This document shows, piece after piece, positions 1 through 64,000 of a stretch of DNA of 64,000 nt. How positions within the stretch are numbered: position 1 is the first letter of the stretch; each line of letters opens with the position of its first letter. A program made the position numbers and the translations under genes. Below the pieces are notes generated by a model that did no database searches, was not told the DNA's origin, and was given only the letters and a program-made list of their open reading frames with translations. The stretch comes from Nitrosopumilus sp. (GTDB lineage Archaea; Thermoproteota; Nitrososphaeria; Nitrososphaerales; Nitrosopumilaceae): contig OZ241857.1 of assembly GCA_965203315.1 (NCBI GenBank), positions 352,001 to 416,000 of the forward strand, in the 5' to 3' direction.

Positions 1-2376
1 CGTAGCATTTTGATTTTTCTTCAAGATGGTCGAGATCACACAATCCGAGAAACATACCAATACGTGGATAAAATACACAATCAAGAAAATATTGAAAAAG
101 GCAATTTTACAAAAACTAAAGTTAAACGGTTCGAATCTAGTGTTCGTGCTATCGTGTCTAATTTACGCAAAACAAAAATGCTTAAAAATACTAAAAATGG
201 TGTATTTCACATAACTGAACGAGGTTTAGATGAATTATTAAATTTTCATAAAATAAGCAATATTTCAGAAAATTTTAGAGATGAATGTTATAAACTCATA
301 ACAAACACATCATTAGATAGTATGAATAAATCAAGCATGTTTTTAGAATTGGCTATTAAGACAACAACTAAATTTCCGTTTGCTTTTTTACCTGAATTAA
401 TCGAAGATTTAATAGACAAAAACTCTATTTCTAATATAATTAAAAAACATAATTTAGAAACCTATCAAAAATTTGAAGCGGTTTTTTCAAGTATGCTAGC
501 ACTAGCTCATAGTAAAGCAAATGAGACTAAAACGCAAGACATAAAAATAAATTTTAAAAGTTTTAGATGGAATAAATCCCACAATTGGTTAAAGATTGAA
601 TCAAATAGGTTTTTTAATCCATTTTTGGCACAATTTAATTATAATATTTTAAGAGCGGTCATAATCATTACAATTTTTAAACATGAATATATTTCAAATG
701 AAGATAATCTTGAAGATATGGTTTACAAAACATATGAAGAAATTAAATGTAAACTAGATGTATTTTCTAATTCGGTTAAGATAAAATCTTTTGAAATGTA
801 CATAAATTCTAAATTAAAATTTAGTTGTGGTTCTATACTGGATGAATTACAATTAGATTATGGAATAGTAAATATTGATGGCAACATATCAATTCCAGTA
901 AAATACACTAACATTAATAAAGAAATTCAAGATGTTATTCAAAATGAAAACGAAGGAATTTCTTACAGAGGATTAGTACATAAATTAAAAAAAATACTAC
1001 CATTGTATACATTAATTCCAGAGATTGGTATATTTAAAGATATTTTAAATGAATTAGAAAAGAAAAAACTAATTTTACGAAAAAGATCACTTGCCAAATT
1101 TGATTCAGATAATGATCAGTTATTTTTATATGATAATTACATGGCAAAAATGGAAAAAATAAAAAATAATTTAATGAGTAGTGGAAGAACTAAATTTTTC
1201 GGTAGAGTAATTAATCCAGAACAATTTATTAATGAAATAAAAACAATGAATGTGGGCGATCTTGAAGACGCTGATGATCAAGTGACTCGAATTGCAGGAC
1301 TGGTTCTTCGTGACTCGATCTTGTTGAGAAATTCACGAGAACATATACCTAACTTTGATTTTGTAATAGATATGAGTAATTATGATCGAATAATGGTACA
1401 AAAAGAATTTTTTAGTAAAATTGGATTTAAAGTTAGATCAAATATACTCCATTGTAAAGTCTTAATAAACGAAACAATCACAACAGACACATTAACAAAT
1501 TTACAATCAAATACTCCTAATGATGAGCAGGGCATAATATTTACTTGTATGCCAGTTAGTGACAAAGTGCGTCAAATTATCAAAGATGATAAGAGTGTTC
1601 AGATTATAGATCAAGATGGCATTTATAAGTGGTGTTTACTTGCACCTGTTATACCAAGTAGACGTTATTCGGTAGTGCGGGTAATGTATGGTGATCATAT
1701 AGGAAGAATTGCTAGAGTTATCTCATTAAATTATGAATCCGGACTTGCAACTATTGAATCTGTACCTGATTATAAGGAAATTATAGTTTCTATTGGATCA
1801 ATTAGTGAGATTTTACCTAACGTCCATGATGAGTTGCGTTTTGGAGAACTTTCTAAAAAATACTTTGAGTTTCTCTGCTTGGTCGCTAAATTATCCTCAG
1901 AACATTTTGAAAGTGGTATGGACACAAAAGTTTTAAATTTTCATGAATCATTTAGAGAACTAAAAAAGAGTACTAATCCAGAATTGTTTGTGGGCCAACA
2001 TCCAAAATTTATGATAGATGAACAGGAACACCAAAATCACAAATATATTGAATTTGAGAATGTATATGTTAAATTATTTATGAGAGGGAGTGATTTTACT
2101 CAATATTTACAATGTAGTTGTTCACACACATTAAATGAAGAATATAATAAAACACTTTGCGTCCATCAGATTGCAACGATTAATTATTTGTGTGTCACGA
2201 AAGATGTTCATGCCATGAATAAACAAATCGTTTTACTTGAAAGTAGATTGAAAAATTTTCAAATTGAAAATATCTTCAAGATGATTGAGACGATACATGA
2301 TTTGCTGGGGGTAGACAACAAGAGACTTATTTTAGATTACGTTCGAGAATGTCTTAAAAGTAAATTAAATTGTTGA
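1..2376 (+). CDS. Multidomain protein, probably 5'-partial: Mrr_N-like winged helix, degenerate Mrr_cat/REase-like region, KOW-like motif, SWIM zinc finger
   Basis: Frame open to base 1 (RSILIFLQDG...). N-term ILIFLQDGRDHTIRE...RFESSVRAIVSNLRKTKML...VFHITERG fits Mrr_N; FDFVID...HCK...GIIFT...VQIIDQDGI resembles Mrr_cat; VVRVMYGDHIGRIARV is KOW-like; CSC...LCVHQIA is SWIM. Confidence 0.6.
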   Translation, partial: RSILIFLQDGRDHTIRETYQYVDKIHNQENIEKGNFTKTKVKRFESSVRAIVSNLRKTKMLKNTKNGVFHITERGLDELLNFHKISNISENFRDECYKLITNTSLDSMNKSSMFLELAIKTTTKFPFAFLPELIEDLIDKNSISNIIKKHNLETYQKFEAVFSSMLALAHSKANETKTQDIKINFKSFRWNKSHNWLKIESNRFFNPFLAQFNYNILRAVIIITIFKHEYISNEDNLEDMVYKTYEEIKCKLDVFSNSVKIKSFEMYINSKLKFSCGSILDELQLDYGIVNIDGNISIPVKYTNINKEIQDVIQNENEGISYRGLVHKLKKILPLYTLIPEIGIFKDILNELEKKKLILRKRSLAKFDSDNDQLFLYDNYMAKMEKIKNNLMSSGRTKFFGRVINPEQFINEIKTMNVGDLEDADDQVTRIAGLVLRDSILLRNSREHIPNFDFVIDMSNYDRIMVQKEFFSKIGFKVRSNILHCKVLINETITTDTLTNLQSNTPNDEQGIIFTCMPVSDKVRQIIKDDKSVQIIDQDGIYKWCLLAPVIPSRRYSVVRVMYGDHIGRIARVISLNYESGLATIESVPDYKEIIVSIGSISEILPNVHDELRFGELSKKYFEFLCLVAKLSSEHFESGMDTKVLNFHESFRELKKSTNPELFVGQHPKFMIDEQEHQNHKYIEFENVYVKLFMRGSDFTQYLQCSCSHTLNEEYNKTLCVHQIATINYLCVTKDVHAMNKQIVLLESRLKNFQIENIFKMIETIHDLLGVDNKRLILDYVRECLKSKLNC

Positions 2377-2798
2377 CTTTTAACTATATCTTCTAAAGTT
2401 TCAACATCTAAATTTTTAATTTGTTGATCCAGGTTATAAAATAGTTTTAAAATTAATGGATCATTTTTCAATATTTTGATCAGATCATGTTTGAGACTCA
2501 GAGCTACGACATCTATGTCTGCTTGCGTATTTGTTAAACTATTGTTTGGTGGTAAATTAGATTTTAAATTGTCTTTGTGCACAAGTAAAATATCTAAAAC
2601 TTTACTTTCGTATTTAATTTCTTCAACTATGACAGAATCACTATTATTCAATTCATCGAAAAAAACTGGTTCTTCATTGGCAGTTATTTTTAAGATTCTT
2701 TTTACATCATCAAAGTATATGCCATCTTTATGTGTTTTGATTAGTTCGAGGGTATCATTCAAATTATCCTTCCCATTCTTTTTCTTGATTTCCGTCAT
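2337..2798 (-). CDS. Hypothetical small winged-helix-like protein directly downstream of dndA
   Basis: 153-aa ORF co-oriented with dnd operon; LELIKTHKDGIYFDDV...EEIKYESKVLDILL also found in the 699-aa ORF at 15559-17658. Confidence 0.6.
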   Translation of the reverse strand: MTEIKKKNGKDNLNDTLELIKTHKDGIYFDDVKRILKITANEEPVFFDELNNSDSVIVEEIKYESKVLDILLVHKDNLKSNLPPNNSLTNTQADIDVVALSLKHDLIKILKNDPLILKLFYNLDQQIKNLDVETLEDIVKSQQFNLLLRHSRT

Positions 2799-2884
2799 GT
2801 ACTTAGGTTTGGTCTGTGTATATAAGAGGTTTTATTTGGCTGGATCTATGTTTTTGTTTACACACTTGAGACAATATTGTTCGA

Positions 2885-4036
2885 TCACTTGATACTCGCA
2901 AGATTTCTTACTGCATTTACGATCTCTTGTGCTGCAAATTCTACCTGATCCGATTTTGTGTACCTGCCTAATCCAACTCTGATCGAAGAGTGAGCTCGTT
3001 CATCATTGTACCCTAAAGCTAGAATGACATGAGATGGTTCAATACTACGTGTTGTACATGCAGAACCAGAGGATATGGCAATTTGCTCTGAAACTAGATT
3101 TATTATTGCTTTTGCCTCGATTTTTGGAAAGTACATATTTAGATTTCCTGATAGTCTGTGCACACTGTCCCCGTTTAACATACCGCCACAATCACAGAAT
3201 ATCCGATACATGTTTGTAGCAAGTTTTTTTAATCTGTAACCTTCTGAATCCATCTCTTTAGATGCTAGAGTTGTTGCTTTTCCAAATCCAACTATTCCAG
3301 GAACGTTTAATGTACCAGAACGTACGCCTCGCTCTTGCCCGCCGCCATGTAGTATTTCATCTAGTTTGAATCTGGGCGAGATCCCTCTAACATATAACGC
3401 ACCTATGCCTTTTGGGCCATACATTTTATGTGCAGAAAATGACATCAAGTCAATATTCATCTTGTTTACATCAATCGGTATGTGACCTACCGCTTGAGCA
3501 GCATCCGTGTGAAATAATACGTCATGTTCATGCGCAATCTTGCCAATACTTGAAATGTTGTGAATTGTCCCAATCTCATTATTGGCAGTCATAATCGATA
3601 TCAGAACTGTTTTATCGTTTATGGCATCTCGGAGATCGTCTAAATCTATGTGACCTAATTCATTTACTGGGAGATATGTCACATTCTTTCCAATTTTTTC
3701 CATATGTTTTACAGTGTTTAACACAGATTCATGTTCAGTGACACATGTAATCAAATGATCGCCTTTTTGTTTGTGTTTTTTCATAACTCCAATTATTGCA
3801 AGATTATTTGACTCTGTAGCTCCACTAGTGAAGACAATTTCATCATGTTTAGAACCAATGACTTTTGCAATATCGGCCCTTGCAGATTCAACTGCTGTTG
3901 ATGCATCATGTCCATATGAGTGATCTAGACTTGATGCATTGCCAAATTTTTCATTAAAGAAAGGCAACATTGAATCTAAAACTCTAAAATCTAGCTGTGT
4001 TGTAGCATTATGATCAAGATAAACTATTTTGTTCAT
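2885..4036 (-). CDS. dndA: Cysteine desulfurase DndA (IscS-like)
   Basis: YLDHNATT, FTSGATESNN, HTDAAQ, SAHKMYGPKG (PLP Lys), SSGSACT (catalytic Cys); overlaps dndE stop. Confidence 0.93.
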   Translation of the reverse strand: MNKIVYLDHNATTQLDFRVLDSMLPFFNEKFGNASSLDHSYGHDASTAVESARADIAKVIGSKHDEIVFTSGATESNNLAIIGVMKKHKQKGDHLITCVTEHESVLNTVKHMEKIGKNVTYLPVNELGHIDLDDLRDAINDKTVLISIMTANNEIGTIHNISSIGKIAHEHDVLFHTDAAQAVGHIPIDVNKMNIDLMSFSAHKMYGPKGIGALYVRGISPRFKLDEILHGGGQERGVRSGTLNVPGIVGFGKATTLASKEMDSEGYRLKKLATNMYRIFCDCGGMLNGDSVHRLSGNLNMYFPKIEAKAIINLVSEQIAISSGSACTTRSIEPSHVILALGYNDERAHSSIRVGLGRYTKSDQVEFAAQEIVNAVRNLASIK

Positions 4037-4416
4037 TGTGTAATATCTCGCTCTTGACGTATTACTTGTTCGATATCGGTAATATCCTGAATTCTAGCAA
4101 ATAACGCTATTGTACCTCGATTAAAGTGAGCGCGAAGCATCTTGTTTAGATATAATTGTGGGGAAAGATTTCTGTGCATCAACTCTTGTACCATAAGCGC
4201 CATAAACATTTCTTCATATTCTCCAAATAGTACAAAAGGATGTATCTCTGCACCTTTTTCATCAAACTCATCGGGATTTGGAAGAGATGGATCATTAAGT
4301 GACATACAGATCGCAAATCTGCCTAAAACATTTGGTGTCAAACCTGTACGTTTTTTAAGCTGACCCATTAGATTCTGAGAGCGTGCACTCATTCGTAATC
4401 GATTAAATCGCAACAA
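4033..4416 (-). CDS. dndE: DNA sulfur modification protein DndE
   Basis: FNRLRMS...LKKRTGLTPNVLGRFAICMSL...LFGEY...RAHFNRG; start moved from 4482 to TTG at 4416 (or 4413) overlapping dndD end. Confidence 0.88.
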   Translation of the reverse strand: MLRFNRLRMSARSQNLMGQLKKRTGLTPNVLGRFAICMSLNDPSLPNPDEFDEKGAEIHPFVLFGEYEEMFMALMVQELMHRNLSPQLYLNKMLRAHFNRGTIALFARIQDITDIEQVIRQERDITQ

Positions 4417-6439
4417 TCTTCTCTCCTCGCTTATTCCAAAAATATCCATCATGTTTAATGGTTGCACCTTCCTCTTCGACATACTCCATGGCGTATGATC
4501 TCATCATATTTTGTTCTAGTTTGACAAAATCATCATATTTTATCTCTGTGTCTGTTGAAAATATGAGTACTTGATGCGAAGCTGTGGGGAAAAACTGCTC
4601 AAGAATATTTGTTCTATGTTCTTCATCTAATCGCGCTAGAGGTGTGTCTATCATAAATGGCAGAGGCCTACCAGATGTTTTTGCAAGTGCCCATAGAACT
4701 GCCATTGCAAACATCTGTTTTTCTCCTTCGGATAACAGCTCTTTTGAGAAACGATCTCGGTTTTTACGATATAGTGTAATTTCAAATGTTTCTGGATCAA
4801 CAGTTACTGAATGAATAAAATTCCTCTTGTGCATAAGCATCTTTATAGCATCTAGTAGATATTGCTCCAAGATCGATATTTTTTTAAGCCTAAGTTGTTC
4901 AATAAACTCTTCCAAGACCATTTGAACATTTTGTGTAATCTCTACATTCTCTATTGATTTTTTATTTTTATATATTTGAGACACTATGTTACGTAACTTG
5001 GTGTTCAGATGTTGTTCTAGTGATATACTGCTTGATATCTTTTCTTCCATATGTTCTATTTCCGACTGAAGCATACCTATCTGGTTATGAACGTTACCAA
5101 TACTACTCAATAACGGGCCAATTTCATCATCATTCGGAGCATTTGCGAGTGAGCATTCAAGTATAGTGATCTTTTCGGATATCTCTCTGAGTTTTGTTGT
5201 GTCTTGCTGTAGATCTTTTAACGTAGATGTATTTGCTTTTTGTATTATATCTAGTATACGTGTAGATTGACTAGATGAGAAATCAAATGATGGTTTTGCT
5301 GATGACTGATCATTATGATGTTTAAATAATTTAGTTATGCTATTTACAACATCCACTCTAGAATCATCATCAATTTGAATATTTATCCAAAAGTCTGAAT
5401 CTTTTAGTTCTGATATTATTTTATTAGTTTTTGCGGTAATGGCTTTTTGACCCATTATGTCTAGCTTGATCAAATCATCTTTTTTAATTTGTTCAGATAA
5501 TGATTGTAATTTTGATGGAATTAATGCAAATGGCAGCACACCAGAACATATTGACTCTATATGTTTGTGTATGATATCGTAATTTGTCTTTTGTTCTGCA
5601 AGTTCTTCTATAGCACTAGTACGGTTACTGGCAAAAGTACCTCCTATGTTGGTTAGTTTTGATTCCATATTATCTATTTCTAGTTGTAATGAGTCTATTT
5701 CGGTTTGTTTTTGAGCAATTTTATCAATCATGCGATTATTTGTGTCTTTTATGTTATCTTTTTCAGATTTAAGTCTATCAAAATCTTCTTGAAGTGATTT
5801 ATTGTCGCTTGTAAGATTTCGTGTCATATTTACTTGTAGATCGGTGTACAGTTGTTCTACCAGCTCAATTCCCAACAATGACTTGAATGATTCTCTGATT
5901 GTAATATCTTCTGTGCCTTCTTTTGCCATCTTTACTATTTTTTCGCCATCAAAGAAAAACAACTTGATTATTCCTTTTGGTATTATATCTTCTACAAATG
6001 ACTGCCACTGTGATTTTTCAATCGTGTCCAAGGTAACAAACTTAGACTCTTGTGAATTGCGTTTTTTTATAGATAGTTGCTCATTAACTCTACCGTCTTC
6101 ATCTGACCAAGAACGTTCTACTTTGTATTCTACTTCTTTATTATTGTGAAAGAATCTAAACTGTACTGATACTGATGTATGATCTGCATGTGTTGAACTC
6201 TTTAAATATCTATGAATTTTACTTGCAAGAAATTGCCCATATGATCTTTTGGTAGATCTCTTTTCCATGACCGATATTCCGTACAGACACAACATGATGG
6301 ACTCAAATAGAGTGGTCTTGCCTGCACCGTTTGTGCCACCAACTAGTACAATGGGCCTTTGTTCAGTACATGTGAAATCAAACTCATTTCTGCCACAATA
6401 TACACCATAATTTTGTAATATTACTCGTGTTATGATCAA
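4403..6439 (-). CDS. dndD: DNA sulfur modification protein DndD (SMC-like ATPase)
   Basis: Walker A GGTNGAGKTT, FFFDGEKI, long coiled coil, LSEGEKQ, MIDTPLARLD, ASHQVLIFSTDTEI. Confidence 0.95.
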   Translation of the reverse strand: MIITRVILQNYGVYCGRNEFDFTCTEQRPIVLVGGTNGAGKTTLFESIMLCLYGISVMEKRSTKRSYGQFLASKIHRYLKSSTHADHTSVSVQFRFFHNNKEVEYKVERSWSDEDGRVNEQLSIKKRNSQESKFVTLDTIEKSQWQSFVEDIIPKGIIKLFFFDGEKIVKMAKEGTEDITIRESFKSLLGIELVEQLYTDLQVNMTRNLTSDNKSLQEDFDRLKSEKDNIKDTNNRMIDKIAQKQTEIDSLQLEIDNMESKLTNIGGTFASNRTSAIEELAEQKTNYDIIHKHIESICSGVLPFALIPSKLQSLSEQIKKDDLIKLDIMGQKAITAKTNKIISELKDSDFWINIQIDDDSRVDVVNSITKLFKHHNDQSSAKPSFDFSSSQSTRILDIIQKANTSTLKDLQQDTTKLREISEKITILECSLANAPNDDEIGPLLSSIGNVHNQIGMLQSEIEHMEEKISSSISLEQHLNTKLRNIVSQIYKNKKSIENVEITQNVQMVLEEFIEQLRLKKISILEQYLLDAIKMLMHKRNFIHSVTVDPETFEITLYRKNRDRFSKELLSEGEKQMFAMAVLWALAKTSGRPLPFMIDTPLARLDEEHRTNILEQFFPTASHQVLIFSTDTEIKYDDFVKLEQNMMRSYAMEYVEEEGATIKHDGYFWNKRGEKIVAI

Positions 6440-7929
6440 GTTCCAAACTCCTTGTTATTTTGCTGATACACTTTGAGATCATGTACTATCTCGCCTAGAT
6501 CTTCTCTCCATTCTTCAGATAACACTTTGTTTAATTTTGGATATATCTTGGAGTGTCTGGTCATCCCTTGCGACTCTTGTTCAATATTGAGTAGTTTAGC
6601 AACCAATAGCATCGGAACATTGTTTTTCTTACAGATCTCTTCCAACAAATTTTGTTCAACCATTCCAAATCTTCCTAGATCCTCTTGTGGAGGCACAAGC
6701 CTTTGCTCTGTTATCTTTTCATATATCTGATAAGCCGTATTCTTCCAGTCACCACGTTCAATACGCCATATTCTCTGTATCTCGTGAATTTCTTCTTCTT
6801 GTATTAATTTCAGAGATGGATCAGGCCCTGTCTCTCTAACTTTCATTTGAGCGATCAGTAGTTTTTCAAGAAACTCTTTACAAAAATCTAAAGTATATGG
6901 ACCAGGCACTAAATTAAAATACGGATCAGATTCTTCATCTTTGCCCTGTTCCATTTTTGATTCTCGTATCTTTTCACTAAAAGCCTCTTTACGCTTTTCA
7001 TCGATCAATTTCATTTGACCATTACGTCGCTTTAAGGATCTGACTTGTTTTCTCTTTATTGGATCATGTGTGTCCTTTAACTCTTCTCGTAGCTCTAAAA
7101 GTGGTTCCATCCATTCCTCTCCATTTTCAATAGTATTTCGTAGTGAAGAATCATCATTTACTACTGTACATGTCCAACAACCAAATCTACTATTTCCACA
7201 AGATGGCGTACTGCTGTCAACTACTAGTGGACATTCACTTGCATTTGCGTTCTGATACATAACAAGGAGATCTCTATTGTTTGCTCCCCATGGATTGCTC
7301 TCTTGTAGTAAATAACTCCAAACATCTTTGGCGGTAAAGTCTCGCAAAGGCGTATAAACATATGTCTGAGCAAATTTGGAATGCCTCGATAACAGGCTTC
7401 CCTCTATCTCATATAGATTCATTAGTTGTTGTCTAGATCCACTCTCATCCTTTCTAGTCCCTAGTATTATTATTGCTTCACCATACTCTGATACTTTTTC
7501 TTGAATGAAACGATCAGCGTTTCGTATCTTTAATCGTTCAGTACACCACCTGAATAGATTGCTTGGTGCTGGGAATCCTTTACCCAACAAGCACACCCAA
7601 AAGGTATCTTCGACTACTGGTCTAACTAGATTAGTAGATAATGGGAGGTGAGAGTGTTTAGATGCTTTCTCCATCATGTCTAATGTCTTTGTTATCTGCT
7701 CTACGACCTTTGGTGATTCTACTAGGGTGTCTGATGATATGACGAAGAGATTTTTATGTAGTTTGTTTGAAGGTAGTCTAGACAATGCATTCCATATCAA
7801 CTGAACCATGCAAGTAGAGTCTTTACCACCACTAAACCCTAAAATCCAAGGTCTGTTGTCGCTTTGATATACTGTCTGAATTTCTTTGTAAATATCATTC
7901 AAATGTCTGGCCTTAAAGATCGATTCCAA
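6436..7929 (-). CDS. dndC: DNA phosphorothioation sulfurtransferase DndC (PAPS reductase family)
   Basis: PWILGFSGGKDST, SDTLVESP, FRWCTERLKI, ECPLVVD..TPSCGNSRFGCWTCTVV. Confidence 0.96.
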   Translation of the reverse strand: MESIFKARHLNDIYKEIQTVYQSDNRPWILGFSGGKDSTCMVQLIWNALSRLPSNKLHKNLFVISSDTLVESPKVVEQITKTLDMMEKASKHSHLPLSTNLVRPVVEDTFWVCLLGKGFPAPSNLFRWCTERLKIRNADRFIQEKVSEYGEAIIILGTRKDESGSRQQLMNLYEIEGSLLSRHSKFAQTYVYTPLRDFTAKDVWSYLLQESNPWGANNRDLLVMYQNANASECPLVVDSSTPSCGNSRFGCWTCTVVNDDSSLRNTIENGEEWMEPLLELREELKDTHDPIKRKQVRSLKRRNGQMKLIDEKRKEAFSEKIRESKMEQGKDEESDPYFNLVPGPYTLDFCKEFLEKLLIAQMKVRETGPDPSLKLIQEEEIHEIQRIWRIERGDWKNTAYQIYEKITEQRLVPPQEDLGRFGMVEQNLLEEICKKNNVPMLLVAKLLNIEQESQGMTRHSKIYPKLNKVLSEEWREDLGEIVHDLKVYQQNNKEFGT

Positions 7930-8997
7930 TTACGCATCATCTACTCTAACTGACACTCCTAGATGTTCAAGTATCTTGTTTGCAGCTCTTTTTATTCCTA
8001 GTCTGTGTTTTAGCATTTTGCCATCCATAACGACATTGTCTTGCCAGATTGGACTAGTTTTTCTCCAATCGATCTTTTGCAGTCTTTTTAGTTTTTCTCT
8101 CCAATCTGATCTTTGAGTTAATATGTAACCAACTATTCCTAACGCGTTTAAAATATTTGTATGTGCGTGAACATAGTCTTTACGCAGTTCATATGGGGTT
8201 ATCTTTTTATCAATTAATAAATTCCATTCTGGTATTTTTTTAGACAATACATTCCAATATTCTGCTGCTAGTTTTTGTTTTTCAGGTGATATTGATTTTG
8301 TCTTTAATTTTAGTAAGTGTCTTGTAGCATCGGCAATACCATTCAATGTAAAAAACTTGGTAGAACGATTTGAGATGTTAGTTCTTTCCATCTCCGTTCT
8401 TCCATAAAATATATCAACATCTTGAACTAGAGTTATTACAAACCTTGCAAATGTGTCTCGATGATCGTATAATAATCCAAGTGATTTGGTAGGTTTTACT
8501 GCATGTTTGTTCAGATCTGCAAACATTTGTTGACTACGTTTTAATCCTCGATCTTCAAAGATGACTACTGCGACTCTTTCGTTTTCAAAACTTGAGTCAT
8601 GTCCACATACTTCTCTAATTGCAGCACAACGATGCTGACCATCGTTTACCAATATTTTTGCATTGGTTGGTATGTTGATCGTTCCTATCTTACTTTCAGA
8701 ATCATTTGGAGGAATCGGATTGAATGCTATTCTCTTGTCAATAGATACAGTGATTGCAGAAAATATGTAATCTTTAGGATTTTCGACAATATATGATGCA
8801 ATATTTGGAACTCTAGAACTACGGAGTTTGCGTTGTGCTCTCATCTCTGGGGGTATTGCTGGATCTGCGTCAAATTTGAATTGACTAATAATGGTGCCAA
8901 AATCAAACATAGATACATAAAATTCCCTACCTGCTTGAATCCCCCTATTTGCATAGTATGTTGTTACTCCGTCTTGTTTGTTTGACGTTGTTTTCAT
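7930..8997 (-). CDS. dndB: DNA sulfur modification regulator DndB (DGQHR domain)
   Basis: RGIQAGREFYV, RAQRKL, YIFSAITVS, NDGQHR, QQMFADLNKHA; abuts dndC. Confidence 0.95.
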   Translation of the reverse strand: MKTTSNKQDGVTTYYANRGIQAGREFYVSMFDFGTIISQFKFDADPAIPPEMRAQRKLRSSRVPNIASYIVENPKDYIFSAITVSIDKRIAFNPIPPNDSESKIGTINIPTNAKILVNDGQHRCAAIREVCGHDSSFENERVAVVIFEDRGLKRSQQMFADLNKHAVKPTKSLGLLYDHRDTFARFVITLVQDVDIFYGRTEMERTNISNRSTKFFTLNGIADATRHLLKLKTKSISPEKQKLAAEYWNVLSKKIPEWNLLIDKKITPYELRKDYVHAHTNILNALGIVGYILTQRSDWREKLKRLQKIDWRKTSPIWQDNVVMDGKMLKHRLGIKRAANKILEHLGVSVRVDDA

Positions 8998-9449
8998 GTG
9001 GTTTAGATTTTGGAAGCATTATATAACATTTTGGAAGCACGTTGTAATGTGGGCTGTGAGGCAAAGTCACGTTCAACGAATTTGATAGCAAGTGCCTAAG
9101 ATTGATTCTTAACTTATGTTGAGACTCAATCTCAAACATGTATTTCGGAATCACATGATTGTGGGGAAAAGACCAACATGAACACCTATCCGGTAGCGAT
9201 CATTTTGCTTTTATATTAGTTAGCTCTGAAATGATCGCTTGGTTCGATGGTGTGTTTATACTATTTGATCGATTCGCTTCAACTCATAGTTAACCTCTTG
9301 TTCAGCATATGGTGTTCTTACAATTCATTGATTGCTACTCGGCGCATGTTTGTTGATAGACGCTTTGTATGTAAACATATTTTTCACACAATTCAGAGGA
9401 TCTATTTTCATTCCTAAAACATAAATATTAATTTCCACGTACTAACAAT

Positions 9450-9620
9450 ATGTATATTACTCAGAAAGAAAAAGATCGGCTAGAAAGAGTATCAGAGTAT
9501 TCAAACGCCAATTACGTTAGTCCATACCTAAAAATTCATGATATAAGAAGATATATAGATGGGAGCGTTTGGATCGATTGTCAACGATTATCTATGCCAA
9601 TAAGGAGAATTATAAGGTAA
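9450..9620 (+). CDS. Small hypothetical protein (56 aa, below ORF-track cutoff)
   Basis: ATG 9450 to TAA 9620 read by eye (MYITQKEKDRLERVSEYSNANYVSPYLKIHDIRRYIDGSVWIDCQRLSMPIRRIIR); TATA-like ATAAATA at 9421; 6 bp before next ORF. Confidence 0.4.
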   Translation: MYITQKEKDRLERVSEYSNANYVSPYLKIHDIRRYIDGSVWIDCQRLSMPIRRIIR

Positions 9621-9626
9621 CTGAAC

Positions 9627-9821
9627 ATGAAAAGTTATAATTGCACTGGTTGTGGAGGATCATTCAGTTATACATATGAGGTGGGTAGTAAAATTTTTTG
9701 TCAAAAATGTTGTAATGAGCAACTATCACTGGGCATAAAACCTACAACCAATATTGTGAAATCAATAGTCATGTCATTTAAAAAATGTCGACTTGTTGCA
9801 CACCACAGTCAAGATCATTAA
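9627..9821 (+). CDS. Small zinc-ribbon protein
   Basis: 64 aa with CTGC...CQKC; upstream of SNF2 gene on same strand. Confidence 0.5.
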   Translation: MKSYNCTGCGGSFSYTYEVGSKIFCQKCCNEQLSLGIKPTTNIVKSIVMSFKKCRLVAHHSQDH

Positions 9822-9885
9822 TGTATGGAAAGTATTTAAGAATCACTTGACGATCCAATACCTTACGAAATGACGGTATCACAAA

Positions 9886-11637
9886 ATGGAACAAATTAAT
9901 AACATAGATATCAGATTTCCAGACCCATATGGAATAAAGAATGCATTACGCAACTGTAATGTACAAAATCCAGAATTTTTAGACATTACATTAAAATCAT
10001 ACAAAATACTCTCAAGATTCAAAAATAAAAAATTACACATAAAAGAATTTCTTGATGCGAATGAGAATGTCAGTATATTTGATCATCAAATACTTGCAGC
10101 ACAAAAAATAAAAAACAGTTTTGGAGGAACTGCTCTGCTTGCCGATGAAGTAGGACTTGGAAAAACTGTGGAGGCAGGAATAATAATCAAAGAATTTATC
10201 ACTACGGATCTTGCAAAAAAGATATTAATTCTTGCACCACCATCACTTTTACCGCAGTGGCAAGATGAACTCCGAAACAAATTTGACCTTGATTTTATAA
10301 ACCAAAAAGGAGACCCTCGATTTCATAATGCCATGTCACATGACCTACTTATAATGTCTCATTCATCTGCTACATATCCAAAACATGCCAACTTACTAAA
10401 TTATGCTTACTGGGATTTGGTCGTAGTTGATGAAGCACACAGTATGAAAAATCCTGACACATTCAAGCACAAACTTGTCAAAAATCTTCCAAAACGTAAC
10501 CTGCTACTACTTACGGCAACCCCCATACAAAATAATCTAAAAGAACTTTACAACCTAATTGAACTCTTACGTCCAGGATATCTCGGCACATGGAAGCAAT
10601 TTAGAGAAAAATACTCTAGTGATCCTCAGTTCAGAATGATCAATTCTGAATATAGGAATGAATTACAGAATATTTTGTCTACGGTGGTTATTAGAACCAC
10701 CCGAAATGAAGTGAGAGAGTATATAAAAATGGCAGACAGAATTCCATCTACCAGAATACTTGAACCCACAGATGACGAAAAAAGACTTTATGATGAAATT
10801 ACTAGAATCATACAAGGTCAATACGTGACAAACGGAGACGCTTTTTCACTTATGATATATCAGAGGCTCGCATCTAGCAGTACTAGAGCATCAAAAAGAG
10901 TATTGTACAAGCTAAAAACAAATGGGGTAATTTCTTCAGAGCTGTATCAAAAGATAATGTCCGTGGCAGACAATATCCAGATCGATTCAAAGTTTTTGGC
11001 ACTGCTTGACATGGTACAAAAAAACACATCAAAGTTCCTCATATTTACCGAATTTCATGTGACGCAAGACTACATTCGAGACAATTTGGAACAAAACGGG
11101 TTCTCTGTTACTCTATTTAATGGAAAGATGAGTTATGGTGATCGACTTGAATCTGTGCAAAAATTCAAAGGCGATACACAAATAATGATATCTACTGCAG
11201 CAGGAGGCGAGGGACAAAACCTTCAATTCTGCCACAACATTGTAAATTATGATCTTCCATGGAATCCTATGCGGATAGAACAGCGAATAGGTAGAGTACA
11301 CAGAATAGGCCAAAAAAACGACGTGTACATATACAATTTTGCATTAAAAGGCACGATCGAGTCATATATTTTAGATCTTCTCTATGTCAAAATCAACCTG
11401 TTTCAGATGACTCTTGGAGATATGGACATTATGTTTGAGGATTCATGGGCAGGAGGTTCCCCACAAACGTGGTTTAAGGAATATATGAATGCATCAAGCG
11501 AAGAGGAAAGAATGAATAAATTTTCCTCAATAGGGAATGATTGGAAGGACCGTACAGCGACTGTAAACAATGCTATACATAGTTTTAATGTGAACGTGTT
11601 CAAGAATTTTGATCTATCTTCTAGGAGTGATAAATAA
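9886..11637 (+). CDS. SNF2-family helicase/ATPase (YqhH-like)
   Basis: LLADEVGLGKT, VVDEAH, LLTATPIQN, GGEGQNLQ, NYDLPWNPMRIEQRIGRVHRIGQ. Confidence 0.92.
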   Translation: MEQINNIDIRFPDPYGIKNALRNCNVQNPEFLDITLKSYKILSRFKNKKLHIKEFLDANENVSIFDHQILAAQKIKNSFGGTALLADEVGLGKTVEAGIIIKEFITTDLAKKILILAPPSLLPQWQDELRNKFDLDFINQKGDPRFHNAMSHDLLIMSHSSATYPKHANLLNYAYWDLVVVDEAHSMKNPDTFKHKLVKNLPKRNLLLLTATPIQNNLKELYNLIELLRPGYLGTWKQFREKYSSDPQFRMINSEYRNELQNILSTVVIRTTRNEVREYIKMADRIPSTRILEPTDDEKRLYDEITRIIQGQYVTNGDAFSLMIYQRLASSSTRASKRVLYKLKTNGVISSELYQKIMSVADNIQIDSKFLALLDMVQKNTSKFLIFTEFHVTQDYIRDNLEQNGFSVTLFNGKMSYGDRLESVQKFKGDTQIMISTAAGGEGQNLQFCHNIVNYDLPWNPMRIEQRIGRVHRIGQKNDVYIYNFALKGTIESYILDLLYVKINLFQMTLGDMDIMFEDSWAGGSPQTWFKEYMNASSEEERMNKFSSIGNDWKDRTATVNNAIHSFNVNVFKNFDLSSRSDK

Positions 11638-11638
11638 A

Positions 11639-12427
11639 ATGGATCAGAATGAGGACATAAGGGACTATGTACTAGAATTTTTTACAATAATTGGCTCCGA
11701 TATATCTAAAGTTGATAATTCAGTATATCACGTATCTGTGCCAGATCAGTACGTAATTTTTTTCAATAAACCGAAACTTGTGTTCACATTTGATGATAAT
11801 ATTGCTGCAAAATATGGGTGTGATCTGGTAAATGTGGGAAGTAATATACTATCTACAATCATTAGAATTTGTAGCACTATGGGCCCCATATCAATAAAAA
11901 AATCGAAAAGAGTGAGCAATGGACATATCGTGATTCGCTGTTATTTTTTTGTAAATTTTTTATCAATTAATAATTGGTCAGAAATATTATTCATAGATAT
12001 TGATTGGAATACGTTAAAACCTGTGACAATAAACACTTCTCTTGAAGATGGTAATTTTTCTTTGGATATGATAAAAAATGATCCAAAAAAAATCACAGCA
12101 GTATATGCATCTGCACTAAATGAGATCAAAACAAAATGTATTGATTTTAAATTGAAGTTTTTAGATGATGTCAATACTTTATTTCAGAACGATTTTAAGT
12201 TGCTAGTTGAAAAATATGACACGCAAATACGCGAGTTAGATACAGCAATTAATGATAAGGCAAAAACTTTGGATAATGCAACAAAATCCAGTGAATTTAG
12301 ATTTGATACTGTGAAAAAAATTGAGTCTATAGAAAAAGAGAAATCCATGGTAGCAGAGACACTACAAAGAAAATATCGTGTCACGTTAGAGTACAAGCTT
12401 GTTGCATGCGAAATAATCTTAAACTGA
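11639..12427 (+). CDS. SNF2 partner protein (YqhG-like, C-terminal coiled coil)
   Basis: ATG 1 bp after helicase stop; IRDYVLEFF...LVFTFD...LVNVGSNIL and C-terminal coiled coil ending KYRVTLEYKLV, as I recall for YqhG-like partners. Confidence 0.55.
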   Translation: MDQNEDIRDYVLEFFTIIGSDISKVDNSVYHVSVPDQYVIFFNKPKLVFTFDDNIAAKYGCDLVNVGSNILSTIIRICSTMGPISIKKSKRVSNGHIVIRCYFFVNFLSINNWSEILFIDIDWNTLKPVTINTSLEDGNFSLDMIKNDPKKITAVYASALNEIKTKCIDFKLKFLDDVNTLFQNDFKLLVEKYDTQIRELDTAINDKAKTLDNATKSSEFRFDTVKKIESIEKEKSMVAETLQRKYRVTLEYKLVACEIILN

Positions 12428-12588
12428 TTGCATGTTTGCCTGATAGTGGAATCTAAGTTCTAAACCATCATCAGCTGACTAACAACAAGATTGAAAACTG
12501 TTTAAGATTATCAAGGATCGTAACACTACAAAAGCGTAGAGTAGCCCAAGTACACAATGAGCATCTATGTTCTTTGCACTGTGTAGAG

Positions 12589-12703
12589 GGATCTTTTTGA
12601 TTTACATGGGGTAGAATTTTTACAGAAAAAGTACCAAGATCTCATGGGGGTGTTTACAGAAAAAGTCTTGTAAACTTTTATCCAACATAAATCTAAAAGA
12701 TCC
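12589..12703. mobile_element. MITE family B (~115 bp, GGATC...GATCC ends)
   Basis: TIR GGATCTTTTTGATTTA / TAAATCTAAAAGATCC; internal TTACAGAAAAA shared with other copies. Confidence 0.8.
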
Positions 12704-12855
12704 ATAGAGTGCGTGAGTAGTAAAACAGACACCTGCGATCAAGACGATCAACGGTGCGATCAGGAAAACAATACAAAATTCTAACATTGGCTTTGTGTGG
12801 GGTTTGATAGCCACTGAGGGCATCGTATATCCAATCATCAAACCTTTTTATTGAT

Positions 12856-13725
12856 ATGGGCGGAGTGAAATACATGGAAGAGAAGTTTGAGTATATTCCT
12901 TTGGAAAAAATTCAAGTTCAAAAACATAACGTCCGCATACATGACATAGACCAAGGAATCGAAGAGCTGGCTCAGAGCATAAAGTCACTTGGATTATTAC
13001 AGCCAATTGCAGCATATTTTAACTCTAAAACAAGTGAGTATGTGATTCTTACTGGGCAACGAAGACTTAATGCATACCATTTGCTTAACAAAGAATATCC
13101 TGGAGAAGTATACGATAAAATTCAATGTAAAATAATACCTGAGCCAGAATCTGATGATAAAAAGAAAGCTCTATCCCTCGCTGAGAATATTACGCAAAAC
13201 CAAATGACTAATAGCGATCTCATAAAAGCAGTTACAGATCTGTGGAACATATATGGAGATTATGAAATGGTTAAAGAAGAATTCGGAATTACTAAAAAAC
13301 AAGTTGACACATATGTCAGACTAGCAAGATTACCAGATGAAGTAAAAACAGCCATTCAAAATGGTGAGATACACCCCAACCCCAAAACTGCAGAAAGGAT
13401 TTCTTTGAAGGCTGTTGATGCGTTAGACTTTACTGTAAATGGCGAAACTCCAGTGAGGGACGTCATTGAATTAGCAAAAGAAATGGGTAAAAAGGAAAAC
13501 AATCCTGCAGACCTTGCAGATGAGGCAAAACGTGGAGGCACTAGTCAGGAAATAGTAAAAAGAGCCCGAGAGAAGAAGAAAATAAAACATCAAATTAATT
13601 TAACTCTAGAACATGCAGACAAACTTGAGCGCATATCTGAGTCAAATGGCGAAACTCCAGAGTCGAGAGCAACTCAATATGTTATAGATGGTGTAGACAA
13701 GGACTATAATGAGCTAGGTGATTAA
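12856..13725 (+). CDS. ParB/Srx-like NTPase-domain protein with HTH
   Basis: IEELAQSIKSLGLLQPI...YVILTGQRRLNA (GxRR), SLAENI; HTH region ITKKQVDTYVRLARLPDEV; no parA adjacent; start may be 12874. Confidence 0.85.
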   Translation: MGGVKYMEEKFEYIPLEKIQVQKHNVRIHDIDQGIEELAQSIKSLGLLQPIAAYFNSKTSEYVILTGQRRLNAYHLLNKEYPGEVYDKIQCKIIPEPESDDKKKALSLAENITQNQMTNSDLIKAVTDLWNIYGDYEMVKEEFGITKKQVDTYVRLARLPDEVKTAIQNGEIHPNPKTAERISLKAVDALDFTVNGETPVRDVIELAKEMGKKENNPADLADEAKRGGTSQEIVKRAREKKKIKHQINLTLEHADKLERISESNGETPESRATQYVIDGVDKDYNELGD

Positions 13726-14512
13726 ACTGAGCAAATTTGTGTTGGATACACAGGAATATGCCAAGTTACTAAATAGTGTAGGGCAACAAGGTGCAAAAAC
13801 TAGTAAAAGGCGCCCATTAACTCCAATACAATGCGCAGAATATATACAAAAACTTGTTGAAGCAGAACCGGAAAGCAAGGATAAAATTGCAAAGAGACTG
13901 AGTCTTGGCAAGCCCAAAAACGTGACAAATATGTACAAAAAGCGCGATACATCTCAGATCCAGATGTTTTTAAATTTACTAAAACTTTCTTCCAAAAGCA
14001 GGCAACATGCAGGGTGGCAATATGATGGATATCCTTACATTCCATTTAGCACCATGGCACAACTTGCAACAATGAAAAACCTGACCTCTCAGGAACAAGA
14101 CATGATAATTCAATCAATACATAATTCAAAAAATAAAAAACGCGTGTTAGGAAAGGAAGATATTAAAAAGATAAAAAAATGGCGTAATGAAAACCCTGAT
14201 TTGTCGATTGAGGAATGCATTAAAACAGTATTTGATCTCAAGCCAGTAACAACAGTTAACCATATAATCATAATAGAAATACACAATAGCCTTCAAGAAT
14301 TTATAAATTCCCACGATGATTATGGGGAAAAAATACTATATATGTTAAGAAATAACCTTCCGGGTGAATTTTATGACATAACTGCAGGAGAATCTGCAAT
14401 GTCAATATCTATGAATGAAGATGCATATAAAATATTCCATGAACATCAATACATGAAAAAAATATCATACACAAAATTTTTCAACAAATTTTTGGAGAAT
14501 AAAATTGAATGA
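13718..14512 (+). CDS. ParB-HTH-like protein lacking the NTPase domain
   Basis: RRPLTPIQCAEYIQKLVE...IAKRLSLGK...SQIQMFLNLLKL resembles the ParB/KorB HTH; overlaps both neighbours by 8 bp. Confidence 0.55.
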   Translation: MIKLSKFVLDTQEYAKLLNSVGQQGAKTSKRRPLTPIQCAEYIQKLVEAEPESKDKIAKRLSLGKPKNVTNMYKKRDTSQIQMFLNLLKLSSKSRQHAGWQYDGYPYIPFSTMAQLATMKNLTSQEQDMIIQSIHNSKNKKRVLGKEDIKKIKKWRNENPDLSIEECIKTVFDLKPVTTVNHIIIIEIHNSLQEFINSHDDYGEKILYMLRNNLPGEFYDITAGESAMSISMNEDAYKIFHEHQYMKKISYTKFFNKFLENKIE

Positions 14513-15554
14513 CACAGTAGACATTATTTGCAATCAAAATCAATTCAGGAATTGCCCCATAAAGCTTGACGGCATAACGTGCGACGGGTATGATGAAAAC
14601 ACCAAGATAGGTGTTTTTTCACACTTTCATCATAATCATATAGAAAGTATGCCGATATGTATTTCAACATACGATACGCTGATAACACACAAGCTGACTT
14701 TTGAAGGGATAAATGCACTGCAACCAGGGATGAGATTGAGAGAACAGTGGGTAACTCTGGATTATGATACTGCATATGTTTTTGCTGAGGGAACAATAAG
14801 ACTACTGAAAGCAAATCACATTCCTGGTTCATCACAGGTCTATGTAGAATCCAATGGAAAATCATTACTATATTCGGGTGACTTTAGTTATCCTGATGTG
14901 CAGATCAGACAGGCAGATTACTTGGTAATAGATTCCACACATGGAGATCCTTGGATGGATAGTAACACTGACAGGAAATCAGTACAAAATCGTATGTTTG
15001 AATATATTAAAGAAAATATTGAATTGTATAAACAAATAGTTATCCAAGTTCCTACTGGGACTCTACAGGAAATAGTCAAACACCTTGAAATTGGATATGG
15101 GAGAAAGATGCCTGATGACATCTATTTCGTCATGGATAAAAAACAAGAAAATATTTTGCACAGTATTTATGAAAGTGTTAAAAAAGAGTTTAGAAAAATT
15201 GTGGAATATCAATCGTCAGAGTTCTGGAACAACGTAAGAAACAACAAAAAATGTTTAATTTTTACCACACAATTAAATATATTGGACGAAGAGTTACGCG
15301 AATTTCATAAGATTATTATTGATAGGTATAGATTAACAAAAGAACAGCCCACTATAATTCCTATCAATCATGGATGTAGATTTAACTTGGCAGCACATGC
15401 ATCAATAAATGGCATATATGAATACATTGCATCGGTTAATCCAAAATACGTTATAACTGATAATTCTCGAAGCGGTTATGCCAAACAGCTTGCCAAACTA
15501 ATTGAACAGAAATTTCCACACATCAAGACTGATTACAAGCCTCATTTAGATTAA
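14505..15554 (+). CDS. Metallo-beta-lactamase / beta-CASP nuclease (SNM1/Artemis-like)
   Basis: SHFHHNH, ANHIPGS, LYSGDF, LVIDSTHG, LAAHAS motifs. Confidence 0.82.
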   Translation: MNDTVDIICNQNQFRNCPIKLDGITCDGYDENTKIGVFSHFHHNHIESMPICISTYDTLITHKLTFEGINALQPGMRLREQWVTLDYDTAYVFAEGTIRLLKANHIPGSSQVYVESNGKSLLYSGDFSYPDVQIRQADYLVIDSTHGDPWMDSNTDRKSVQNRMFEYIKENIELYKQIVIQVPTGTLQEIVKHLEIGYGRKMPDDIYFVMDKKQENILHSIYESVKKEFRKIVEYQSSEFWNNVRNNKKCLIFTTQLNILDEELREFHKIIIDRYRLTKEQPTIIPINHGCRFNLAAHASINGIYEYIASVNPKYVITDNSRSGYAKQLAKLIEQKFPHIKTDYKPHLD

Positions 15555-15558
15555 CTCA

Positions 15559-17658
15559 CTATTTGGAGCATTGATCGTCATACCATCTTCTAAGATCTTT
15601 GTATTCTGAAGGCAGTTCGTATGGTAGTGGGGCTATTCTGCATCCTTCTCTGCTAGGATGATATGGTTCGCCTCTTTTGTATAGTCTGTACATGCCTAGA
15701 CTTGTACGATATAATTTTCTGTGAGATTTAGATGATCCTGGAATATTGGCTACACAAACCCAAGATATGTTGTAGTATAATGTCTTAAGAGAAGCACTGC
15801 ATAATTTTTGCTCGCTTATCTGCCATATTATCTCTTTATTTGTAAATACGCGACTCATTCCATCTTTCTGTTGTAATGTCGCAACAGCTATCCAAACAGC
15901 TGTGGCAATACGCAACTTACCACCCTCTATCCGATCGCTATTCTTCACCTTTTTGTCTTTTTTAGCTAGTGATTCTATATTTTTGACTCGGTTTGCAATC
16001 AATCGTGCCAAGTTCACTATCTTATCTTGATTGTTCTCTTCACCCTCCCATTCGTAATAATCTGTTGCAAAAAGTGCTATGTGTAATCCTAGCTGAGGAT
16101 CTGAATGAAGTCCACTCTCATTAAGTTTCCTTAACTCGTCAGGAAGTCGCCACGGCGTTCTCACGTGCAGCAAGATATCTTTCTTTGAGATTTTAGGGTG
16201 GTTATGTACTATTTCGTGCAAGGATTTCACATTGATGAATTCTAGAGTGAGAGTTCGTTGTAGCGGTTTTTTTATATTTTTCTTGTTTGTTTTATATGAT
16301 TCTAGTACTTGTTGCACTATGTTATTTAAATCGTCTGTCGTGAGTAGTGATTTGCTCTGTTTCACTGTTACGTGACCACGTGTCTGAGAATTTGATTCGG
16401 GGACATCATCTTTTAATTTGGTCGGGCTTGCTGGATAATTAAACTCGAATAGGTAATCTAAGAACACATCTTGGTGTTTTATTTCTTTTATGGAAATACT
16501 GTCTATTCTTTTTAGCCTATCTTTAAGTCGAATCCTATCCTTTTTGGGTATCTCAAGTTGAGAACAAAGATCGGAAAAACACACTCCATCGGTACTTGTC
16601 TTTATGATGTGTAGTGCCTTAGAGGTTAGACTATCAAGGGCATCTGTGGGTTGAGATGGTTCGGATTCACGTATATCTAGTTTATCGAGATTACGCAAAA
16701 ACACCCTGTCGATTCTAGATGGATTTTGTTGTAATATGTCTAAACCGAATTTTGATATGTAAAACACTTTTGGTCTCTTCTCCAACAATCCGGAGCGTGT
16801 CATATACGTCTTGGCCCAACTAATCCTTGTAGAAAAGTAATTTCCTCGAGATGGTTTTTCTAACTCAAGATTCTGTTTAGATATCTTAAAGTATGATGCC
16901 AAATATTCTTTTACTTCGGAGGCTCTTCTTTCACGCTCATCTGCCAGAAATTTCAGTATGGGCAACATAATGTCTTCAAATGTTGGAAGTGGAACAGCTT
17001 TTGTAGTGTTTCTGTACCACGGATCATATCCCAATCTATACAAGAAATGCTCCCACGACTTAAATTCTAACTCGTATTGTTTTGTATCGAATCTAGAGTT
17101 CTTATCCATATCTTGTTTTGTGGGTGTGTGTCCAAGCAGATGTTGGATCCTCTCAAACTCCATAATCATTGACACCTTGTTTGGTTCTTTTGAGCATGCA
17201 AGATCTATTATCTGATTTATGTCTGCACCAAACTCTCTTTCTAAGTCAACTACGGACAATGTATTTGGAAGAAATTCATCGATATTTTTATCGTGGTTAT
17301 CAGGTCCTCTTGCCACGATTGCTATTCCAAGGTCCCTTAACATAGATGCACGTCGTTTGTTAAAATAAGAGAGATTTATTCCATCATTATTGGGGTTTTT
17401 TGTCTCGCTGTTTCTTAATTTTTCCTTATATTTCAAATTTCTGGGCTTTTGTCTTATTCTATAATTACAACAGTTACAAAACCACCCCAAAGAATCTGAA
17501 TCTGCTGGTGTTCCGTCCTTAAGATGTGCTCCCTTGTGGCTTATCCATATGTCACATATTTGACACCGTCCCTGCCCAGAACTATACCTGCCTTTTCCTG
17601 TGGGTTTTTTTACACCGTACCTTTTACATATTCCGTTACATATTCTCTTTGGATCCAT
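15559..17658 (-). CDS. Mosaic DNA-binding protein: Cys-rich Zn finger, homing-endonuclease-associated repeat, Mrr_N, wHTH, ParB-HTH-like, C-terminal conserved domain
   Basis: CNGIC...RCQIC...CNCCNYRIRQKPRN; LGHTPT...YELEFKSW; LPTFEDIMLPILKFLAD...RISWAKTYM..SGLL (Mrr_N); no Mrr catalytic motif seen. Confidence 0.7.
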   Translation of the reverse strand: MDPKRICNGICKRYGVKKPTGKGRYSSGQGRCQICDIWISHKGAHLKDGTPADSDSLGWFCNCCNYRIRQKPRNLKYKEKLRNSETKNPNNDGINLSYFNKRRASMLRDLGIAIVARGPDNHDKNIDEFLPNTLSVVDLEREFGADINQIIDLACSKEPNKVSMIMEFERIQHLLGHTPTKQDMDKNSRFDTKQYELEFKSWEHFLYRLGYDPWYRNTTKAVPLPTFEDIMLPILKFLADERERRASEVKEYLASYFKISKQNLELEKPSRGNYFSTRISWAKTYMTRSGLLEKRPKVFYISKFGLDILQQNPSRIDRVFLRNLDKLDIRESEPSQPTDALDSLTSKALHIIKTSTDGVCFSDLCSQLEIPKKDRIRLKDRLKRIDSISIKEIKHQDVFLDYLFEFNYPASPTKLKDDVPESNSQTRGHVTVKQSKSLLTTDDLNNIVQQVLESYKTNKKNIKKPLQRTLTLEFINVKSLHEIVHNHPKISKKDILLHVRTPWRLPDELRKLNESGLHSDPQLGLHIALFATDYYEWEGEENNQDKIVNLARLIANRVKNIESLAKKDKKVKNSDRIEGGKLRIATAVWIAVATLQQKDGMSRVFTNKEIIWQISEQKLCSASLKTLYYNISWVCVANIPGSSKSHRKLYRTSLGMYRLYKRGEPYHPSREGCRIAPLPYELPSEYKDLRRWYDDQCSK

Positions 17659-17920
17659 ACACTATTGCCAATCGTCATTCCAATAAATCTATATACATCA
17701 ACTGACACTAGTCTGCATACGTATTTCTAAATGGGCCTCTGCACAACATCACGCAACTATCAACGTAGGCCTTGTCATACATCTCGTGTATATGGAACAG
17801 TCCTCACCACATCTTGGTTCATAAACATGTCCTGACAACCGTCTCACTGTGTTGAGCATGATATCACATGCAATTCACATCGAACAGTACATAAACGAGC
17901 ACTAGTTTTGTACATATGTC

Positions 17921-20900
17921 CTAGTCTTTTGTGTCATTCCCACTCGGAACATCCACATCTTCTAATGTGGGAATTTTTGTACTGTCACTAAACCTTCCAA
18001 CAATATCGATCTGCTCTGTAGTAGAGTCTCCGCCAAAGAGCGTTGCATGTGCCATGACAGAATACGTGCCCGTCTGATTTATTGGAATATAGATGACAGT
18101 GGACGTCTCATCTTTATTCTTGATTGGATAGAATCCTCCACCTTCACTAAACGATGATACTCCCAACCAATCAAGCGATGGCCAATCATTCAATTCACCA
18201 AAGACACCTGATGGAACGTTGGTCTGGACGATTCTTCCTACAGGGTCCATAACAAATAGCGCAAGACTGGTATCTTTATTGTACCACGATACCTCTAGAA
18301 CAGCCGAGTCAGTAGAGTTGTCTTGAATATCAAAGTAGAACTGTCTCCAGTCTCCTGCCATATATCTACTCGTCATGTCAAAGGCACCCTTGATGTATCC
18401 TGTACCATACAACACATCACTGCTGTTTGTACCATGTACAACAATCACATCATTGCTGTGTGTTACGGGCTCTTTTACAACAAACGATACGGGTGAATTT
18501 ACCGTATGATGGTCACCAACAAATGTCAAGAATCCTTGATAGACTCCTGTACTGTACACATTTGGTACAACCAGAGTTATATCTACAGTCTCGGTGGATC
18601 GTGGAGGTATCTCTATACTCTGACTGGATGTCCATACCAGTGGCCACCTCTCTTTGGCGTAATAACTAGCAGATAGCGTATAGTTCATCGCAGTTGCATT
18701 ATGCTTTGTATCGCCAACCCAGTACGAGTACTTTACAGGTACAGGATATATCCCTACTAGCGGAACTCCCTCAAATTGTTCAGTTGGCATGTTGACTCGC
18801 AACTCTTGTACAGTCCCCCACGAGCCACCCCTGTTCACCATGACTAGTTCGTCACTATCGATATCTGTATCATCATCGCCGTCGATCCAGTCATATACGT
18901 ACAGAGATGATATCTGGAGATCATCTGCATATGTGGTTGTATCGTTCAGAAACGTATCAAAGTCAAAGTTCACGTTCAGTACCATCAGTGTAGCGGTATC
19001 GGGGATATATCTCTCGTCAAACAACTCTTTGAGTGACGTATGGCTGTGTACATCTGCCAATCTGACATAGTTTGGTACCAGTATACTCGACTTGTTATGT
19101 ACAGGATCTTGTTCTCTCGGTACAGTAACTCCGGTAAACGTCTCTTGACCAACTAGAGATAATCTCTGTGGTATGATATCAACTCTGATCGTATCGTTTG
19201 ATGGATTATGTATGGTATACGTTGTAGTGCTGCGTTCTCCTGCCATCAACTGACCTGCAAACCAACTCGCCATCTGCATAGATTTGTCTGGCAACTTGAA
19301 TCTATCGAGACCAATCGTACTCGAGTTTACATTTTCCATAGCAGGTGACAAGACCTGTAATACATTATGGAATGATCCATCATTGTATGCTGAGAATGTA
19401 CCGTCTGTACCATTGATGTATCGAACAGCTGCATACACATCAACCAGCCCTGCCCCTTGTGTAAATGGATCATTATACAGATCATCTGCACTAGACATCA
19501 AGATACGTTTCAACACAAACGGATCATAGTCAAAGCCATTCTCTCTACTGGCTTCGATCAATACCGCAGCTGCGCCAGCAATCATCGGTGCAGCCATGCT
19601 AGTTCCACCGTATAACCTAAAAGGCTCCACAGTAGAGTCTTTCTTGGACAACACACTCGATGGTGTAAACGAGTATGCTCCAGTACCCATGATATCGGGC
19701 TTTGGATCACCTATTATACTAGGACCGCGACTAGAAAAGTCTACTATATGATTCTGATGTATCGTCTTGTTTCCAAATCTTGGCTGATCCTTGAATGGAC
19801 CATACCCTACAAATACATTATTTGTGGTCGCACCCACAGATACACTAAACGGTGATCCTCCAGGAAGACTGATCGTTCCATAACCATGTCCTGCATTACC
19901 TGCACTGGTTATCATCAGTACGCCACCATAGTCGTCGTGTAACGATTGAGGTACAGTCAGCACTCCAATTATCAACGATAGTATGTCCATTCCAGGTGCT
20001 CTCTCTAGTCCTGGAAAAGTGGACACCCCCCAACTGTTCGATATGATATCTGCGCGTGAATTACCTGTAAACTTCCATGTACCGTTGGTATTATCAAAAC
20101 CAGCTGCCCACAACCAGCCATACACGACATCACCGAACCATAGTGCCTTTATTGGAACTATCTTGGCGTCTGGTGCTACACCAGTTATGGTATACTCGCG
20201 AGTATCGTTGTACACATGATATATAGATACGCCCCTAGACGTTATCGTTGCAGCGCTAGACGTACCGTGTCCATCAAAGTCTGTCATCACTCCAAAGAAA
20301 TCGCCGTTGGGATCTAGTGCGGGTAACAGTGTTCCGTTTACTGCGCCTAGATGATCGTCTATGTGAGACTCGTCATCATGTATCGCACCATAAATATCCA
20401 AGACTCGTGCTCCAACCGTACCTGCTGTATAGTCATCTCGTCCATCACGATTCGAGTCGTACACTAGAAACTCGTTTCCACTTCCTAAAACTATTGGTCT
20501 CTCGTCTGTAAAGTCAAAGTCATAGTTTGGCCTCTTGCCATCTTTGAGATCAAACCTCGTAAAGTCCTTCCAAGATGTAGACATGTCCGGAATTATCGTG
20601 TCATATATGCCAGCCTTGAACGAGTCTACAACTAGAATCGGCACAACTTGAATTCGAGCCAGTGGTCCATCTAGCGAACCCTGATACATCACGCCCAGCT
20701 TGTATATGCCGCTTGCAGATTTGATATAGTTGTGTCTATCTCGTCCTATCTTCATATCTTTGTCTAGTGTACCGTTAAACACTATAGAGTTGCCTCCAGC
20801 TGGAAAGAAAGAGTTGTAGATGGATATTACAGTTCCCTTGTTGTTCTTGTTTATGTCTAGAAAGACTCCTCGGTCAGATACATACACAGACGATGTCATG

Positions 20901-21511
20901 TTCTCGGGTATCTCGTCTACATTTTGTATTATTCCATGTTCATCTATATTAGCATAAAACGTAGCATTTGTTATTATTATTCCCTGTCCATCAGGATCGA
21001 GCATTATAGGGTGATTGTTCTTATCACGTGCAAGAGAGTGACGTATATCTGGATTTGAAAAGTCAACTCCTGTATCAACTATTGCGACTGTGGCGCCCTT
21101 GCCTGTAAAGCCATACTGTTCATGTACAATATCTGCTTGGACTGTCTTGGCTATACGTGACGCGTCGTCCGCATGAAAATCTAGTTTGTAGTCTTCGATT
21201 ACCGTATATCCTAGAGCAGCTAGTCTTGCAGCACTCGTCTCTGATATCACAGATACAGCAAAGAATCCATTATCTGTGGTTATCATGTGTGAGTTTGGAA
21301 CATCCATATATCCAGAACCAAATATCAGATATCTCTTGTACTCTTGATCTGTGTACTCGATATCGATTATCTCAGAGTACTGTATTTGTGGTTGTACACT
21401 CTGACGAGGAATATCTGAATAGAGTGTGTCAGAGTATTGTGCATCAGAGTATTGTACTATAGTAAATGCCACCAGTCCCAAGACTGCAACAATTGCGAAC
21501 ACTCTGTGCAA
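17921..21511 (-). CDS. Secreted S8 (subtilisin-like) serine peptidase
   Basis: Signal peptide; AIVDTGVD, DGHGTSSA, SAGNAG, FSSRGP, GGTSMAAP catalytic motifs. Confidence 0.93.
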   Translation of the reverse strand: MHRVFAIVAVLGLVAFTIVQYSDAQYSDTLYSDIPRQSVQPQIQYSEIIDIEYTDQEYKRYLIFGSGYMDVPNSHMITTDNGFFAVSVISETSAARLAALGYTVIEDYKLDFHADDASRIAKTVQADIVHEQYGFTGKGATVAIVDTGVDFSNPDIRHSLARDKNNHPIMLDPDGQGIIITNATFYANIDEHGIIQNVDEIPENMTSSVYVSDRGVFLDINKNNKGTVISIYNSFFPAGGNSIVFNGTLDKDMKIGRDRHNYIKSASGIYKLGVMYQGSLDGPLARIQVVPILVVDSFKAGIYDTIIPDMSTSWKDFTRFDLKDGKRPNYDFDFTDERPIVLGSGNEFLVYDSNRDGRDDYTAGTVGARVLDIYGAIHDDESHIDDHLGAVNGTLLPALDPNGDFFGVMTDFDGHGTSSAATITSRGVSIYHVYNDTREYTITGVAPDAKIVPIKALWFGDVVYGWLWAAGFDNTNGTWKFTGNSRADIISNSWGVSTFPGLERAPGMDILSLIIGVLTVPQSLHDDYGGVLMITSAGNAGHGYGTISLPGGSPFSVSVGATTNNVFVGYGPFKDQPRFGNKTIHQNHIVDFSSRGPSIIGDPKPDIMGTGAYSFTPSSVLSKKDSTVEPFRLYGGTSMAAPMIAGAAAVLIEASRENGFDYDPFVLKRILMSSADDLYNDPFTQGAGLVDVYAAVRYINGTDGTFSAYNDGSFHNVLQVLSPAMENVNSSTIGLDRFKLPDKSMQMASWFAGQLMAGERSTTTYTIHNPSNDTIRVDIIPQRLSLVGQETFTGVTVPREQDPVHNKSSILVPNYVRLADVHSHTSLKELFDERYIPDTATLMVLNVNFDFDTFLNDTTTYADDLQISSLYVYDWIDGDDDTDIDSDELVMVNRGGSWGTVQELRVNMPTEQFEGVPLVGIYPVPVKYSYWVGDTKHNATAMNYTLSASYYAKERWPLVWTSSQSIEIPPRSTETVDITLVVPNVYSTGVYQGFLTFVGDHHTVNSPVSFVVKEPVTHSNDVIVVHGTNSSDVLYGTGYIKGAFDMTSRYMAGDWRQFYFDIQDNSTDSAVLEVSWYNKDTSLALFVMDPVGRIVQTNVPSGVFGELNDWPSLDWLGVSSFSEGGGFYPIKNKDETSTVIYIPINQTGTYSVMAHATLFGGDSTTEQIDIVGRFSDSTKIPTLEDVDVPSGNDTKD

Positions 21512-21784
21512 TGCTCTTTTTTCTCATGTATGATATAACTATCTTTGTCATTTGATTATGAGATAAAGATATTCGCCGCCCAATATGAAATGGTGTCACT
21601 CTCCTAGACAGACCGATAGTGATGTATTCATACTAGAGTAGAATAGATCTAGTTGCCAAATAATAAACATGGTTACGTGTCGATGTTTATTGAGATATTC
21701 TCGATTTACATGAATTTCACAAGGCTTTCTACACACTCGAGCTCTACTCGAAGATTATTTTGAGAGATTACTCTAGATTTTGTG

Positions 21785-21815
21785 GTCTAGTTGTCCACGT
21801 GTCTAGTTGTCCACG
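21785..21815. repeat. Short tandem duplication (15-bp unit x2, period 16)
   Basis: GTCTAGTTGTCCACG at 21785-21799 and 21801-21815. Confidence 0.6.
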
Positions 21816-22015
21816 AGTATGCTTAGTATCATCTAATTTGATCGATCTCTACATATGATTAATTTGATAGTCTTGTGCCCAATCACAAGATGTAGCAATA
21901 GTCTTGGTGTCTTTTGCAACCATCCATCCCTAGACTAGTGAGATTCGTTTATTGACTAGTTTCATATCGCAATGACCTACATATCTGTTAAACAAAAAAA
22001 GAAGAGATGTTTGAT

Positions 22016-23107
22016 CTAGATTGTACTCTTGATCATTCTTACACGTCTAGTCATGACGATGGTTACGCCTATGGCTACTGCCATCACCATCATCACCATC
22101 ACTCCGAACTCGGGGACAATCTTTTCCACAGTCTCCATCTTTATCAGTATGGCGTCGATCTGTTCATCAATCTTGTCTGCATCCTCTCCACTCTTTATCA
22201 TGTCACGCAACTCTTCCCGCAGCATAATCTCCACCTCTTCCATCAACTCTCGTTCACCTGCATCAACTAGTGGTTGTTCTAGAAACTCATAGTTGTCTAG
22301 ATACGCTCTTGTGACGAGACTCAAAGCTAGGTCGGTATTACCCATTCGGTACTCTGTCTTTGTGTCTTCTAGTAGACTCTTTATCGTGTCTACGTATGTT
22401 ACTAGATCTCTCTCCGTAGACCCAACTACGATCTCTGAGATTATTCTGTCTACGATCTCATCTACCAGAGTAGGATCTGCACGTTGTGTGTATGCATCAC
22501 TCAATTCAGAGTATGCCGCATCTATATTTGCAGACTTTGTATCGCCCAAGTAGGATCTCTGTTCTTCAAATATCTGCTTGCTCTTTACCACAAACGCAGA
22601 ACCATCTTGAAACTCGGGCATGTTCCCGATCACTCCGTCTTGGACAGCTTCATAGTACTCGGCCACAGATGTCTCCAAGAGTATACGCACTAGTTCTAGT
22701 TGAAACTCTGGATCATCCAAACTTGACTTTGGGACTATGGCTGCACGTGTCTGTTCGATGATATCTTTTGCATCATCTATTGCTCTCTGTGCTTGTGCTC
22801 GTGATACATCTGTCGTTGCTTTCTTTTGTAGATCTTGTAATGTAGTCCTTACCAGATCATCTAGTGCCGGATCCTTCTCTACAAGCTGTGGCTTGAGCGA
22901 TGTATATATCTCGGCGATAGGATGTGTTGCATGGACCAGTGCTAGTTTTGCGTTATTCTCGTCTAGGTTTAACTCTATTGCCCAAAAGTGACCTAGCGTC
23001 TCTTCGAGTCCTGAAGCAAAGTCTACCTCGTCTTGTGTGTACGCTTGCGCAGACTGTATCGATATTATGACAGATACAGTCATGAACGCAATTGCTAAAA
23101 GCTTCAT
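22016..23107 (-). CDS. PEFG-CTERM surface protein with helical, possibly iron-uptake-related domains
   Basis: Signal peptide; C-terminal IVPEFG + TM helix + basic tail; AYLDNYEFLE motif as in FTR1-associated domains. Confidence 0.85.
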   Translation of the reverse strand: MKLLAIAFMTVSVIISIQSAQAYTQDEVDFASGLEETLGHFWAIELNLDENNAKLALVHATHPIAEIYTSLKPQLVEKDPALDDLVRTTLQDLQKKATTDVSRAQAQRAIDDAKDIIEQTRAAIVPKSSLDDPEFQLELVRILLETSVAEYYEAVQDGVIGNMPEFQDGSAFVVKSKQIFEEQRSYLGDTKSANIDAAYSELSDAYTQRADPTLVDEIVDRIISEIVVGSTERDLVTYVDTIKSLLEDTKTEYRMGNTDLALSLVTRAYLDNYEFLEQPLVDAGERELMEEVEIMLREELRDMIKSGEDADKIDEQIDAILIKMETVEKIVPEFGVMVMMVMAVAIGVTIVMTRRVRMIKSTI

Positions 23108-23179
23108 AACTTTTGAGAAAAGTATACACTATAAAACGAGTATCTTGATTCCAAGTTTTTGTTATTAATGGCTGTAATT

Positions 23180-23385
23180 GATTCCATCATGTATCGGTAT
23201 AATCCATATCAGACAGATGATGATTCCATCACACAACGTGTATCGTCTCTGGAAAACTCTTTAAAGAAAGTCATTACGCTTGCATGATCTAACTCTACGC
23301 GTCTGTTGAACAACAGATCGCCACTCTCATTTACGCCTGCTATCTGTAGAAACATCTTGTGCACATCTATTCCGACATAGATCAT
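23180..23385 (-). pseudogene. IS110-family transposase N-terminal remnant
   Basis: Read by eye: MIYVGIDVHKMFLQIAGVNESGDLLFNRRV...CVMESSSV*YGLYRYM; YVGIDVHK and ME motifs of the DEDD domain; internal TGA at 23209-23211. Confidence 0.8.
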
Positions 23386-23619
23386 GTTTCCATTTTTTTA
23401 GAGGGATAATCTGTTTGTTTGCATCTCCATCTATCTCTGCTCGCTTTGTGGTCGATTTCTTAACGAACGATATGCTTGGTATCATCTAATTGAGTTGCTA
23501 TCAATTTCTTCACATATGGTTACTTTTTGTACCACACATACCTAGAATCTCGTAGGTCTCGAAGATTATGCAGAACCCAATTCCAGAATATTTTTATGTG
23601 GTTATGACGATGATCTACT

Positions 23620-24234
23620 GTGGCAATAGAGAGCAAGATGTTAGAGATCAGTGAGATCGAAGAGTATATCATCTTGTTGGTACATGTAGACGATCAACAC
23701 ATGCGAGGTAGACAGAAACTCCAATTTTTGATCTACATGTTGGGAGATCCCTATCCAGAGATCAGAGAGTTGTGTGATTTTACAATAAAAGATAATGGAC
23801 CACACAGTACAGTAATAGATAACTCTCTCGATCATCTTGTACAGTTGAGTCTGCTAGTAGAGGGTGATGGTGCTATACAATTGACAGAAAAGTGTGCCGA
23901 ATATACTAAAGATATTGTAGCTAAAAAAAACAAGATTCTAAAGTTTCCAGGACTAGTTAATATAACGATGCCAGATGTATTTATTGAACACAAGAGTATC
24001 ATAAACGATATTTCCATTCCAGAGATGCTCTCTTTTATGTACTGCGAGTACCCTTACATGCAAAAGGGTTCCATAACGTACAAGAAACTCAAACCATACA
24101 TTAAAGATCATTTATTTTCTTTATTTGCAAAAGAAAAGTTGAGTCTTGCACGGGTTGGAGGACTCATTGGCATACCAATACACTTAATGATGAAAGAGGC
24201 GGGTAACCGAGGCTTACTCCGATTAGAGCTTTGA
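23620..24234 (+). CDS. Antitoxin copy 1: Panacea/DUF4065-like wHTH fused to UPF0175-like C-terminus
   Basis: GRQKLQFLIY...F....GPHS; YCEYP; C-term KEKLSLARVGGLIG; 204 aa, overlaps PIN gene start. Confidence 0.75.
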   Translation: MAIESKMLEISEIEEYIILLVHVDDQHMRGRQKLQFLIYMLGDPYPEIRELCDFTIKDNGPHSTVIDNSLDHLVQLSLLVEGDGAIQLTEKCAEYTKDIVAKKNKILKFPGLVNITMPDVFIEHKSIINDISIPEMLSFMYCEYPYMQKGSITYKKLKPYIKDHLFSLFAKEKLSLARVGGLIGIPIHLMMKEAGNRGLLRLEL

Positions 24235-24722
24235 AGATATTCGATACGTCTCCCTTGGTTGGAATATTCAATGAATCTAAAAGACCAGATATGTTTGATG
24301 ATCTTTTACAATTGGGACACAAATTAACAACTACAAAATATGTGTTATCGGAGATAAAGGATCCTAATACTTGTACAAATGTTAAAAGATTAATGCGGGA
24401 ACATAAACTTGAATGCTTAGAAAAAAACTCGCTAGAAGAGATTGAAAATTTTAAACGAATTTATAAAAAATTAGAAAAAGGTGAGATAGATGTACTTCTA
24501 ACTTACATAAAACTAAGCCAACACATCACCCGCATTTACTGTATTTTAGATGACGGAAATGCGCGAAAAGTAGCATCAAAATTAGACCTCCAATATACTG
24601 GTCTGATAGGACTGCTAAGGCTACTAAATAATCGTGGAATTAAGAGCCTTGATGAGATCAACAAGATTCTCAAACTACTAAAAGAAGGTGGTTTCAGGAT
24701 GCCAAAACACATTGATATCTAG
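24231..24722 (+). CDS. PIN-domain toxin copy 1 (DUF3368/VapC-like), intact
   Basis: IFDTSPL, GEIDVL, ILDDGNARK, TGLIGLL, GFRMP; TTGA overlap with antitoxin stop. Confidence 0.85.
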   Translation: MKIFDTSPLVGIFNESKRPDMFDDLLQLGHKLTTTKYVLSEIKDPNTCTNVKRLMREHKLECLEKNSLEEIENFKRIYKKLEKGEIDVLLTYIKLSQHITRIYCILDDGNARKVASKLDLQYTGLIGLLRLLNNRGIKSLDEINKILKLLKEGGFRMPKHIDI

Positions 24723-25000
24723 CTGTGATCTTTAGGTTCTTTTAACTTATCGGGGGGGGGGGAGGGTATTTGAAATTTAGGAGATCTCTTGGAAATTTGC
24801 TGTCGGTGGCAATCCCACAAACAATTCACAAAAATTACATATTATTAAACAATTCATCTTGAATAGATATCATGTATAATTCATTATTCACAGGAACGCT
24901 CTTTGTTGATTAAAATAACTTGTTGTATCGTAAATTACAGAAAAAATAACATGTACTCTGACATTTATTGAAATTAAAAATAACAAAGACGCTGTAAAAC

Positions 25001-25118
25001 GATTCTCTTCGATTTATATGATGTGGCTTCTCGCAAAGGATTTTTGCATAATTTTCCTCTAGACTCTTACAGTGCTTTTTTTCTGTAACCCATTATTCTA
25101 CGTAAATAGAATAGATCC
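25001..25118. mobile_element. MITE family B copy (degenerate left end)
   Basis: GATTCTCTTCGATTTA...CGTAAATAGAATAGATCC, colinear with 26928-27043. Confidence 0.75.
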
Positions 25119-25126
25119 TTAAAACA

Positions 25127-25885
25127 TTACTTTGCCATGCTGGAGATTTTTTTGAAAATATTTGTAGAGACTTCATTAAATGGAGGAGGATCATGAGGTA
25201 AAAATGGGCCAAGATCTTTGATCCAATCTTTTTCCATTTCTTTTACACTCTTGCTGAATGCATCAAGATTGAAATCTTCGTCATAAAGGTTGATTTTAGC
25301 TTTGATCATATTTGAATCTAATGATATTTGCTTACAAAAGAGATAATTCAAATCATATAGGTGTCGAGGAGCTCCAGAATAAATCACCGCTCTAACCTTT
25401 TCTGCCATTATCTCTTCTACGGGCATTGATGGAATTGTAAAAATAGGAATTGCTCTATATTTGTGTAAAACAATAGAATTACGGGGTTTACGAAGTACTG
25501 TTTCTCTCATACTCAGATCAATTCTTAAGCTATTTGGATAATTATTAAATCCATTGTATTTTATTGTAACTTTTTTACTACTTGCTACAATACTTTCTTT
25601 TTTAATCTTCGTTATAGCAAAATCAAGGCTGTCTTTTTTGCTGTCTAATAACGAAATCAATTCTTCAGATATATCTTCTAAACATGTAAAATCAATATCT
25701 TCTGAAAATCTGAAATCTTTGAAATACACTTTTTTTAACGCGGTACCACCTTTGAATACCATTTTACTGATCTGTGAAAATTGTGAAATTAAGAAAAGAA
25801 TGTTTGTGATTGCATAATCCTTTTCGATTGTTCCAATTGGAACTTTTTCTTTTGCGGCTAATTTTCGTATCAGTTCATCATTCAT
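25127..25885 (-). CDS. AbiEii-family nucleotidyltransferase toxin (type IV TA)
   Basis: IEKDY, FKGGTALKK, RFSEDIDF, EIMAEK, PRHLYDL; start placed at ATG 25885 (TAATG overlap). Confidence 0.92.
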   Translation of the reverse strand: MNDELIRKLAAKEKVPIGTIEKDYAITNILFLISQFSQISKMVFKGGTALKKVYFKDFRFSEDIDFTCLEDISEELISLLDSKKDSLDFAITKIKKESIVASSKKVTIKYNGFNNYPNSLRIDLSMRETVLRKPRNSIVLHKYRAIPIFTIPSMPVEEIMAEKVRAVIYSGAPRHLYDLNYLFCKQISLDSNMIKAKINLYDEDFNLDAFSKSVKEMEKDWIKDLGPFLPHDPPPFNEVSTNIFKKISSMAK

Positions 25886-26697
25886 TAATATCCCATCCAT
25901 CCCAATAGACGGCTTTTTCTTTTATTAATAATCAATCCATATTCTTTAGAATAACTCAACCTCGCTTTTGTAGTATTGGGATCAAGGAAGTGATATCCTT
26001 TGAAAGTGTTTTTTAGTTCGTTTGCTATTTCTTGTTCAATATCTAAAATATTTAAAATATATCCCAACCTTCTCAAAACTATACTTGCATCAACCCTCTT
26101 TGACATCTCTAGTACATCTGACCAATTTACATCATCTTTTACATTCCACATTGCCTTGACGATCTCGGATATGCCTCCACAATATTCAGGATGGGTTAAA
26201 CCGTCAACAATTGTCTTTTCTTTAGAAGAGATGTTAAAGGTTTCTGTTTCACTCGCTTGTTGCTCAATAAATCCAAAGAATTTTTTCTTTGATAACGTTA
26301 CAAATTTGAATTTTTGATTTACAAATCCAAAACTTTTTTTCCTCTTTGTGGTTATCACAAAAACTGTGTAAGGAATCTGTTCTGTCATCCCCCAATAATT
26401 CATAGCTGTCAAAAAGCCAACATAATAGACATCGATTAGATGTGAAACTAGTACCAATGGCGATTCTGTCCAATATAGATCACTGCCTGCTTTTTCGGGC
26501 ACTAGGAGATACTTGTCTCTCTGGATTCGTTGTAATCTACCTTTTCGTGTCAAATTCATAAGAATATGTCTTACTGATTGATCAGATGTCTGTAGATGGT
26601 ATTTGGCAGTATTAGAATTAAAGATACTGACTCTTTTTTCTGCCAATGTGAGTAAGAGTCTATTTTCTTGAGGTCCCAGATTTATACTTTGTGCCAC
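25885..26697 (-). CDS. AbiEi-family antitoxin / transcriptional regulator
   Basis: N-term wHTH, YYVGFLTAMNYWGMTEQIP, SSKEKTIVDGL..PEYCGG, RRLGYIL. Confidence 0.9.
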   Translation of the reverse strand: MAQSINLGPQENRLLLTLAEKRVSIFNSNTAKYHLQTSDQSVRHILMNLTRKGRLQRIQRDKYLLVPEKAGSDLYWTESPLVLVSHLIDVYYVGFLTAMNYWGMTEQIPYTVFVITTKRKKSFGFVNQKFKFVTLSKKKFFGFIEQQASETETFNISSKEKTIVDGLTHPEYCGGISEIVKAMWNVKDDVNWSDVLEMSKRVDASIVLRRLGYILNILDIEQEIANELKNTFKGYHFLDPNTTKARLSYSKEYGLIINKRKSRLLGWMGY

Positions 26698-26927
26698 GAT
26701 AATTCACTAACAAGGAATTATCACTACATGAAATATATAAGTATTAACTATGGGTGCTCTTACGTTGTAGAGACTTGAGGATTTCGGCATGGGATCTCAA
26801 GATCGAATGTTGAGATTCCAATTTTATGCCAGAGATCGATATGATGAGGCATCAGCTCTTGAGCCACTTTGTATGCAGTTCATATTGTTAGATCACTTGA
26901 GATCAACTAAAATTTCTCATTCGTGAA

Positions 26928-27043
26928 GGATCTCTTCGATTTATGTTGGATGACATCTCGCAAGGGTTTTGTATGATTTTCCTCTGGGGCTCTTACAATG
27001 CTTTTTTCTGTAATCCTTCATTTCACGTAAATAGAAGAGATCC
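26928..27043. mobile_element. MITE family B copy
   Basis: GGATCTCTTCGATTTA...TAAATAGAAGAGATCC. Confidence 0.85.
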
Positions 27044-27058
27044 TCTTGTGTGCCATTG

Positions 27059-27172
27059 GGATCTTTTCGGTTCGCGTGGGACGAATAATTACAGAAAACA
27101 CTACAAGATTCTATAAGAGAAAATTAGGAAAAAGTCTTGTGAAATACCATCCCACGTAAATCGAAGAGATCC
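27059..27172. mobile_element. MITE family B copy (opposite orientation) with 8-bp target site duplication
   Basis: GGATCTTTTCGG...TCGAAGAGATCC flanked by TGCCATTG at 27051-27058 and 27173-27180. Confidence 0.9.
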
Positions 27173-27450
27173 TGCCATTGTTCGACTATACTATTGTATA
27201 GTTGAGATGACTCTGCTTAACGAAAACCGCGTTTCAGTATAGTTGTTGTCATCTGCCACTAAAATTCAAGCTCTACAACTTGGAGAATCGTAATCTTTGC
27301 CCATGAATTGATTCTATGATCGTCATCAGACATGGTGTATCTTTTATCACCGTCTATCGACCAATACATCTCAAAATACTTGTCTCAGATATCACAAGTG
27401 TTAGTAAAATTTAACCACTAACAATATCAAACTGAAAAGGATCGTACTGG

Positions 27451-27487
27451 ACCATGACTACAATTCTAGAATGTTTTTATGTCGTTA
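27451..27487 (+). promoter_or_regulatory. Conserved upstream element / TATA box of TA paralogs
   Basis: ACCATGACT..CAAT.CTAGAATGTTTTTATGTCGTTA shared with upstream of copy 4 (reverse strand ~41922-41961) and partly copy 1; TTTTTAT ~25 bp before ATG. Confidence 0.6.
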
Positions 27488-27502
27488 TATGGATAACATG
27501 GC

Positions 27503-28117
27503 ATGGCAATCGACACTGCAACTCTAGAGATCAGCGAACTAGAAAAGTACATCATTTTACTGGCATACGTAGATGATGAACCGATACACGGAAGGCAGAA
27601 ACTTCAACTAATAATGTACGTACTAGGTACTCCATATCCAGAAATAAGAGAGTGGTGTAATTTTACAATAAAGGATGATGGTCCACACAGTACCATTCTA
27701 GAGGATACTTTGGAGCGTCTAGTTCAAATGAACATGCTAGCAGAAAATGACGACGTCATTCAATTAACCAAGCACAGTATAGAACATGCAAAAGCTATTG
27801 TAGATGAGAAGGGTGGAATGCCGTTGATTCAAGATATATTTGACATAAAGATACCACAAGTATGTAGCAATCATAAAAGTACTCTCAATGACATAACTAT
27901 TCCAGAGATGCTGTCGTATATGTACTGTCATTATCCATATATGACTAAAGGTTCTAAAACATATGAAAAACTTAAGCCAAATATTAAAGAACATATAATT
28001 TCAATGTATGTGAAAGAAAAGATCACTCTGGGTAGAGCAGGAGAATTACTTGGTATGCCTAAACACATAATAATGGACGAGATGGCCAAAAGAAAATTAC
28101 TTCGGATTGGAAATTGA
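27503..28117 (+). CDS. Antitoxin copy 2 (Panacea-like + UPF0175-like)
   Basis: 204 aa paralog; GRQKLQL, GPHS, KITLGRAGELLG. Confidence 0.78.
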   Translation: MAIDTATLEISELEKYIILLAYVDDEPIHGRQKLQLIMYVLGTPYPEIREWCNFTIKDDGPHSTILEDTLERLVQMNMLAENDDVIQLTKHSIEHAKAIVDEKGGMPLIQDIFDIKIPQVCSNHKSTLNDITIPEMLSYMYCHYPYMTKGSKTYEKLKPNIKEHIISMYVKEKITLGRAGELLGMPKHIIMDEMAKRKLLRIGN

Positions 28118-28795
28118 AGATATTTGATTCGTCGCCGTTGATTGCAATATTTAATCAATTTCAGTATCCACAAGCATTTGATTATATTTTACAACTGGGA
28201 CATGAGCTAGCGATAACAAATTTTGTATGGGACGAATTAAAGGACGATAGTACACGTTCGAATGTAAAGAGATTGATCAAAGAAGGCAAACTCAGACAGT
28301 ACGAAAAGAATTCACTAAAAGAGATCAATAAAACTCTAGACGATGGACTAAACGCTGAAATAGGTGAGATATAGTCGAGGACAAAAATAAGTTCACACTA
28401 GTATTTGACCATAGTAATCAAATGTGGAGAGCACATGTGCCACATTCCATAGCAAAAGAAATAACATAACGCTAAAAATTAATAATGTTCTATTATGATA
28501 TGTCCTAATCAACCAATACAACTTGAAACAAAAAAGTGTTAACTTGTTTTTGTCCTTGACTATAGATGTACTCTTGACTTGTCAAAAGTTAGGCGGATAT
28601 GAGAATAATGTTTATTGTATCATTGATGACAAAAAGGCACAAAAAATAGCATCAAGATCAGGAATAAAATATCTTAATTTAAAAGGACTATTAAAGATGA
28701 TAAGCAGTAAAGGAATCAAGTATCCAAAAGAAATTGACGAAATTATTGAATTACTAGACAGATCAGAATTTAGACCACCTGTCGGTTTCACATAA
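28114..28795 (+). pseudogene. PIN toxin copy 2, interrupted by a MITE
   Basis: KIFDSSPL...EIGEI | insertion | DVLLTC...IIDDKKA...EFRPP; removing 28372-28564 restores GEIDVLL. Confidence 0.9.
28372..28562. mobile_element. MITE family A (191 bp, IS630/Tc1-mariner type, TA TSD)
   Basis: TIR TAGTCGAGGACAAAAATAAGTTCACACT vs reverse complement of right end TAGTCAAGGACAAAAACAAGTTAACACT; TA duplicated at 28370-71 and 28563-64. Confidence 0.92.
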
Positions 28796-29060
28796 TCTGT
28801 TGCGATTCATATCTGATTATTGGTTTTTTTAACTTATCGGAGGTGGCTATTGACAGTGTTGGGAGAGCAGTTTCCGGCAGTGTATTGACCGGAAGAATGT
28901 TGTGACGCCTTTTTGGACATTGATAGTACAAAACGCGGTTTTTTTAATTTATCGGGGGGTTAAGATTAAGATCAGTACTTCCAACTGTCTGCTTATTAAC
29001 AAGCCACATCAGCAATCTTTGGCGGAGGACACTTTTCTCGACAGAATTGAATGTAATCTA

Positions 29061-29271
29061 TACCAAAGTGCAAAAGTATTTTTCAAGACGACAACAAATG
29101 AACGCACATGTACTTTTTATGGATGACTCATCAGGTAATGACGACGGCGCATGTGTTATTTCTATTGGCAAAATCGTTCAAATTGAGTACATTTGATTTC
29201 CGTAAGGCGGATTAATGATTACACACATGCTATTCTATGATTTACTTGGAAAATACTTTTGCACATTGATA
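29061..29271. mobile_element. MITE family C (211 bp, IS630/Tc1-mariner type, TA TSD)
   Basis: TACCAAAGTGCAAAAGTATTTTTCAAG...CTTGGAAAATACTTTTGCACATTGATA, TA on both sides. Confidence 0.85.
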
Positions 29272-29363
29272 TATGTGCCAGAATAACCCTCAATACAAAA
29301 CTAGTTAAAATCATCTAGGATTTCTTACATCGATAATACAACTTGATTGTGAATCGAAATAGA

Positions 29364-29852
29364 CTATACGATACCACTGGGCAGTCTAAATTCTGATCTT
29401 TTGATTAATTCTATGATCTCATCAATCTTTTTTGGATATTCGATTCCTTTACTGCCTAGCATCTCTAACAGCCCTTTCAGATCAGTGTATCTTACTCCTA
29501 ATCTTGATGCTACCTTTTGTGCATCTTTATCATCAAGTATGCAATAGATGTTATTCTTGTACTCTCTTAGTTTTAAGCAGGACAGTATTACATCTGTTTC
29601 TCCACCATCCAATCTAATTCCATCTAGGTTAAATTTTTTGATCTCTTGAAATGAGCTCTCTTCTGGCTTTATGAGTTTACCTTCCTCTTTCAATCGTGTT
29701 ACATTTGTGCTTGTTCTATCGCCCTTTAATTCATCCCATACAAAATGAGGTACTGCTAACTCGTGACCCAACTGTAAAATATAATCAAATGCTTGTGGGT
29801 ACTGAAACTGATTGAATATCGCAATCAATGGCGACGAATCAAATATCTTTAA
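29364..29852 (-). pseudogene. PIN toxin copy 3, start codon lost (TTG to TTA)
   Basis: Frame continues upstream as (L)KIFDSSPLIAIF identical to copy 2, but junction reads AATTAAAGAT instead of AATTGAAGAT; next start (29828) omits the first catalytic Asp. Confidence 0.72.
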
Positions 29853-30463
29853 TTTCCAAACCGAAGTAATTTTCTTTTGGCCAACTCGTCCATTATTACG
29901 TGCTTGGGTATTCCGAGTAACTCTGCAGCTCTACCGAAACTAAATCTCTCCTTTGCATACATGGAAATGATATATTCTTTGATGTTTGGCTTGAGTTTTT
30001 CATATGTTGTAGAACCTTTGGTCATATCTGGATATCTACAGTACAAGAATGATAACGCTTCTGGAATAGTTACACTGTTTATGACGTGTTTGTGGTTATG
30101 AAATACCCATACCATAGTTGGATTAAACGCATCTTCAATCTCTGGGAATCCACCCTTCTCTTCTCCAATGACTCTGGCATAATTCATACTATGCCTGGTT
30201 AATTGAATGGTGTCGTTGTTTTCATCTAGCATCTCCATTTGTACTAGATGCTTCAAAGTATCATCTAGAACAGTGCTGTATGGACCATCGTCTCTTACTG
30301 TATAATTGCACCAATCTCTGATCTCTGGATATGAATCACCTAACATGTACATCATTAATTGAAGTTTCTGTCTGCCGTATATTGGCTCGCCATCTACATA
30401 TACGAGCAATAGTATGTACTTTTCTAGTTCACTGTTCTCTAGGGTTGCAGTGTCGATTGCCAT
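29849..30463 (-). CDS. Antitoxin copy 3 (Panacea-like + UPF0175-like)
   Basis: MAIDTATLE start at 30463 gives 204 aa like paralogs; RFSFGRAAELLG. Confidence 0.78.
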   Translation of the reverse strand: MAIDTATLENSELEKYILLLVYVDGEPIYGRQKLQLMMYMLGDSYPEIRDWCNYTVRDDGPYSTVLDDTLKHLVQMEMLDENNDTIQLTRHSMNYARVIGEEKGGFPEIEDAFNPTMVWVFHNHKHVINSVTIPEALSFLYCRYPDMTKGSTTYEKLKPNIKEYIISMYAKERFSFGRAAELLGIPKHVIMDELAKRKLLRFGN

Positions 30464-30894
30464 GTATGTAGTTCCGTGCACATATTATAAAAATATGGTG
30501 TCAACTCGGATTGAATTCATTATGGGCATGATGCATCGGGTGCACTTTTGTTTGATATGTTGGAGACATTACAATTAATGGAAAATCATGACAACAATAT
30601 ACAAAATGTTGTGGGTGTTGGAACTGAATTTCAACTCTCACGGACAACGAGTGGCAAAAATAAAATTAACTTTAGATTTAGAGATGCCAGCAAGTCTTGT
30701 GTGTGTGAGGTCAGAGTTAATGGTTGTATTCTAAATCGATCTTTAGTACATCACATGTATAATACAAATGGTAAAGTGTCTAGAACGCCTTGTACCAAGT
30801 TGTCAAGTACAACTTGTCGCCAACAGATACTAATTGATGTAGTCATAAAACTCACATCCATTATCTTTTTATCGCCATTACAATAACTAACATT

Positions 30895-31272
30895 ATGTCA
30901 AAGATGCCATTGGCAAAAAACCACAAAATACTGGCACCACCAGTAGAAGCGAATCCGAACTCTTCTACAATACAAATGGATCGGCGTACTAGTCAAATAC
31001 AGCCTCAATCTAATGACAGTCCTCCATATGTTGCTCCTGAAACCGACATCAATGACTCTGGGTTGGATGACAAAATGACTACCATTCAAGTATCAATCAA
31101 ATCTAAGAAAAAATGGGATTCTTTAAAAAACCACTCTCATGAAACGTATGAAGATATGATTAATCGCTTTATTAGAATAATTGAAGAAGAAGCCAATCTA
31201 ACCGATCAAGATATTAAAGAGATTGAAAGATCATTAGAAAAGATCAAACAAGGCAAGTTTGTTTCTTTATAA
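30895..31272 (+). CDS. Putative antitoxin of RelE pair
   Basis: TTIQVS...LK....ETYEDMINRF...IERSLEKIKQGKFVSL typical of archaeal RelE partners; N-term 60 aa low complexity (alternative start 31075). Confidence 0.7.
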   Translation: MSKMPLAKNHKILAPPVEANPNSSTIQMDRRTSQIQPQSNDSPPYVAPETDINDSGLDDKMTTIQVSIKSKKKWDSLKNHSHETYEDMINRFIRIIEEEANLTDQDIKEIERSLEKIKQGKFVSL

Positions 31273-31282
31273 CCGCACCAAA

Positions 31283-31546
31283 ATGTCTACATATAATGTC
31301 TTTTTAAGTATCGGTGCCAAAAAACAACTAACTAAAATAAAAGATCATAAAGAGCAAATCAAGAAAGAGCTCAAAGATATTGAATATCCTTACTATCATC
31401 TACAACGATTGACTAAATGTTCATGGTATAAAGTGCGTGTAAGAGATTACCGAATAATAAAAGTCATAGAAGACAAACACATACTGTGTGTTTTATTAAT
31501 TGAACATCGTTCAAAAGTATACAAAAAGTTATCTAAACTTTGTTAA
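31283..31546 (+). CDS. RelE/ParE-family toxin
   Basis: YNVFLSIGAKKQL...YKVRVRDYRII...IEHRSKVYK. Confidence 0.85.
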   Translation: MSTYNVFLSIGAKKQLTKIKDHKEQIKKELKDIEYPYYHLQRLTKCSWYKVRVRDYRIIKVIEDKHILCVLLIEHRSKVYKKLSKLC

Positions 31547-31765
31547 TCTAAATTAGTTTGTCCCAGCGTCTATTTCAAACTCCCAAATCAGAACTATACA
31601 TGCTATTGTTTTTTGTACTGATATTCACTACTGCATACTCTTCAATATACCATTCTATCTGTTATGCAACGGAATCGTGAAAGGCTTTAACCTAGAACTA
31701 GTCTGTGTCACTAGAATGATAAATCTTGATCTGATGTGGGATAACAGACGTAATAGAGCAATTCG

Positions 31766-31933
31766 GGTTCTTTTAACTTTTCTGGGGTTAAGATGCAAGT
31801 TATCTCAAGAAATACCTAGTATGCAGCTTGACAGTAATAATCCACAATGGGCGATCTAGACATTTTTTCATAACTAGTGAAGTTTTTAGAGAATGTTGCG
31901 TGAAACCTATCGGCCCGTCAAGTTAAAAGAATC
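31766..31933. mobile_element. MITE family D (IS6-like 14-bp TIR)
   Basis: GGTTCTTTTAACTT...AAGTTAAAAGAATC; related ends at ~24735, ~28822, ~28938 and 45969-46144. Confidence 0.65.
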
Positions 31934-31980
31934 TGGTTTTGACTCACCGTTAATACAAAAATGCTTCCAAATCTAGAAAT

Positions 31981-32271
31981 CTAGTCATTAAACTTTGCAA
32001 AAAATTCTCTAATCTCAGTCGAGTATGCTTCGATCAGGTTCACTATCTCCATATGCTCTTCAGGTGTTGGGTCTCGCTGGTATTTCATCTGGAATCCGCT
32101 GAGTGCCGAACCCACCATCTCACCTACAAAGAATCCACATAAAAAGTCACCAGTGTTATCACAGTTCCATATCTCGCCGATTCGAGGAGATGCGCCAGCT
32201 GTCTTGTATAGATCAAGTGTCTGTCGTACTAGATTGCTCGTCAGTTCTGCAAACTCGGTATCAAGGGTCAT
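31981..32271 (-). CDS. Conserved thaumarchaeal hypothetical protein at the end of the ribosomal cluster
   Basis: 96 aa, 12 bp after L6, GDFLCGFFVGEMVGSAL motif. Confidence 0.75.
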   Translation of the reverse strand: MTLDTEFAELTSNLVRQTLDLYKTAGASPRIGEIWNCDNTGDFLCGFFVGEMVGSALSGFQMKYQRDPTPEEHMEIVNLIEAYSTEIREFFAKFND

Positions 32272-32283
32272 TAGAAATTGTCT

Positions 32284-32832
32284 CTATTCGATTCCCTTCT
32301 TCTTTTCATAAGCATAAATGCCATCTAGAAATACTCTATGATCTTTACCTTTTACCTTGCTGCGTAGTTCGATATTTGCAGCTGTCTGCGTGATATCGGT
32401 CCATACTTCTCCTGTAAGAATAACATCTTCGCCTTTTGGTACGACCTTTGTATTTCCGACGATGTACGTCGTTCTAGGGGCACGCTCTCCTTGAAAGTTC
32501 TCGATTATGATCTTTTTACCATCTACTTTGACAGTTATAGGAAAGTGTGCAAAGACCACCTTCATCTTTATAGTGTATCCTGTTACTAGTCCTTCACAGA
32601 TATTTCGTATTATAGAACGAGCTGTGTGGAGTATTGCATAGTCACGTTTTCGACGAGCTGTGCTCTCTAGTCGAATCTCAGAGTCTGTGATCTGTATATC
32701 CACTGGGATCTTTTTAAAGTTCTTGTGAGTCTTTCCTAGCGGTCCTTCAAAGGTCAACATTCGTCTCTTCATGGATACTCGTACGCCGTCTGGTATTGCC
32801 ACCTTGTCTTGAAACTTTAACTCAATAGACAT
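32284..32832 (-). CDS. rpl6: 50S ribosomal protein L6 (uL6)
   Basis: HFPITV, NFQGERAPR, KDHRVFLDGIY. Confidence 0.96.
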   Translation of the reverse strand: MSIELKFQDKVAIPDGVRVSMKRRMLTFEGPLGKTHKNFKKIPVDIQITDSEIRLESTARRKRDYAILHTARSIIRNICEGLVTGYTIKMKVVFAHFPITVKVDGKKIIIENFQGERAPRTTYIVGNTKVVPKGEDVILTGEVWTDITQTAANIELRSKVKGKDHRVFLDGIYAYEKKKGIE

Positions 32833-33214
32833 AGCCTATCAAAAATCCCCCTATTCCTCTCTGCACTGCATCATGGTGTGACATTACACCTTGATTGGTA
32901 GTGACTAGTAACATTCCACGATTATATGCTGGCAGATACTGTTGCTCCCATCTATTAAACTCGTCTGTCTTTACTTTAAATCTAGGAGATATTGCACCAC
33001 ACTTTGTAATCTTTGCTAGTAGTTTGATCTTGAACTTGCCTCCGCGTTTATCATCTACGTGTTCAAACTCTCCGATATATCCGTCACGTTTTAGTGTCTC
33101 TAGTACATCGACCCCTAGCTTTGATGTGGGCAGTACAACACACTCTCTCTTACGTCTGGCTTCGTTGTTGTATAAAGTAACAAAGAGATTTGCTAATACA
33201 TTACTTGCTGGCAT
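32822..33214 (-). CDS. rps8: 30S ribosomal protein S8 (uS8)
   Basis: GYIGEFEHVDDKRGGK, CGAISPRF, TTNQGVMSH. Confidence 0.97.
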   Translation of the reverse strand: MPASNVLANLFVTLYNNEARRKRECVVLPTSKLGVDVLETLKRDGYIGEFEHVDDKRGGKFKIKLLAKITKCGAISPRFKVKTDEFNRWEQQYLPAYNRGMLLVTTNQGVMSHHDAVQRGIGGFLIGYVY

Positions 33215-33221
33215 TCACATA

Positions 33222-33401
33222 TCACCTATTCTTCCTAAATCCCAGCGATGTCGCTACCTCTCTAAAACATCTTCTACATATCATCAGATCATACTTTTGA
33301 ATCACTGCTGTATAATCGCCACAGCGTTTACACCATCTCGAACCACGACCAAAGTCGTGTTTCTTTCTTCCTGTAAACTCGTACTCTCTGTTTTTGGCCA
33401 T
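33222..33401 (-). CDS. rps14: 30S ribosomal protein S14 (uS14), absent from ORF track
   Basis: Read by eye: MAKNREYEFTGRKKHDFGRGSRWCKRCGDYTAVIQKYDLMICRRCFREVATSLGFRKNR (59 aa, CxxC...CxxC). Confidence 0.96.
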   Translation of the reverse strand: MAKNREYEFTGRKKHDFGRGSRWCKRCGDYTAVIQKYDLMICRRCFREVATSLGFRKNR

Positions 33402-33923
33402 CTATTCTACCTCCACTCCGAACTCGCGTATTAGATAATCCTTTGCTTCTTGACTTGTAATTATATGTGATTTACCTACACTGGCTTTGTGTTTGCTACG
33501 AGTTCTAATGTTATAGCCTGGTCTAGATAGTGCTATCGATACTCCTAGACCGAGAATGCCTATCTGTGGATCATACTTTACGCCAGGAATGTCTATGTGT
33601 TCATGTATTCCAAATGAATAGTTGCCAAAGTTATCAAATGATCTACCTCTCACTTTGTTGCCTTTTGCTTCCAAGAGTCGCTTCAACAGTTCACGTGCAG
33701 CATCTCCACGTACTGTGACTGCAACTCCTATCGGTTCACCCTTGCGTACTCCCCAATCTCGTTGTGAATCTTTTGCGTTACGCTGACAGGGTGTCTTGCC
33801 AGATATCTGAGTTAATGCTTTCTTGGCGATGTTTATGGCATCACCTGATTTACCCACTCCCATATTGAGTACGACCTTTTCTAGTCTGATCTCTTTCATA
33901 CGTGACTCGGTTATCTGCGACAT
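33402..33923 (-). CDS. rpl5: 50S ribosomal protein L5 (uL5)
   Basis: LEKVVLNMGVG, FDNFGNYSFGIHEHIDIPGVKYDP. Confidence 0.97.
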   Translation of the reverse strand: MSQITESRMKEIRLEKVVLNMGVGKSGDAINIAKKALTQISGKTPCQRNAKDSQRDWGVRKGEPIGVAVTVRGDAARELLKRLLEAKGNKVRGRSFDNFGNYSFGIHEHIDIPGVKYDPQIGILGLGVSIALSRPGYNIRTRSKHKASVGKSHIITSQEAKDYLIREFGVEVE

Positions 33924-33925
33924 GG

Positions 33926-34642
33926 TTATCTCAGCTGTATTGCTGCCTCCTCTTTTCCTATGGCCATTATAATGTCAGCCGGAATCTCGATCTCTCTGTC
34001 TTGTAGTTCTAGAATAACTCGCTTTGGCAGGATGAACGTACCTTCCTCTACCGATTTGATCTTACCTATCTGTCCAGCATTGATTCCTCGCGTTACCAAA
34101 CCTTGCTCACCTGTCGCCAATTTTATTACATCTAGTATCTTTTGTTCTGGAACCTCGATCAAACAAGTATCTCCGATATTGACAAGAGTGTCCGATAGTA
34201 TGGAGCGACCATCATGAAATCCGATCTGAGTCTTCCCGCCTCGTATAGTCGTCTTGCTTGTTACTCGAACCAGTTTTTTCGTCTTCTCGCTGTGTGGTAT
34301 TGATATCGGTCTTAGTATCTTGCCATCGATCGGAACCATTCTGTATATCTCGTTGACATTTTCTAGTTCGACCACATCCATCAATCCTATGGAGTGATGC
34401 AGTGATCTTCTCACAACGCCATCGACCTTTACTCGACCAGAGTATATTGCAGCCTTTGCTTCTCGCAGTGTGGTTACTATGTGCAACACATCTCTAAGAA
34501 ATACTGCACTAGGTACCGAGTAATGTTTTTTGTGTGGGCCTGGTCTCGTCGTTACTACAAAGCGTTTATCTTTTCTAGATATTCCCCAAAACAGGGGCGC
34601 CATCTGTCTCTTTAGTTTCTTACTTCCAGAGATACTTACCAT
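33926..34642 (-). CDS. rps4e: 30S ribosomal protein S4e (eS4)
   Basis: LKRQMAP..W, PGPH, KVDGVVR, IGLMDVV, HDGRSI. Confidence 0.96.
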   Translation of the reverse strand: MVSISGSKKLKRQMAPLFWGISRKDKRFVVTTRPGPHKKHYSVPSAVFLRDVLHIVTTLREAKAAIYSGRVKVDGVVRRSLHHSIGLMDVVELENVNEIYRMVPIDGKILRPISIPHSEKTKKLVRVTSKTTIRGGKTQIGFHDGRSILSDTLVNIGDTCLIEVPEQKILDVIKLATGEQGLVTRGINAGQIGKIKSVEEGTFILPKRVILELQDREIEIPADIIMAIGKEEAAIQLR

Positions 34643-35433
34643 TATTTTTCTACACTCCTAGAATCTGCATCTTGTGTATTTTGTACACCTTGTACATCTT
34701 GGGTATTCTCTATATTGTCTAGTTTAGTATCATTGATCTCACTAGTCGTGTTTGTATCATCTGTATCGTCTATACTGTCTGTATCGTTTATATCGTCTGT
34801 CTCATCAATATACTTGATATCCGAGTCTTTTGTATCTCTATAATCTGTCACTTTTGTATCTACCTGCGTGTCAGGTTCGTCGAGTGCAGCAATATCTGCA
34901 TCAATACTCTCAATCTCTCTCGGTTCTTCTACACTCGTATCTACCTGCGAGTCGGATTCGTCGAGTGCAGCAATATCTGCATCAATACTCTCGATCTCTT
35001 TTGTACTGTCATATGTATCATCTAGGACCCAACTAGCTTCATCTGTCTTGCCTCTAGATGTCTTGATCTCCTTGTTGGTCTTTGGATTCTTTCCCTCTAG
35101 TCGAGATATTCTCCAGTCATCCTCTGTATCCAAAGATGTGACTATGACATTTGATGGATGAATCCATACGTCGATCTTGTCTCCTTTGGATTTCTCTTTC
35201 TTGATCCCCTCTATTGCAATACTGTTGTTTAATATAGAGACTTTGGAGACTTTACCATCTACGTCTTTGTATTCTCCTCGTTTAACGATCACGTGGTCTC
35301 CCTCGACTATTCGCACACTTCGTTTACCGTATCTCTTTTGGAGATCTTTGGATAAAGAACTAGCTAGTTGATTACTACGTGTATTGTATGTTGCTCGATA
35401 TATCATTGCGTTGCGCATCTTTGTTGGTTTCAT
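34642..35433 (-). CDS. rpl24: 50S ribosomal protein L24 (uL24) with long acidic C-terminal extension
   Basis: True start MKPTKMRN at 35433; [10 protein letters not shown]...[13 protein letters not shown]; ~140-aa D/E/T-rich tail. Confidence 0.92.
34856..34999. repeat. 63-bp direct repeat, period 81 bp, in rpl24 tail
   Basis: 34856-34918 vs 34937-34999; encodes [14 protein letters not shown](S/P)D(S/T)QVDT twice. Confidence 0.85.
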
Positions 35434-35437
35434 TGTA

Positions 35438-35860
35438 TCATACCACCATCGATGCCAGATTTGCAACTCTTGGCCACTTCTCTGAAGCCTCGGCCGCAAC
35501 CGGTCCCTTGATATCTGTTCCTTTAGTCTCCCCTTCAGGAGTAATGAGTACTGCAGCATTGTCCTCAAAGCAGACTCGAACACCATTCAATCTTCGTACT
35601 GCATACTTTTGTCGAACTATGACTGCACCATAGACCTGTTTTCGTAGTTCTGCAGGTCCCTTCTTTACCACAACATTACAATAGTCTCCAACGGCCGCTG
35701 CTGGAAGTCGAGATACACGTGTCTTGTGTCGGGGTACGTTTATGACTTGTAGGATCTTTGCACCCGAGTTGTCAGCACATACTATATTTGCTCCCACTGG
35801 AATCGAACGTGTAACATATGGACGAAACTCTTCTACGCCTTTGCCTGCTTGCTTGGCCAT
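35438..35860 (-). CDS. rpl14: 50S ribosomal protein L14 (uL14)
   Basis: [22 protein letters not shown]. Confidence 0.97.
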
Positions 35861-36181
35861 CTATCTTTTAACCTCCACAACAACATATGATATAGACTTG
35901 GATATTGGTCTACACTCGGCAGTCAAGACACGATCACCAACATCTACTTTTATGCACGCAGGTACATGTGCATGTATAGTACTCTTTCCTCGTGCATAAC
36001 GCTTAAACTTTGCAAAGTATATTGGAGCATCCTTTTGTAGTGTGATGGTCTGTTTTGCTTTGTTACCTGTGACCTTGCCGTCAAAGAGTTTGCCACGTAT
36101 CGAGACGTGTCCATGGAAAGGACATTTTTTATCATCACAGTCTTTGGTCGGTCTAGTGACGTCTATTCCTATGTCTCTCAT
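35861..36181 (-). CDS. rps17: 30S ribosomal protein S17 (uS17)
   Basis: CDDKKCPFHG, ECRPISKS. Confidence 0.96.
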   Translation of the reverse strand: MRDIGIDVTRPTKDCDDKKCPFHGHVSIRGKLFDGKVTGNKAKQTITLQKDAPIYFAKFKRYARGKSTIHAHVPACIKVDVGDRVLTAECRPISKSISYVVVEVKR

Positions 36182-36441
36182 CTTCTACCAATCCTGTCAA
36201 ATGGCCTCTTTTGAATTTTGACACCAGGTATTGTAACGTCTAGTGTGTCGTTTGTAAACTGTAAGGTGTTGATCGATTTTGGAATACATTTGCAACCCTG
36301 TGTTGTCTCTACTAGTATGGTATTCTTTGTCTCGTGTATGATCGAACCTGTCATGCCGACCATGTCCGAGTTTGTAGATTGCACGACGGTTACAACGAGA
36401 CCGATTAATTCGTGTTGGGTAATGTTGTCGGGTGTGATCAT
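36178..36441 (-). CDS. rnp1: Ribonuclease P protein component 1 (p29/Rpp29)
   Basis: HELIGL.V.V, G.IIHETKNT, IPK, KRP.DR; between L29 and S17. Confidence 0.9.
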   Translation of the reverse strand: MITPDNITQHELIGLVVTVVQSTNSDMVGMTGSIIHETKNTILVETTQGCKCIPKSINTLQFTNDTLDVTIPGVKIQKRPFDRIGRR

Positions 36442-36641
36442 TCTCGTCTCATCTCGTTTAATCGAGTCAACATTCGTGCAATGTCTCGTCTCGTTCGTTT
36501 TATCTTGCCGTTCTCTTTTCGCAGCGTTCCCTTTGCATCGTTGGCGCGAAGTTTTGCAAGCTCACTTCTATGATCTTGAATCTCATCTAGCAAGTCTTTC
36601 TCATTAAACTCGCGAATGGTCTTCATGGATAATCGGCTCAT
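36438..36641 (-). CDS. rpl29: 50S ribosomal protein L29 (uL29)
   Basis: [13 protein letters not shown]; position in cluster. Confidence 0.94.
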
Positions 36642-37390
36642 TTCAGTTTAGCCTCCTCCTCTTCGAGCGTCTCCAGATCTTTCATCCTCTCCTCTTCTAG
36701 TGCAATGATCTCAGACTCTGTTCTGGCCATCTTTTCCAATTCTGTCTCATCTCTCATCTTGCCCGTCTTTTTATCTTTCACCTGCTTTGGTTTCTTTGTC
36801 TTCACGGTCATCTCAAACTCTGGTACAAACTTTTCCTTTCTTGCTATGCGTATACGTACTCCGATCATGCCCATAGGTGTGTTGACGTGAGCAATATCTT
36901 CGTCTACTATTACTTCTGCATGATGTCCTGCACGTGGTAGAATCCCAGCTGTATGTTTCTCAAATGCTGAACGATCTCCCCGCAGCTTGCCAGATATTGT
37001 TATCTGAACGCCCATCGCACCACTCTCCATTATCTGTTTTATGGTCCACATGGTGGCTCGTCTAAAGGGGGTTCCTCGTTCAAGATGAGATGACATTCTG
37101 TTGCACATGACGCTGGGCGATAGTTCTGGTTTTGGGATCTCGTTTACTTTGATCTGTGTATTCTTTAACCCAAACTTTTTCTCCAACGTCTCGGTCAACT
37201 CACGGATTCCTGTTCCTTTTTTACCTATTACGATACCTGGTCTGGTTACGTGTAGTACTACTCTGGTTCCGGTAGGTGTCTTGGATATGTCTACCCCAGA
37301 GAAACCTGCCTCTTTGATCTTTTCGCGTAAATGTTCTCGTAGTAACATCATGCTATAGTTATCCTTGATCACGTTCTTTACTACTGCCAT
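36638..37390 (-). CDS. rps3: 30S ribosomal protein S3 (uS3)
   Basis: [26 protein letters not shown]. Confidence 0.97.
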
Positions 37391-37849
37391 CTAGACTTCC
37401 CTCGCTACCAACTCGACATGTGTCAATACATTGTTCTTTGGAGTCGCACGCCCAAAGGCACGTGGAATGAAACGCTTTATCTTTACTCCTTTATGTGTTG
37501 TTGCATTTATGATCCGTAGACGAAATGTATCCATGCCTTTATAATCTGCATTCGACTCTAGGCTATTCAATAATATTAGAAATTTTTTAGCAGCCTTTTG
37601 TGGATAACGTCCTGCCATTACACCTGGATCTGATCGATGTCCAACTTGGGTCTTGAACCTCTTGAATGGTACTGCACGCTCTTTTGCGATTATCGCTGAC
37701 ATGTAGTCTCGAGCTCTATCGAGTTCCATGCCTTTGATCGCATGTGCTATCTCACGAGCATGTTTGTGGGATATGTCTACTTCACGCATGGATGCACGGA
37801 CATGAATCGAAGAGTCAAAGTTTTGAAAAGAGTAGTCGTGCTTGCCCAT
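37391..37849 (-). CDS. rpl22: 50S ribosomal protein L22 (uL22)
   Basis: ISHKHAREI, GRYPQKAA, PRAFGRA; start set at ATG MGKHDY. Confidence 0.95.
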   Translation of the reverse strand: MGKHDYSFQNFDSSIHVRASMREVDISHKHAREIAHAIKGMELDRARDYMSAIIAKERAVPFKRFKTQVGHRSDPGVMAGRYPQKAAKKFLILLNSLESNADYKGMDTFRLRIINATTHKGVKIKRFIPRAFGRATPKNNVLTHVELVAREV

Positions 37850-37854
37850 CTTTA

Positions 37855-38250
37855 TCACTTTAGCGGTACGTAGAGACTAGATCTTGACGCGCCTACACCA
37901 GGTGCACCATGTGAGACTCTCTTGTTTGTTATGACATATTCTCCAAGATAATGACCGATCATCTCTGTTTGTATAGTAACCGGGACAAACTCTTTTCCTG
38001 AAAAAACATTTACTGTAACTCCTACCATCTTGGGTAGAATTATTAGATCACGTACGTGTGTCTTTATTGGATTGGTACTCTTGCCTTCCTTTGCTGCTGC
38101 AATCTCTCCGATCAACTTTCGTTTACCATCGGTTATGCCACGAGTCAGTGAGCGACGCTGTCTAGAGTTGAGTATCTCAAAGAGGTTATCATACGACATC
38201 TTTTCCAAGTCTGCCAACGAGACCCCTCTATATGCAAAATCTTTGACCAA
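37855..38250 (-). CDS. rps19: 30S ribosomal protein S19 (uS19)
   Basis: IKTHVRDLIILP, MIGHYLGEY, HGAPGVGASRSS. Confidence 0.97.
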   Translation of the reverse strand: MVKDFAYRGVSLADLEKMSYDNLFEILNSRQRRSLTRGITDGKRKLIGEIAAAKEGKSTNPIKTHVRDLIILPKMVGVTVNVFSGKEFVPVTIQTEMIGHYLGEYVITNKRVSHGAPGVGASRSSLYVPLK

Positions 38251-38293
38251 CTAGAGAACAACCTCCATCTCTGTTAAAATTGTACAGTCCATA

Positions 38294-38557
38294 TTATATC
38301 ATTCCTATCTTTGTTGCGAGGTCTCGCGCCTTATCTGAGCTCTCAAACTTTGCAAAGGCCTTCTTGCCGTATATGGTTCTAGCAGTATTGATCTTGATAG
38401 TCTTTTGGTTGTATAGTGTTTGAATCGCTTGTGCAATCTCTGTCTTGCTTGCTTGACGCTTTACAATGAAACAGATTCTTCCCTCCTCGACTGCCGCAAA
38501 CGTCTTTTCTGTTACATGCGGGCTGATTATTATCTTTGATGCTTGATCTACATTCAT
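38294..38557 (-). CDS. rpl23: 50S ribosomal protein L23 (uL23)
   Basis: PHVTEK, KKAFAKF, ATKIG. Confidence 0.94.
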   Translation of the reverse strand: MNVDQASKIIISPHVTEKTFAAVEEGRICFIVKRQASKTEIAQAIQTLYNQKTIKINTARTIYGKKAFAKFESSDKARDLATKIGMI

Positions 38558-39366
38558 TGTACCATCGCCATTACCTCTAGGTGTGTTGAACGAATCTCTG
38601 CAATATCTTTGATCGCCGACATCGAATATACTACAAGTCGTATAGGATCAGAGCCTGGTGCCAAATCCAACACACTCAGTTCTCTAGCTTTTTTGGCCTC
38701 GACTCCTGGTATCGTGCCTACAGCTTTAGCAATCTCTTTGGAGTCATGTACTACAAACAGAACACTCTTGCCAACCTTTTTTGTTCTGCCACGTAATCTT
38801 GACTGACCGGATCGTCGTTTTCTGGAATCGAGTCGTTGCAGATCTGGCAACAGACCAAGTGACGTGATGATTTGGATCAACTCTTTCGTCTTTGACACTC
38901 TCTCTATATCGTCTGAGACGATCAGGGGTAGTGCTTTTACTTGATCTAGCTTGTGTCCTCTAGACGCTACAATATCGCTAGACTTTGTAGCTGCAATTGC
39001 AGAACATAATGCCAAGATGCGCTCTTTCTTGTTTATCTTTTTGTGTATTACTTTATCTACTATTGGTGGGTGTGCTTGTCTACCGCCACGTGTAGATGCA
39101 ACCTCTGCTCCTTGACCTTGTCTACCGCCTCCGCCACCTAGTGCTCGTGCAACACGAGACTGTCCACGTCCAGTCGGTGGATCATTCGAGTCTGCAGAGA
39201 CATCCATACCAGCTGTTGGGTGTCGACCTTGTGGTTGAAATCGGTGTGAGTTCATGTTGGTGTACACCTTGTGGATCACATCTCGTCTAAAAGGCGTCTC
39301 AAATATTGGTGGTAATTCTATCTGATCTAGTTCTTGGCCTCGGAGATCAAATGTCGCAACTCTCAT
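38554..39366 (-). CDS. rpl4: 50S ribosomal protein L4 (uL4)
   Basis: TGRGQSRV, GGRQAHPP, LAPGSDPIRL. Confidence 0.96.
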   Translation of the reverse strand: MRVATFDLRGQELDQIELPPIFETPFRRDVIHKVYTNMNSHRFQPQGRHPTAGMDVSADSNDPPTGRGQSRVARALGGGGGRQGQGAEVASTRGGRQAHPPIVDKVIHKKINKKERILALCSAIAATKSSDIVASRGHKLDQVKALPLIVSDDIERVSKTKELIQIITSLGLLPDLQRLDSRKRRSGQSRLRGRTKKVGKSVLFVVHDSKEIAKAVGTIPGVEAKKARELSVLDLAPGSDPIRLVVYSMSAIKDIAEIRSTHLEVMAMVQ

Positions 39367-40355
39367 ACTATGACCTCCAATATGTTTGGTTTTGTGATCT
39401 TTGACGGAGCATTTCTTATCTGGCTACGTAACTTTATCAGTCGTTTGTATGTTCCTGGCACAGATCCCTTTAGTATGATATAGTCTCCATTTACAAGACC
39501 AAAGTGTTTGTATCCTCCTTTTGGATTTATCTCCATCTTGCTGTCTTGGGTATTTCCGATCAACATTATTCTCTTGTCATACTCGATTCGTTGATGGAAT
39601 CCCATCTGACCTGCTCGTGGTACAGTATACATTACATATTGTGGCGATATTGGTCCTAGCGAACCCAACTCACGTACAGTCTTTCTAGATTTGTGCTGCT
39701 TCTTTTTTGCGCCATACCTCTGGATGACACCTTGCCATCCCTTGCCTTTTGTGATTGCAGCAACGTCTACGCTCGCACCGGTCTCAAATATCTGATCAAT
39801 TCTGATCTCCTTTCCTAGTAAATCATGTACATGCGCAAACTGTTTTGGAATGTCTCCTCCACTGACTGCTGCCTCAAATACGTATGGCTTTTTCTGTTCT
39901 AGTCCTACTGCACTAGGAGATGTTGCGACTATGGCAAATATTGATACAATCTTTGACATGGATCTCTTTGCTGCATCTAGAGCTCCATCTCTATTCTTTA
40001 ACTTAAACTCTTTTGTAATGTGCTTTGGAATATCTTGGGCATACAGATCAAACTCGGCATGTAGCCCATCATGATCCTTAGAGTAACCACGTACACCTAC
40101 AACCAAGATCGGTGGAGTAACTATAACGGTTCCAAGACTTACGAGTTGCTTACCTGCATTTGGAGTCTTGTCTCGGTCATCTATGCTTACAATTTGGACA
40201 CAACCTGCCTTGAATCCACAGTGTGCTAGGATCTTTGGCTCGTCACTCGATATGGTTGGCCATGCACGTATTCTAGCCTCCATGCTCTTGGCTCTACCTC
40301 GTGGTAGATACGCAAGGCTACCTCTACGCGGTTGACTGTGTTTTCTTGCACCCAT
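39363..40355 (-). CDS. rpl3: 50S ribosomal protein L3 (uL3)
   Basis: PRRGSLAYLPR, TKGKGWQG, PRAGQMGFHQR, KGSVPG. Confidence 0.97.
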   Translation of the reverse strand: MGARKHSQPRRGSLAYLPRGRAKSMEARIRAWPTISSDEPKILAHCGFKAGCVQIVSIDDRDKTPNAGKQLVSLGTVIVTPPILVVGVRGYSKDHDGLHAEFDLYAQDIPKHITKEFKLKNRDGALDAAKRSMSKIVSIFAIVATSPSAVGLEQKKPYVFEAAVSGGDIPKQFAHVHDLLGKEIRIDQIFETGASVDVAAITKGKGWQGVIQRYGAKKKQHKSRKTVRELGSLGPISPQYVMYTVPRAGQMGFHQRIEYDKRIMLIGNTQDSKMEINPKGGYKHFGLVNGDYIILKGSVPGTYKRLIKLRSQIRNAPSKITKPNILEVIV

Positions 40356-40380
40356 TGTTATGACGCGTCATTAGACTCGT

Positions 40381-40388
40381 TATATATA
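40381..40388 (-). promoter_or_regulatory. Putative TATA box of the ribosomal operon
   Basis: TATATATA ~26-33 bp upstream of rpl3 ATG. Confidence 0.5.
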
Positions 40389-40496
40389 GTCATGGAATGT
40401 TTGGTTAATCTCTAAAAATTTGGAGGTTAACCAATATGTGAGATTGTGTGTTGGTGAGTGTTTTATCTTTTGACTGTGTTTCATACCACGATTAGG

Positions 40497-40760
40497 GGAT
40501 CTCTTCGATTTATGTGAGATGGAGTTTTACAGACTCGTCATTGCAAGACTTGAATTATTGAAACGAAATATTCAAACTTTGTATTAAAATGTTAGGTGAT
40601 TAGCCGACTGCGTCCCCTAAATAATAAGGGGGTCCTGACACCAGTGCAAATACTATCCTTGCAAGCATAACATAAACAGTAGCGAAAGGTAGTACCATGT
40701 ACACTGACAAGTGGGCAAGATACAACTCGTTGCTCATGCACGGTTACGAGCATCTAACCA
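40497..40760 (+). pseudogene. IS1595-family transposase remnant preceded by a MITE-B-type end
   Basis: GGATCTCTTCGATTTATG at 40497; ~40631-40760 reads GPDTSANTILASIT*TVAKGSTMYTDKWARYNSLLMHGYEHLT (IS1595 GS.IYTD.W..Y..L...GY.H motif). Confidence 0.78.
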
Positions 40761-40796
40761 AAAGAGCTATTTTTTGTACAAAAAGTGTTATCTAAG

Positions 40797-41295
40797 TTAT
40801 CTGCGAATATGTTTAAAGTCTTTAGGCATTCGGAATTCAGAGTTGTACAAGAGTTAAAACCTCATCGGCCTGATCAAAGTCTTTGATCTTTTTATCTTCC
40901 AACATTAAGATCAATCCAATTAATCCTGTGTGTTTTATATCTCGTTTTGACGCTATCTTTCGTGCGTTTCCGTCATCCAGAATACAATACACATTATTCT
41001 TGTACCCGCCTAGTTTTTGATATGTCAAGATCACATCTATCTCACCATTTTTAAGAATTCGTACATCTCTTCGAAATTTATCGATCTCTGTTAGTGAATT
41101 GATTTCTAGTCGTTTGAGTTTACGTTCTTTGAGTAATTTTTGTACATTTATACGCGATGGTTTAGCCTCCAACTCTTTTTGAACATATTTTGGTACCACT
41201 AATTCATGTCCTAATTTTAAAATATCATCAAAGACATCTGGTCTATTGATCAGATCAAATATTCCAATCAATACAGACGCGTCTAGTATCTTCAT
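40797..41295 (-). pseudogene. PIN toxin copy 4 with frameshift near C-terminus
   Basis: ORF stops at 40837 (EVLTLVQL*); conserved tail LYNSEFRMPKDFKHIRR* continues in another frame to 40797. Confidence 0.72.
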
Positions 41296-41906
41296 AACTC
41301 TAGTTTCAACAATCCTCTATCGCACAGCTTGTCGTGCATGTCATATACTGTTTCACCTAGTAGTTCTCCTCCTCGTCCGCCACTGATCTTTTCTTTTGCA
41401 ATCATTGAAAAAATATGCTCTTCGATATCTGGTTTGAGTTTTTCATATGTTGTAGAATTTTTGGTCATATCAGGATACTCGCAGTACATAAATGATAACA
41501 TCTCTGGAATGGTCAGATCATTTATGAGATTTTTGTGATTACTAAACACCCACGTCATATCAAAGTCCCATGCATTATGAATCTCTGGGAGTTTGCTTTT
41601 CTCTTCTGCAATGACTTTGGCATACTCTACATTGCCTTTGGTTAATTGAATGGTATCGTCTTTTTCTACCAGTATGTTCATGTGTACTAGGTGCTTCAAA
41701 GTATCCTCTAGAACAGTACTGTGTGGGCCATCATCTCTTATTGTAAAATCACACCACTCTTTGATCTCTGGATAGGAATCGCCCAGCATGTACATTAACA
41801 GATGTAGTTTCTGTCTACCGTGCATAGGTTCGTCATTCACATATACAAGCAAAAGTATGTACTTTTCGAGTTCACTGATCTCTAGAGTTGCAGTGTCTAT
41901 TGCCAT
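41292..41906 (-). CDS. Antitoxin copy 4 (Panacea-like + UPF0175-like)
   Basis: 204 aa paralog; ATGA overlap with PIN gene. Confidence 0.78.
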   Translation of the reverse strand: MAIDTATLEISELEKYILLLVYVNDEPMHGRQKLHLLMYMLGDSYPEIKEWCDFTIRDDGPHSTVLEDTLKHLVHMNILVEKDDTIQLTKGNVEYAKVIAEEKSKLPEIHNAWDFDMTWVFSNHKNLINDLTIPEMLSFMYCEYPDMTKNSTTYEKLKPDIEEHIFSMIAKEKISGGRGGELLGETVYDMHDKLCDRGLLKLEL

Positions 41907-41965
41907 GCTTTTTTATCCCACTAACGACATAAAAACATTCTAGCATTGTACAGTCATGGTACCAG

Positions 41966-42084
41966 TGATTATTCGGTTTACGTGGGACAGAATTTTTTAC
42001 AGAAAAATTACTATGTGATTCTATAGTGAAAATTTAATAAAGACAGTCTTGTAAAATGTCATCCAGCATAAACCGGAGAGATCC
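41966..42084. mobile_element. MITE family B copy
   Basis: TTCGGTTTACGTGGGAC...TTACAGAAAAA...TAAACCGGAGAGATCC, colinear with 27059-27172. Confidence 0.75.
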
Positions 42085-42299
42085 AGATTAGGCACAAGAC
42101 CATCACGTCGTCTAGCAGACAACTGTCGCAAAAACCTAAACGGAACAGTCTCAAAACCATCGGATGGTATCAGTTGACTGAATCACTTTGCTTCCATGTC
42201 GGGATTACGCAACAGATCCTTGAGACAGATACCTGTGAATTGGTTTACAATCGTATGCTAGTTTAGCACTTGGAATTTACATGCAGTGTTGATAGTTTA

Positions 42300-43196
42300 C
42301 TAGTTGGGATAAACTTGTATATCTAGATCATTGTCTAGTACGCTTCTCAGATCTGCGTGTTCTCTGCCAAACTTTTTTGTTACATTAAATATCTGCGTGT
42401 CTGTAAATTTACCACCCTGGTTCATATACAAAATCACTCTGGGATACATCCAGTCTTCTAGATCATCTTCCTCTAATTTGGAATATGGGCCTCCACCTTG
42501 TACGTGTATCGCTCCTTCTGTTTGAAATTCGTACGGATAGTCCTGCACTCTATGGCATGTCTTACATATGGTCTGCATATAGGCTCCAAAATTACCTGAA
42601 CGGTCTACTCCATATGCATACCATAGTTGGTGTTCAGCTACGATTGCGCTCTCGCATCTCTTACATTCAAACACGGTCCGATCATCTTTGTCTTTTTGTT
42701 TTAATCTGACGCCTTGTCTAAGCGACTCATGCCCTCTCCATACGGTTCCGATCAATTTATCGCAATTTAGACAATGTCCTTTGTATGAAAAATCATAGTA
42801 ACCAAATACCAATCCTGGGTAAACCGTATAATTGTCTACGTGTTTCTTCAAACCTTCATCCAATTTACTCCGTAGTCTCTTCATTACGTTTAGAAAGTGA
42901 ATCTTGTATTTCATATCGTCCTCTTCTTCATCACTAGTAGAGATCGTGTTGATGATTTTATCTACAGTTCCATCAAAATCAGCATGTAACTTTTTTTGCA
43001 GTACTTTCATCTCTCTGTCTTTTTTTCTAATACTCGAAATAAATTTTTTGCTGGTTGACTCTGACTCCATTTTTTGAAGATTCCACTCGGTAAAAAAGTC
43101 GGTTCTTGTTGGATAGAGTTCTATATCGTTGTGATTCATTTTATGTTCACAATAGTTACAAATTATATCGATCTCTTGATCTATACTTTTCTTCAT
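42300..43196 (-). CDS. Hypothetical protein with four CxxC motifs
   Basis: 298 aa; CNYC, CLNC, CKRC, CKTC; TATA-like TTTATAGA upstream. Confidence 0.7.
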   Translation of the reverse strand: MKKSIDQEIDIICNYCEHKMNHNDIELYPTRTDFFTEWNLQKMESESTSKKFISSIRKKDREMKVLQKKLHADFDGTVDKIINTISTSDEEEDDMKYKIHFLNVMKRLRSKLDEGLKKHVDNYTVYPGLVFGYYDFSYKGHCLNCDKLIGTVWRGHESLRQGVRLKQKDKDDRTVFECKRCESAIVAEHQLWYAYGVDRSGNFGAYMQTICKTCHRVQDYPYEFQTEGAIHVQGGGPYSKLEEDDLEDWMYPRVILYMNQGGKFTDTQIFNVTKKFGREHADLRSVLDNDLDIQVYPN

Positions 43197-44006
43197 AATC
43201 GTACAAACTATATGATTCTATAAAACTTTTCTCATGTTCAATATATTGGGGGTTATGATGTATTGTATTGCAAGATATTGTAGAGTATTGGGTCAGGAAG
43301 AGTCACTAAAAAGTCAACTTGTAATGTTCTATCTTGCAGTCTTTGCCAACTAGAGTCATATACAAGACTCTTGTATCTCAAGAGTAAATGGTCATACTAG
43401 AAGCAGAAAAGCAACTAGTGTCCAAGCAGATAGTATGTCTAGAGAGTGCGGTAGATGAACTGTACGTATTCATGATACAATCCTAGCAGAACCGATAAAC
43501 AGTCGTGCAGAACGTACTCAAGACTTGTGATGTTTAGTAATGTGTGTCAACACGTTGCATCTGTAGTAAAGCGATCGGGATAGTATCTTTACAGGCACAG
43601 CAATGTGGCGGAATCAAGGACTCTAACTATATGAACTAAAGACTGTATGCGTATTATTAAGAGTGCCCATGCCCAATCATCAAACACGATAACAATGAAT
43701 CAATTTGCTTCTAGAAATTACAGCTGTGTTTTATTGTACCTTAAAATGTGTATATGATGTAAGAAATACGCATATAGTCTTATGCTGTTTTTGTTTAGTA
43801 TGTTATTTTACAACGCATGGATCCTAGCACGACACATGCCATCTGAAACAAAAGGATTCTCAGAGATGGGAAGAAAGTCACCAAAGTATACTTTAAGACA
43901 TTTTTACAGCTGCGTTTTCGAGAGTTAATGGCTAGTTGGCCACCGCCCACGAAATAAGTCTACGCGGCAGCACATTTGGGATGACTGTATGTGGGATGAC
44001 TGTAAA

Positions 44007-45485
44007 TCAACCCAAAGTTGGATCGACTATCTTGCCCATGAATAGTATCAGCCCAGTGTCATTATCTTGTACAAAGAATATGAATGGGTGATCGGCATAA
44101 AAGTATAGATTTGGTAGAAACTCCATGCCATCGGGTATTATTGTATCTGCTCTAGGTCTTGTATCTGTACCCATCCGATCAAATAAGAAATACACGGGGT
44201 GATACAACTTGTCTATTTGTAATTCATTTGAGTACTGGACAGTTGCATCTGTAAAGTTATTTTTCGAATCAAATACGTCTTTTACTCCCAACTGCTCAAA
44301 TATCCTACCAAGATCATGACTGTTTTTTATCTCGAATTTTGGCACTTCTGTGTACATGTATGTATGTTCTAAATTACTTTTCCATTCTTCAATCTGTTTT
44401 ACAGATATTGTCTCTTCTATCTCTTTTATGCCGACACTAACATTTGGTAGTATTATTGTTATGGATAGATGTTTTTGTTTGTATGGTATGTTTAATACTT
44501 GTACGTTATCATAATGGGCATATTTGTAACCATACCATGCAGGCTGTATCAAAACATCTACTATTACTTCTTCACTACTAGTCCACAAAGTACTTTTTTC
44601 TAAATGAGTTGGTTCAAATTGCCAATCCCAAGCTGATTTAAAATATGCATTACTTATCAACTGTGAAGACGAATTTTCAAAGTCGCTCGGCAAATATATA
44701 TTGATTATTTTTTCTCTTGTGTTTGTACTGATCCATTCGTTTATTTCATCTATGTTTTTGTTGTTAAAGAGTTCAACTGTGTTTGTTTGATCTTTGAATG
44801 TGTTTTGAGTTATATTGATGTATTTGTCTGTGAAGTTGGTATTTTTTGTAAGCCATATACTGTTGATTATATTGATATCTGTCCATTCCTCATGAACTTG
44901 GATTGTGTTAGTATGATAATTTCCATATTTGTCCTTATCGCAGCACTCTTCATAAGAGACAACTCCCATATGCTTCTTGTCGTTGTTTATAATTGACCAT
45001 AACTTTTTTAGTGATTCGTGTCTAGTTTGAGCATCTGGATTAAATCCCAATACCTTTTCTATCTGTTTTGCAGCATCGCCATCTACCCCCTCATACAGTA
45101 TAGAGAATGCCATAATCAGACTGGTTGGTGAGAAAAGGATGTTTTTGTCTTGGTATTTGGTATCGTTGTGGATGGTTTTGTAAAATTTTATGGCAAACTC
45201 GTTGTTTGCAGATACAATATCTTGTAGTTTACTGTCTGATGTATCTATCGACAGCATCTGTGTATTAGAATATGGCAACCATCCGCGTGTAATCAGTACA
45301 TCTCTGGTCTCTGGTGCAACACATGCTAACGTTCCGCTTGGTCGTTGTATATACACCATGTCTGATTTACATGCATTGTCAGCAAATACCATTCTGGGAT
45401 TTATGGGATCAGAGATATCAAGTTCATAGAATGTAGATGCCGATACAGCAAAGATAATAGATATTGTCAGTATGGTGATCTTCAC
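44007..45485 (-). CDS. Secreted serpin-family protein
   Basis: Signal peptide; ANNEFAIKFY, NILFSPTS, INEWIS.NT..KI, NAYFKSAW..QF, FYADHPFIFFV...LILFMGKIVDP. Confidence 0.92.
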   Translation of the reverse strand: MKITILTISIIFAVSASTFYELDISDPINPRMVFADNACKSDMVYIQRPSGTLACVAPETRDVLITRGWLPYSNTQMLSIDTSDSKLQDIVSANNEFAIKFYKTIHNDTKYQDKNILFSPTSLIMAFSILYEGVDGDAAKQIEKVLGFNPDAQTRHESLKKLWSIINNDKKHMGVVSYEECCDKDKYGNYHTNTIQVHEEWTDINIINSIWLTKNTNFTDKYINITQNTFKDQTNTVELFNNKNIDEINEWISTNTREKIINIYLPSDFENSSSQLISNAYFKSAWDWQFEPTHLEKSTLWTSSEEVIVDVLIQPAWYGYKYAHYDNVQVLNIPYKQKHLSITIILPNVSVGIKEIEETISVKQIEEWKSNLEHTYMYTEVPKFEIKNSHDLGRIFEQLGVKDVFDSKNNFTDATVQYSNELQIDKLYHPVYFLFDRMGTDTRPRADTIIPDGMEFLPNLYFYADHPFIFFVQDNDTGLILFMGKIVDPTLG

Positions 45486-45793
45486 TGGACATACACCGCA
45501 AATGGTTCTCTCTCAGAGTCTGTTTCGTCAGATACCTGTACCCAGAATAGATACGTTCCTATTTCAAGATTTGAACTGTGTATAGTGATGTCTGCTGTAC
45601 CGTTTCCGTTATCTATAAGCGTCAGTCCGTCTTGTGGCATGATATCATACGGACTTGTAGTATCATCGGTGGGTTCGATATCAGGTGCGACGGACGATTC
45701 AAGATCGCCTGTATTTTGAGCAAAGACTATACTAGGTACAATTACAAATAATGCAAGTACAAGAATCAACATATGGTTTTTCTTATACAACAA
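45482..45793 (-). CDS. Small secreted protein with Ig/cadherin-like fragment
   Basis: Signal peptide; LTLIDNGNGTADITI...GTY.F.V.VSD; overlaps serpin start. Confidence 0.55.
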   Translation of the reverse strand: MLYKKNHMLILVLALFVIVPSIVFAQNTGDLESSVAPDIEPTDDTTSPYDIMPQDGLTLIDNGNGTADITIHSSNLEIGTYLFWVQVSDETDSEREPFAVYVQ

Positions 45794-45968
45794 TACACAT
45801 GACTAGAACGTATTATAAAACAATTATGATCTTGGGTTTATGCAATATCTGGATAGTGTGACATTCATCTGACACATATTTGACCTCATCAATCTCTGCT
45901 ACCGATGAATGTTTCTTGCATGTCTGTTTGATGTATAAATTTTATGAAATATATAGACTCGAACAAGA

Positions 45969-46144
45969 GGTTCTATTCAATTGACGGGGTTGGCATTTTC
46001 TACACAAAATTCTCGAAAAATTTTGCAAAATACGGAAACTGCCTCACACCGGCTATCGTAAATTGCTGATGTTTTGAGTCAGATATTGTGCGTTCTTTGA
46101 GATAATGTCATAACGATCTCAACCCTCATCAATTGAACAGAACC
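45969..46144. mobile_element. MITE family D-related (IS6-like TIR)
   Basis: GGTTCTATTCAATTGACGGGGTTG...CAACCCTCATCAATTGAACAGAACC. Confidence 0.8.
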
Positions 46145-46184
46145 TCATCGAATGATTAATTAGTCCAAATTTGAGAGGGAAGAC

Positions 46185-46778
46185 ATGGGACGAAAAGAGA
46201 GACGTGAAAGAGAACAAAAGCGAGAGAGCTATGCCACAAAACATACTGCACAAAAACGAAAACAGACCATGATCGCGATCGGAGTCTTTGCGGTAATAGG
46301 CGTGATCGTATCTTTTGCAGCGATCGAGTTTACAAATATCTCTGATACGGCACTAGGCGGTCCTAGTGGGGCAGGTCCACAAGGTAGCGCACATGACCAC
46401 GCTGCCATATTGGTTAAAATATTTGGTGATACGTTTGATTTTTCGGCTCCTGCATACCAGATAAAGTCTACTTGGATTCACTTTGAAGGAAACGATGGCT
46501 CGACTATTCACAAACATGCAACAGGCGTAACGCTTGGATTCTTGTTTGACACACTGAGTCTAGGTCTAGATGATCAATGCTTTGAGTTTCAAGATGGACG
46601 AAGCTTTTGTACAAATGAAGAGAATAAACTAGTCTTTTACATAAATGATGAACAAGTACCAGACATACGGGATTATGAAGTGATGGAGAATGATCGAATA
46701 CTAGTATCGTATGGAGCCACTCCTGAAGAATTAGAGGCTCAACTAGTAGAGCTACGCAATCAAGTTCTAGTCAGATAA
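46185..46778 (+). CDS. Conserved thaumarchaeal membrane-anchored His-rich protein
   Basis: Basic N-term, TM helix, HDHA...IHFE...IHKHA..VTLG, DRILVSYG. Confidence 0.75.
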   Translation: MGRKERREREQKRESYATKHTAQKRKQTMIAIGVFAVIGVIVSFAAIEFTNISDTALGGPSGAGPQGSAHDHAAILVKIFGDTFDFSAPAYQIKSTWIHFEGNDGSTIHKHATGVTLGFLFDTLSLGLDDQCFEFQDGRSFCTNEENKLVFYINDEQVPDIRDYEVMENDRILVSYGATPEELEAQLVELRNQVLVR

Positions 46779-46997
46779 GAGTCATCTATAGCAAACATTC
46801 ACGTTTTCAGAGTTTTGATCTACTTGTTCTGGAGCATCATCGGTATGGATTTATTTTGTTCTGGATGTCTTGAGTGACATCTAGATGTTTTTCATATCGT
46901 GTGCAACACGTGATCTTTGTTCATAACATCCGATACATATCGTGAGTGTGGCTGTTTTCCTAGTATTTGACATCACATCCTCGTTTTATCTATCCTG

Positions 46998-48520
46998 GGG
47001 GTTGTCCGGTGAATATCTCGTAAAATCTATGCATTTTATGATCTCTTAAACAAAATACAACAAATTAACTCTATTTGCCGTTATTTTTCTATTAAAAGTT
47101 AAACTTTGGTGCAAAGTGTACCGTTTTGCACTTCAATAATCAAGTTTGATTAATTAAAACGCCACAAATTAATGCTCGACAAGCATGCATTTACCAAAAA
47201 ACAGTATTTGGTTACCACTCAATACCCACTTGTGCTAAAATTACTTTTGAATTATGTGCAGCAATCTTGAACTTTAACTCTTGAACCATGTTTTCCCATT
47301 TTATTGCTTTAATGTCTTCTCCAAATAGGAGTTTCATTGTTGAAAATACACCTTCAACATTTGCACGGTCTCCATATCCTAGAATTATCTTCCAATCATC
47401 TTGATTTTCTTCGCGTTCGTCTGTTGGCATGGAATTTAGATCTTTACCATCTAAAGCACCAAATTGAAACTCGGCTAATTTACTTCTGGGATCATCCCCA
47501 TGTGATACTGCATTACGTTTTATCAATATTCCGTTGATGAGATTATACATCATGCAAAACTCGTGAATCTTTTTTGTATCATAACCTTTGTCGGCGAGAA
47601 TTTTCTTTGTGATTGGTTTACCGGTACGATTACATTCATCAACTATCTCTGTTGCATCTTTTAATAGTTGCTTAAACTGTGACGAATCTGATTTCTTGTC
47701 AGTCGTAATGCTGTATGACCTTATAATCTTTGAATTCACGTCTATACAAATGTGCATTTTTACAAATCCATCTCGTTCTACTTTGTAACGGGCTTCAATC
47801 CATCGACCACCTGCATGTTGTCTAAAGCCAGAAGCATCAATAGCTAGAGTATGTGGCATTTTAGACTTTATAATTAAGAGATCGTTTAAAATATCGACTT
47901 CCTGTGCTTTTATTCTAGCGTGTAACTGAGATCTACGTGGTATCTTGAAATTAGGAAAAGATTTCTCTAACTCTTTTATGAGTCGTCTATATGAATAGTT
48001 GTTTCTAGATTTTGTAATACCTGCGTACATTATAAGAGCTTCTGAATAAAGGAATTGTCCACCACGTTTATTTTTATTCATAAGAGTTAACTCTTTTTCG
48101 AATTCTTCTTTAAATTTATCCTCGTCTTCCAATCTTAAAACAAGCATAAAAAATAAAAGTCTTAATCTTGGTTTATGTTTTAATGATTTCATAATTCTAC
48201 TTAAATTTCTTGCTTTCTCACGTTTTTCTTTACGATTCATGTCCTCATCTTTTAGAAACTTGAACCAATAAGGGAAATCACTCGCCATGACATTTCTAAA
48301 AATAGTTCCCCTTTATAGATCTTTTCATTTTGATATCTATTTTGTGTTTTAAAATTAATTGTAAACTAGAACTTGTTACTAATTCTATGCAGCAGTTGAA
48401 AAAACAACACTAGAAACGATGCAATTAGAGAAAATATTTCTCATGTGTTCAAAATCGAGCGATTTGTATCCCCGATGAGTGGATTTGCAGCTGCCCTATT
48501 CCTATTCACCGGACAACCTC
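46998..48520 (-). mobile_element. Complete IS5-family element (1523 bp)
   Basis: 18-bp TIR GGGGTTGTCCGGTGAATA / TATTCACCGGACAACCTC; 8-bp TSD CTATCCTG at 46990-46997 and 48521-48528. Confidence 0.92.
47212..48288 (-). CDS. IS5-family DDE transposase
   Basis: LAIDASGF, KMHICID, ILADKGYDT, Y..RANVEGVFSTMKLLFG. Confidence 0.92.
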   Translation of the reverse strand: MASDFPYWFKFLKDEDMNRKEKREKARNLSRIMKSLKHKPRLRLLFFMLVLRLEDEDKFKEEFEKELTLMNKNKRGGQFLYSEALIMYAGITKSRNNYSYRRLIKELEKSFPNFKIPRRSQLHARIKAQEVDILNDLLIIKSKMPHTLAIDASGFRQHAGGRWIEARYKVERDGFVKMHICIDVNSKIIRSYSITTDKKSDSSQFKQLLKDATEIVDECNRTGKPITKKILADKGYDTKKIHEFCMMYNLINGILIKRNAVSHGDDPRSKLAEFQFGALDGKDLNSMPTDEREENQDDWKIILGYGDRANVEGVFSTMKLLFGEDIKAIKWENMVQELKFKIAAHNSKVILAQVGIEW

Positions 48521-48725
48521 CTATCCTGATGTAGATAAACTAGGTTTGGTTCACACAGGTGTAAAATTGGACAAGAGAGTGATTCTACTCTTGACTGCAA
48601 CATTCAAGACATGTGCTATTACTCGACTTTTTGGAACGTTTGATGAACTGTAAAATTATTACGGAACATATTGTAGTCCATAAACACATAAAGATTCATT
48701 TTACGAGCTGTACGATGATACCGCA

Positions 48726-49685
48726 TTGTACAAAAGTCCACTGTTTGGAATCATACGGAAATACCTGCAGAATGGAACAGATGATCAGACGATTCACATA
48801 TTTGTGCCATACATAAAAACAAACGTACTAGAAAAATTGTTAAAAGATCTGAATAACAATGTGGTTGTGATAACTACATGGAAACCGCGAGATATCTTGC
48901 TTGGTTCATCAGATCTCGATCTGTATCCGTTCTGCAAAGAAAATAAAATTACATTATACATTAACAACAGACTACATCTCAAAGTGTACTCTGTTGGATT
49001 AAATGATGCAATACTTGCCACAGGTAACGTATCGAATAGAGGATTATTGAATAACGGCAATTATGAATCTGCAACACTCGTTCATTTGACTAGCTATGAT
49101 CGACTATTCTTTGAGACTATTAGACATGAATCTAGATTGGTCGATGACGAGATGTATGATCTGCTTGAGACATGGATTAAAGATAACAAGATTGAACCTA
49201 TCGATGACACTCCTATCGAAAGTATTGTGCCGATGTCTAAAAAAGATGACTTTCTTACATCTGCATTGCCAATGACTAGGAGTGTTGATGATCTCATTTA
49301 TGGATACCAAAAGATTGCGTCTGGTGAAGAACCTAGTACTGATTCTGAGACTAGAGCATGTATATTTCATGACTTGGCAAACTATCAGATCACTCAAGGA
49401 TTGAACGAACAAGAATTCAGAGATGAATTATCTGCCAAATTTTTTGCTCATCCATTTATCAAAAAGATCGATGAACTTGTTGATCCAGAAGCTTATTTTG
49501 GACAAATCAAAGAATGGATTCAAGGTAACTGTACCGATGTGCCTGTACCAAGTAGACGTGAATTGACAGGAAATGTTCAAGTGTTGTTAGAATGGTTTGT
49601 AAAACTAGGAAGATCTAGATATGTGATCGATGTGCCGGGAGTTAGATCACAACGTATTCGAAAAATCGACACTACTCATCACTGA
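48726..49685 (+). CDS. Phospholipase D-family (HKD) nuclease-like protein
   Basis: FVPYI, LHLKVY.......ATGNVSNRGL..GNYE (single HxK motif as in PLD nucleases). Confidence 0.8.
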   Translation: MYKSPLFGIIRKYLQNGTDDQTIHIFVPYIKTNVLEKLLKDLNNNVVVITTWKPRDILLGSSDLDLYPFCKENKITLYINNRLHLKVYSVGLNDAILATGNVSNRGLLNNGNYESATLVHLTSYDRLFFETIRHESRLVDDEMYDLLETWIKDNKIEPIDDTPIESIVPMSKKDDFLTSALPMTRSVDDLIYGYQKIASGEEPSTDSETRACIFHDLANYQITQGLNEQEFRDELSAKFFAHPFIKKIDELVDPEAYFGQIKEWIQGNCTDVPVPSRRELTGNVQVLLEWFVKLGRSRYVIDVPGVRSQRIRKIDTTHH

Positions 49686-49721
49686 TATCTTTTTAAACCC
49701 CAGTACAGCTCAACTGGTGAA

Positions 49722-51302
49722 TTGGATATCGAAGATCTCTTACGAAGAGCAAGCTCATCATTAGGCAAATTCTTAACAAAAGAAGCGTTAGAAGTCTTGA
49801 AAACAGATGCAGAAGCATTACGTCCAGAAAACTTGATCAGTCTTATTCTTGATTCGATCTCTCCATACAGTATGCTCAAAGATCAAGATATGCGTAACAT
49901 ACTAATAAAAGCTATGACGCAAAAAGATGCAGAAGAGTTTGCCAAGTTTATTGGGATTTCAGAATGGAATGACATTTACTATAAATTAACACATACGAAA
50001 TTTACAGATAAAACATTAAAAATTGCACTGGAATTTTTTGGTGAAAAATTTGAAGATGACATACAAATGACAAAACCTGATTTTGAGAATATCGCCCCAT
50101 CGAGGCCTCTGTTTGACTATCAAGTGAGTACAATCTACAAAATTCAAAAATTTCTATCCGTGAAACCACACAAAGTTTTACTACACATGCCTACAGGAGC
50201 TGGCAAGACGATCTCAACTATGAGAGTCATACTGAATCACCTATTAGAAAACCCACACAACCTTGTAATCTGGCTTGCTCATAACGAAGAGCTATGTGAA
50301 CAAGCATTTGTCGAATTCCAAAACTCGTGGAAATTTGGAGGAGATAGACCAATTGACACATATAGATTTTTTGGCAAAAGTCAAGTTGACCCATTGAATA
50401 TAACCGATGGGTTTATGGTAGCTGGTCTACAAAAAATGTTGGCGTCTGCAAGAAAGAATAATGAATTTCTAGCAAGAGTCTCTCAAAAAACTACTTTGGT
50501 GGTGATCGACGAAGCTCATCAAGCAATAGCTGAAAAATTCTCTATTGTCATCGAAGAATTAGCAGACAATGAAACAAAATTGTTAGGTCTCAGTGCAACA
50601 CCTGGACGTAAAACTGAAATTGAAGATGAAGAAAATAGAAAATTGGCGAGATTTTTTAATAGTCAAAAGGTAATGTTGGACACAGGCGATGAAAACCCAA
50701 TACATTATTTAACTAGAAATAACTATCTAGCAGAACCAAAATTTAATCAAATCATATATACTGGTGAAGTTTTAACCCCTCAAGATTTAAGCGACATAAA
50801 AAAACATGCAGACATTCCGTACAGAATTTTAGAAAAACTCTCAATTCAAACAAAACGTAATCTCGTCATAATGAGTGAGATCATGCGTCTTGCTAACATA
50901 CACAAAAAGATAATTGTGTTTGCGACATCTGTTAGTCATGCTCAAACAATTTCTCAGATACTAGCAGCTAAAAAATACAAAGCTCACTATCTCACATACA
51001 ATACTCCTTCCAATACAAGAAAGAAGATTTTACACAACTACAAGAACACAGATACACCGATGATCTTGTGTAATTATGGCATACTTACAACCGGTTTTGA
51101 TGCTCCTAGAACATCGGCAATCGTTATAGCGCGTCCTACTAAATCACGTGTTTTGTATGCTCAAATGGTAGGTCGAGGAATACGTGGTGAAAGAGCAGGT
51201 GGAAACAAAAGATGTGAAATCTCAACCGTTAAAGACGAGATCGATGAGTTTATTAATGTAGCAGAAATTTTTATACAATGGGAGTCTGCGTGGAATGACT
51301 GA
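49722..51302 (+). CDS. SF2 DEAH helicase (ResIII-like)
   Basis: LFDYQ, MPTGAGKT, IDEAH, GLSATPGR, LTTGFDAP, QMVGRGIR. Confidence 0.9.
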   Translation: MDIEDLLRRASSSLGKFLTKEALEVLKTDAEALRPENLISLILDSISPYSMLKDQDMRNILIKAMTQKDAEEFAKFIGISEWNDIYYKLTHTKFTDKTLKIALEFFGEKFEDDIQMTKPDFENIAPSRPLFDYQVSTIYKIQKFLSVKPHKVLLHMPTGAGKTISTMRVILNHLLENPHNLVIWLAHNEELCEQAFVEFQNSWKFGGDRPIDTYRFFGKSQVDPLNITDGFMVAGLQKMLASARKNNEFLARVSQKTTLVVIDEAHQAIAEKFSIVIEELADNETKLLGLSATPGRKTEIEDEENRKLARFFNSQKVMLDTGDENPIHYLTRNNYLAEPKFNQIIYTGEVLTPQDLSDIKKHADIPYRILEKLSIQTKRNLVIMSEIMRLANIHKKIIVFATSVSHAQTISQILAAKKYKAHYLTYNTPSNTRKKILHNYKNTDTPMILCNYGILTTGFDAPRTSAIVIARPTKSRVLYAQMVGRGIRGERAGGNKRCEISTVKDEIDEFINVAEIFIQWESAWND

Positions 51303-53094
51303 GAAAGACTATTCTATATTTGCAGGGGATAAATTCATAGAATCAATGCGTAGTAGCGGATATGAAGATACATCATATGCAGTAGCAGAACTAGTGGATA
51401 ATTCCATAGATGCAAATGCGAAACATATTGAGATATTGTGTCAAGATGTCGATGACCCTAGTACGGGCAGATCCATCTTAAAAAAAATAGCTGTGCTAGA
51501 TGATGGTAATGGAATGAACGCATCCCAACTGCGTAGTGCACTTTTATTTGGAGATGGTACACGTGGAGATAATTCTAAAGATATTGGAAAATATGGCATG
51601 GGGTTGCCAAATTCATCCTTATCTCAATGTAAAAGAGTCGAAGTCTACTCGTGGCAAAATGGTTCTAAACCAGTTTATAGTTATATTGATGTTGATGAAG
51701 TAAAACAAGGAAAAAAAGAGATTCCCATACCTGTTGAAAAAAAGATCAATGTTGCATGGATAGAGATGGCGACTCACTTTTCAAGAGAGTCAGGCACACT
51801 AGTGGTGTGGTCTAAACTCGATAGATGTACTTGGGTAACATCAAAGAAGATTATCGAACACTCTGAATTTCACATAGGGCGCATCTATAGAAAGTTTATC
51901 GCTAGTAAAAGAGCCACAATACTCATGACGGCTTCAAAAATAAACGAAAATGATCAAGTTGTTGACGTCAACGCCAAAGAAATGCTTCCAAACGATCCAT
52001 TATATTTAATGGCGCCTACGTCTACACCTGGCAAGTGGGGAAAAATTCCAATGTTTAAGCCAGACGTAACGCCTGAAAAAACCTATACTATAGATTATGC
52101 TGGGAGACCACACATAATAACTGTCAGGTATTCTATTGAGAAGGATGAGCTTAGAGCCCCAGAAAATGTATCTGGTGATCAAGGTAATACACCACATGGA
52201 AAACACGCTCGCAGAAATGTAGGTGTCTCTATTATGCGAGCTGATCGTGAAATAGCATTAGATATGAGCCTGGTTATAGGATCTGATCCTCGGGATCGAT
52301 GGTGGGGTGTTGAAATCGATATACCATCCTCATTAGATCGAGTAGTAGATCTTACAGCAGATAAACAAAAGATGGTTGCGTTGACACAAATAATGAGACT
52401 CATAGGTAGATTTGGTGATGATGACTCGGACAGAGATGATATCTTGTTAGATGTCTCTGAGATGGATCATGCTCGTTCAAAATTATTTTCAATAATCCGC
52501 GACACAAAGGCACACATAAGTTCTATGCAACGACGAATTAGAGCAACACGTGCAGGGACACGCACGAGTGTAAAGGGGTCAAAATTGAAAGCCAAGATCG
52601 ATGGCGGAATAAAGAAAGAAGCAGAAGTGGGCGAAATCGGAGAAAGTGACAAAGATAGAGAAAAGTTAACTAAAGAGGAGCGTATAACTATGCTTATCGA
52701 AGATCAAGTGTCTGACGGAGTCGAAGAAAGTCTAGCTAGAGAACGAGCAGAAAAGATGGTAGAGGAGGACTACAAGATCATCTTTGAAGAGGTAGAGGGA
52801 GAAGGAAGTAGCTTCTTTACTGTTCAAAATATTGGTGGAATACTCAAAGTAAAGATAAATTCCAATCATCGAGCATACAAAAATCTATTGACGTTGACTG
52901 TTTCAGAAAAGAAAGATAGTTTGAACTGTGATGAGCGTCTAGACCTAACTAAAGATGGACTGTGGCTACTGTTGGCATCTTGGGCACGTCTTGAAGATCT
53001 CACAGAGAATCGTGAAAAGAAAAGAAACATACAAAATACTAGATTTGATTGGGGTCGAGAGTTGGATATATTTTTAGAACAAAATGAAAAGTAG
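51295..53094 (+). CDS. MORC-like GHKL ATPase
   Basis: SMRSSGY...AVAELVDNSIDA, DDGNGM, GKYGMGL, SGTLVVW, GRIYRKFI. Confidence 0.88.
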   Translation: MTEKDYSIFAGDKFIESMRSSGYEDTSYAVAELVDNSIDANAKHIEILCQDVDDPSTGRSILKKIAVLDDGNGMNASQLRSALLFGDGTRGDNSKDIGKYGMGLPNSSLSQCKRVEVYSWQNGSKPVYSYIDVDEVKQGKKEIPIPVEKKINVAWIEMATHFSRESGTLVVWSKLDRCTWVTSKKIIEHSEFHIGRIYRKFIASKRATILMTASKINENDQVVDVNAKEMLPNDPLYLMAPTSTPGKWGKIPMFKPDVTPEKTYTIDYAGRPHIITVRYSIEKDELRAPENVSGDQGNTPHGKHARRNVGVSIMRADREIALDMSLVIGSDPRDRWWGVEIDIPSSLDRVVDLTADKQKMVALTQIMRLIGRFGDDDSDRDDILLDVSEMDHARSKLFSIIRDTKAHISSMQRRIRATRAGTRTSVKGSKLKAKIDGGIKKEAEVGEIGESDKDREKLTKEERITMLIEDQVSDGVEESLARERAEKMVEEDYKIIFEEVEGEGSSFFTVQNIGGILKVKINSNHRAYKNLLTLTVSEKKDSLNCDERLDLTKDGLWLLLASWARLEDLTENREKKRNIQNTRFDWGRELDIFLEQNEK

Positions 53095-53124
53095 GTTTAA
53101 AAGCAACTGACCGCAGTTCCGTAT

Positions 53125-54291
53125 ATGCCATATATGGATTACAACTCTACAACACCCATAGACACTCGTGTGTTAGACATAATGAACAAAACATATACTG
53201 AACACTTTGGAAACCCATCGAGTACACACCCGGTAGGAATTGATGCAGATGATCTCTTAAATACAGCACGGGAAAATGTATCGGCACTAGTAAATGCTAA
53301 ATCAAACGACGTGATATTTACTTCAGGAGCTACAGAAGCCAACAATATGGTGATATCATGGATCGGAACAAAGAGTGATAAGCCAAACCGTCTCCTATAT
53401 GGATCCACAGAACACAAGTCAATAATTGAGACTTCCACTTACATGTCCAAAAAATTTGGACTCGAAATAAAACCAATCCCAGTAACAACGGATGGTGTTA
53501 TAGATATAGAAAGATACAAAGAACTCTTGGATGAATCATCTACAGATATCGTATCAGTGATGGCGGCAAATAGTGAGACGGGTGTAATTAATCCAATCAA
53601 AAAAATTGCTCACCTAGCTAAATCTCATGGCGCTATATTTCACTGTGATGCTACACAAGCTGTAGGTAGAATTCCTTTTGATATGAATGATCTAGATATC
53701 GATATTGTCACAATGAGCAGTCATAAAATTTATGGTCCAAAAGGTGTAGGAGCCCTAATTGCAAACAGATCAATCCGAAGGCAGTTGAGTCCTCTGATTC
53801 ATGGCGGAGGTCAAGAAGGAAATCTGCGTAGTGGTACAGAGAATGTTCCAGGCATAGTTGGATTCTCAAAGGCATGTGAGATAGCAATATCTGAAGGATT
53901 AGATGACTCTAAACGACAAGCAGATATGCGTGATAATCTAGAATCCCATTTGATATCATCACTAGATAATGTTACTGTAAATGGTGGTAATGTGGATCGC
54001 ATACCTAACACAACAAACCTAAGAATCGCCGGTGCTCTGGCCGATGCAGTAGTCGTAAACTTGAAAGAGACAGATATCTCAACTGGCAGTGCATGTTCAT
54101 CATCTACAATGGAGCCTTCACATGTACTAATTGCTATGGGTTTAACTAGAGATCAAGCAGATGAATCAATTCGTATATCTGTTGGAAGACCTACAACGCA
54201 ACAAGATGTGTACACGACAATTAGAGATATCATACAATCAGCTACATATGTTAGGCAAAAAGAGACAGAGATCACAGGACGTGTAATATGA
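53125..54291 (+). CDS. sspA: Cysteine desulfurase SspA (IscS-like)
   Basis: YMDYNSTT, FTSGATEANN, HCDATQ, SSHKIYGPKG, STGSACSS; overlaps sspB. Confidence 0.9.
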   Translation: MPYMDYNSTTPIDTRVLDIMNKTYTEHFGNPSSTHPVGIDADDLLNTARENVSALVNAKSNDVIFTSGATEANNMVISWIGTKSDKPNRLLYGSTEHKSIIETSTYMSKKFGLEIKPIPVTTDGVIDIERYKELLDESSTDIVSVMAANSETGVINPIKKIAHLAKSHGAIFHCDATQAVGRIPFDMNDLDIDIVTMSSHKIYGPKGVGALIANRSIRRQLSPLIHGGGQEGNLRSGTENVPGIVGFSKACEIAISEGLDDSKRQADMRDNLESHLISSLDNVTVNGGNVDRIPNTTNLRIAGALADAVVVNLKETDISTGSACSSSTMEPSHVLIAMGLTRDQADESIRISVGRPTTQQDVYTTIRDIIQSATYVRQKETEITGRVI

Positions 54292-55253
54292 TGCTAATTA
54301 CCGAGGCTGTTCCCGCACCATCATTTTCACGACATGAATCATTTCATCTTCGATATGGTTGGCTCAAGAAAGCATATAATCAAGTAATGCAAGATAGTTC
54401 TATATTCAAACGTGATAACGCCCCTATCAAACTTGGTGTAGGAAAAAATATGGTACGCGCCATAAAGTTTTGGGGATTGGCTAGTAAAATATTGGAGATA
54501 GACTCTCAAACAAAGCATGGTCCTGTAATATCTACGTCTCTTGGCCATTACATATTTGCCGATAATGGACTCGATCCATACATCGAGAATCCAAACACGC
54601 TATGGCTTTTGCATTGGCTATTACTTGCTCCTCCGTGTAGACTTCCTGTATGGTGGTTAATCATGAACCGATTTACTGCAACAAACATCAAAGTAAATGA
54701 TCTTATAGACACAGTCACAAATCAGATCACAAACATTAGTGAATGGGCTTCGCCTAGCCCAAATTCTATAAAAAAAGATATTGATGTATTCATCCATACC
54801 TACACTACTAGACGAGATAAGATGTCCATAGAAGAATACTTGGACTGTCCTTTACGCCAAATTCACATACTTAAACAAAATTCTAAAGACGAGATACGCT
54901 TCATCTATGGCGAAAAATATGGATTGTCCCCTTTTGTGGTAGCATTTGCCTGTCTAGACTTTATAGACAGAGCAAACATTCAATCTAAGAGCGTATCTGT
55001 AAGTAAACTTGCGACAGAATATGGTGGTGTTGGGAACACATTCAAGATTACTGAACACGATTTAACAAAAATGTTGTTGGAAACCTCTAATCAAACTAGT
55101 ATTTTGTCAGTACAAAATATTGCGGGTCTGCCACATTTAACATTCAAAAGCACTGCAAAAGAAGCTTCATTAAAAATATTGGCAGAAATGTATGGCAAGA
55201 AGCGATTACCACACATCAAATCTTTATCAGAATTAAAGGTGATTATTCAATGA
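54288..55253 (+). CDS. sspB: SspB (DUF4007 family)
   Basis: FSRHESFHLRYGWLKK, LGVGKNMVRAIKFW, DPYIE...TLWLLHW. Confidence 0.92.
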   Translation: MMLITEAVPAPSFSRHESFHLRYGWLKKAYNQVMQDSSIFKRDNAPIKLGVGKNMVRAIKFWGLASKILEIDSQTKHGPVISTSLGHYIFADNGLDPYIENPNTLWLLHWLLLAPPCRLPVWWLIMNRFTATNIKVNDLIDTVTNQITNISEWASPSPNSIKKDIDVFIHTYTTRRDKMSIEEYLDCPLRQIHILKQNSKDEIRFIYGEKYGLSPFVVAFACLDFIDRANIQSKSVSVSKLATEYGGVGNTFKITEHDLTKMLLETSNQTSILSVQNIAGLPHLTFKSTAKEASLKILAEMYGKKRLPHIKSLSELKVIIQ

Positions 55254-58200
55254 CAACTCTACAAAAGACTAAAAAGAAGACTAAACCACTATCTCGTCTA
55301 GTCACCACCATCCAAAAGCCAAACGCTTCTACAAATGTAGAGCATGATGATATTATCTCTTTAAAACAGTACTTTCCAGGTCCCAGTACACTAGATGTAA
55401 TCAAGCGGTTTGCAAACAGTCTTACTAACTCCAAAAATGGAGTAATGTTATCGATAACTGGTCCTTATGGATCTGGCAAATCCACCATGGCAACATTTCT
55501 AAAAGGATTAACGTCGTCTAGATCTACTACAGAATGGCAGACATCTCACCACATATTGAAGAAGATCGCTCCAGACATAGATAAACTACTTGTAGATGGA
55601 AGAAGACTCACCGAGACTGATGAACGTGGACTATTAACGTGTGCAATATCTGCAAGACGTGAACCACTATCTATAACAATACTTCGTGCTTTACATAAAG
55701 GGGCAGAACAATACTTTGGTAGATATACAAACAAGCATTTTGCAAATGCTGATCTTCTTGTACACGCGATCAATAATTTGGACAAAACACCTCCAAAAAC
55801 CAGCGATATCATAGAGATCATATCTAGTATGTGTCAAGTATCTCCTGTACTGTTATTGATAGATGAGTTTGGGAAGAATATAGAGTATTTTACAGTTGAT
55901 GGGACAGAAAACAGCGATCTGTTTCTTTTGCAACAACTTGCAGAGATGTCTGGTCGCGGAAGAAGAGTACCGTTATCGATCATAACGCTGCAACATATGG
56001 CTTTTGAAGAATACGTGGGTGTATCAATGAATCAAAAACGGGAATGGTCCAAGATTCAAGGCAGATTTGAAGATATACCTTTTGCAAACTCGCCAGATCA
56101 AATACGCCTGCTAATCTCAAAGAGCATACGTATTGACAACTCGATCGCTAGTAACAAAATCATTAAAAGATGGGCAGAACAGCAGTTAAAGAAATTACAA
56201 CATATTGTAAATAATGAGTCTAGTACAGATTTAATTGCAGCTTGTTACCCACTAGATCCATTATCTCTTGAAATTCTTCCTGAACTGTGTACTAGGTACG
56301 GTCAACATGAGCGAACATTATTGTCATTTATCACAAGTGGTGGTAAACACACAGTTGCGACATTTATAGATCAAAATACGTGGGACAATACCGCCAGATT
56401 ACCCACAATGAGTATTGATGTACTCTATGATTATTTCATAAGGGACACTAGTATGATTCATTCTAATTCTAACATAACTAGACTGATGGAGATTGAAACA
56501 ATAATCCGTGACGCACACGGTTTAACCGATCTTGAGACCAAAACACTCAAAGTCATAGGATTAATAAATTTAATTAGCACGTCTGGAAATCTACGTGCGT
56601 CTCAAAGAGTGATCGAGTATGCAATCGGATGTAATCCGAATTTAATCTTGAAGAAACTGGAAAAAAGATCCATCATTACATTTAGAAAACATGCTGATGA
56701 ATATAGGATATGGCGTGGCACAGACATTGATATTGCTGTCAATTTAGAGATACAGAGCAAGCGATATCAAAATACCCCTCTTCTAGAAATATTAAATCAA
56801 ACAATACGTATTGATGCAATAGTAGCTGCCAAACATAATATTGAAACTGGCAGTATGAGGCTCTTTGAGAGACGGTTTGCTGATGGTTCAAACACTGTTC
56901 ATGTCGATGATGCTTATGATGGCGCAATCATTTATAGAATTGCTAACTGTGCAATCCCAAAGGCTAACAAACCAATAATTGTGATCGACGCACAAGATTT
57001 TACTGATCTTCGTGTTGCGAGTATACAAGTTATGGCTATTCAAGATACTTTAAACGATGAGACTGTTGTTAATGATTGGGTAGCTACAAAAGAACTGCGT
57101 GAGAGACTTGCAGATGCTGAGACGAGAATGGATCAAGTGTTTAACAGCACGTACGGCTACGATGCTCGATGGTCATATCTTGGTAAGAATAAAGCAATCG
57201 GAAACGACACACTCAGTTCAATAGTATCCAAAGTTTGTGATGTCGCGTACAATCAAACACCAAAGATTTACAACGAGATGATCAACCGTAATGTAATATC
57301 TAGTCAAGGGATTACAGCTAGGAAAAATCTATTTGACAGAATGCTCACTAGTCCACATAAACATTCTTTTGGTATTGAAGGCTGGGGTCCTGAAAGAGCA
57401 CTTTATGAAGCCATGTTTGCAAAAAAGATTCATGTTGGTAAATTTAACTCAGAGTGGAAGTTACAAGATGTTAACGACGAATCCTTGACGCCTTCTTGGA
57501 ACATGATGCTTGATACAATCAGATCTTCAAAGACGCGCGTATCGATATTTGATATATATGAAAAATGTAAATTACCTCCGTATGGAATCAAAGAAGGAGT
57601 CATACCGTTATTTGTTATTCCTATTCTTTTAATACACAAAGATAACATCGCCGTGTATGAACATGGATCATACGTTCCAAAGATTACTATTGAAGTTATA
57701 GAAAGAATGGTCAAAAACCCTGTTCATTTTGAGGTAAAGTATTTCAAACTGACCCCATCAAAGAAGCAACTAATTCAAACAGTATCAAATGATCTAGGAA
57801 TAAAGACAAATTCAAGTATACTTGGTATTGTGAGTCACATTGTAAGAATAGTCTCTACATTACCCCCGTATGTGATCAAGACGCAGAGGTTGAACAAAAA
57901 CACACTAGCTGTAAAGGGTTCCATCATATCGGCAATAGAGCCAGATGTATTGTTGTTTCATACGCTTCCAAAAGCACTTGGTTTTAAGCCATTTTCTACT
58001 AGCGTCTCGGATAAAGATATTATAAAGTTCTCTAAAACACTCGCAAATTCAGTCAAGACACTGCAAAATGAATTCGACAAGACACTTGACGATGTTATAG
58101 ATATGTTATATGAAACAACGGGCATATACGATCGAGCAAAATTATCAAAGTTAGCCAAAATGATGTTAGATGACGTCACAAACAAAACGATGAAGACTTT

Positions 58201-58588
58201 TCTAAGCGCAATATCTACTGATGCATTGGAGAGTGATTATGATTGGATCAAATACGTTGCATTGAGTCTAACTGACATACCTCCTGCAAACTGGAAAGAC
58301 GAACAGAGATTGATGTTTGAGAACAAGCTTGCAGAAATATCGAGTCAATTTAATAGACTAGCCTCACTACATTTTGCAAATATTGTAGATGCTTTTGAAA
58401 CACCTTATTGCCAAATAACCATCACACATGCAGATGGTAATGAAGAACACAAGATGGTTGCCTTGAATCCTGAGCGAAAGAAGGTTATAGAAAAAGAAGC
58501 AAAGAACATACTTCGATCATTAAAAAAGAAAGGCTTTTCTGTTAAAGATAGAGACGCTTTAGTGGCTATCCTAAGTTCTGAAGACTGA
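55250..58588 (+). CDS. sspC: SspC large P-loop ATPase
   Basis: ITGPYGSGKST, LLIDEFGK, EWSKIQGRF, CYPL.P, GQHERTL.SF, NEMINR, PPYGIKEG. Confidence 0.9.
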   Translation: MTTLQKTKKKTKPLSRLVTTIQKPNASTNVEHDDIISLKQYFPGPSTLDVIKRFANSLTNSKNGVMLSITGPYGSGKSTMATFLKGLTSSRSTTEWQTSHHILKKIAPDIDKLLVDGRRLTETDERGLLTCAISARREPLSITILRALHKGAEQYFGRYTNKHFANADLLVHAINNLDKTPPKTSDIIEIISSMCQVSPVLLLIDEFGKNIEYFTVDGTENSDLFLLQQLAEMSGRGRRVPLSIITLQHMAFEEYVGVSMNQKREWSKIQGRFEDIPFANSPDQIRLLISKSIRIDNSIASNKIIKRWAEQQLKKLQHIVNNESSTDLIAACYPLDPLSLEILPELCTRYGQHERTLLSFITSGGKHTVATFIDQNTWDNTARLPTMSIDVLYDYFIRDTSMIHSNSNITRLMEIETIIRDAHGLTDLETKTLKVIGLINLISTSGNLRASQRVIEYAIGCNPNLILKKLEKRSIITFRKHADEYRIWRGTDIDIAVNLEIQSKRYQNTPLLEILNQTIRIDAIVAAKHNIETGSMRLFERRFADGSNTVHVDDAYDGAIIYRIANCAIPKANKPIIVIDAQDFTDLRVASIQVMAIQDTLNDETVVNDWVATKELRERLADAETRMDQVFNSTYGYDARWSYLGKNKAIGNDTLSSIVSKVCDVAYNQTPKIYNEMINRNVISSQGITARKNLFDRMLTSPHKHSFGIEGWGPERALYEAMFAKKIHVGKFNSEWKLQDVNDESLTPSWNMMLDTIRSSKTRVSIFDIYEKCKLPPYGIKEGVIPLFVIPILLIHKDNIAVYEHGSYVPKITIEVIERMVKNPVHFEVKYFKLTPSKKQLIQTVSNDLGIKTNSSILGIVSHIVRIVSTLPPYVIKTQRLNKNTLAVKGSIISAIEPDVLLFHTLPKALGFKPFSTSVSDKDIIKFSKTLANSVKTLQNEFDKTLDDVIDMLYETTGIYDRAKLSKLAKMMLDDVTNKTMKTFLSAISTDALESDYDWIKYVALSLTDIPPANWKDEQRLMFENKLAEISSQFNRLASLHFANIVDAFETPYCQITITHADGNEEHKMVALNPERKKVIEKEAKNILRSLKKKGFSVKDRDALVAILSSED

Positions 58589-58785
58589 TTCCATAGCGAA
58601 TCAACTATGCAATCTCTTAATTGATAAAGCACTAAAAATTGATGTTGTTAAATCGTTTTACGCATCATTCTATAACGCGGAATTAAAAAGTTACATCTCG
58701 TACTCCATATCCATATCTCTTGCAAAACTATGCTCGATCTAAACTTTTAGAAAATTTTAATAAATAGCAATATGATCTTAGATGT

Positions 58786-59625
58786 GTGGTTAGGCATGTC
58801 TGTGGCATATCTGGAGGTAAAGACTCTAGTGCTCTTGCTGTATATATGAGAGACAAAGTTCCAGACATGGAGTATTTCTTTTGTGATACGGGTGCCGAGT
58901 TGCCAGAGACTTATACATATCTTGCAAAGCTCGAGGTAGTACTAGGTAAAAAGATCGCCAAACTCAATTCAACACGTAGTTTCGATCACTATTTTGAAGT
59001 CTTTCGTGGAACTCTGCCATCGCCACAGATGCGTTGGTGTACAACAATGCTAAAGATAAAGCCACTCGAAGAGTGGATAGGCGAGGATGAAGTAATATCG
59101 TATGTAGCCATACGTGCAGACGAAAAGAACAGGACTGGATATGTGTCTACAAAGCCCAACATAACTACTGTATTTCCATTCATTGAAGACGACATAGATC
59201 ATTCAGGCGTAATCAGGATACTTGAAGATGCTGGAATTAATCTTCCAGAGTACTATGAGTGGCGAACTCGTTCTGGTTGTTACTTTTGTTTCTTTCAGCG
59301 AAAAGCAGAATGGGTAGGTCTAGCAGACAAGCATCCTGATCTCTTTGAACGTGCAGTTGCAATAGAACAAAAGATACTCAAAGATGCAGGTGTTGCAGGA
59401 GATGCAGATTTTAAATCAAGTGGAATGAAAGGTCGTCAGTATACGTGGTCACAAGGAGAGACACTCCCGGAACTCTTGTCTAGAAGAGAAGAGATAATGA
59501 AGAATCATCAAGAGAGCATCAAGAGAGCAAAATCAAAGCGAAAGAATCTACCTCTGATCGAAGTTCTCTCAGATGCTCTAGATGACGATGACGAGTCTAC
59601 ACCGTGTACTATGTGTCATCTGTGA
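58786..59625 (+). CDS. sspD: SspD (PAPS reductase family sulfurtransferase)
   Basis: RHVCGISGGKDSSALA, FCDTGAELPETY, RWCT..LKIKP, YEWRTRSGCYFCFFQ, C-term CxxCHL. Confidence 0.92.
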   Translation: MVRHVCGISGGKDSSALAVYMRDKVPDMEYFFCDTGAELPETYTYLAKLEVVLGKKIAKLNSTRSFDHYFEVFRGTLPSPQMRWCTTMLKIKPLEEWIGEDEVISYVAIRADEKNRTGYVSTKPNITTVFPFIEDDIDHSGVIRILEDAGINLPEYYEWRTRSGCYFCFFQRKAEWVGLADKHPDLFERAVAIEQKILKDAGVAGDADFKSSGMKGRQYTWSQGETLPELLSRREEIMKNHQESIKRAKSKRKNLPLIEVLSDALDDDDESTPCTMCHL

Positions 59626-59766
59626 ACTTGCACATAATTCGAGTACAATCAAACTTTTCAGATTATTGAACAATTTCGGCCATCCACAAGCATGTGCTGT
59701 ACAAATAATGTTTTGTTAATTTTGCAAGGATTGAGAGCGATGTGACACTATTTCAAGTAGCGTATA

Positions 59767-60005
59767 TGCCGAAGTGCAAAAGTATTTTCCAAAAAATCAC
59801 TACACATATCTCAGTGAGGATCTCTTAGATTTACATGAGATAGAATGGTTACAGAAAAAACACTACAAGATCTTATAAGGGAAAATTAGAAAAAACCTTA
59901 TGAAATGTCATCGCACGTAAACAGAAAAGATTCATCATGATATGTCCTAATCAACAATTACAGTTAGAAACAAAATGACCACAAACATGTTTTTGTACTT
60001 GACTA
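59767..60005. mobile_element. Nested MITE cluster: family C left end, family B copy (59818-59933), family A right end
   Basis: TGCCGAAGTGCAAAAGTATTTTCCAA at 59767; GGATCTCTTAGATTTA...AAAAGATTC; ATGATATGTCCTAATCAAC...TTTTTGTACTTGACTA matches 28495-28562. Confidence 0.78.
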
Positions 60006-60063
60006 TACATGTTCATTGAGATCAAAGCACCTTGTTCTCAACCAGTTACTTCATTAACATAAT

Positions 60064-61701
60064 CTACGAATGAAATATCCGCCTCAAGCTAGAACCGCAA
60101 CTAGGACATACTCGTCGATCATGGATCAGTTCACAAGATACACAGCAAAACTCTAGTGAACTCTTGGTCTGATTGCTAGACTTTAACTTGACTATCTCTG
60201 ATTTTAACTCTTCAATCTCTGATCGTACTAGATCATAAGCAGACTCGTTTCTAGTCTCTTCTAGTTTTCGTAATCTCTGTACCTCTTGCGTCAAATGGTC
60301 AAAGTCGACTAGTTTGTTTGTCATCTCTACCTTTATCTTTTGAATATCATCACCCTTGTTCGTTAGACTTGCAAATCTAGTAAAAATATTGATCATGTAC
60401 GATGCTTTGGCAAACTCTTCACGCATCGCCTCTGGATATAGTACATGTTGTTTCTCGTACGAGTCTTTGGGCTTGTGTCCTATAACATGCTCTGCGACAT
60501 CTGCACGACATCCTGCAACTATTAATGTGGACTTTAATAGATCTCGCATCTCGTGTGGCCCTGCACGATTCTTGCCACCATATATCTTGGTACGAATGAT
60601 CTCTGCTTTGTTGCCGAGTTTTATGAAGCGATTATGAACCCAATAGTGTTTTATGGGAACGCATTTGTTGGTTATGAATAATGGCTGATCAGCAGACATT
60701 GGCTTACCTGTGACTTTGTATCTGTGCTTCAGATATGGTATCAATGCAGATACTGCATCTCGGTCTATATATCCTGAATGTTTATAGTCGGTCTTGACGC
60801 GTACCAAACTTATCGGTACAGGACAACGCGACAGATCCCACATCTCATAGTTTTCACCACCAAAGTGTTTCGCAATTTGTTCCCACGCGTCATAGTTGAA
60901 TCGATCAATAGTAGTAGATATGTCCATACCACGCTGAAACATGCACAAGAATAATGCTTTGTCTAGTACAGTGGGATTTCCATGTGTAAGCATGGCCAGT
61001 AAATCTGATAATGTAAACGACTTTTCTGCCACAAGTGTGGAGTGATTGACTTTGGGGTTATACTTGATGTTTAGATCACGATCATGGTGTGCAAAATAGC
61101 TCTTGACTGCAGCTTTTGTGACTACCAAAGAAGCGGCTTTCTTGTGCTTGTGTACCGGATCTTGAAGATATCGTGTAATTATACGAACCGTGTTTGATGG
61201 ATCTGTGCTTGGCTTTTTTGTAAAATGTAACAACTCTTCCACGTTATCGAATTGTTGATGAGTTATCTCTTGAGTATCTGTAGCATGATTGTATCTCTCG
61301 ATCTGATGTGTCTTACCTTGTAGCCATTGATCAAACTGAGTCAGCATAACCAAGTAGGCAGAGCGGGTAGTGCTCTTTGGTTTAGCATGATTGTACTTGC
61401 CACCGTTGAGATAACCCAACCAATATTGTACAGTATCTAGATGAGTTATATCATGTTCAACATACTCTATCTTTTTTGCTAATCCGACAGCAACAGCACG
61501 CTTTAAGGCATTACGAACACATCTGACCATATGATCGTCTGTCACTCCTGCAAACTCTGTGTGACGAGCATCCAGTATAGAGCGTACTGTTATTTTATCA
61601 CCTGGCTGGTAAACCTTCAAGATCTCTGCAAATTTTAAATGTACGTGAGGTATTGTGTTGGGCTCAACTATCTCATAAGTATCCATCATACTATAAGCCA
61701 T
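60064..61701 (-). CDS. Tyrosine recombinase/integrase with C-terminal coiled coil and zinc ribbon
   Basis: RVKT, HEMR (HxxR), AEHVIGH, SY; C-term CVSC...CPSCG; first catalytic box reads RGMD. Confidence 0.85.
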   Translation of the reverse strand: MAYSMMDTYEIVEPNTIPHVHLKFAEILKVYQPGDKITVRSILDARHTEFAGVTDDHMVRCVRNALKRAVAVGLAKKIEYVEHDITHLDTVQYWLGYLNGGKYNHAKPKSTTRSAYLVMLTQFDQWLQGKTHQIERYNHATDTQEITHQQFDNVEELLHFTKKPSTDPSNTVRIITRYLQDPVHKHKKAASLVVTKAAVKSYFAHHDRDLNIKYNPKVNHSTLVAEKSFTLSDLLAMLTHGNPTVLDKALFLCMFQRGMDISTTIDRFNYDAWEQIAKHFGGENYEMWDLSRCPVPISLVRVKTDYKHSGYIDRDAVSALIPYLKHRYKVTGKPMSADQPLFITNKCVPIKHYWVHNRFIKLGNKAEIIRTKIYGGKNRAGPHEMRDLLKSTLIVAGCRADVAEHVIGHKPKDSYEKQHVLYPEAMREEFAKASYMINIFTRFASLTNKGDDIQKIKVEMTNKLVDFDHLTQEVQRLRKLEETRNESAYDLVRSEIEELKSEIVKLKSSNQTKSSLEFCCVSCELIHDRRVCPSCGSSLRRIFHS

Positions 61702-61881
61702 TGTAAGATGTTTATAAAATATTTCTCAAGCATAGTGTTTAGAATGATTAAACAAGTACATCAATATGCGATTATAAAGCCATTTGTGAAGCTCGAGAAC
61801 GATATTTTGTAGAGTAACAATGTAGCGCATCTAGTCGTGATGAAATAGTTGAGACAACAATTCATATGAGATCGTGCTGAA

Positions 61882-62343
61882 TTATGTCTGTTGCGATGCC
61901 ACCCTTTCATAATAGTACTCTTGCCGCTTTAGATCTCGCGCGGTAATGATCCTACATTTACGTATGGGAATTAACCGTGATATCTGCTCGTACGTGCGCA
62001 TGTCTCTAATATCTGCAGCATATGCTATCTGTACGAGTGGAGCGCGTTCTTCGATCATTGGTTTTGCCTGCTCATATCCGCTATGTCTCATTCCGGCGCG
62101 ATACAGTCCAATGTTGATATCTCTCTTTGATATCAATGGATCTTGATAGCAACATAGTGAAAAGATATCATCATCATGCTCGATTATTGAGAGACGTGTA
62201 AACATATTGTTCCATACATCAACTTGATCTGCAATAAAACGCGCAATAGTTTTGTCTTCAAACACTGTAGACACTACGAGACGGTCATCTTCGTATGCCC
62301 ACGAGATGCCAAATTTCGTGTACCAATTGATCTCAAAAGTCAT
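61882..62343 (-). CDS. Hypothetical protein
   Basis: 153-aa ORF, plausible composition, no recognisable motif. Confidence 0.55.
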   Translation of the reverse strand: MTFEINWYTKFGISWAYEDDRLVVSTVFEDKTIARFIADQVDVWNNMFTRLSIIEHDDDIFSLCCYQDPLISKRDINIGLYRAGMRHSGYEQAKPMIEERAPLVQIAYAADIRDMRTYEQISRLIPIRKCRIITARDLKRQEYYYERVASQQT

Positions 62344-62856
62344 AAAACAGCCTATTCATGATGTAAATTTAACTCTTAGAGAATGGATGAGCGAGTTACT
62401 GGCAACGCTCTTGTCGTATTTTGAAGATCGGAATGCCTAAAAGACTAGAGATCATACATGTCTAAACGTCAAATTTTCTTTGGGTTGTGTGTATCTAGAT
62501 CTATTTGTGTCACCGCCTCAGTTGCAGATATAACGTTTTAAAAAGATGAATTAAGCAGAGTGTCATAATGTTGAATTAATGTATCTATCTTTTTTAAATA
62601 GATTACTTGTCAAGATCGCATTGTATGGGTTAAATCTCTGGTCAGTCATTTTCATGTTCTGTCTATACAATTCACAGATTCTACATAGTCTGACAAGTTA
62701 TTCGTCTAGTTAACATTGTACTCATTCTTCTAAGTATATGCATCCCTGACTTTATATGACATTCATGGTGACGTCCCAGTTACATGACCTAAAAGAAAAA
62801 TTGAATTGTAAAGTTGAGCCATTCACTTTTCACATATACGAATAAATTACTAGATT

Positions 62857-63999
62857 TTATGATAATAGATCCTGCTTCAGAAGCGTATGTATTGGTACTA
62901 CGTCATTAAATTTCTCAACCATCTCGTGATCTCTTAATCTAGTCAAGGTTGAATTTCCATAGTCGTCTCTACTAGTTAGCAAAGCTTTGTCAATTGGTGC
63001 ATATTCTATGATATCAGGATTATTGGTGATGGCAATAATTTGTTTATCATCCGAGGCATAATCCATCAGATTAAATATTTTGCTCAGCAATCCAAGATGG
63101 AGACTATTCTCAAGTTCGTCAATTACGGCAAGCGATGAATCTTCAAAAAACATAAAGACTAGTAATGCAATAACATTTACTGTCCCATCTGAAACATATG
63201 GTGCAGGTATGTTTATGTCACTATGAAATTCTTTTAGCGCAAACTTTACTTTTCCATTATGGTGTTCTATAGAGACCCTTTCCAAAAACGGTAGTAAACT
63301 TTGTATGTGATTTAAAAATATTTCCGATTTTTCATCATCTTTTAGAATATTCTCCAAGATGCAAGACAGATTAGAACCATCATCTCTTAATAAAGAAAAT
63401 TTACTTGTAATTGTTGGAGTCTTTAACGCTTTTGGATCAAGATCACATATGGCTATTCCAGCGATAAATCCATACCAATTTGGAAGTATAAAATTAAGCA
63501 ATTGTCCATACGCCAACAATTCTTTTTCATCCCTCTGAAGATGTTTTAGCATCTCGAGTTGTTTGTAGTTGATGGTTTTTGTCTCATTATAAATATTATC
63601 AGAAATTACGATCTCTCCTTTGCTCTTTGAGATAAATATTTTATGAATATTTTTCTGCGAATCATTCTGATGATCGAGACAAATGATCACACGATCATCT
63701 GTTATGTCATAGTCCACACCTTGAGTAAATTTAATACAAAATCTGTAGATGATTTCTGTTGTTTTCATCTCAGTGGGCACTCTTCCAATTTTCATAATAG
63801 TCTCAGGGGTATCCGATAAGAAATGCATCTCAAAGGATAACAATGCATCTTTTGAATTAAAGTTGAGTACTTGTTCACGACCACCATGAATAGATAATGC
63901 TGAGGATAACCCTTTAGATATGATATCTTTAAAAAATGAAAAAATATTCTTAAAATTAGATTTTCCTGTTGCGTTTCGTCCAAGGATTATGTTGAATCT
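62857..63999 (-). CDS. AAA_21/ABC-type ATPase, 5'-partial at window edge
   Basis: Frame continues upstream of 63843: RFNIILGRNATGKSN (Walker A); VSDGT, AVIDELENSLH, IIAITNNP. Confidence 0.88.
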   Translation of the reverse strand, partial: RFNIILGRNATGKSNFKNIFSFFKDIISKGLSSALSIHGGREQVLNFNSKDALLSFEMHFLSDTPETIMKIGRVPTEMKTTEIIYRFCIKFTQGVDYDITDDRVIICLDHQNDSQKNIHKIFISKSKGEIVISDNIYNETKTINYKQLEMLKHLQRDEKELLAYGQLLNFILPNWYGFIAGIAICDLDPKALKTPTITSKFSLLRDDGSNLSCILENILKDDEKSEIFLNHIQSLLPFLERVSIEHHNGKVKFALKEFHSDINIPAPYVSDGTVNVIALLVFMFFEDSSLAVIDELENSLHLGLLSKIFNLMDYASDDKQIIAITNNPDIIEYAPIDKALLTSRDDYGNSTLTRLRDHEMVEKFNDVVPIHTLLKQDLLS

Positions 64000-64000
64000 A

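Follow-up and report, generated by a model that had tools for sequence, protein, structure and literature searches.

Introduction

The closest described relatives of the genes analysed here are two writers of DNA phosphorothioation (PT): DndABCDE, known from Streptomyces lividans and Salmonella, with reports from marine Thaumarchaeota, and SspABCD, known from Vibrio and E. coli as SspABCD-SspE and SspABCD-SspFGH. Published descriptions place dnd genes in archaea of the Nitrosopumilus type and in symbionts of sponges (PMC7848895, PMC12780485); a literature search for Ssp in Thaumarchaeota found none. Two PT writers in one host are described for some Cyanobacteria, which carry dndCD together with sspBCD (PMC12914056), and engineered Dnd and Ssp are compatible, whereas Dnd and Ssp have been described as nearly exclusive in gut genomes. 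In haloarchaeal PbeABCD, as described, PbeA is an HKD-SF2 helicase fusion encoded downstream of Dnd genes (PMC10853773). SauUSI (PDB 7clg), an ATP-dependent type IV restriction enzyme, cuts modified DNA; its single polypeptide unites PLD nuclease, SF2 helicase and DNA-recognition domains. Prokaryotic MORCs, for their part, are associated with helicases and nucleases in restriction-like gene sets.

Here we describe a 64,000-nucleotide stretch (the window) of a 1.94 Mb contig from an ammonia oxidiser in the archaeal family Nitrosopumilaceae; the relatives that carry names are Nitrosopumilus, Cenarchaeum and Nitrosopumilaceae MAGs. Genome completeness is 99.98% and contamination 1.48%, and archaeal amoA lies on the same contig as both PT modules.

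Results

Two complete writers

The window carries complete dndBCDEA (2885-8997, minus strand, order B-C-D-E-A) and complete sspABCD (53125-59625, plus strand, order A-B-C-D), with catalytic motifs intact in both (Table 1). The sequence-only reading, which had described both modules as complete, each with its own desulfurase, and as flanking the core ribosomal operon, is thus borne out in all nine genes and in the L3-L6 operon between them. The two modules occupy separate variable islands, that of ssp being edged by an IS element and by a recombinase-like protein with a 39%-identical paralogue elsewhere on the contig. Other defence genes are abundant across the window.

Table 1. Features of the window, with strand and supporting matches or motifs
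Feature	Position	Strand	Evidence
Large Mrr_N-domain protein, downstream of dndA	1..2376	+	Pfam Mrr_N 1e-7
dndA, IscS/NifS-type cysteine desulfurase	2885..4036	-	PADLOC DndA 3e-156; SAHK (PLP-Lys motif), catalytic GSAC
dndE	4033..4482	-	PF08870 2e-20; PADLOC DndE 3e-41; TIGR03184 69.5 bits, slightly below cut-off 71.85
dndD, ABC/SMC-like ATPase	4403..6439	-	TIGR03185 476 bits (cut-off 246); Walker A
dndC, PP-loop sulfurtransferase	6436..7929	-	TIGR03183 514 bits (cut-off 290); SGGKDS
dndB, DGQHR/ParB-superfamily	7930..8997	-	TIGR03233 365 bits (cut-off 328); DGQHR
SNF2-family helicase	9886-11637	+	SNF2-rel_dom 1e-37; divergent from dndB
272-aa protein	11609-12427	+	Paired with SNF2 helicase, divergent from dndB
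ParB-like protein	12856-13725	+	TIGR00180 parB 4e-17
Second ParB-like HTH protein	13718-14512	+	Candidate Dnd-linked cassette
Beta-CASP metallo-beta-lactamase (MBL)-fold nuclease	14505-15554	+	Cas14 MBL-CASP 1e-9; ligase-associated exonuclease 4e-8
Mrr_N + homing-endonuclease-associated repeat protein	15559..17658	-	Pfam Mrr_N 4e-17, HNH_repeat 4e-7
Archaeal ribosomal-protein operon	32284..40355	-	Pfam, 11 proteins: L3, L4, S19, L22, S3, S17, L24, S4e (archaeal/eukaryotic), L5, S8, L6
IS element transposase (DDE_Tnp_1)	47212..48288	-	Pfam 3e-15; left edge of ssp island
HKD/PLD-fold nuclease + tandem winged helix, candidate PT-linked restriction nuclease	48726..49685	+	Motifs, folds
SF2 helicase, RadD/SauUSI/PbeA-like	49722..51302	+	ResIII 5e-21; DEAH box
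MORC-like GHKL ATPase	51295..53094	+	HATPase_c_3 5e-24; N-box + DxGxG
sspA, cysteine desulfurase	53125..54291	+	PADLOC SspA 9e-131; SSHK, GSAC
sspB (DUF4007)	54288..55253	+	PF13182 7e-83; PADLOC SspB 5e-90
sspC, ORC/Cdc6-BrxC-type ATPase	55250..58588	+	PADLOC SspC 3.5e-288 vs BrxC 7e-100; Walker A
sspD, PP-loop/PAPS-reductase-type enzyme	58786..59625	+	PADLOC SspD 2e-111; SGGKDS
545-aa protein, weak tyrosine-recombinase match	60064..61701	-	Phage_integrase 2.7e-4, below cut-off; right edge of ssp island

DndB, DndC and DndD exceed the NCBIfam equivalog cut-offs; DndA scores 419 bits against TIGR03235, under the cut-off of 480, so that its assignment rests on position. The genome has no DndD-like gene other than the dndD of this module. 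All five genes are shared with the known DndABCDE systems, from which the window differs in having no DndFGH, in a DndC with a C-terminal Sp-DndD small-protein domain (PF20306, residues 427-470), and in its neighbours, an SNF2/ParB/MBL cassette and Mrr_N proteins. The ssp module has the same four genes in the same order as in Vibrio and E. coli, with strong PADLOC matches, but an archaeal host and a different set of three genes upstream of sspA. The two desulfurases are 38.9% identical, and the contig carries a third paralogue, IscS-like, at another site. Judged by gene content and motifs, the writers are independent and apparently functional PT modules.

Three genes upstream of sspA

Directly 5' of sspA and in the same orientation lie genes for an HKD nuclease with winged-helix domains, an SF2 helicase and a MORC-like GHKL ATPase. 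The seven co-directional genes from the nuclease to sspD are separated by gaps of at most 36 nt, except for 198 nt before sspD, and look like one operon (nuclease-helicase-GHKL-sspA-sspB-sspC-sspD).

The nuclease consists of an N-terminal PLD fold of about 155 aa and a C-terminal tandem winged-helix region of about 160 aa; H84, K86 and N101 are invariant across 9 homologues, and the family comprises 255 clusters at E<=1e-30. It matches no PADLOC (PbeA included) or NCBIfam family. The best Foldseek matches of its AF2 model (pLDDT 80) are SauUSI (E 2.8e-4), BfiI, Zucchini and Nuc. The winged-helix model (pLDDT 89) gives VIA Z scores of 6.2-7.6 to 3bhw, N.BspD6I, FokI, SspB and BrxA, values in a range (6-7.6) below the tool's stated level for more than a common arrangement; SspB, FokI and BrxA are among its best full-length matches by structure comparison.

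The helicase matches PADLOC PbeA at 3.5e-25 over model positions 232-617 of 672, TIGR04095 (dnd_restrict_1) at 1e-11, far under the cut-off, and, by sequence in the PDB, RadD (2e-21) and SauUSI (1.8e-10). The ATPase matches MORC2 in the PDB (4e-7) and an MzaB-like model at 5e-22, below its cut-off (78 vs 850 bits); no named relative of its C-terminal ~400 aa was found in the Atlas.

Distribution in the family

Of 301 Nitrosopumilaceae species genomes, 21 have SspB and 46 have DndC; the 14 with both span 7 genera and include 13 of the 300 other than this one. The sequence-only reading had implied that dual carriage is rare, and had named its being common in the family as grounds for rejection; with DndC in 14 of the 21 SspB carriers (this genome included), dual carriage is not unusual in the family: the outcome named as grounds for rejection largely holds, and the implied rarity is not supported. 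This also differs from the near-exclusive pattern of gut genomes.

The HKD nuclease is found in 24 of the 301 genomes, all 24 of them with PT genes (PT+), including 18 of the 21 with SspB, and in none of the 248 genomes without PT genes (PT-), counts made over related and hence non-independent genomes. PT genes lie within 10 kb of the nuclease in 17 of 23 loci fetched, among them bacterial loci from Pyrinomonadaceae (dnd) and from Ekhidna and Cyclobacteriaceae (ssp). In four genomes a nuclease homologue lies at least 33 kb from any PT gene: one of these copies is fragmentary and interrupted by a stop codon, and the other three have diverged (39-42% identity). Within 20-kb stretches of the 15 ssp loci fetched, at least one of the three genes is present in 10, all three in 6 and none in 5; the set adjoins dndA in 2 of 20 dnd loci taken from genomes that lack SspB.

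Neighbours of the dnd module

The SNF2 helicase has DrmD/BrxH-like PADLOC matches, all far below equivalog cut-offs. At another locus (L023) dndA has immediately downstream of it the SNF2 and 272-aa pair (SNF2 53% identical) and then ParB, and the ParB/ParB/MBL cassette recurs at four loci (L025, L027, L038, L045). The MBL profile occurs in 11 of the 301 genomes, 9 of them with DndC (within 10 kb of it in 7 genomes) and 2 with no PT genes detected. The SNF2 helicase, two ParB-like proteins and MBL nuclease may be a partner of Dnd, on weaker evidence than that for the Ssp side.

The large Mrr_N protein, whose reading frame starts before the first position of the window (full length about 800-830 aa, from start candidates in the genome), has no PADLOC, NCBIfam or PDB sequence match; one of the 20 dnd loci, L034, has a 29%-identical homologue next to dndA. 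The second Mrr_N protein (15559-17658) matches a PADLOC type IV REase over its Mrr_N part only and has no PDB sequence match.

Canonical readers

We were unable to find SspE, DndG, DndH or a second DndD or DndE (PbeC/PbeD) in the genome; three SspE models gave a single weak DUF262-type match, 1.4 Mb away, and SspF, SspG and SspH had no match among the ssp neighbours. The sequence-only reading, which saw no recognisable reader, therefore stands for the canonical ones; it does not extend to the PbeA-like helicase, HKD nuclease and MORC-like ATPase 5' of sspA, a candidate partner set found in the family in PT+ genomes only.

Discussion

We favour, with moderate confidence, the reading that the window holds two independent, apparently functional PT writers, each beside a recurring cassette, and that the Ssp-side set probably restricts unmarked DNA. 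SspABCD would mark the cell's own DNA; the SF2 helicase and MORC-like ATPase would load on DNA and move along or clamp it; and the HKD nuclease would nick or cut unmarked DNA, to which its FokI/SspB-like winged-helix module would guide it, a mode of action like that of PbeA or of DndFGH/SspFGH. On the Dnd side, the SNF2 helicase, two ParB-like proteins and beta-CASP MBL nuclease may have the corresponding role. The three-gene set and the dnd-side cassette may each be the missing defence partner of its writer.

The likeness to PbeABCD lies in the helicase matches (PbeA helicase part and TIGR04095) and in an HKD nuclease adjoining a helicase, both beside PT writers. The differences are that i) the nuclease and the helicase have a gene each, at times on opposite strands; ii) the nuclease has a tandem winged-helix tail and no PbeA match; iii) the genome has no second DndD-type (PbeC) or DndE-type (PbeD) gene, and a MORC-like ATPase is there instead; and iv) the set most often accompanies Ssp rather than Dnd. 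Compared with SauUSI, the parts are split and a GHKL ATPase is added; SauUSI cuts modified DNA, whereas linkage of the set to a PT writer suggests unmodified DNA as its target. The ATPase shares the N-terminal GHKL region and intact ATP-binding motifs of prokaryotic MORC-type proteins and MzaB of the MZA system (best matches MORC2/3 and MzaB), but falls far short of the MzaB cut-off and has its own C-terminal part.

It is possible, but rather unlikely, that the writers are instead orphan epigenetic or antioxidant PT systems and that the neighbouring cassettes are independent defence systems sharing their islands. Orphan writers are the norm, since 2211 of 2678 bacterial sspBCD (given as 83.9%) have no known restriction partner (PMC8092258), and DndABCDE is described as often decoupled from DndFGH (PMC10853773). 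The window is, moreover, rich in other defence genes, and AbiEii, our control gene for the PT association, occurs in 53 of the 301 genomes: 21 of 53 PT+ and 32 of 248 PT-. PT+ genomes are generally defence-rich, AbiEii being about 4-fold enriched there, so that part of every association is island co-location. Unlike AbiEii, however, the nuclease is absent from all 248 PT- genomes; it lies beside writers of both types, its order and orientation varying, in archaea as well as three bacterial groups; and in the Bacteroidota loci (Ekhidna, Cyclobacteriaceae) the genes for desulfurase, helicase, GHKL and nuclease form a single row, all of which argues for the partnership that we favour.

That one writer is active while the other is recently acquired or decaying, leaving a single PT layer, seems to us improbable. 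Relatives do have degenerate ssp loci (sspB split in L016, no sspC detected in L012), and in 5 of 24 genomes the nuclease homologue is interrupted by stop codons, but all nine window genes run to full length and keep intact catalytic motifs, and both modules are contig-typical in codon make-up and in tetranucleotide distance (percentiles 0.74 and 0.21, inside the contig's usual range).

The same normal composition, together with the low contamination, makes it very hard to believe that assembly or binning joined modules from different organisms. The assembly is multi-contig, the IS transposase flanking the ssp island has 5 near-identical copies on the contig (protein identity at least 98.9%; in public runs, a depth about 5 times that of the contig), and a close homologue of the ssp island is in a MAG labelled Poribacteria (L044). 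Yet amoA, the ribosomal operon and both modules are on one and the same contig, and the nearest homologues of each module are within Nitrosopumilaceae; on the ssp side, contigs from public runs (4 runs, 2 studies) tile positions 48494-64000 with 0-1 differences, and the three-gene set and ssp have the depth of flanking single-copy pieces in three runs. Finally, it is scarcely conceivable that the second module is type 4 BREX, to which SspB, SspC and SspD homologues are common (PMC12839542) and whose BrxC and BrxP are matched by SspC and SspD (6e-11 for the latter), as the Ssp models score far higher and a PADLOC scan of 28 window ORFs shows neither PglZ nor BrxL.

We conclude that the pairing of Dnd and Ssp, as in Cyanobacteria but here in an archaeal host, is a recurrent state in the Nitrosopumilaceae and not peculiar to this genome; the gene content predicts a two-layer sulfur epigenome.

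Phosphorothioate writers and their genomic setting

ORF listing and family scans place complete dndBCDEA and sspABCD in the window at the positions tabulated below, as had been read from sequence alone, and a motif check found the catalytic signatures intact in all writer enzymes: both desulfurases, DndA and SspA, keep the PLP lysine and the GSAC cysteine, DndC and SspD have SGGKDS, DndD and SspC have Walker A, and DndB has DGQHR. DndB, DndC, and DndD all score above the curated NCBIfam equivalog cut-offs; dndA was assigned by position because its score falls under the DndA equivalog cut-off. SspB, SspC, and SspD lie together in one cluster and are recognised by Pfam and PADLOC as members of SspABCD; BREX type 4 was considered for this locus and rejected, no PglZ or BrxL having turned up in the Pfam and PADLOC scans of window ORFs. 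The earlier claim that each module has its own cysteine desulfurase also holds. DndA and SspA are encoded by separate genes and are 38.9% identical; a third IscS-like gene elsewhere on the contig that contains the window (C1:955906-957036) is probably the housekeeping desulfurase.

Features of the window discussed in the text
Feature	Position	Strand or orientation	Assignment
Mrr_N protein	to 2376		
dndA, IscS/NifS-like cysteine desulfurase	2885-4036	minus	419 bits vs DndA equivalog cut-off 480
dndE	4033-4482	minus	PF08870 73.5 bits vs 25; TIGR03184 69.5 vs 71.85, slightly under
dndD, ABC-type ATPase	4403-6439	minus	TIGR03185 476 bits vs cut-off 246
dndC	6436-7929	minus	PP-loop sulfurtransferase; TIGR03183 514 bits vs cut-off 290
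dndB	7930-8997	minus	TIGR03233 365 bits vs cut-off 328
SNF2 helicase	9886-11637	divergent from dndB	
272-aa protein	between SNF2 helicase and ParB-like	divergent from dndB	no family assigned
ParB-like	12856-13725	divergent from dndB	
Second protein	13718-14512	divergent from dndB	ParB-like HTH motifs
MBL nuclease	14505-15554	divergent from dndB	beta-CASP-type
Mrr_N protein	15559-17658		
S8 subtilase, 1196 aa	17921-21511	minus	
AbiEii toxin and AbiEi antitoxin	25127-26697	minus	PF08843 7e-32; PF09407 1e-9
Serpin, 492 aa	44007-45485	minus	
IS transposase	47212-48288	minus	DDE_Tnp_1
HKD nuclease-winged-helix protein, 319 aa	48726-49685	plus	
SF2 helicase	49722-51302	plus	
MORC-like GHKL ATPase	51295-53094	plus	
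sspA, desulfurase	53125-54291	plus	ORF listing and family scans
sspB (DUF4007)	54288-55253	plus	PF13182 7e-83, 278 bits vs cut-off 27
sspC, ATPase	55250-58588	plus	PADLOC SspC 3.5e-288
sspD, PP-loop enzyme	58786-59625	plus	PADLOC SspD 2e-111
AAA_21 ATPase	62857-63843	minus	PADLOC candidate HEC-01A 2e-21

Several features of the writers vary. DndC residues 427-470 match PF20306, a domain described as a small protein found in certain Dnd systems (1.5e-9), so that the small protein is here fused to the DndC C-terminus; in eight genomes of the family DndC is encoded by two or three distinct genes. SspD, with 75-88% identity to that of the window, is far better conserved in the family than SspA, SspB, and SspC, with 39-62% (loci L002-L016 and L037-L058). 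sspC and sspD are often separated by 1.8-2.8 kb of other sequence (L002, L003, L004, and L045, in the last an entire ParB/ParB-like/MBL cassette), and sspD is relocated or inverted in L006, L009, and L010. Some relatives have degenerate ssp loci: in L012 the stretch from sspB to sspD yielded no sspC, and L016 has its sspB in two pieces.

The host is a thaumarchaeote, as the sequence-only reading had it: archaeal amoA lies on the same contig as the window, and the named relatives are Nitrosopumilus, Cenarchaeum, and Nitrosopumilaceae MAGs. The ribosomal operon that it placed between the two modules is likewise archaeal, running from L3 through L6 with S4e included. That the two modules were joined by a chimeric assembly is very unlikely. 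The assembly (2.47 Mb in 7 contigs, C1 being 1.94 Mb and containing the window at 352001-416000) is 99.98% complete with 1.48% contamination, and by tetranucleotide distance from the contig mean dnd stands at percentile 0.74 and ssp at 0.21 of all 6.2-kb windows. Positions 48494-64000 are tiled, with 0-1 differences, by contigs of four public runs from two studies, at depths matching those of single-copy pieces to the left (run X2, 166-176 vs 180-192; run X3, 410-478 vs 412-485); the public-run contigs break at the IS, and the depth and tiling evidence covers the ssp side. The IS itself (47.2-48.3 kb) shows about five-fold depth, in agreement with five near-identical copies.

The genome is rich in IS and, at 2.47 Mb, of a size unusual for its genus, whose genomes mostly have 1.4-2.2 Mb; the five copies of the DDE_Tnp_1 transposase on C1 share at least 98.9% protein identity, and a second transposase family has about seven copies at 44% identity. 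No tRNA gene or Rfam family was found in the window, and therefore no tRNA-type integration site; insertion boundaries could not be drawn by DNA comparison with five genomes of the same genus, which are only 65-79% identical and non-syntenic around the locus. The subtilase and the serpin lie in the variable regions flanking the ribosomal operon, the AAA_21 ATPase has three paralogues on C1 at 38-52% identity, and the whole genome contains four AbiEii matches.

A nuclease, a helicase, and a MORC-like ATPase upstream of sspA

sspA is immediately preceded by three genes of its own strand, with gaps of at most 36 nt. The first encodes a protein that matches no Pfam, PADLOC, or NCBIfam family, in which H84-x-K86...N101 is invariant in 9/9 homologues, and whose AlphaFold model (pLDDT 80) was matched by Foldseek to SauUSI, BfiI, Zucchini, Nuc, and NucT (E 3e-4 to 2e-2, probability 1.00); the predicted fold together with the HxK motif assigns it to the PLD/HKD nuclease superfamily. 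Its C-terminal 160 residues (160-319), modelled alone from 20 sequences (pLDDT 89), form two predicted winged helices, for which the Z scores of the best full-length VIA-align matches are 7.6 for 3bhw, 7.3 for N.BspD6I, 6.4 for FokI, 6.3 for SspB (146 residues aligned), and 6.2 for BrxA, all under the caution level of 8; Foldseek against the PDB returned nothing for this model at E<=1e-3. SspB, FokI, BrxA, and DndG have been grouped into a single family of DNA-recognition modules (PMC10853773, PMC12839542), and we regard an SspB/FokI-type recognition module in the nuclease tail as no more than a lead suggested by the model.

The helicase matches PADLOC PbeA (3.5e-25) over the helicase part only, and TIGR04095, "DNA phosphorothioation system restriction enzyme", at 1e-11, far below cut-off; its PDB sequence matches are RadD (2e-21) and SauUSI (2e-10). 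The third protein scores 85 bits against HATPase_c_3 (cut-off 25), is nearest to MORC2/3 and MzaB (MORC2 in the PDB, 4e-7), and keeps the ATP-binding motifs of the Bergerat fold, the N box (ExxxNxxD) and the G1 box (DxGxG), intact; its C-terminal part matches only unnamed clusters of the ESM Atlas, a Morc6_S5 row at 0.78 being below the evidence level. A complex prediction for helicase and nuclease, both entered as alignments and run without controls, scored 0.00 and speaks neither for nor against binding.

In PbeABCD, the HKD nuclease and the SF2 helicase form a single fused protein, PbeA; here the two are separate genes, and the nuclease has no PbeA match at E<=0.01. A tblastn search of the genome (E<=1e-8) found no paralogue of dndD or dndE beyond the genes themselves, which excludes a PbeC/PbeD pair (a second DndD-type CxC ABC ATPase and a second DndE). 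DndH (TIGR03237) and DndG (PDLC02678) had no match genome-wide, although these models were silent in every control genome too. For SspE, which combines DUF262 with an HNH-type nuclease, the models PDLC02784 and PDLC02788 found nothing genome-wide, and PDLC02783, which also matches in 5 control genomes, gave a single weak match (E 3e-7, model positions 24-133 of 793, C1:1840067); the ORF that was hit (C1:1838567-1841860, 694 aa, N-terminus of DUF262 type) lies 1.4 Mb from ssp. PADLOC, applied to 28 window ORFs for SspF/G/H, DndF, and PbeB, found no SspF, SspG, or SspH there. Because the features of PbeC/D, DndG/H, and SspE were not found, we regard the three-gene set as probably not a member of the PbeA or DndFGH/SspFGH families.

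Phosphorothioate (PT) writers usually lack a canonical partner: sspE and sspFGH are both absent from 2211 of 2678 bacterial sspBCD (PMC8092258), and DndABCDE is often uncoupled from DndFGH (PMC10853773). The sequence-only reading had recognised no SspE, DndFGH, or PbeABCD reader for either module. So far as SspE, DndG/H, and PbeC/D are concerned, that stands for the whole genome; the picture of writers without readers is weakened by the candidate readers that adjoin them, the three-gene set and a cassette next to dndB.

Linkage of the three-gene set to PT writers

The association with PT writers is closer for the three-gene set than for the control defence gene AbiEii, and it spans two domains. 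Specifically, i) in a sample of 301 Nitrosopumilaceae species genomes the nuclease occurs in 24, all 24 of which carry DndC and/or SspB, and in 0 of the 248 PT-negative genomes, its carriers comprising 18 of 21 genomes with SspB and 6 of 32 with DndC only; AbiEii occurs in 53/301, 21 of them PT carriers (odds ratio 4.4, with four unpublished genomes among the PT-negative rows); ii) among 15 ssp loci fetched from the 20 other SspB carriers (five on short contigs were omitted), 10 have one or more of the three genes in the 20-kb stretch, 6 have all three, and 5 have none, with order and orientation varying; iii) among 20 dnd loci on long contigs, chosen from the 45 other DndC carriers, the set stands directly beside dndA in 2, both in genomes without SspB; and iv) a scan of all species genomes with the nuclease alignment yielded 23 loci, 17 with PT genes within 10 kb (13 ssp, 4 dnd) and 19 with both helicase and GHKL ATPase, the six loci without nearby PT genes comprising four truncated by contig ends and two (L038, L054) that show no PT gene. 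In a Pyrinomonadaceae locus (L055) the set adjoins dndBCDE and dndA, and in Ekhidna (L057) and Cyclobacteriaceae (L058) desulfurase, helicase, GHKL ATPase, and nuclease form a single row facing sspD-C-B. Counting against coupling, 5 of the 24 nuclease matches contain a stop, three (39-42% identity) lie at least 34 kb from any PT gene, one lies 33 kb away, and six are on other contigs.

A MAG labelled Candidatus Poribacteria (L044) has the nuclease (62-63% identity), helicase, GHKL ATPase, and sspDCBA, with an SspD 81% identical to that of the window and nearer to it than those of the other bacterial loci; the cause may be either inter-domain transfer or the mis-binning of an archaeal contig. 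The nuclease family is sizeable, a search of 1.84 billion representatives giving 255 clusters at E<=1e-30, under source names such as "hypothetical" or "PLD phosphodiesterase domain-containing".

A second, weaker candidate beside dnd

The cassette divergent from dndB, consisting of SNF2, two ParB-like proteins, and a beta-CASP metallo-beta-lactamase (MBL) nuclease, is a weaker candidate than the three-gene set. Parts of it lie beside dnd in 3 of the 20 dnd loci (L023, L025, L027) and within the ssp islands of L038 and L045. The MBL profile matches 11/301 family genomes, 9 of them with DndC; the gene is within 10 kb of DndC in 7 genomes, one genome (G299) has two dnd clusters, each with its own MBL-cassette gene 5-9 kb off, and two carriers show no PT gene (G097, which is 76% complete, and G176). 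A published survey of Dnd neighbourhoods (PMC10853773) contains none of the words "lactamase", "MBL", and "CASP" in its main text. The Mrr_N proteins flanking the dnd region have counterparts next to dndA in one of the 20 loci (L034), and PDB sequence searches with both were empty. Neither the three-gene set nor the MBL cassette matched a PADLOC v2 system, and we found no description of either in the literature examined.

Dual carriage of Dnd and Ssp

The rarity that the sequence-only reading implied for dual carriage is not borne out. SspB (by PF13182) occurs in 21 and DndC (by PDLC02662 at E<=1e-40) in 46 of the 301 species genomes (300 and the present one), and both in 14, the present genome and 13 others, from 7 of 27 genera; four genomes flagged as unpublished had no PT match and are counted among the negatives only. 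Ssp is thus present in 7% of the family's species genomes in this sample, with Dnd accompanying it in two-thirds of its carriers. Independence would predict 3.2 dual carriers (odds ratio 15.5), kinship among the genomes causing the p-value to overstate the association, and since AbiEii too is enriched in PT carriers, the co-occurrence is partly a "defence-rich genome" effect. The present genome is the sole dual carrier among 38 of its genus. Its dnd-ssp spacing of 44 kb is the shortest among dual carriers with both genes on one contig, the ten others having their modules 94 kb to >700 kb apart, and these spacings give no sign of a joint dnd-ssp unit.

In the published record, some Cyanobacteria carry both dndCD and sspBCD, and for gut genomes the two are described as "nearly exclusive" (PMC12914056), with which the Nitrosopumilaceae contrast; Dnd and Ssp combined in E. 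coli and Salmonella were compatible and additive (PMC10470545); and dnd is known from Nitrosopumilus-type archaea and sponge symbionts (PMC7848895, PMC12780485). The work on ammonia-oxidising archaea that was examined mentions dnd only and never Ssp, and we found no published mention of Ssp in Thaumarchaeota, whereas the genomes show Ssp too. Dual carriage in itself, recurring in the family and already in print for Cyanobacteria, is unsurprising; the PT-linked nuclease-helicase-MORC set is the more interesting result.

A possible restriction partner for PT writers

The gene content, intact motifs, predicted folds, and conserved neighbourhood established here allow a mechanism to be proposed. 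The Dnd and Ssp writers, judged by their genes, would both be active, and SspABCD would mark the host's own DNA; the helicase and the MORC-like ATPase may serve as translocase and clamp, while the HKD nuclease, placed by its putative SspB/FokI-like recognition module, would attack unmarked DNA, an action resembling that of PbeA or DndFGH/SspFGH. An SspE-like arrangement, in which PT in the host DNA switches the effector on, accounts for the data just as well. Beside a writer, the reverse polarity, with a type IV enzyme that cleaves PT-DNA as SauUSI cleaves methylated DNA, is unlikely.

We therefore offer tentatively, and with rather less than even confidence, the proposal that the three-gene set is a new PT-coupled restriction module for Ssp or Dnd, common to Nitrosopumilaceae and several bacterial phyla, which in the present genome serves Ssp while the new SNF2, ParB-like, and beta-CASP nuclease cassette serves Dnd. 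For most PT writers described so far no restriction partner is known, and the three-gene set is a concrete, testable candidate partner for such "orphan" writers and a possible handle on how PT-marked and unmarked DNA are told apart. If the proposal is true, this archaeon runs two complete, mechanistically different sulfur-based restriction-modification systems together.

Follow-up and report, generated by a model that had tools for sequence, protein, structure and literature searches.

A conserved gene triad of a ParB/Noc-type protein, a ParB paralogue and a beta-CASP nuclease, a probable restriction partner of DNA phosphorothioation in marine ammonia-oxidising archaea

Results

Gene content of the locus

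The window analysed here is a stretch of 64,000 nucleotides from Nitrosopumilus sp. (contig OZ241857.1, positions 352,001 to 416,000). A phosphorothioation writer cluster lies divergent from a cassette whose core is a triad of coupled genes (Table 1). In this window the triad is present in a long form, accompanied by an SNF2 helicase, a protein resembling the RapA C-terminal domain and a convergent Mrr_N protein.

Table 1. Features of the cassette and its neighbourhood, with positions in the window.
Feature	Position	Strand	Basis
dndA-dndE-dndD-dndC-dndB writer cluster, divergent from the cassette	2885..8997	-	Pfam, NCBIfam
SNF2-family helicase, 583 aa	9886..11637	+	SNF2-rel_dom 1.1e-37, Helicase_C 4.2e-23
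RapA C-terminal-domain-like protein, 272 aa	11609..12427	+	Foldseek, VIA on model
MITE-like dispersed repeat, ~115 bp	12589..12703		imperfect terminal inverted repeats
Gene 1, ParB/Noc-type	12856..13725	+	ParB_N 2.6e-09; TIGR00180 4.4e-17; PDB profile matches
Gene 2, predicted ParB paralogue without NTPase domain	13718..14512	+	AlphaFold model, Foldseek, VIA
Gene 3, beta-CASP MBL-fold nuclease, 349 aa	14505..15554	+	profile against PDB, alignment
Asn44 codon AAT at the Asp position of HxHxDH	14634..14636	+	read directly
Mrr_N protein, 699 aa, convergent with gene 3	15559..17658	-	Mrr_N 4.3e-17, HNH_repeat 4.3e-07

The three forward-strand open reading frames proposed in the initial annotation are present. 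Its claim of identical 8-bp overlaps is right as to length, both being 8 nt long, but the letters of the two differ. Gene 2 starts with GTG at 13718 ahead of the ParB stop codon TAA (13723-13725), and gene 3 starts with TTG at 14505 ahead of the gene 2 stop codon TGA (14510-14512). The overlaps hold only if the longest open reading frame is taken for each gene. One database prediction places the start of gene 2 at a later GTG, which yields 257 aa; the N-terminus MIKLSK/MIELSK common to gene 2 homologues speaks for the longer version.

Run against 401 Nitrosopumilaceae genomes, a profile of gene 2 detects 31 places, spread over 27 genomes. At 24 of these places the triad is complete, its three genes standing next to one another on the same strand, and at 7 it is partial or degenerate. 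The gaps between triad genes never exceed 16 nt in 29 triads, 12 of which repeat the 8-nt overlap of genes 2 and 3. Outside this family, the gene 2 profile finds in a phylum sample of 401 genomes only a more distant triad with 20-31% identity in G141, a member of another family, and one marginal match (G388, 2.2e-4). We conclude that the triad is a conserved unit in gene order and coupling. A search of positions 8500-18000 against Rfam gives no match at E<=0.1.

The ParB/Noc-type protein and its paralogue

Gene 1 encodes a predicted N-terminal NTP(CTP)-binding domain, a helix-turn-helix DNA-binding domain and, at the C-terminus, some 110 residues without characterisation. Its scores exceed the cut-offs of Pfam ParB_N PF02195 (37.4 bits, cut-off 26.3) and of TIGR00180 (62.4 bits, cut-off 58.45), and residues 3-171 match Noc (7ol9, 4.6e-23) and also Spo0J, ParB and KorB in profile searches against the PDB. 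The GxRR and EN(xxR) motifs of ParB bind and hydrolyse CTP. The GxRR motif is intact, as annotated initially; it reads GQRR here and in 25 of 26 triad-linked ParBs, with a truncated open reading frame as the sole exception. G67, R69, R70 and E110 are invariant in the alignment and N111 is nearly so. The third motif reads ENITQ in the window copy, without the Arg of EN(xxR) that many relatives have. No ParA-type family occurs among the 21 window ORFs scanned (positions 10 to 30481), in agreement with the initial annotation. A canonical ParB C-terminal dimerisation domain is not recognised in gene 1, and an Atlas search with residues 176-289 leads to unnamed clusters with a best score of 0.88. 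Ribbon-helix-helix-like C-termini of genes 1 and 2, read from the sequence pattern, were discarded as backed by neither hhalign nor the Atlas search. Two other ParB-like ORFs are found in the genome.

Gene 2 matches no sequence family in Pfam, PADLOC or NCBIfam, and none of its 40 homologues (46-63% identity) is named. The family comprises 458 representative clusters at E<=1e-3, which carry no taxonomy. The AlphaFold model (pLDDT 84, pTM 0.70) suggests a ParB-type DNA-binding domain (residues 1-159) followed by a beta-alpha-alpha-beta-beta-alpha-alpha domain (residues 180-264). All top Foldseek matches are ParB, Noc or KorB. By VIA, residues 1-159 superpose on Noc, Spo0J, ParB and KorB with Z 8.1-10.3 and an rmsd of 2.4-3.3 Å over 99-121 residues; the best match is 6y93_B (Z 10.3, rmsd 2.6 Å, 116/116 residues), and 12 further ParB, Spo0J, Noc and KorB entries have Z 7.4-9.4. 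The part of the ParB-type chains that is covered, residues ~100-250, comes after the NTPase domain. This superposition supports the earlier view of gene 2 as a ParB helix-turn-helix protein that would lack the NTPase domain. Comparison of the gene 2 and ParB alignments by hhalign gives a probability of 2.4%, which is not significant, and the gene 2 profile finds among PDB sequences only a HipB-type helix-turn-helix (E 0.18). For the C-terminal domain VIA returns only unspecific matches (Z 4-5). A complex prediction for ParB and gene 2, run without controls, scores 0.00 against a mark of 0.32 and speaks neither for nor against binding.

The beta-CASP nuclease

The assignment of gene 3 to the beta-CASP MBL nucleases is borne out by a profile search against the PDB, with matches to the archaeal CPSF-like PH1404 (2.7e-13), Cas14 (4.5e-12) and SNM1A (1.5e-09) and further matches to FttA, CPSF73, IntS11, Apollo and Artemis. 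Against Pfam Lactamase_B_2 alone gene 3 scores 19.2 bits, below the threshold of 27. The family has MBL motifs 1-4 (D; HxHxDH; H; D), and D27, H40, H42, H45, H105, D126 and H298 are invariant. The alignment with PH1404 also covers an ESTYG-like stretch of the CASP domain (E/D-S/A-T-Y/H-G) and motif B, S-x-H-A, which contains H298. The His of motif C is not conserved: where PH1404 has the His of 'vHGE', the family shows a range of residues (N, Y, S, C, M, F, G, A and others), flanked by the near-invariant D319 and R322. A motif C His is typical of RNA-processing beta-CASP members, and its variability here leans towards the SNM1/Artemis-like, DNA-acting kind. The fold does not imply a restriction role, since the activities of beta-CASP enzymes extend to RNA and to DNA repair. 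Scores against more specific models are low: 37 bits for the Type VII CRISPR Cas14 model NF045584 (cut-off 800), 3.9e-08 for the NCBIfam 'ligase-associated DNA damage response exonuclease', far below its cut-off, and E 0.0059 for PADLOC DrmC with no stretch passing.

Motif 2 of the window copy reads HFHHNH (H40-F-H-H-N44-H45), with the change from Asp to Asn that had been noted initially, and thus departs from an intact HxHxDH. The Asn44 site is also present, with 0 differences, in a contig that a second study provides (run X4). Asp stands at position 44 in 33 of 35 aligned rows, which correspond to 29 of 31 distinct loci. To judge from the alignment, the substitution is a peculiarity of the window copy and not a trait of the gene 3 family. 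Asn in place of a metal-binding Asp may weaken the nuclease of the window.

Accessory genes and the dispersed repeat

The SNF2 gene finds its best PADLOC models in BrxHI/BrxHII (1.6e-75) and DrmD (6e-74). Nine of the 24 complete Nitrosopumilaceae triads have it upstream, as do those metagenome loci that are long enough to show it. As the SNF2 pair, that is this gene and the following one, accompanies only these 9 triads, we regard it as accessory. The 272-aa protein of the pair has no family match in Pfam, PADLOC or NCBIfam. Foldseek relates its model (pLDDT 87) to E. coli RapA (6bog, E 6.2e-10), and VIA aligns 224-235 residues with RapA ~700-965 at Z 9.2-10.2, but at an rmsd of 12-14 Å. Its true start is likely ATG 11639, since homologues begin at the residue aligned with M11; residues 1-11 of the model have a pLDDT <50. 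Taken together, the SNF2 gene and the modelled 272-aa protein look like a split RapA/DrmD-like enzyme.

The Mrr_N protein has a Zn-ribbon-like N-terminus, an HNH_repeat, an Mrr_N winged helix and a conserved C-terminal half, and matches PADLOC mREase_IV (2.1e-11); two of its homologues carry DUF7669. It co-varies with the SNF2 pair: long-form loci have a homologue downstream of the triad, and short-form loci have none. The MITE-like repeat sits between the accessory genes and the triad and divides the cassette in two. The intergenic gap upstream of ParB amounts to 428 bp here, compared with 23-228 bp in relatives. The repeat has 40 further matches in the genome with 71-88% identity, is represented as inverted repeat I1 and direct repeat D18 and is also seen as extra contig pieces.

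Linkage to phosphorothioation

The writer cluster of the window gives strong matches to DndB (3.4e-114), DndC (TIGR03183, 2.9e-154), DndD (TIGR03185, 1.8e-142) and DndE (2.1e-20), and its dndA encodes an IscS/DndA-type cysteine desulfurase. The linkage seen at this locus recurs: 21 of the 24 complete Nitrosopumilaceae triads have dnd genes no more than 10 kb away, often with dndA immediately before the triad and on its strand (L026, L044, L048, L056). Of the three remaining triads, L042 lies inside an sspABCD cluster, between sspA-SspB-SspC and SspD (PADLOC 2.2e-89, 2.9e-296 and 8.4e-108). For the other two, L038 and L052, no modification gene is seen within 10 kb among the selected flanking ORFs scanned. 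In total, 22 of 24 complete family triads are located beside or inside a phosphorothioation cluster. In genome G643 there are two dnd clusters and a separate triad accompanies each of them, and the out-of-family triad of G141 adjoins a ParB_N-DNA methylase fusion. DndC scores above its cut-off in 24 of 27 gene-2-positive genomes and in 38 of 374 others, counts that are not independent as the genomes are related. Among the 62 genomes positive for DndC, 38 have no gene 2, which shows that Dnd can do without the triad.

The surroundings of the triads are those of defence islands, with AbiE, PIN and Mrr_N proteins, GmrSD (a separate neighbour of the triad in L010) and a PbeA/PbeC cassette. PbeA and PbeC occur near the triad in one of 48 loci (L009-L056) and also in this genome, where a PbeABCD-like cassette (PbeA 3.8e-188, PbeC 2.2e-77) lies 2-7 kb to the left of the window and is interrupted by a transposase gene. 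The initial annotation had regarded the triad as a candidate for the missing effector of the adjacent Dnd cluster. With the Pbe cassette nearby, however, this Dnd cluster is not without a known partner. TIGR03236 (dnd_assoc_1) and TIGR03238 (dnd_assoc_3), which we take to be DndFGH components, have no match in this genome (G000), nor in 14 control genomes. To our knowledge, DndFGH has not been reported in marine ammonia-oxidising archaea.

Discussion

Among the PADLOC models and in the main texts of the papers searched, no named system has the composition of the triad, as the initial annotation had suspected; supplementary files such as Dataset S1 of PMC10853773 might list the neighbourhood. 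By analogy, the triad appears closest in logic to SspE or Menshen, in which a ParB-superfamily NTPase sensor is combined with a nuclease. DUF262 is the ParB-superfamily sensor in SspE, GmrSD and Menshen, according to passages of PMC12065111. SspE has an NTPase that is stimulated by phosphorothioated DNA and a C-terminal domain with DNA-nicking activity, as described in part of PMC9646914. Both SspE and the triad couple a ParB-superfamily NTPase to a DNA nuclease and are genetically linked to a phosphorothioation writer. SspE, however, is one polypeptide in which the DUF262 clade (DGQQR) is fused to a DUF1524/HNH nickase, whereas the triad has a classical ParB/Noc NTPase with GQRR and helix-turn-helix, a separate beta-CASP nuclease and, as third component, the apparently NTPase-less ParB paralogue. 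The triad proteins have neither PF03235 (GmrSD_N) nor PF07510 (GmrSD_C), nor do they match any PADLOC model. Menshen (NsnABC) is likewise a three-gene set with a proposed ParB-superfamily sensor that has a ParB-type DNA-binding domain, and with a nuclease effector, but it relies on ParB-DUF262, an ABC-ATPase transducer, and an inactive PIN together with effectors that are mostly RNases (as given in passages of PMC12065111). The Menshen passages of that paper describe no beta-CASP protein, NTPase-less ParB paralogue or dnd linkage, and the words 'lactamase' and 'MBL' have 0 occurrences in PMC12065111.

Other known systems share single aspects with the cassette. PbeABCD, the archaeal Dnd partner described as proven to work in part of PMC6459918, and DndFGH are multi-gene cassettes that adjoin dnd clusters like the triad. 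The former consists of the PLD-helicase PbeA, the SMC-like PbeC and the small proteins PbeB and PbeD, the latter of a kinase, wHTH and REase-HerA set (described in part of PMC10853773). In contrast to the triad, both are without a ParB/Noc-type protein and without a beta-CASP nuclease, and the triad proteins do not match the Pbe models. The CTP clamps ParB, Noc and KorB resemble gene 1 in the nucleotide-binding domain with GxRR and EN motifs and in the helix-turn-helix, and gene 2 in the DNA-binding fold. Unlike these clamps, the triad has no ParA, SMC or membrane partner and no known loading site, and its genes are coupled to a nuclease and to DNA modification genes. DISARM and BREX (DrmD, BrxHII) and E. 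coli RapA are related to the long form through the SNF2 gene and the RapA-like protein, although the enzyme is divided between two genes in the window. Only the SNF2 gene matches a DISARM component (DrmD), and none of DrmA, DrmB, DrmC, DrmM or the Brx core genes is found.

We propose that the triad is the core of a DNA-modification-linked defence (restriction) module that works with the neighbouring phosphorothioation writer, DndBCDEA here and SspABCD in one relative, and we put the probability of this reading at about 60%. The ParB/Noc-type protein would act as a nucleotide-triphosphate switch on DNA. Its paralogue would join it and add a second ParB-type DNA-binding domain. Depending on whether DNA bears the host's phosphorothioate marks, the pair would permit the beta-CASP nuclease to attack unmarked, foreign DNA by nicking or degradation. 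The long form would gain two further components, the split RapA/DrmD-like SNF2 translocase and the Mrr_N protein, probably for translocation or target reading. The domain identities, the conserved gene order and coupling and the dnd and ssp linkage are shown by the data above; for the module we infer contacts between the triad proteins, such as the heteromeric clamp proposed in the initial annotation, gating of the nuclease by NTP, the DNA target and protection against viruses.

Several observations support the defence reading. The triad is a conserved unit with dnd or ssp linkage, co-occurrence with DndC and a defence-island setting. The retention of GQRR and, in 29 of 31 loci, of HxHxDH indicates that the active-site motifs are under constraint. 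SspE and Menshen provide precedents for the logic. Counting against it are the three complete family triads that have no dnd genes within 10 kb, the DndC-positive genomes that lack gene 2, the wider range of beta-CASP activities, the Pbe cassette near dnd, Asn44, the repeat that splits the cassette and the partial or degenerate state of 7 of 31 places.

A more specific mechanism is offered tentatively, as a possibility that we hold to be short of probable. A classical ParB-type CTP switch and an NTPase-less paralogue may have been recruited as phosphorothioate reader, and the pair may load on or slide along DNA and license the nuclease only on unmarked DNA. The triad would then represent a new mechanistic class of modification-dependent restriction, and in marine ammonia-oxidising archaea it would be the chief effector with which Dnd, and sometimes Ssp, is partnered.

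In these archaea, the triad is probably a new restriction partner of phosphorothioation. Many dnd clusters have no known restriction partners, a gap that the module would partly fill in abundant ocean archaea. In the survey PMC10853773, only 806 of 3416 taxa with an endonuclease beside modification genes also had DndFGH, and the Dnd-linked nucleases listed there include no MBL or beta-CASP enzyme. The module would carry the CTP-switch ParB fold beyond chromosome segregation into immunity, offer a tractable three-protein system for how backbone sulfur is read and supply new models for defence-system finders.

Three other functions have to be weighed for the triad. It might be an autonomous module for abortive infection or addiction and no more than a passenger of dnd islands, with a nuclease toxin checked by two ParB-like DNA binders independently of phosphorothioate marks. 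L038 and L052, complete triads with no modification gene seen within 10 kb, would fit such a module, as would its movement among dnd, ssp and methylase contexts and the example of Menshen, described in passages of PMC12065111 as a stand-alone ParB-superfamily sensor with an effector nuclease. We nevertheless consider it unlikely, because passive co-travel poorly explains 22 of 24 complete family triads at a phosphorothioation cluster, because many triads continue the dnd operon directly on the same strand with small gaps, and because each dnd cluster of G643 has its own triad. The dnd and ssp linkage fits repair as well as restriction. If the triad served to repair or maintain phosphorothioated DNA, its two ParB-type proteins would mark or clamp damaged or modified sites and an SNM1/Apollo-like exonuclease would process breaks or lesions at phosphorothioate links without attacking foreign DNA; the profile matches to the repair nucleases SNM1A, Apollo and Artemis and the weak, far sub-threshold match to the damage response exonuclease point in the same direction. 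The genes around the triads, however, are defence and not repair genes, the triads have a patchy, island-like occurrence that includes duplicated and decayed copies, one triad adjoins a methylase and not a phosphorothioation system, and the SNF2 partner matches best to the defence helicases BrxH and DrmD, which makes a repair role quite unlikely. That the triad is an ordinary set of partition or regulatory genes belonging to a mobile element, in which ParB would act in segregation or repress an operon in the manner of KorB or DndB while the nuclease served replication or excision of the element, appears highly improbable. Gene 1 is indeed nearest to the chromosomal ParB/Noc class, the genome has its two other ParB-like ORFs, and ParB-like proteins are encoded by thaumarchaeal integrative elements (described in part of PMC6563490). 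Against this stand the lack of a ParA-type gene among the ORFs scanned, the lack of integrase, conjugation or replication genes among those scanned next to the triad, and constant partners that are the NTPase-less paralogue and the nuclease instead of partition genes. The plasmid collection yields only 2 weak partial matches to the nuclease and none to a distant gene 2 relative, and the phage collection yields none to gene 2.

For this genome only, a further reading is that the window copy is decaying or disabled, with a nuclease dead or weakened by the Asp-to-Asn change and an operon split by the repeat, so that other systems of the island may take over. Asn44, confirmed in the second-study contig, and the widening of the gap upstream of ParB by the MITE-like insertion agree with it, and real decay is present at other loci (L027, L035, L043, L050, L053). 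We find this reading somewhat doubtful and still take it seriously. A transposase gene interrupts the neighbouring Pbe cassette too, so that this offers no clear advantage as a backup, and metal binding could survive one conservative substitution. None of the five ORFs is broken or shortened, and every other invariant residue is kept.

Composition of the triad

The module consists of three overlapping genes, which encode a ParB/Noc-type protein (gene 1), an NTPase-less ParB paralogue (gene 2) and a beta-CASP nuclease (gene 3) and are referred to here as the triad. By direct reading of the sequence, the TAA stop of gene 1 lies at 13723-13725 and a possible GTG start of gene 2 at 13718; the TGA stop of gene 2 lies at 14510-14512 and a possible TTG start of gene 3 at 14505. 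With these longest-ORF starts, both overlaps therefore measure 8 nt, as the initial annotation had stated. One database prediction places the start of gene 2 seven codons downstream, but the N-terminus encoded from 13718 is common to the gene 2 homologues. Throughout 29 related triads the intergenic distance is at most 16 nt, and the 8-nt overlap of genes 2 and 3 is found again in 12 of them.

Features of the triad, its surroundings and related loci. Positions are those of the window unless preceded by a handle for a relative's stretch (L), a genome (G; G000 is the genome of the window) or a contig within a genome (C).
Feature	Position	Strand	Remarks
Gene 1	12856-13725	+	ORF of 289 aa
Gene 2	13718-14512	+	ORF of 264 aa
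Gene 2, C-terminal domain	residues 180-264		
Gene 3	14505-15554	+	ORF of 349 aa
SNF2 helicase	9886-11637	+	upstream of triad; best PADLOC models BrxH (1.6e-75) and DrmD (6e-74)
MITE-like repeat	12589-12703		~115 bp, between 272-aa gene and ParB gene
dndBCDEA	2885-8997		divergent from SNF2 and 272-aa genes
Mrr_N protein	15559-17658	-	699 aa; Mrr_N and HNH_repeat; convergent with gene 3
Second Mrr_N protein	10-2376		788 aa; same island
Subtilase	17921-21511	-	1196 aa; Peptidase_S8 1.3e-34
PIN-domain gene	24231-24722		same island
AbiEii toxin/AbiEi antitoxin pair	25127-26697	-	same island
UPF0175-like genes	27503-28117, 29849-30481		same island
PbeABCD-like cassette	L073:8624-14758 = G000:C1:344623-350757	-	1.2-7.4 kb left of window start
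ParB-like ORFs L002, L003	G000, C1:54516-55244 and C1:469866-470660		27% identity to gene 1
Ssp-type cluster with triad	L042:2317-13323		second triad of G647
Two dndBCDEA clusters with triads	G643:C1:1651000-1684100		L037, L056
Triad with ParB_N-methylase fusion	L028:11706-15762		G141
Second ParB-like gene	L023:5717-6493		258 aa, shorter; between dndA and SNF2 gene
GmrSD-type enzyme	L010:4682-6409		between dndA and SNF2 gene; GmrSD_N 2.6e-35, GmrSD_C 5.2e-12

Gene 1 scores above the curated cut-offs for both Pfam ParB_N (37.4 bits, threshold 26.3) and TIGR00180 (62.4, threshold 58.45). In a profile of 16 homologues, residues 3-171 are matched by Noc, Spo0J, ParB and KorB structures, with Noc 7ol9 as the best (4.6e-23). 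These matches end at residue 171, and the last ~110 residues lie outside them. G67, R69, R70 and E110 are invariant. Of the 26 triad-linked ParBs, 25 retain GQRR, and the remaining one is a truncated ORF. The genome of the window contains two more ParB-like ORFs, one of which has an in-frame TGA.

No family match is obtained for gene 2 in Pfam, NCBIfam or PADLOC. Judged by its sequence, it is a real, conserved protein: 40 homologues share 46-63% identity, and the family comprises 458 representative clusters (E<=1e-3) in a library of 1.84 billion proteins. The top Foldseek matches of its predicted model (pLDDT 84, pTM 0.70) are ParB, Noc, Spo0J or KorB chains only, with weak E-values from 8e-3. 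Upon superposition, residues 1-159 fall on the DNA-binding domain of ParB, Noc, Spo0J and KorB (Z 8.1-10.3, rmsd 2.4-3.3 Å, 99-121 residues), and the aligned ranges of these chains start downstream of the NTPase domain. The model thus supports the earlier reading of gene 2 as a ParB-type HTH protein that lacks the NTPase.

The gene 3 profile (11 homologues) matches exclusively beta-CASP nucleases among the structures, including archaeal CPSF-like PH1404 (2.7e-13), SNM1A (1.5e-09), Cas14, FttA, IntS11, Apollo, Artemis and RNase J, which bears out the family first assigned. The MBL motifs and the motif B His are invariant in the family; the motif C His position is occupied by a variable residue. 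The initial annotation had also noted that HxHxDH reads HFHHNH in the window, with Asn in place of Asp, and direct reading finds the AAT codon of this Asn44 at 14634-14636. The reading is correct, but Asp is the rule at this position: 33 of the 35 rows aligned, which represent 29 of 31 distinct loci, carry it, and in L053, the second locus without it, other motifs are degenerate as well. An assembly artefact is an unlikely source of Asn44, since a contig from a second study, of a possibly identical strain, spans the codon with 0 differences. The nuclease copy of the window may be impaired by Asn44.

Core and long form

We searched 401 Nitrosopumilaceae genomes with the gene 2 profile and scored every ORF in the 20 kb around each place, using cassette-gene profiles and the dnd proteins of the window. 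The profile finds 31 places in 27 genomes. With the window included, 24 of these places hold a complete triad, so the three genes are indeed conserved together; at the other seven (L027, L035, L036, L041, L043, L050 and L055) the triad is partial or decayed. Just nine complete triads carry the pair of an SNF2 helicase and a 272-aa protein, and the same loci carry an Mrr_N-type neighbour, recognised in L026 solely through a weak C-terminal match. The remaining 15 are of a short form, often straight after dndA on the same strand. We conclude that the triad is the core and that the window represents a long form.

Related loci from genomes and metagenomes that are of sufficient length preserve the long-form gene order SNF2, 272-aa gene, ParB, gene 2, nuclease. 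The predicted model of the 272-aa protein, whose gene follows the SNF2 gene, has a pLDDT of 87, and its structural match is the C-terminal region of RapA from E. coli (Foldseek 6.2e-10; VIA Z 9.2-10.2 against residues ~700-965, with a large rmsd). The two genes look like one RapA/DrmD-type enzyme that has been split. The 272-aa gene and the ParB gene are separated by 428 bp, a gap enlarged by a MITE-like repeat. The terminal inverted repeats of this element are imperfect, a 14-nt direct repeat lies within it, and 40 more matches at 71-88% identity are spread over contigs C1, C5 and C6 of the window's genome.

The Mrr_N-type protein is found with the long form only. Its homologues (L012, L016, L019, L023, L029-L031, L033, L037, L039 and L040) range from 372 to 1043 aa, with conservation of the Zn-ribbon-like N-terminus and of the C-terminal half, and two relatives carry DUF7669. 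Residues ~470-577 of the window protein show weak similarity to the ParB HTH region (E 6.2e-4).

Linkage to DNA phosphorothioation

The survey bears out the proposed linkage to the Dnd writer genes: of the 24 complete triads, 21 have dnd genes no more than 10 kb away. In L045 dndA alone is visible, at the contig end, and in L033 the dnd cluster is partial. The dnd genes directly adjoin the cassette in L009, L010, L012, L013, L016 and L023. In G643, two dndBCDEA clusters ~16 kb apart are each followed by their own triad; one triad is long, including the SNF2 pair, and the other is short. DndC scores above cut-off in 24 of the 27 gene-2-positive genomes and in 38 of the 374 others, counts that describe rather than test the association because the genomes are related and not independent. 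In two single loci, an additional gene separates dndA from the SNF2 gene; it encodes a second ParB-like protein of shorter length in L023 and a GmrSD-type enzyme in L010.

The linkage extends to other modification genes. In L042 the triad lies on the opposite strand inside a phosphorothioation cluster of the Ssp type, between sspA-SspB-SspC and SspD; the order is cysteine desulfurase, SspB, SspC, triad, a 341-aa gene and SspD, then an MzaB-like HATPase and a PbeA-like helicase. In G141, a genome of another family, a distant triad directly adjoins the gene of a 595-aa protein that joins ParB_N to an N6/N4 DNA methylase, and the locus encodes a further beta-CASP protein of larger size (455 aa, Lactamase_B_2 and RMMBL). 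Among the selected flanking ORFs scanned in L038 and L052, no modification gene is detected.

Comparison with known systems

The triad module is real, conserved and linked to phosphorothioation. None of its proteins has a PADLOC model, and full-text literature searches return no description of a ParB/gene 2/beta-CASP triad. Within these databases and this literature it is undescribed, and the earlier statement that no named system has this composition holds. It differs from PbeABCD (PMC6459918), the known archaeal restriction partner of Dnd, as well as from DndFGH and the Dnd-linked nucleases that the available sections of Rakesh et al. list, namely HKD, HNH, REase, URI, HEPN and PIN (PMC10853773). 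In their available sections, papers on thaumarchaeal dnd genes mention the writer genes alone (PMC7848895, PMC6790972). The nearest logic is that of SspE, in which an NTPase stimulated by phosphorothioate is joined to a nickase (PMC9646914), and of Menshen (PMC12065111); both sensors belong to the DUF262 clade within the ParB superfamily.

A Dnd partner of known kind is present in the genome of the window, perhaps damaged. Left of the window lies a PbeABCD-like cassette of PbeA (687 aa, PADLOC 3.8e-188), a 121-aa gene, PbeC (701 aa, 2.2e-77) and, at the place of PbeD, a 151-aa gene. A transposase gene of the IS630 type (DDE_3, 337 aa) splits pbeA from the other three, and pbeA has a gene for an HNH endonuclease (285 aa) as its neighbour. 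Of the 48 loci L009-L056, a single one has PbeA and PbeC close to its triad, which argues that the triad is independent of them. The best reading of the triad is that of a restriction or defence effector, to which we assign a probability of about 0.6. The ParB pair would then act as a DNA clamp that licenses the nuclease.

The island also holds an AbiEii/AbiEi pair, a PIN-domain gene, two UPF0175-like genes and a second Mrr_N protein. The subtilase gene, with weak PADLOC subtilase and IetS matches, has a GC content of ~0.44, compared to ~0.35 in the cassette.

Follow-up and report, generated by a model that had tools for sequence, protein, structure and literature searches.

A nuclease, helicase, and MORC-like ATPase trio linked to PT-writer genes beside sspABCD in Nitrosopumilus sp.

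Introduction

SspABCD modules write phosphorothioate (PT), a backbone-sulfur mark, and in published systems these four proteins alone suffice for the modification (PMC8092258, cited throughout from its available sections). Among Ssp partners, SspE has been studied best, and PT activates it instead of blocking it. SspE and SspFGH can coexist with additive effects, and 83.9% of sspBCD clusters contain neither of them; the authors expect further restriction partners (PMC8092258). A stretch of 64,000 nucleotides from the ammonia-oxidizing archaeon Nitrosopumilus sp. (hereafter the window) encodes three extra proteins, a PLD-fold nuclease, a helicase, and a MORC-like ATPase, immediately ahead of an SspABCD module. 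What this trio does beside a PT writer, and whether it represents a known effector, is the question raised by the locus.

Organization of the locus

The locus consists of seven ORFs, all on the plus strand, spanning positions 48726–59625, with spacings of +36, −8, +30, −4, −4, and +197 bp in gene order. The initial annotation described seven co-oriented genes, the first six separated by 36 bp or less or overlapping, and the ORF list and domain calls confirm this layout together with the domain classes that it assigned. The gene for the PLD-fold nuclease subunit (48726–49685; 319 aa, TTG start) lies 36 bp upstream of that for the SF2 DEAH helicase/translocase (49722–51302; 526 aa), whose stop overlaps the start of the MORC-like GHKL ATPase gene (51295–53094; 599 aa) by 8 bp. 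The ATPase gene is followed by sspA after 30 bp, and the trio stands in line with sspABC, while sspD starts 197 bp past sspC, beyond an A+T-rich spacer.

The cysteine desulfurase SspA (53125–54291; 388 aa) matches the PADLOC SspA model at 8.6e-131, compared with 6.9e-128 for the DndA model, and Aminotran_5 at 7.2e-77. SspB (54288–55253; 321 aa) matches its PADLOC model at 5e-90, and DUF4007 (7.1e-83) covers it over profile positions 1–288 of 288. The large BrxC-like ATPase SspC (55250–58588; 1112 aa) matches at 3.5e-288 across positions 3–1104 of 1104, and BrxC at 7.3e-100. SspD (58786–59625; 279 aa), a PAPS-reductase-like sulfur-inserting enzyme, matches at 2.2e-111 across positions 1–276 of 277, and PAPS_reduct at 7.4e-11. 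With four Ssp proteins that each cover nearly the whole PADLOC profile, the locus encodes a complete predicted PT-modification module.

The nuclease subunit

By sequence, the PLD assignment is weak, with PLDc_2 scoring E 0.0061 and 16.8 bits, under the cut-off of 27. The structure of the protein is predicted with a pLDDT of 94.5, and its N-terminal single-HKD nuclease domain (residues 1–150; 48726–49175) is closest in fold to SauUSI (Z 16.0, rmsd 2.1 Å over 140 residues), with further matches to BfiI and Nuc (Z 14.0 each) and the NgoAVII R protein (Z 11.0). Because the model matches SauUSI, BfiI, and Nuc, the fold assignment is clear despite the weak sequence score. Furthermore, the profile of the PLD family matches the SauUSI chain 7clg_A at 6.5e-07, and this profile and the helicase align to successive stretches of one SauUSI chain, residues 109–235 and 242–545.

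The motif in the window protein, HLKVYSVG...TGNVSN, retains His84, Lys86, and Asn101. The family consensus retains the full HxK(x)4D(x)6GSxN, while the Asp is replaced by Gly in the window protein and its closest relatives. The PLD(HKD) label of the initial annotation therefore holds for the fold and the three retained residues, but not for the Asp of HKD. Since SauUSI's own motif is HxK(x)4E (PMC7913695), loss of the Asp need not abolish activity. Invariant or nearly invariant positions are Trp52, His84, Lys86, Asn101, Asn112, Glu114, Pro182, His215, Asp216, Cys269, Pro273, Pro275, Arg277, and Trp290. The entry for this protein in the genome collection comprises 272 aa. The 319-aa ORF is preferred because its 47 additional N-terminal residues align with the relatives, Pro28 being nearly invariant.

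The conserved helical/winged-helix C-terminal domain (residues 171–319; 49236–49682), modeled alone with a pLDDT of 92.2, gives fold matches to N.BspD6I (Z 7.2, 129 aa), FokI (Z 6.1, 130 aa), BrxA (Z 5.9, 126 aa), SspB 6juf (Z 5.4, 139 aa), and BpuJI (Z 5.3, 129 aa), and its last 90 residues to ArsR-type winged helices (Z 5–6.6), all under Z 8 and thus below the tool's level for more than a common arrangement. Foldseek returned no match for the domain at E ≤ 0.001, and profile comparison with SspB gave a probability of 0.2. The modeled domain bears only a weak resemblance to DNA readers of the FokI/BrxA/SspB type (Z 5.4–7.2), and its assignment to the multi-HTH recognition modules of FokI, BpuJI, BrxA, SspB, and DndG, with a tandem HTH/winged-HTH fold, is tentative.

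The helicase and the MORC-like ATPase

The helicase contains ResIII (5e-21), DEAD (5.7e-16), and Helicase_C (1.7e-13) domains, in which the motifs MPTGAGKT, VIDEAH, SATPGR, and QMVGRGIR are readable. No variation is seen in Walker A, DEAH, SAT, or motif VI across 20 sequences, and the N-terminal region of approximately 125 aa is poorly conserved. Among solved chains, the helicase matches RadD (1.8e-21) and SauUSI (1.8e-10, over chain residues 242–545). The NCBIfam RadD model scores 7.4e-38 and 130 bits against a far higher cut-off of 720, and dnd_restrict_1 scores 1.1e-11 and 44 bits against a cut-off of 600.

The ATPase matches HATPase_c_3 at 5.3e-24 and displays the motifs ELVDNSIDA, DDGNGM, and GKYGMG. 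Its closest solved chains by sequence are those of MORC2 (4.2e-07). The invariant residues are Glu32, Asp35, Asn36, Asp69, Gly71, Gly73, Gly98, Gly101, Gly103, Ser312, Arg315, Arg318, and Glu319, the last four of which lie in the segment GVSIMRADREI. This segment, from a putative S5 domain, fits the MORC S5 signature GhXhhpXXRhl (PMC2292703, available sections) except at one hydrophobic position. Both the helicase and the ATPase diverge fast, with 28–60% identity among relatives.

Linkage of the trio to PT writers

Related loci with a full-length PLD gene were drawn from a species-level genome collection; as all 25 were retrieved by one peptide pattern and the genomes are kin, the counts taken from them are not independent samples. 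The helicase gene lies beside the PLD gene in 23/25 loci and the ATPase gene in 21/25, and all three genes occur together in 21/25. A PT writer is found within 10 kb of the PLD gene in 22 of the 25, Ssp in 16 and Dnd in 6, and these 22 span six phyla. The initial annotation had made its reading depend on conservation of the PLD gene with ssp loci, and these neighborhoods show the gene to be conserved with PT loci. In the three loci without a nearby writer, the genome holds SspB or DndB elsewhere. In a sample of 301 genomes from the order, 10 of the 24 that encode SspB or DndB carry the PLD gene, and none of the other 277 does. With 25 additional loci showing the arrangement and a distribution that follows the PT-writer genes, it is far beyond chance; the trio is conserved as a module and did not arise by accident at this one locus.

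The combination was initially taken for an archaeal variant of Ssp, which proves too narrow. The cassette also occurs in Planctomycetota, Bdellovibrionota, Acidobacteriota, Verrucomicrobiota, and Bacteroidota, and in 6/25 loci it adjoins DndBCDA, not Ssp. On the PLD tree, the Dnd label requires four changes, at least three of them forced by well-supported branches. In the Bacteroidota sample, a full-length PLD gene was found in 3/400 genomes, and all three show a helicase–ATPase–PLD arrangement with Ssp genes. Among nine relatives of the same order, PLD occurs with the helicase and ATPase in 8/9 and with Ssp or DndA-like genes in 8/9, with rearranged gene order and orientation. Partial sets persist: one relative (G277, locus L038) carries PLD and SspABC with neither helicase nor ATPase within 10 kb, while another (G286) has the helicase and ATPase and lacks PLD in its whole genome.

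SspD is the most conserved protein of the gene set among thaumarchaeal relatives (median identity 85%, n=10). PLD follows with a median of 60%, and the others reach 36–49%. The sspD gene of many relatives is separated from sspABC and directly abuts the helicase or ATPase gene.

Comparison with SspE and SspFGH

As the initial annotation stated, the locus has no SspE: of 13 proteins encoded in and around the locus, not one is of the DUF262/DUF1524 type (Pfam, PADLOC), and none of the three extra proteins matches SspE (PADLOC). The only GmrSD_N match of the genome lies approximately 1.4 Mb away on the same contig, with Orf5 as its best PADLOC model (5.5e-125); SspE models cover its N-terminus only (1.5e-15). 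The further proposal that the trio stands "instead of SspE" is true locally, as the window carries no DUF262 gene, but not for the relatives, at least six of which carry a DUF262+DUF1524 gene in the same island as the trio or parts of it. This coexistence suggests that the trio is a second effector and not a simple replacement.

For SspFGH, the available sections of PMC8092258 report a Walker A motif in SspF and an FtsK/SpoIIIE-like similarity at the SspH end and nothing more, and the words "helicase" and "PLD" are absent from the text of the paper. The proposal in the initial annotation that SspFGH includes helicase and ATPase components, with two genes of the trio as possible homologs, is not borne out by this description. 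No match under the name SspF, SspG, or SspH came up for the trio proteins in PADLOC at E ≤ 0.01, nor for two of them when the threshold was raised to E ≤ 10. Full-length correspondence of all three to SspF, SspG, and SspH, the case in which the locus was to be read as a known system, was thus found neither by PADLOC nor in the description. Judged by this description, the trio, composed of PLD, SF2, and GHKL proteins, is not SspFGH. The likeness to SspABCD–SspE/SspFGH (PMC8092258) lies in the same PT writer, served by exchangeable or stackable effector modules, and the difference lies in the effector genes, which are unrelated to the trio, and in the pairing of the trio with Dnd writers as well.

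Comparison with other nuclease–motor systems

SauUSI provides the best fold match of the nuclease domain, and since each of its chains likewise contributes a single HKD-type motif, the active site requires a dimer. SauUSI is modification-dependent, and its ATPase is switched on by recognition of the mark (PMC7913695). It unites nuclease, motor, and SRA domain in a single chain and stands alone against methylated DNA. In the window, in contrast, nuclease and motor are encoded by two genes, no SRA domain was found in the trio (Pfam, structural matches), a MORC-like ATPase is added, and the set is tied to a PT writer. The two-gene split resembles the R2H2 enzymes CglI and NgoAVII, in which R combines a PLD nuclease with a B3 DNA reader and H is an SF2 motor (PMC7913695). 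The trio differs in that the C-terminal domain is helical/winged-helix instead of B3, the helicase is RadD/Rad25-like with no Z1 domain recognized, the mark is PT instead of methylation, and a MORC-like subunit is present.

DndCDEA–PbeABCD likewise contains a PT-associated pair of HKD nuclease and SF2 helicase. The echo of PbeA that had been suggested is upheld for the helicase, whose best PADLOC model is PbeA (3.5e-25), with the match at profile positions 232–617 of 672 confined to the helicase part. In PbeA, the HKD nuclease is fused to the helicase (PMC10853773, available sections), whereas the window encodes them separately, with a C-terminal domain of its own on the PLD protein, which does not match the PbeA model even at E ≤ 10. 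PbeC (a CxC ABC ATPase), the DndE-like PbeD, and the small PbeB are absent among the seven genes; PbeC/DndD models match only the separate Dnd module at 4403–6439. The trio includes a GHKL ATPase, which the text of the PbeABCD paper never mentions (PMC10853773).

The MORC restriction-like operons of Iyer, Abhiman and Aravind (2008), predicted restriction systems that combine a MORC-type GHKL ATPase with an adjacent Rad25-like SF2 helicase and a nuclease, in some instances an HKD one (PMC2292703, available sections), share these features with the trio, in which GHKL motifs, the signature of a putative S5 domain, and an adjacent SF2 helicase and nuclease are recognizable. In those operons, the HKD domain is fused to the helicase and DNA methylases are frequent but not universal companions (PMC2292703). 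In the window, the HKD-class nuclease is a separate gene, no methyltransferase domain was found in the locus (Pfam, PADLOC), and modification is instead the task of a PT writer. PMC2292703 contains none of the words phosphorothio, DndB, and PAPS. A literature search found no description of a PLD–helicase–MORC trio with PT writers, and the trio appears undescribed as a partner of DNA-sulfur systems.

Two further candidates were rejected. DISARM, whose DrmC had been named as a parallel, shares the PLD fold and nothing beyond it, with weak DrmC matches only (E 0.0011 and 0.0033) and with DrmA and DrmB (DUF1998) unmatched in the locus. For the MZA system, the MzaB models cover only residues 14–223 of the ATPase, at 2.2e-15 in PADLOC and at 77.9 bits in NCBIfam, where the cut-off is 850.

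A possible PT-based restriction-modification system

The genomic linkage of the trio to PT writers is tight and independent of the writer; the activity of the trio, its assembly into a complex, and the direction in which PT acts on it are predictions. On balance, we favor the explanation that the locus is a PT-based restriction-modification system, with SspABCD as the writer, the upstream trio as a split ATP-driven restriction arm, and PT as the self mark. The trio would be a multi-subunit version of the PLD and SF2-motor enzymes of the SauUSI, PbeA, and CglI/NgoAVII type, with a MORC-type ATPase added. His84, Lys86, and Asn101 of PLD and all ATP motifs of the helicase and GHKL proteins are retained. 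The PLD subunit may dimerize through its single-HKD domains and form one active site, like SauUSI and BfiI, and its C-terminal helix-turn-helix/winged-helix module may keep it on the DNA. The DEAH helicase, fueled by ATP, would drive the complex along duplex DNA, and the MORC-like ATPase could give the license to cut, as a dimeric clamp or switch gated by ATP. Sulfur in the backbone of self DNA would halt or prevent the attack, such that non-PT DNA is cut. Because Ssp and Dnd writers are both accompanied by the trio, what it detects is probably the sulfur mark itself, or what the mark does to translocation or cleavage, and not the sequence motif of one writer. Against this explanation, PT is present at only a minority of sites, and simple protection of every site is therefore impossible. 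Further points against it are the Gly in place of the HKD Asp, the low Z values behind the reading of the C-terminal domain as a DNA reader, the partial sets in G277 and G286, and the IS element ahead of the PLD gene.

The behavior of SspE (PMC8092258) speaks against a PT-blocked enzyme and for the opposite polarity, in which the trio is switched on by host PT, then nicks or degrades incoming DNA, and is inert without a writer. SauUSI, which is structurally closest to the nuclease and is also related to the helicase, shows modification dependence as well (PMC7913695), and the co-occurrence with writers (10/24 versus 0/277) fits PT dependence as well as PT protection. A sulfur-binding or SRA-like reader domain, however, was not recognized in the three proteins. 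The DUF262-DUF1524 gene beside the trio in at least six islands also argues against this polarity, as effectors of the same logic would add less than complementary ones, although SspE and SspFGH do coexist and add up (PMC8092258). We consider PT activation unlikely, though the most probable of the alternatives.

The position of sspD against the helicase or ATPase gene in many relatives, and the highest conservation of SspD and PLD, would suit an altogether different role, in which the trio aids PT modification or upkeep through, for example, site search, strand opening for marks on a single strand, or removal and repair of PT sites that are damaged, and does not restrict invaders. This seems improbable, as SspABCD needs no such help and most sspBCD clusters lack these neighbors (PMC8092258), and as the PLD gene is absent from 3/11 genomes with SspB in the sample of the order. 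A restriction-class PLD nuclease with a translocase is, moreover, the standard make-up of a restriction arm, and the helicase and ATPase diverge fast, in the manner of conflict genes. More improbable still is that the trio is complete in itself, as a restriction system of the MORC type or type IV, and lies near PT genes only through clustering in defence islands. Defence genes are dense in the window, and MORC–helicase operons without PT genes exist (PMC2292703), but the PLD gene is missing from all 277 sampled genomes of the order that lack SspB and DndB, it adjoins a writer in most related loci and in all three Bacteroidota genomes, the gene spacing is operon-like, and no methyltransferase accompanies the trio in the window.

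If PT restriction is the function, a bolder and rather doubtful extension is that the trio is a universal checker of backbone sulfur, for which PT itself is the self mark regardless of writer (single-strand Ssp or double-strand Dnd) and motif, with the MORC-like clamp as the mark-sensitive switch. No prokaryotic MORC before this ATPase would then have been linked to a defined epigenetic mark, and in function it would foreshadow the MORCs of eukaryotes with their role in epigenetic silencing. For part of the approximately 84% of sspBCD clusters without a known effector, the trio would constitute the main restriction partner that is still missing.

Surroundings of the locus

The host is an archaeon, in keeping with the ribosomal proteins S4e and L24P/L26-type encoded in the window and with Nitrosopumilus and Cenarchaeum as the named relatives. 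The 64-kb island further contains a Dnd module, an AbiE pair, genes for Mrr_N proteins and for an AAA_21 protein, an IS element, and an integrase-like gene. The IS element precedes the PLD gene by 205 bp, and the native promoter of this gene may have been removed by it.

Gene composition of the locus and its setting

The locus at 48726-59625 (+) consists of seven co-oriented genes, located where the initial annotation had placed them, with spacings of +36, -8, +30, -4, -4 and +197 bp. The first three genes, hereafter the trio, encode a PLD-fold nuclease, an SF2 DEAH helicase and a MORC-like GHKL ATPase. The last four constitute a complete Ssp writer, the gene set for phosphorothioate (PT) marking, as judged from PADLOC and Pfam profile matches. 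SspA is matched by PADLOC at 8.6e-131, with the DndA model nearly equal (6.9e-128), and SspB by both DUF4007 (7.1e-83) and PADLOC (5e-90). The PADLOC match of SspC covers the whole profile (3.5e-288), and that of SspD reaches 2.2e-111. The host belongs to the ammonia-oxidising archaea, in the Nitrosopumilus/Cenarchaeum group; the window encodes archaeal ribosomal proteins, and the genome around it comprises 2.47 Mb in 7 contigs. Among public sequencing runs, four DNA runs from two studies carry most of the stretch, and no RNA run is listed.

The G+C content of the locus (0.35-0.40) does not contrast with that of the surrounding sequence. The window contains no tRNA gene as a border of an integrated element, and no direct repeats bracket the locus; the single 20-nt pair found is taken as chance. 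An IS element at 46997-48521 ends 205 bp before the start of the PLD gene. It carries a DDE_Tnp_1 transposase gene at 47212-48288 (-) (2.8e-15) and inverted repeats of 19 nt, 95% complementary, at 46997-47015 and 48503-48521. This IS may have replaced the original upstream region of the operon.

Linkage of the trio to PT writers

Among 301 genomes of the order, the PLD protein is present in 10, including the window's genome. These represent 10 of the 24 genomes with SspB or DndB, as compared with 0 of the 277 with neither. The carriers are confined to one family (9 of 73 genomes without the window's own; none in 19 other families). The PLD gene has the helicase and ATPase as neighbours in eight of the nine same-order relatives, and Ssp or DndA-like genes likewise in eight; the cases that depart from this are a contig of 11.8 kb and a locus lacking both helicase and ATPase. 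The nine differ widely in gene order and orientation. Three SspB-bearing genomes of the order have no PLD match. In G217, SspA-B-C, a DUF262 gene, SspD, the helicase and the ATPase follow one another as far as the contig end. The locus of G286 (L053) is decayed: IS66-type and DDE_Tnp_4 transposase genes come between SspC-B-A and ATPase-helicase, SspD is missing from the 20-kb stretch, and the one-contig genome has no PLD-family match anywhere. The third, G042, has a different gene set, from which the trio is absent.

A species-level scan, seeded with a single peptide pattern from a 10-row alignment, returned 26 loci, of which 25 were counted after a 56-residue fragment (L045) had been dropped. 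The helicase occurs in 23 and the ATPase in 21 of these 25 loci, which overlap with the nine relatives, include two on one chromosome and two with identical PLD proteins, and are therefore kin rather than independent samples. The misses fall at contig or locus ends, on a 5.4-kb contig and at L038. Ssp genes lie within 10 kb of the PLD gene in 16 loci; a PLD gene not conserved with ssp loci, which the initial annotation had named as a refutation, is thus not what this neighbourhood survey shows. Dnd genes lie within the same distance in 6 loci; five are PADLOC-confirmed as DndB/C/D/A, and the sixth (L033) was assigned only from a DndA-like match and a layout in common with L032. The remaining three loci have no writer in reach, and their genomes have SspB or DndB elsewhere, in one case SspB about 7 kb beyond the locus edge, beside helicase and ATPase genes. 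On one Nitrosopumilus chromosome there are two separate trio and Ssp loci (L020 and L026); at the latter the helicase gene (11244-13977) is in two pieces about 1 kb apart, matching query residues 3-292 and 258-526, as though by insertion.

Outside the Thaumarchaeota, carriers include a Woesearchaeota MAG and MAGs labelled Planctomycetes, Pyrinomonadaceae, Bdellovibrionales (two), Verrucomicrobia and Poribacteria. The contig labelled Candidatus Poribacteria (L028) carries the trio with SspABCD. Its PLD and SspD are 62% and 81% identical to the window's, a closeness like that of thaumarchaeal proteins, and its PLD nests among the thaumarchaeal ones on the tree. Either gene transfer between co-inhabitants of one habitat or a binning error would account for this. 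In Bacteroidota, a full-length PLD member was found in 3 of 400 genomes sampled around a genome having a PLD fragment only. By local profile search, all three show helicase-ATPase-PLD and Ssp genes within 15-20 kb. Two of the Bacteroidota loci have 0.9-1.6 kb unassigned between ATPase and PLD (L051, 8553-9472; L052, 2194-3838), which leaves room for a small extra gene.

In a maximum-likelihood tree of 26 PLD proteins, the Dnd-linked members appear in four places; the Dnd label requires 4 changes, and well-supported branches force at least 3 of them. Helicase and ATPase subtypes are not sorted by writer either, and the thaumarchaeal Dnd-linked loci have the same low-identity "ATPase then helicase" form as several Ssp-linked loci. 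The linkage of the trio to PT writers is thus tight and independent of writer type. Median identities to the window's proteins across the thaumarchaeal loci are 85% for SspD, 60% for PLD, 49% for SspC, 45% for SspA, 44% for SspB, 37% for the ATPase and 36% for the helicase. SspD and PLD, the two chemical catalysts, change little; the ATPases and SspB, which reads DNA, diverge, as would be expected if these determine specificity or have viral counter-measures to face.

A PLD-family nuclease with a probable DNA-binding domain

The 319-aa PLD protein matches PLDc_2 below threshold in the sequence profile search (E 0.0061), and its alignment-based model reaches a pLDDT of 94.5 and a pTM of 0.79. 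Residues 1-150 form a PLD-family nuclease domain. Its best structural match is SauUSI (Z 16.0, rmsd 2.1 Å over 140 residues), which is also the top Foldseek match of the model (5.6e-06), followed by BfiI and Nuc (both Z 14.0), NucT (Z 13.5) and the NgoAVII R protein (Z 11.0). H84 does not vary among the 49 rows of an alignment, in which K86, N101, N112 and E114 are almost invariant. The consensus of the family has HxK(x)4D(x)6GSxN in full, but Gly replaces the Asp in the window's protein and its nearest relatives. Since SauUSI has Glu at this position of the HKD motif (PMC7913695), the Gly is not taken as inactivation. Each chain contains one HKD motif, so that an active site would need a dimer, as in Nuc, BfiI and SauUSI; by this analogy the nuclease would be expected to act as a dimer.

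A second domain, strongly conserved, spans residues 171-319 and has the motifs LPxxxSP, HD and NCxDVPxPxRR. In the 49-row alignment P182 and D216 are invariant, and H215, C269, P273, P275, R277 and W290 are nearly invariant. By sequence, this domain has no relative among solved chains (best E 2.7) and no Pfam family; VMAP-M12 is matched weakly in 12 of 18 members, with a best E of 0.0078 that lies well under the cut-off. A profile comparison with SspB (hhalign) gave a probability of 0.2. Modelled alone, the domain reaches a pLDDT of 92.2, and Foldseek with this model returned nothing at E ≤ 0.001. Seven structural matches align at least 120 residues, of which five come from restriction and defence proteins and are multi-helix-turn-helix modules for DNA recognition: N.BspD6I (Z 7.2), FokI (6.1), BrxA (5.9), SspB (5.4) and BpuJI (5.3). 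The remaining pair comprises 3bhw, an uncharacterised protein (Z 6.6), and 3c18, which is nucleotidyltransferase-like (Z 5.1). Over its last 90 residues the domain resembles ArsR-type winged helices (Z 5-6.6). Passages of two papers, one of them PMC10853773, put FokI, BpuJI, BrxA, SspB and DndG in one structural class. Since all Z scores are below 8, Foldseek gave no match and the SspB profile comparison was negative, the domain is not filed as a member of this class. Its modelled fold indicates that it is probably a DNA-binding module of the multi-helix-turn-helix kind.

In an exhaustive search the PLD family numbers 1152 cluster representatives when E ≤ 0.001 is required, and 143 at E ≤ 1e-30. 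Its members are mostly about 320 aa long and align across both domains. In the Protein Atlas, queried with a Cenarchaeum homolog of the window's PLD, the clusters nearest to the query are mostly bacterial. Among 21 longer members (P0123, P0127, P0263 and 18 others; 400-655 aa), none contains helicase sequence in a Rosetta-stone test for fusion. Their extra C-terminal parts show at most weak Mrr_N (E 0.0025), EVE (23.3 bits, at the cut-off) and Peptidase_S24 (2.6e-10) matches, and may be reader or regulator domains appended to the nuclease subunit.

The helicase and the MORC-like ATPase

The 526-aa helicase belongs to SF2 (ResIII 5e-21, DEAD 5.7e-16, Helicase_C 1.7e-13) and contains Walker A, DEAH, SAT and motif VI. 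Its top model in the defence library is PbeA, matched in the helicase part alone (3.5e-25; profile 232-617 of 672). The top NCBIfam model, RadD, scores 130 bits, far under its cut-off of 720, and TIGR04095, a restriction model associated with Dnd whose cut-off is 600, reaches 44 bits. Among solved chains the helicase matches RadD (1.8e-21) and residues 242-545 of SauUSI (1.8e-10), and the PLD profile matches SauUSI residues 109-235 (6.5e-07). Since the two proteins match consecutive segments of SauUSI, their genes correspond to the N-terminal two-thirds of a SauUSI-type enzyme, split.

The 599-aa ATPase is of the GHKL type (HATPase_c_3 5.3e-24) and keeps every GHKL ATP-binding motif. Among solved structures, human MORC2 and MORC3 are nearest to it in sequence. 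The stretch GVSIMRADREI fits most of the MORC S5 signature (PMC2292703), and the matching residues are invariant in 20 sequences. MzaB models match the N-terminal domain and nothing further, and the last ~200 residues have no match to any family.

Comparison with known systems and SspE-like genes

The initial annotation had considered that trio genes might be Ssp effector homologs. PADLOC scoring, together with the account of SspFGH in parts of PMC8092258, speaks against both SspFGH and SspE. PbeABCD membership was rejected, PbeA being matched only in part and PbeC and PbeD being absent. The defence-model scan ruled out DISARM, and MZA was ruled out as well, the MzaB models being limited to one domain of the ATPase. 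Among the listed solved-structure matches of the three trio proteins there is no recognisable Tdp entry.

Operons of MORC and Rad25-like helicase genes, occasionally with an HKD nuclease, were predicted as restriction systems in 2008 (PMC2292703). Those operons were described with methylases and PT is nowhere mentioned, whereas the partner of the window's trio is a PT writer. A 2024 Dnd reappraisal describes HKD and SF2 fusions beside Dnd genes, and MORC, GHKL, HATPase, Hsp90, MutL and gyrase are all absent from its text (PMC10853773). The trio is not described in main-text passages of a 2026 BREX survey (PMC12839542) and of a gut-microbiome PT paper, and the table of PT-based systems in a December 2025 review contains Dnd-FGH/Pbe, Tdp, SspE and SspFGH only. 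In a literature search covering mostly open-access main texts, none linked a GHKL/MORC ATPase, an HKD nuclease and PT; supplementary neighbourhood tables may list such cases. The sole match that brings PT and GHKL/MORC together in a defence context concerns unrelated Vibrio systems. All domain families of the locus are known, and we found no description in print of an effector module assembled from these parts.

The trio had also been proposed to stand in place of SspE. The window's locus indeed has no DUF262/DUF1524 gene, the architecture of SspE, but such a gene coexists with the trio or parts of it in at least six relatives, so that replacement does not hold as a general rule. In the window's genome, the sole DUF262/DUF1524 gene lies about 1.4 Mb away and best fits the PADLOC model "Orf5". 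In the relatives, these genes often sit between sspC and sspD, as at L054 (14627-16519; GmrSD_N 1.2e-32, GmrSD_C 3.9e-21). They lie within Ssp and trio islands at L022 (14662-16545), L020 (15409-17190) and L031 (6702-8699), and within islands at L038 (397-2154) and L034 (~7359-9182, with one in-frame stop). For five of them (L034 left out), the best PADLOC models are HEC-06 and Orf5. Since SspE models match in part only, the genes have SspE architecture and are not filed as SspE. Their coexistence with the trio parallels that of SspE and SspFGH in published systems, as described in passages of PMC8092258.

Proposed mode of action

Our favoured reading, held with modest confidence, is that the locus encodes PT-based restriction-modification and that three subunits make up the enzyme of its restriction arm. 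The PLD nuclease, acting as a dimer and carrying a DNA-binding module of its own, would resemble the R subunit of CglI/NgoAVII. The SF2 translocase would correspond to the H subunit of the same enzymes, or to the motor of SauUSI and PbeA, and the MORC-type ATPase could serve as an ATP-gated clamp or switch. Self DNA would be spared if backbone sulfur blocks loading, translocation or phosphodiester attack. Such PT-blocked logic is the same as that proposed for DndFGH and SspFGH, which, according to passages of PMC8092258, damage PT-free DNA and for which PT protection of self has been proposed. We infer the direction of PT dependence, the assembly of the trio and the role of each subunit.

The main rival reverses this direction: the trio would be a PT-activated enzyme after the pattern of SspE and SauUSI, the latter being the closest structural match of the nuclease domain. 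We regard this as rather unlikely. That the trio is a helper of the PT writer appears improbable, and a mere island neighbour of PT genes, which would have to be set beside the linkage to two writer types, more improbable still.

If the trio is the restriction arm of a PT system, it bears on a wider gap. PT systems occur in roughly a tenth of prokaryotes, according to the gut-microbiome PT paper, and 83.9% of sspBCD clusters lack a known restriction partner (PMC8092258). The trio follows Ssp and Dnd writers across archaea and at least five bacterial phyla, and is a strong candidate for a missing PT restriction partner. Ammonia-oxidising archaea, which are hard to study genetically, gain a defined candidate antiviral system, and with bacterial orthologs in Bacteroidota, Planctomycetota and Bdellovibrionota the hypothesis can be tested in standard laboratory hosts. 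The trio also offers a tractable setting to ask what prokaryotic MORC ATPases do, with one of them coupled to a specific, chemically mappable DNA mark.

A second PT writer and other genes in the window

The genome has both writers: at a distance of 40 kb from the Ssp locus, the segment 2885-8997 (-) encodes a DndB-C-D-A module. PADLOC identifies DndA (2885-4036, -; 3e-156), DndD (4403-6439, -; 8.1e-178), DndC (6436-7929, -; 8.8e-181, with a C-terminal Sp-DndD match) and DndB (7930-8997, -; 1.8e-124). A five-gene (+) block adjoins the module and encodes an SNF2-type helicase (BrxHI/DrmD-like, 1.6e-75), a ParB_N protein (2.6e-09) and three familyless ORFs. It is flanked by genes for two large Mrr_N-domain proteins at 10-2376 and 15559-17658, the latter also with an HNH_repeat match. 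The block and the Mrr_N genes together span 9886-17658 and 10-2376, and the block may be an additional restriction module.

On the 3' side of sspD, the segment 60064-63843 (-) contains a 545-aa ORF whose Phage_integrase match is weak (E 0.00027, under the cut-off), a familyless ORF of 153 aa and an AAA_21 ATPase (PADLOC HEC-01A 2.3e-21, also AbiLi/AriA-like). The defence island probably extends past sspD into this segment. An AbiEii/AbiEi toxin-antitoxin pair is located at 25127-26697 (-) (AbiEii 6.7e-32, AbiEi_1 9.7e-10). Published work ties sponge-associated relatives to rich defence and mobile-element content. The window also encodes a serpin at 44007-45485 (-) (3.8e-74) and a 1196-aa subtilase-domain protein at 17921-21511 (-) (1.3e-34), which are unusual cargo in a free-living ammonia oxidiser.
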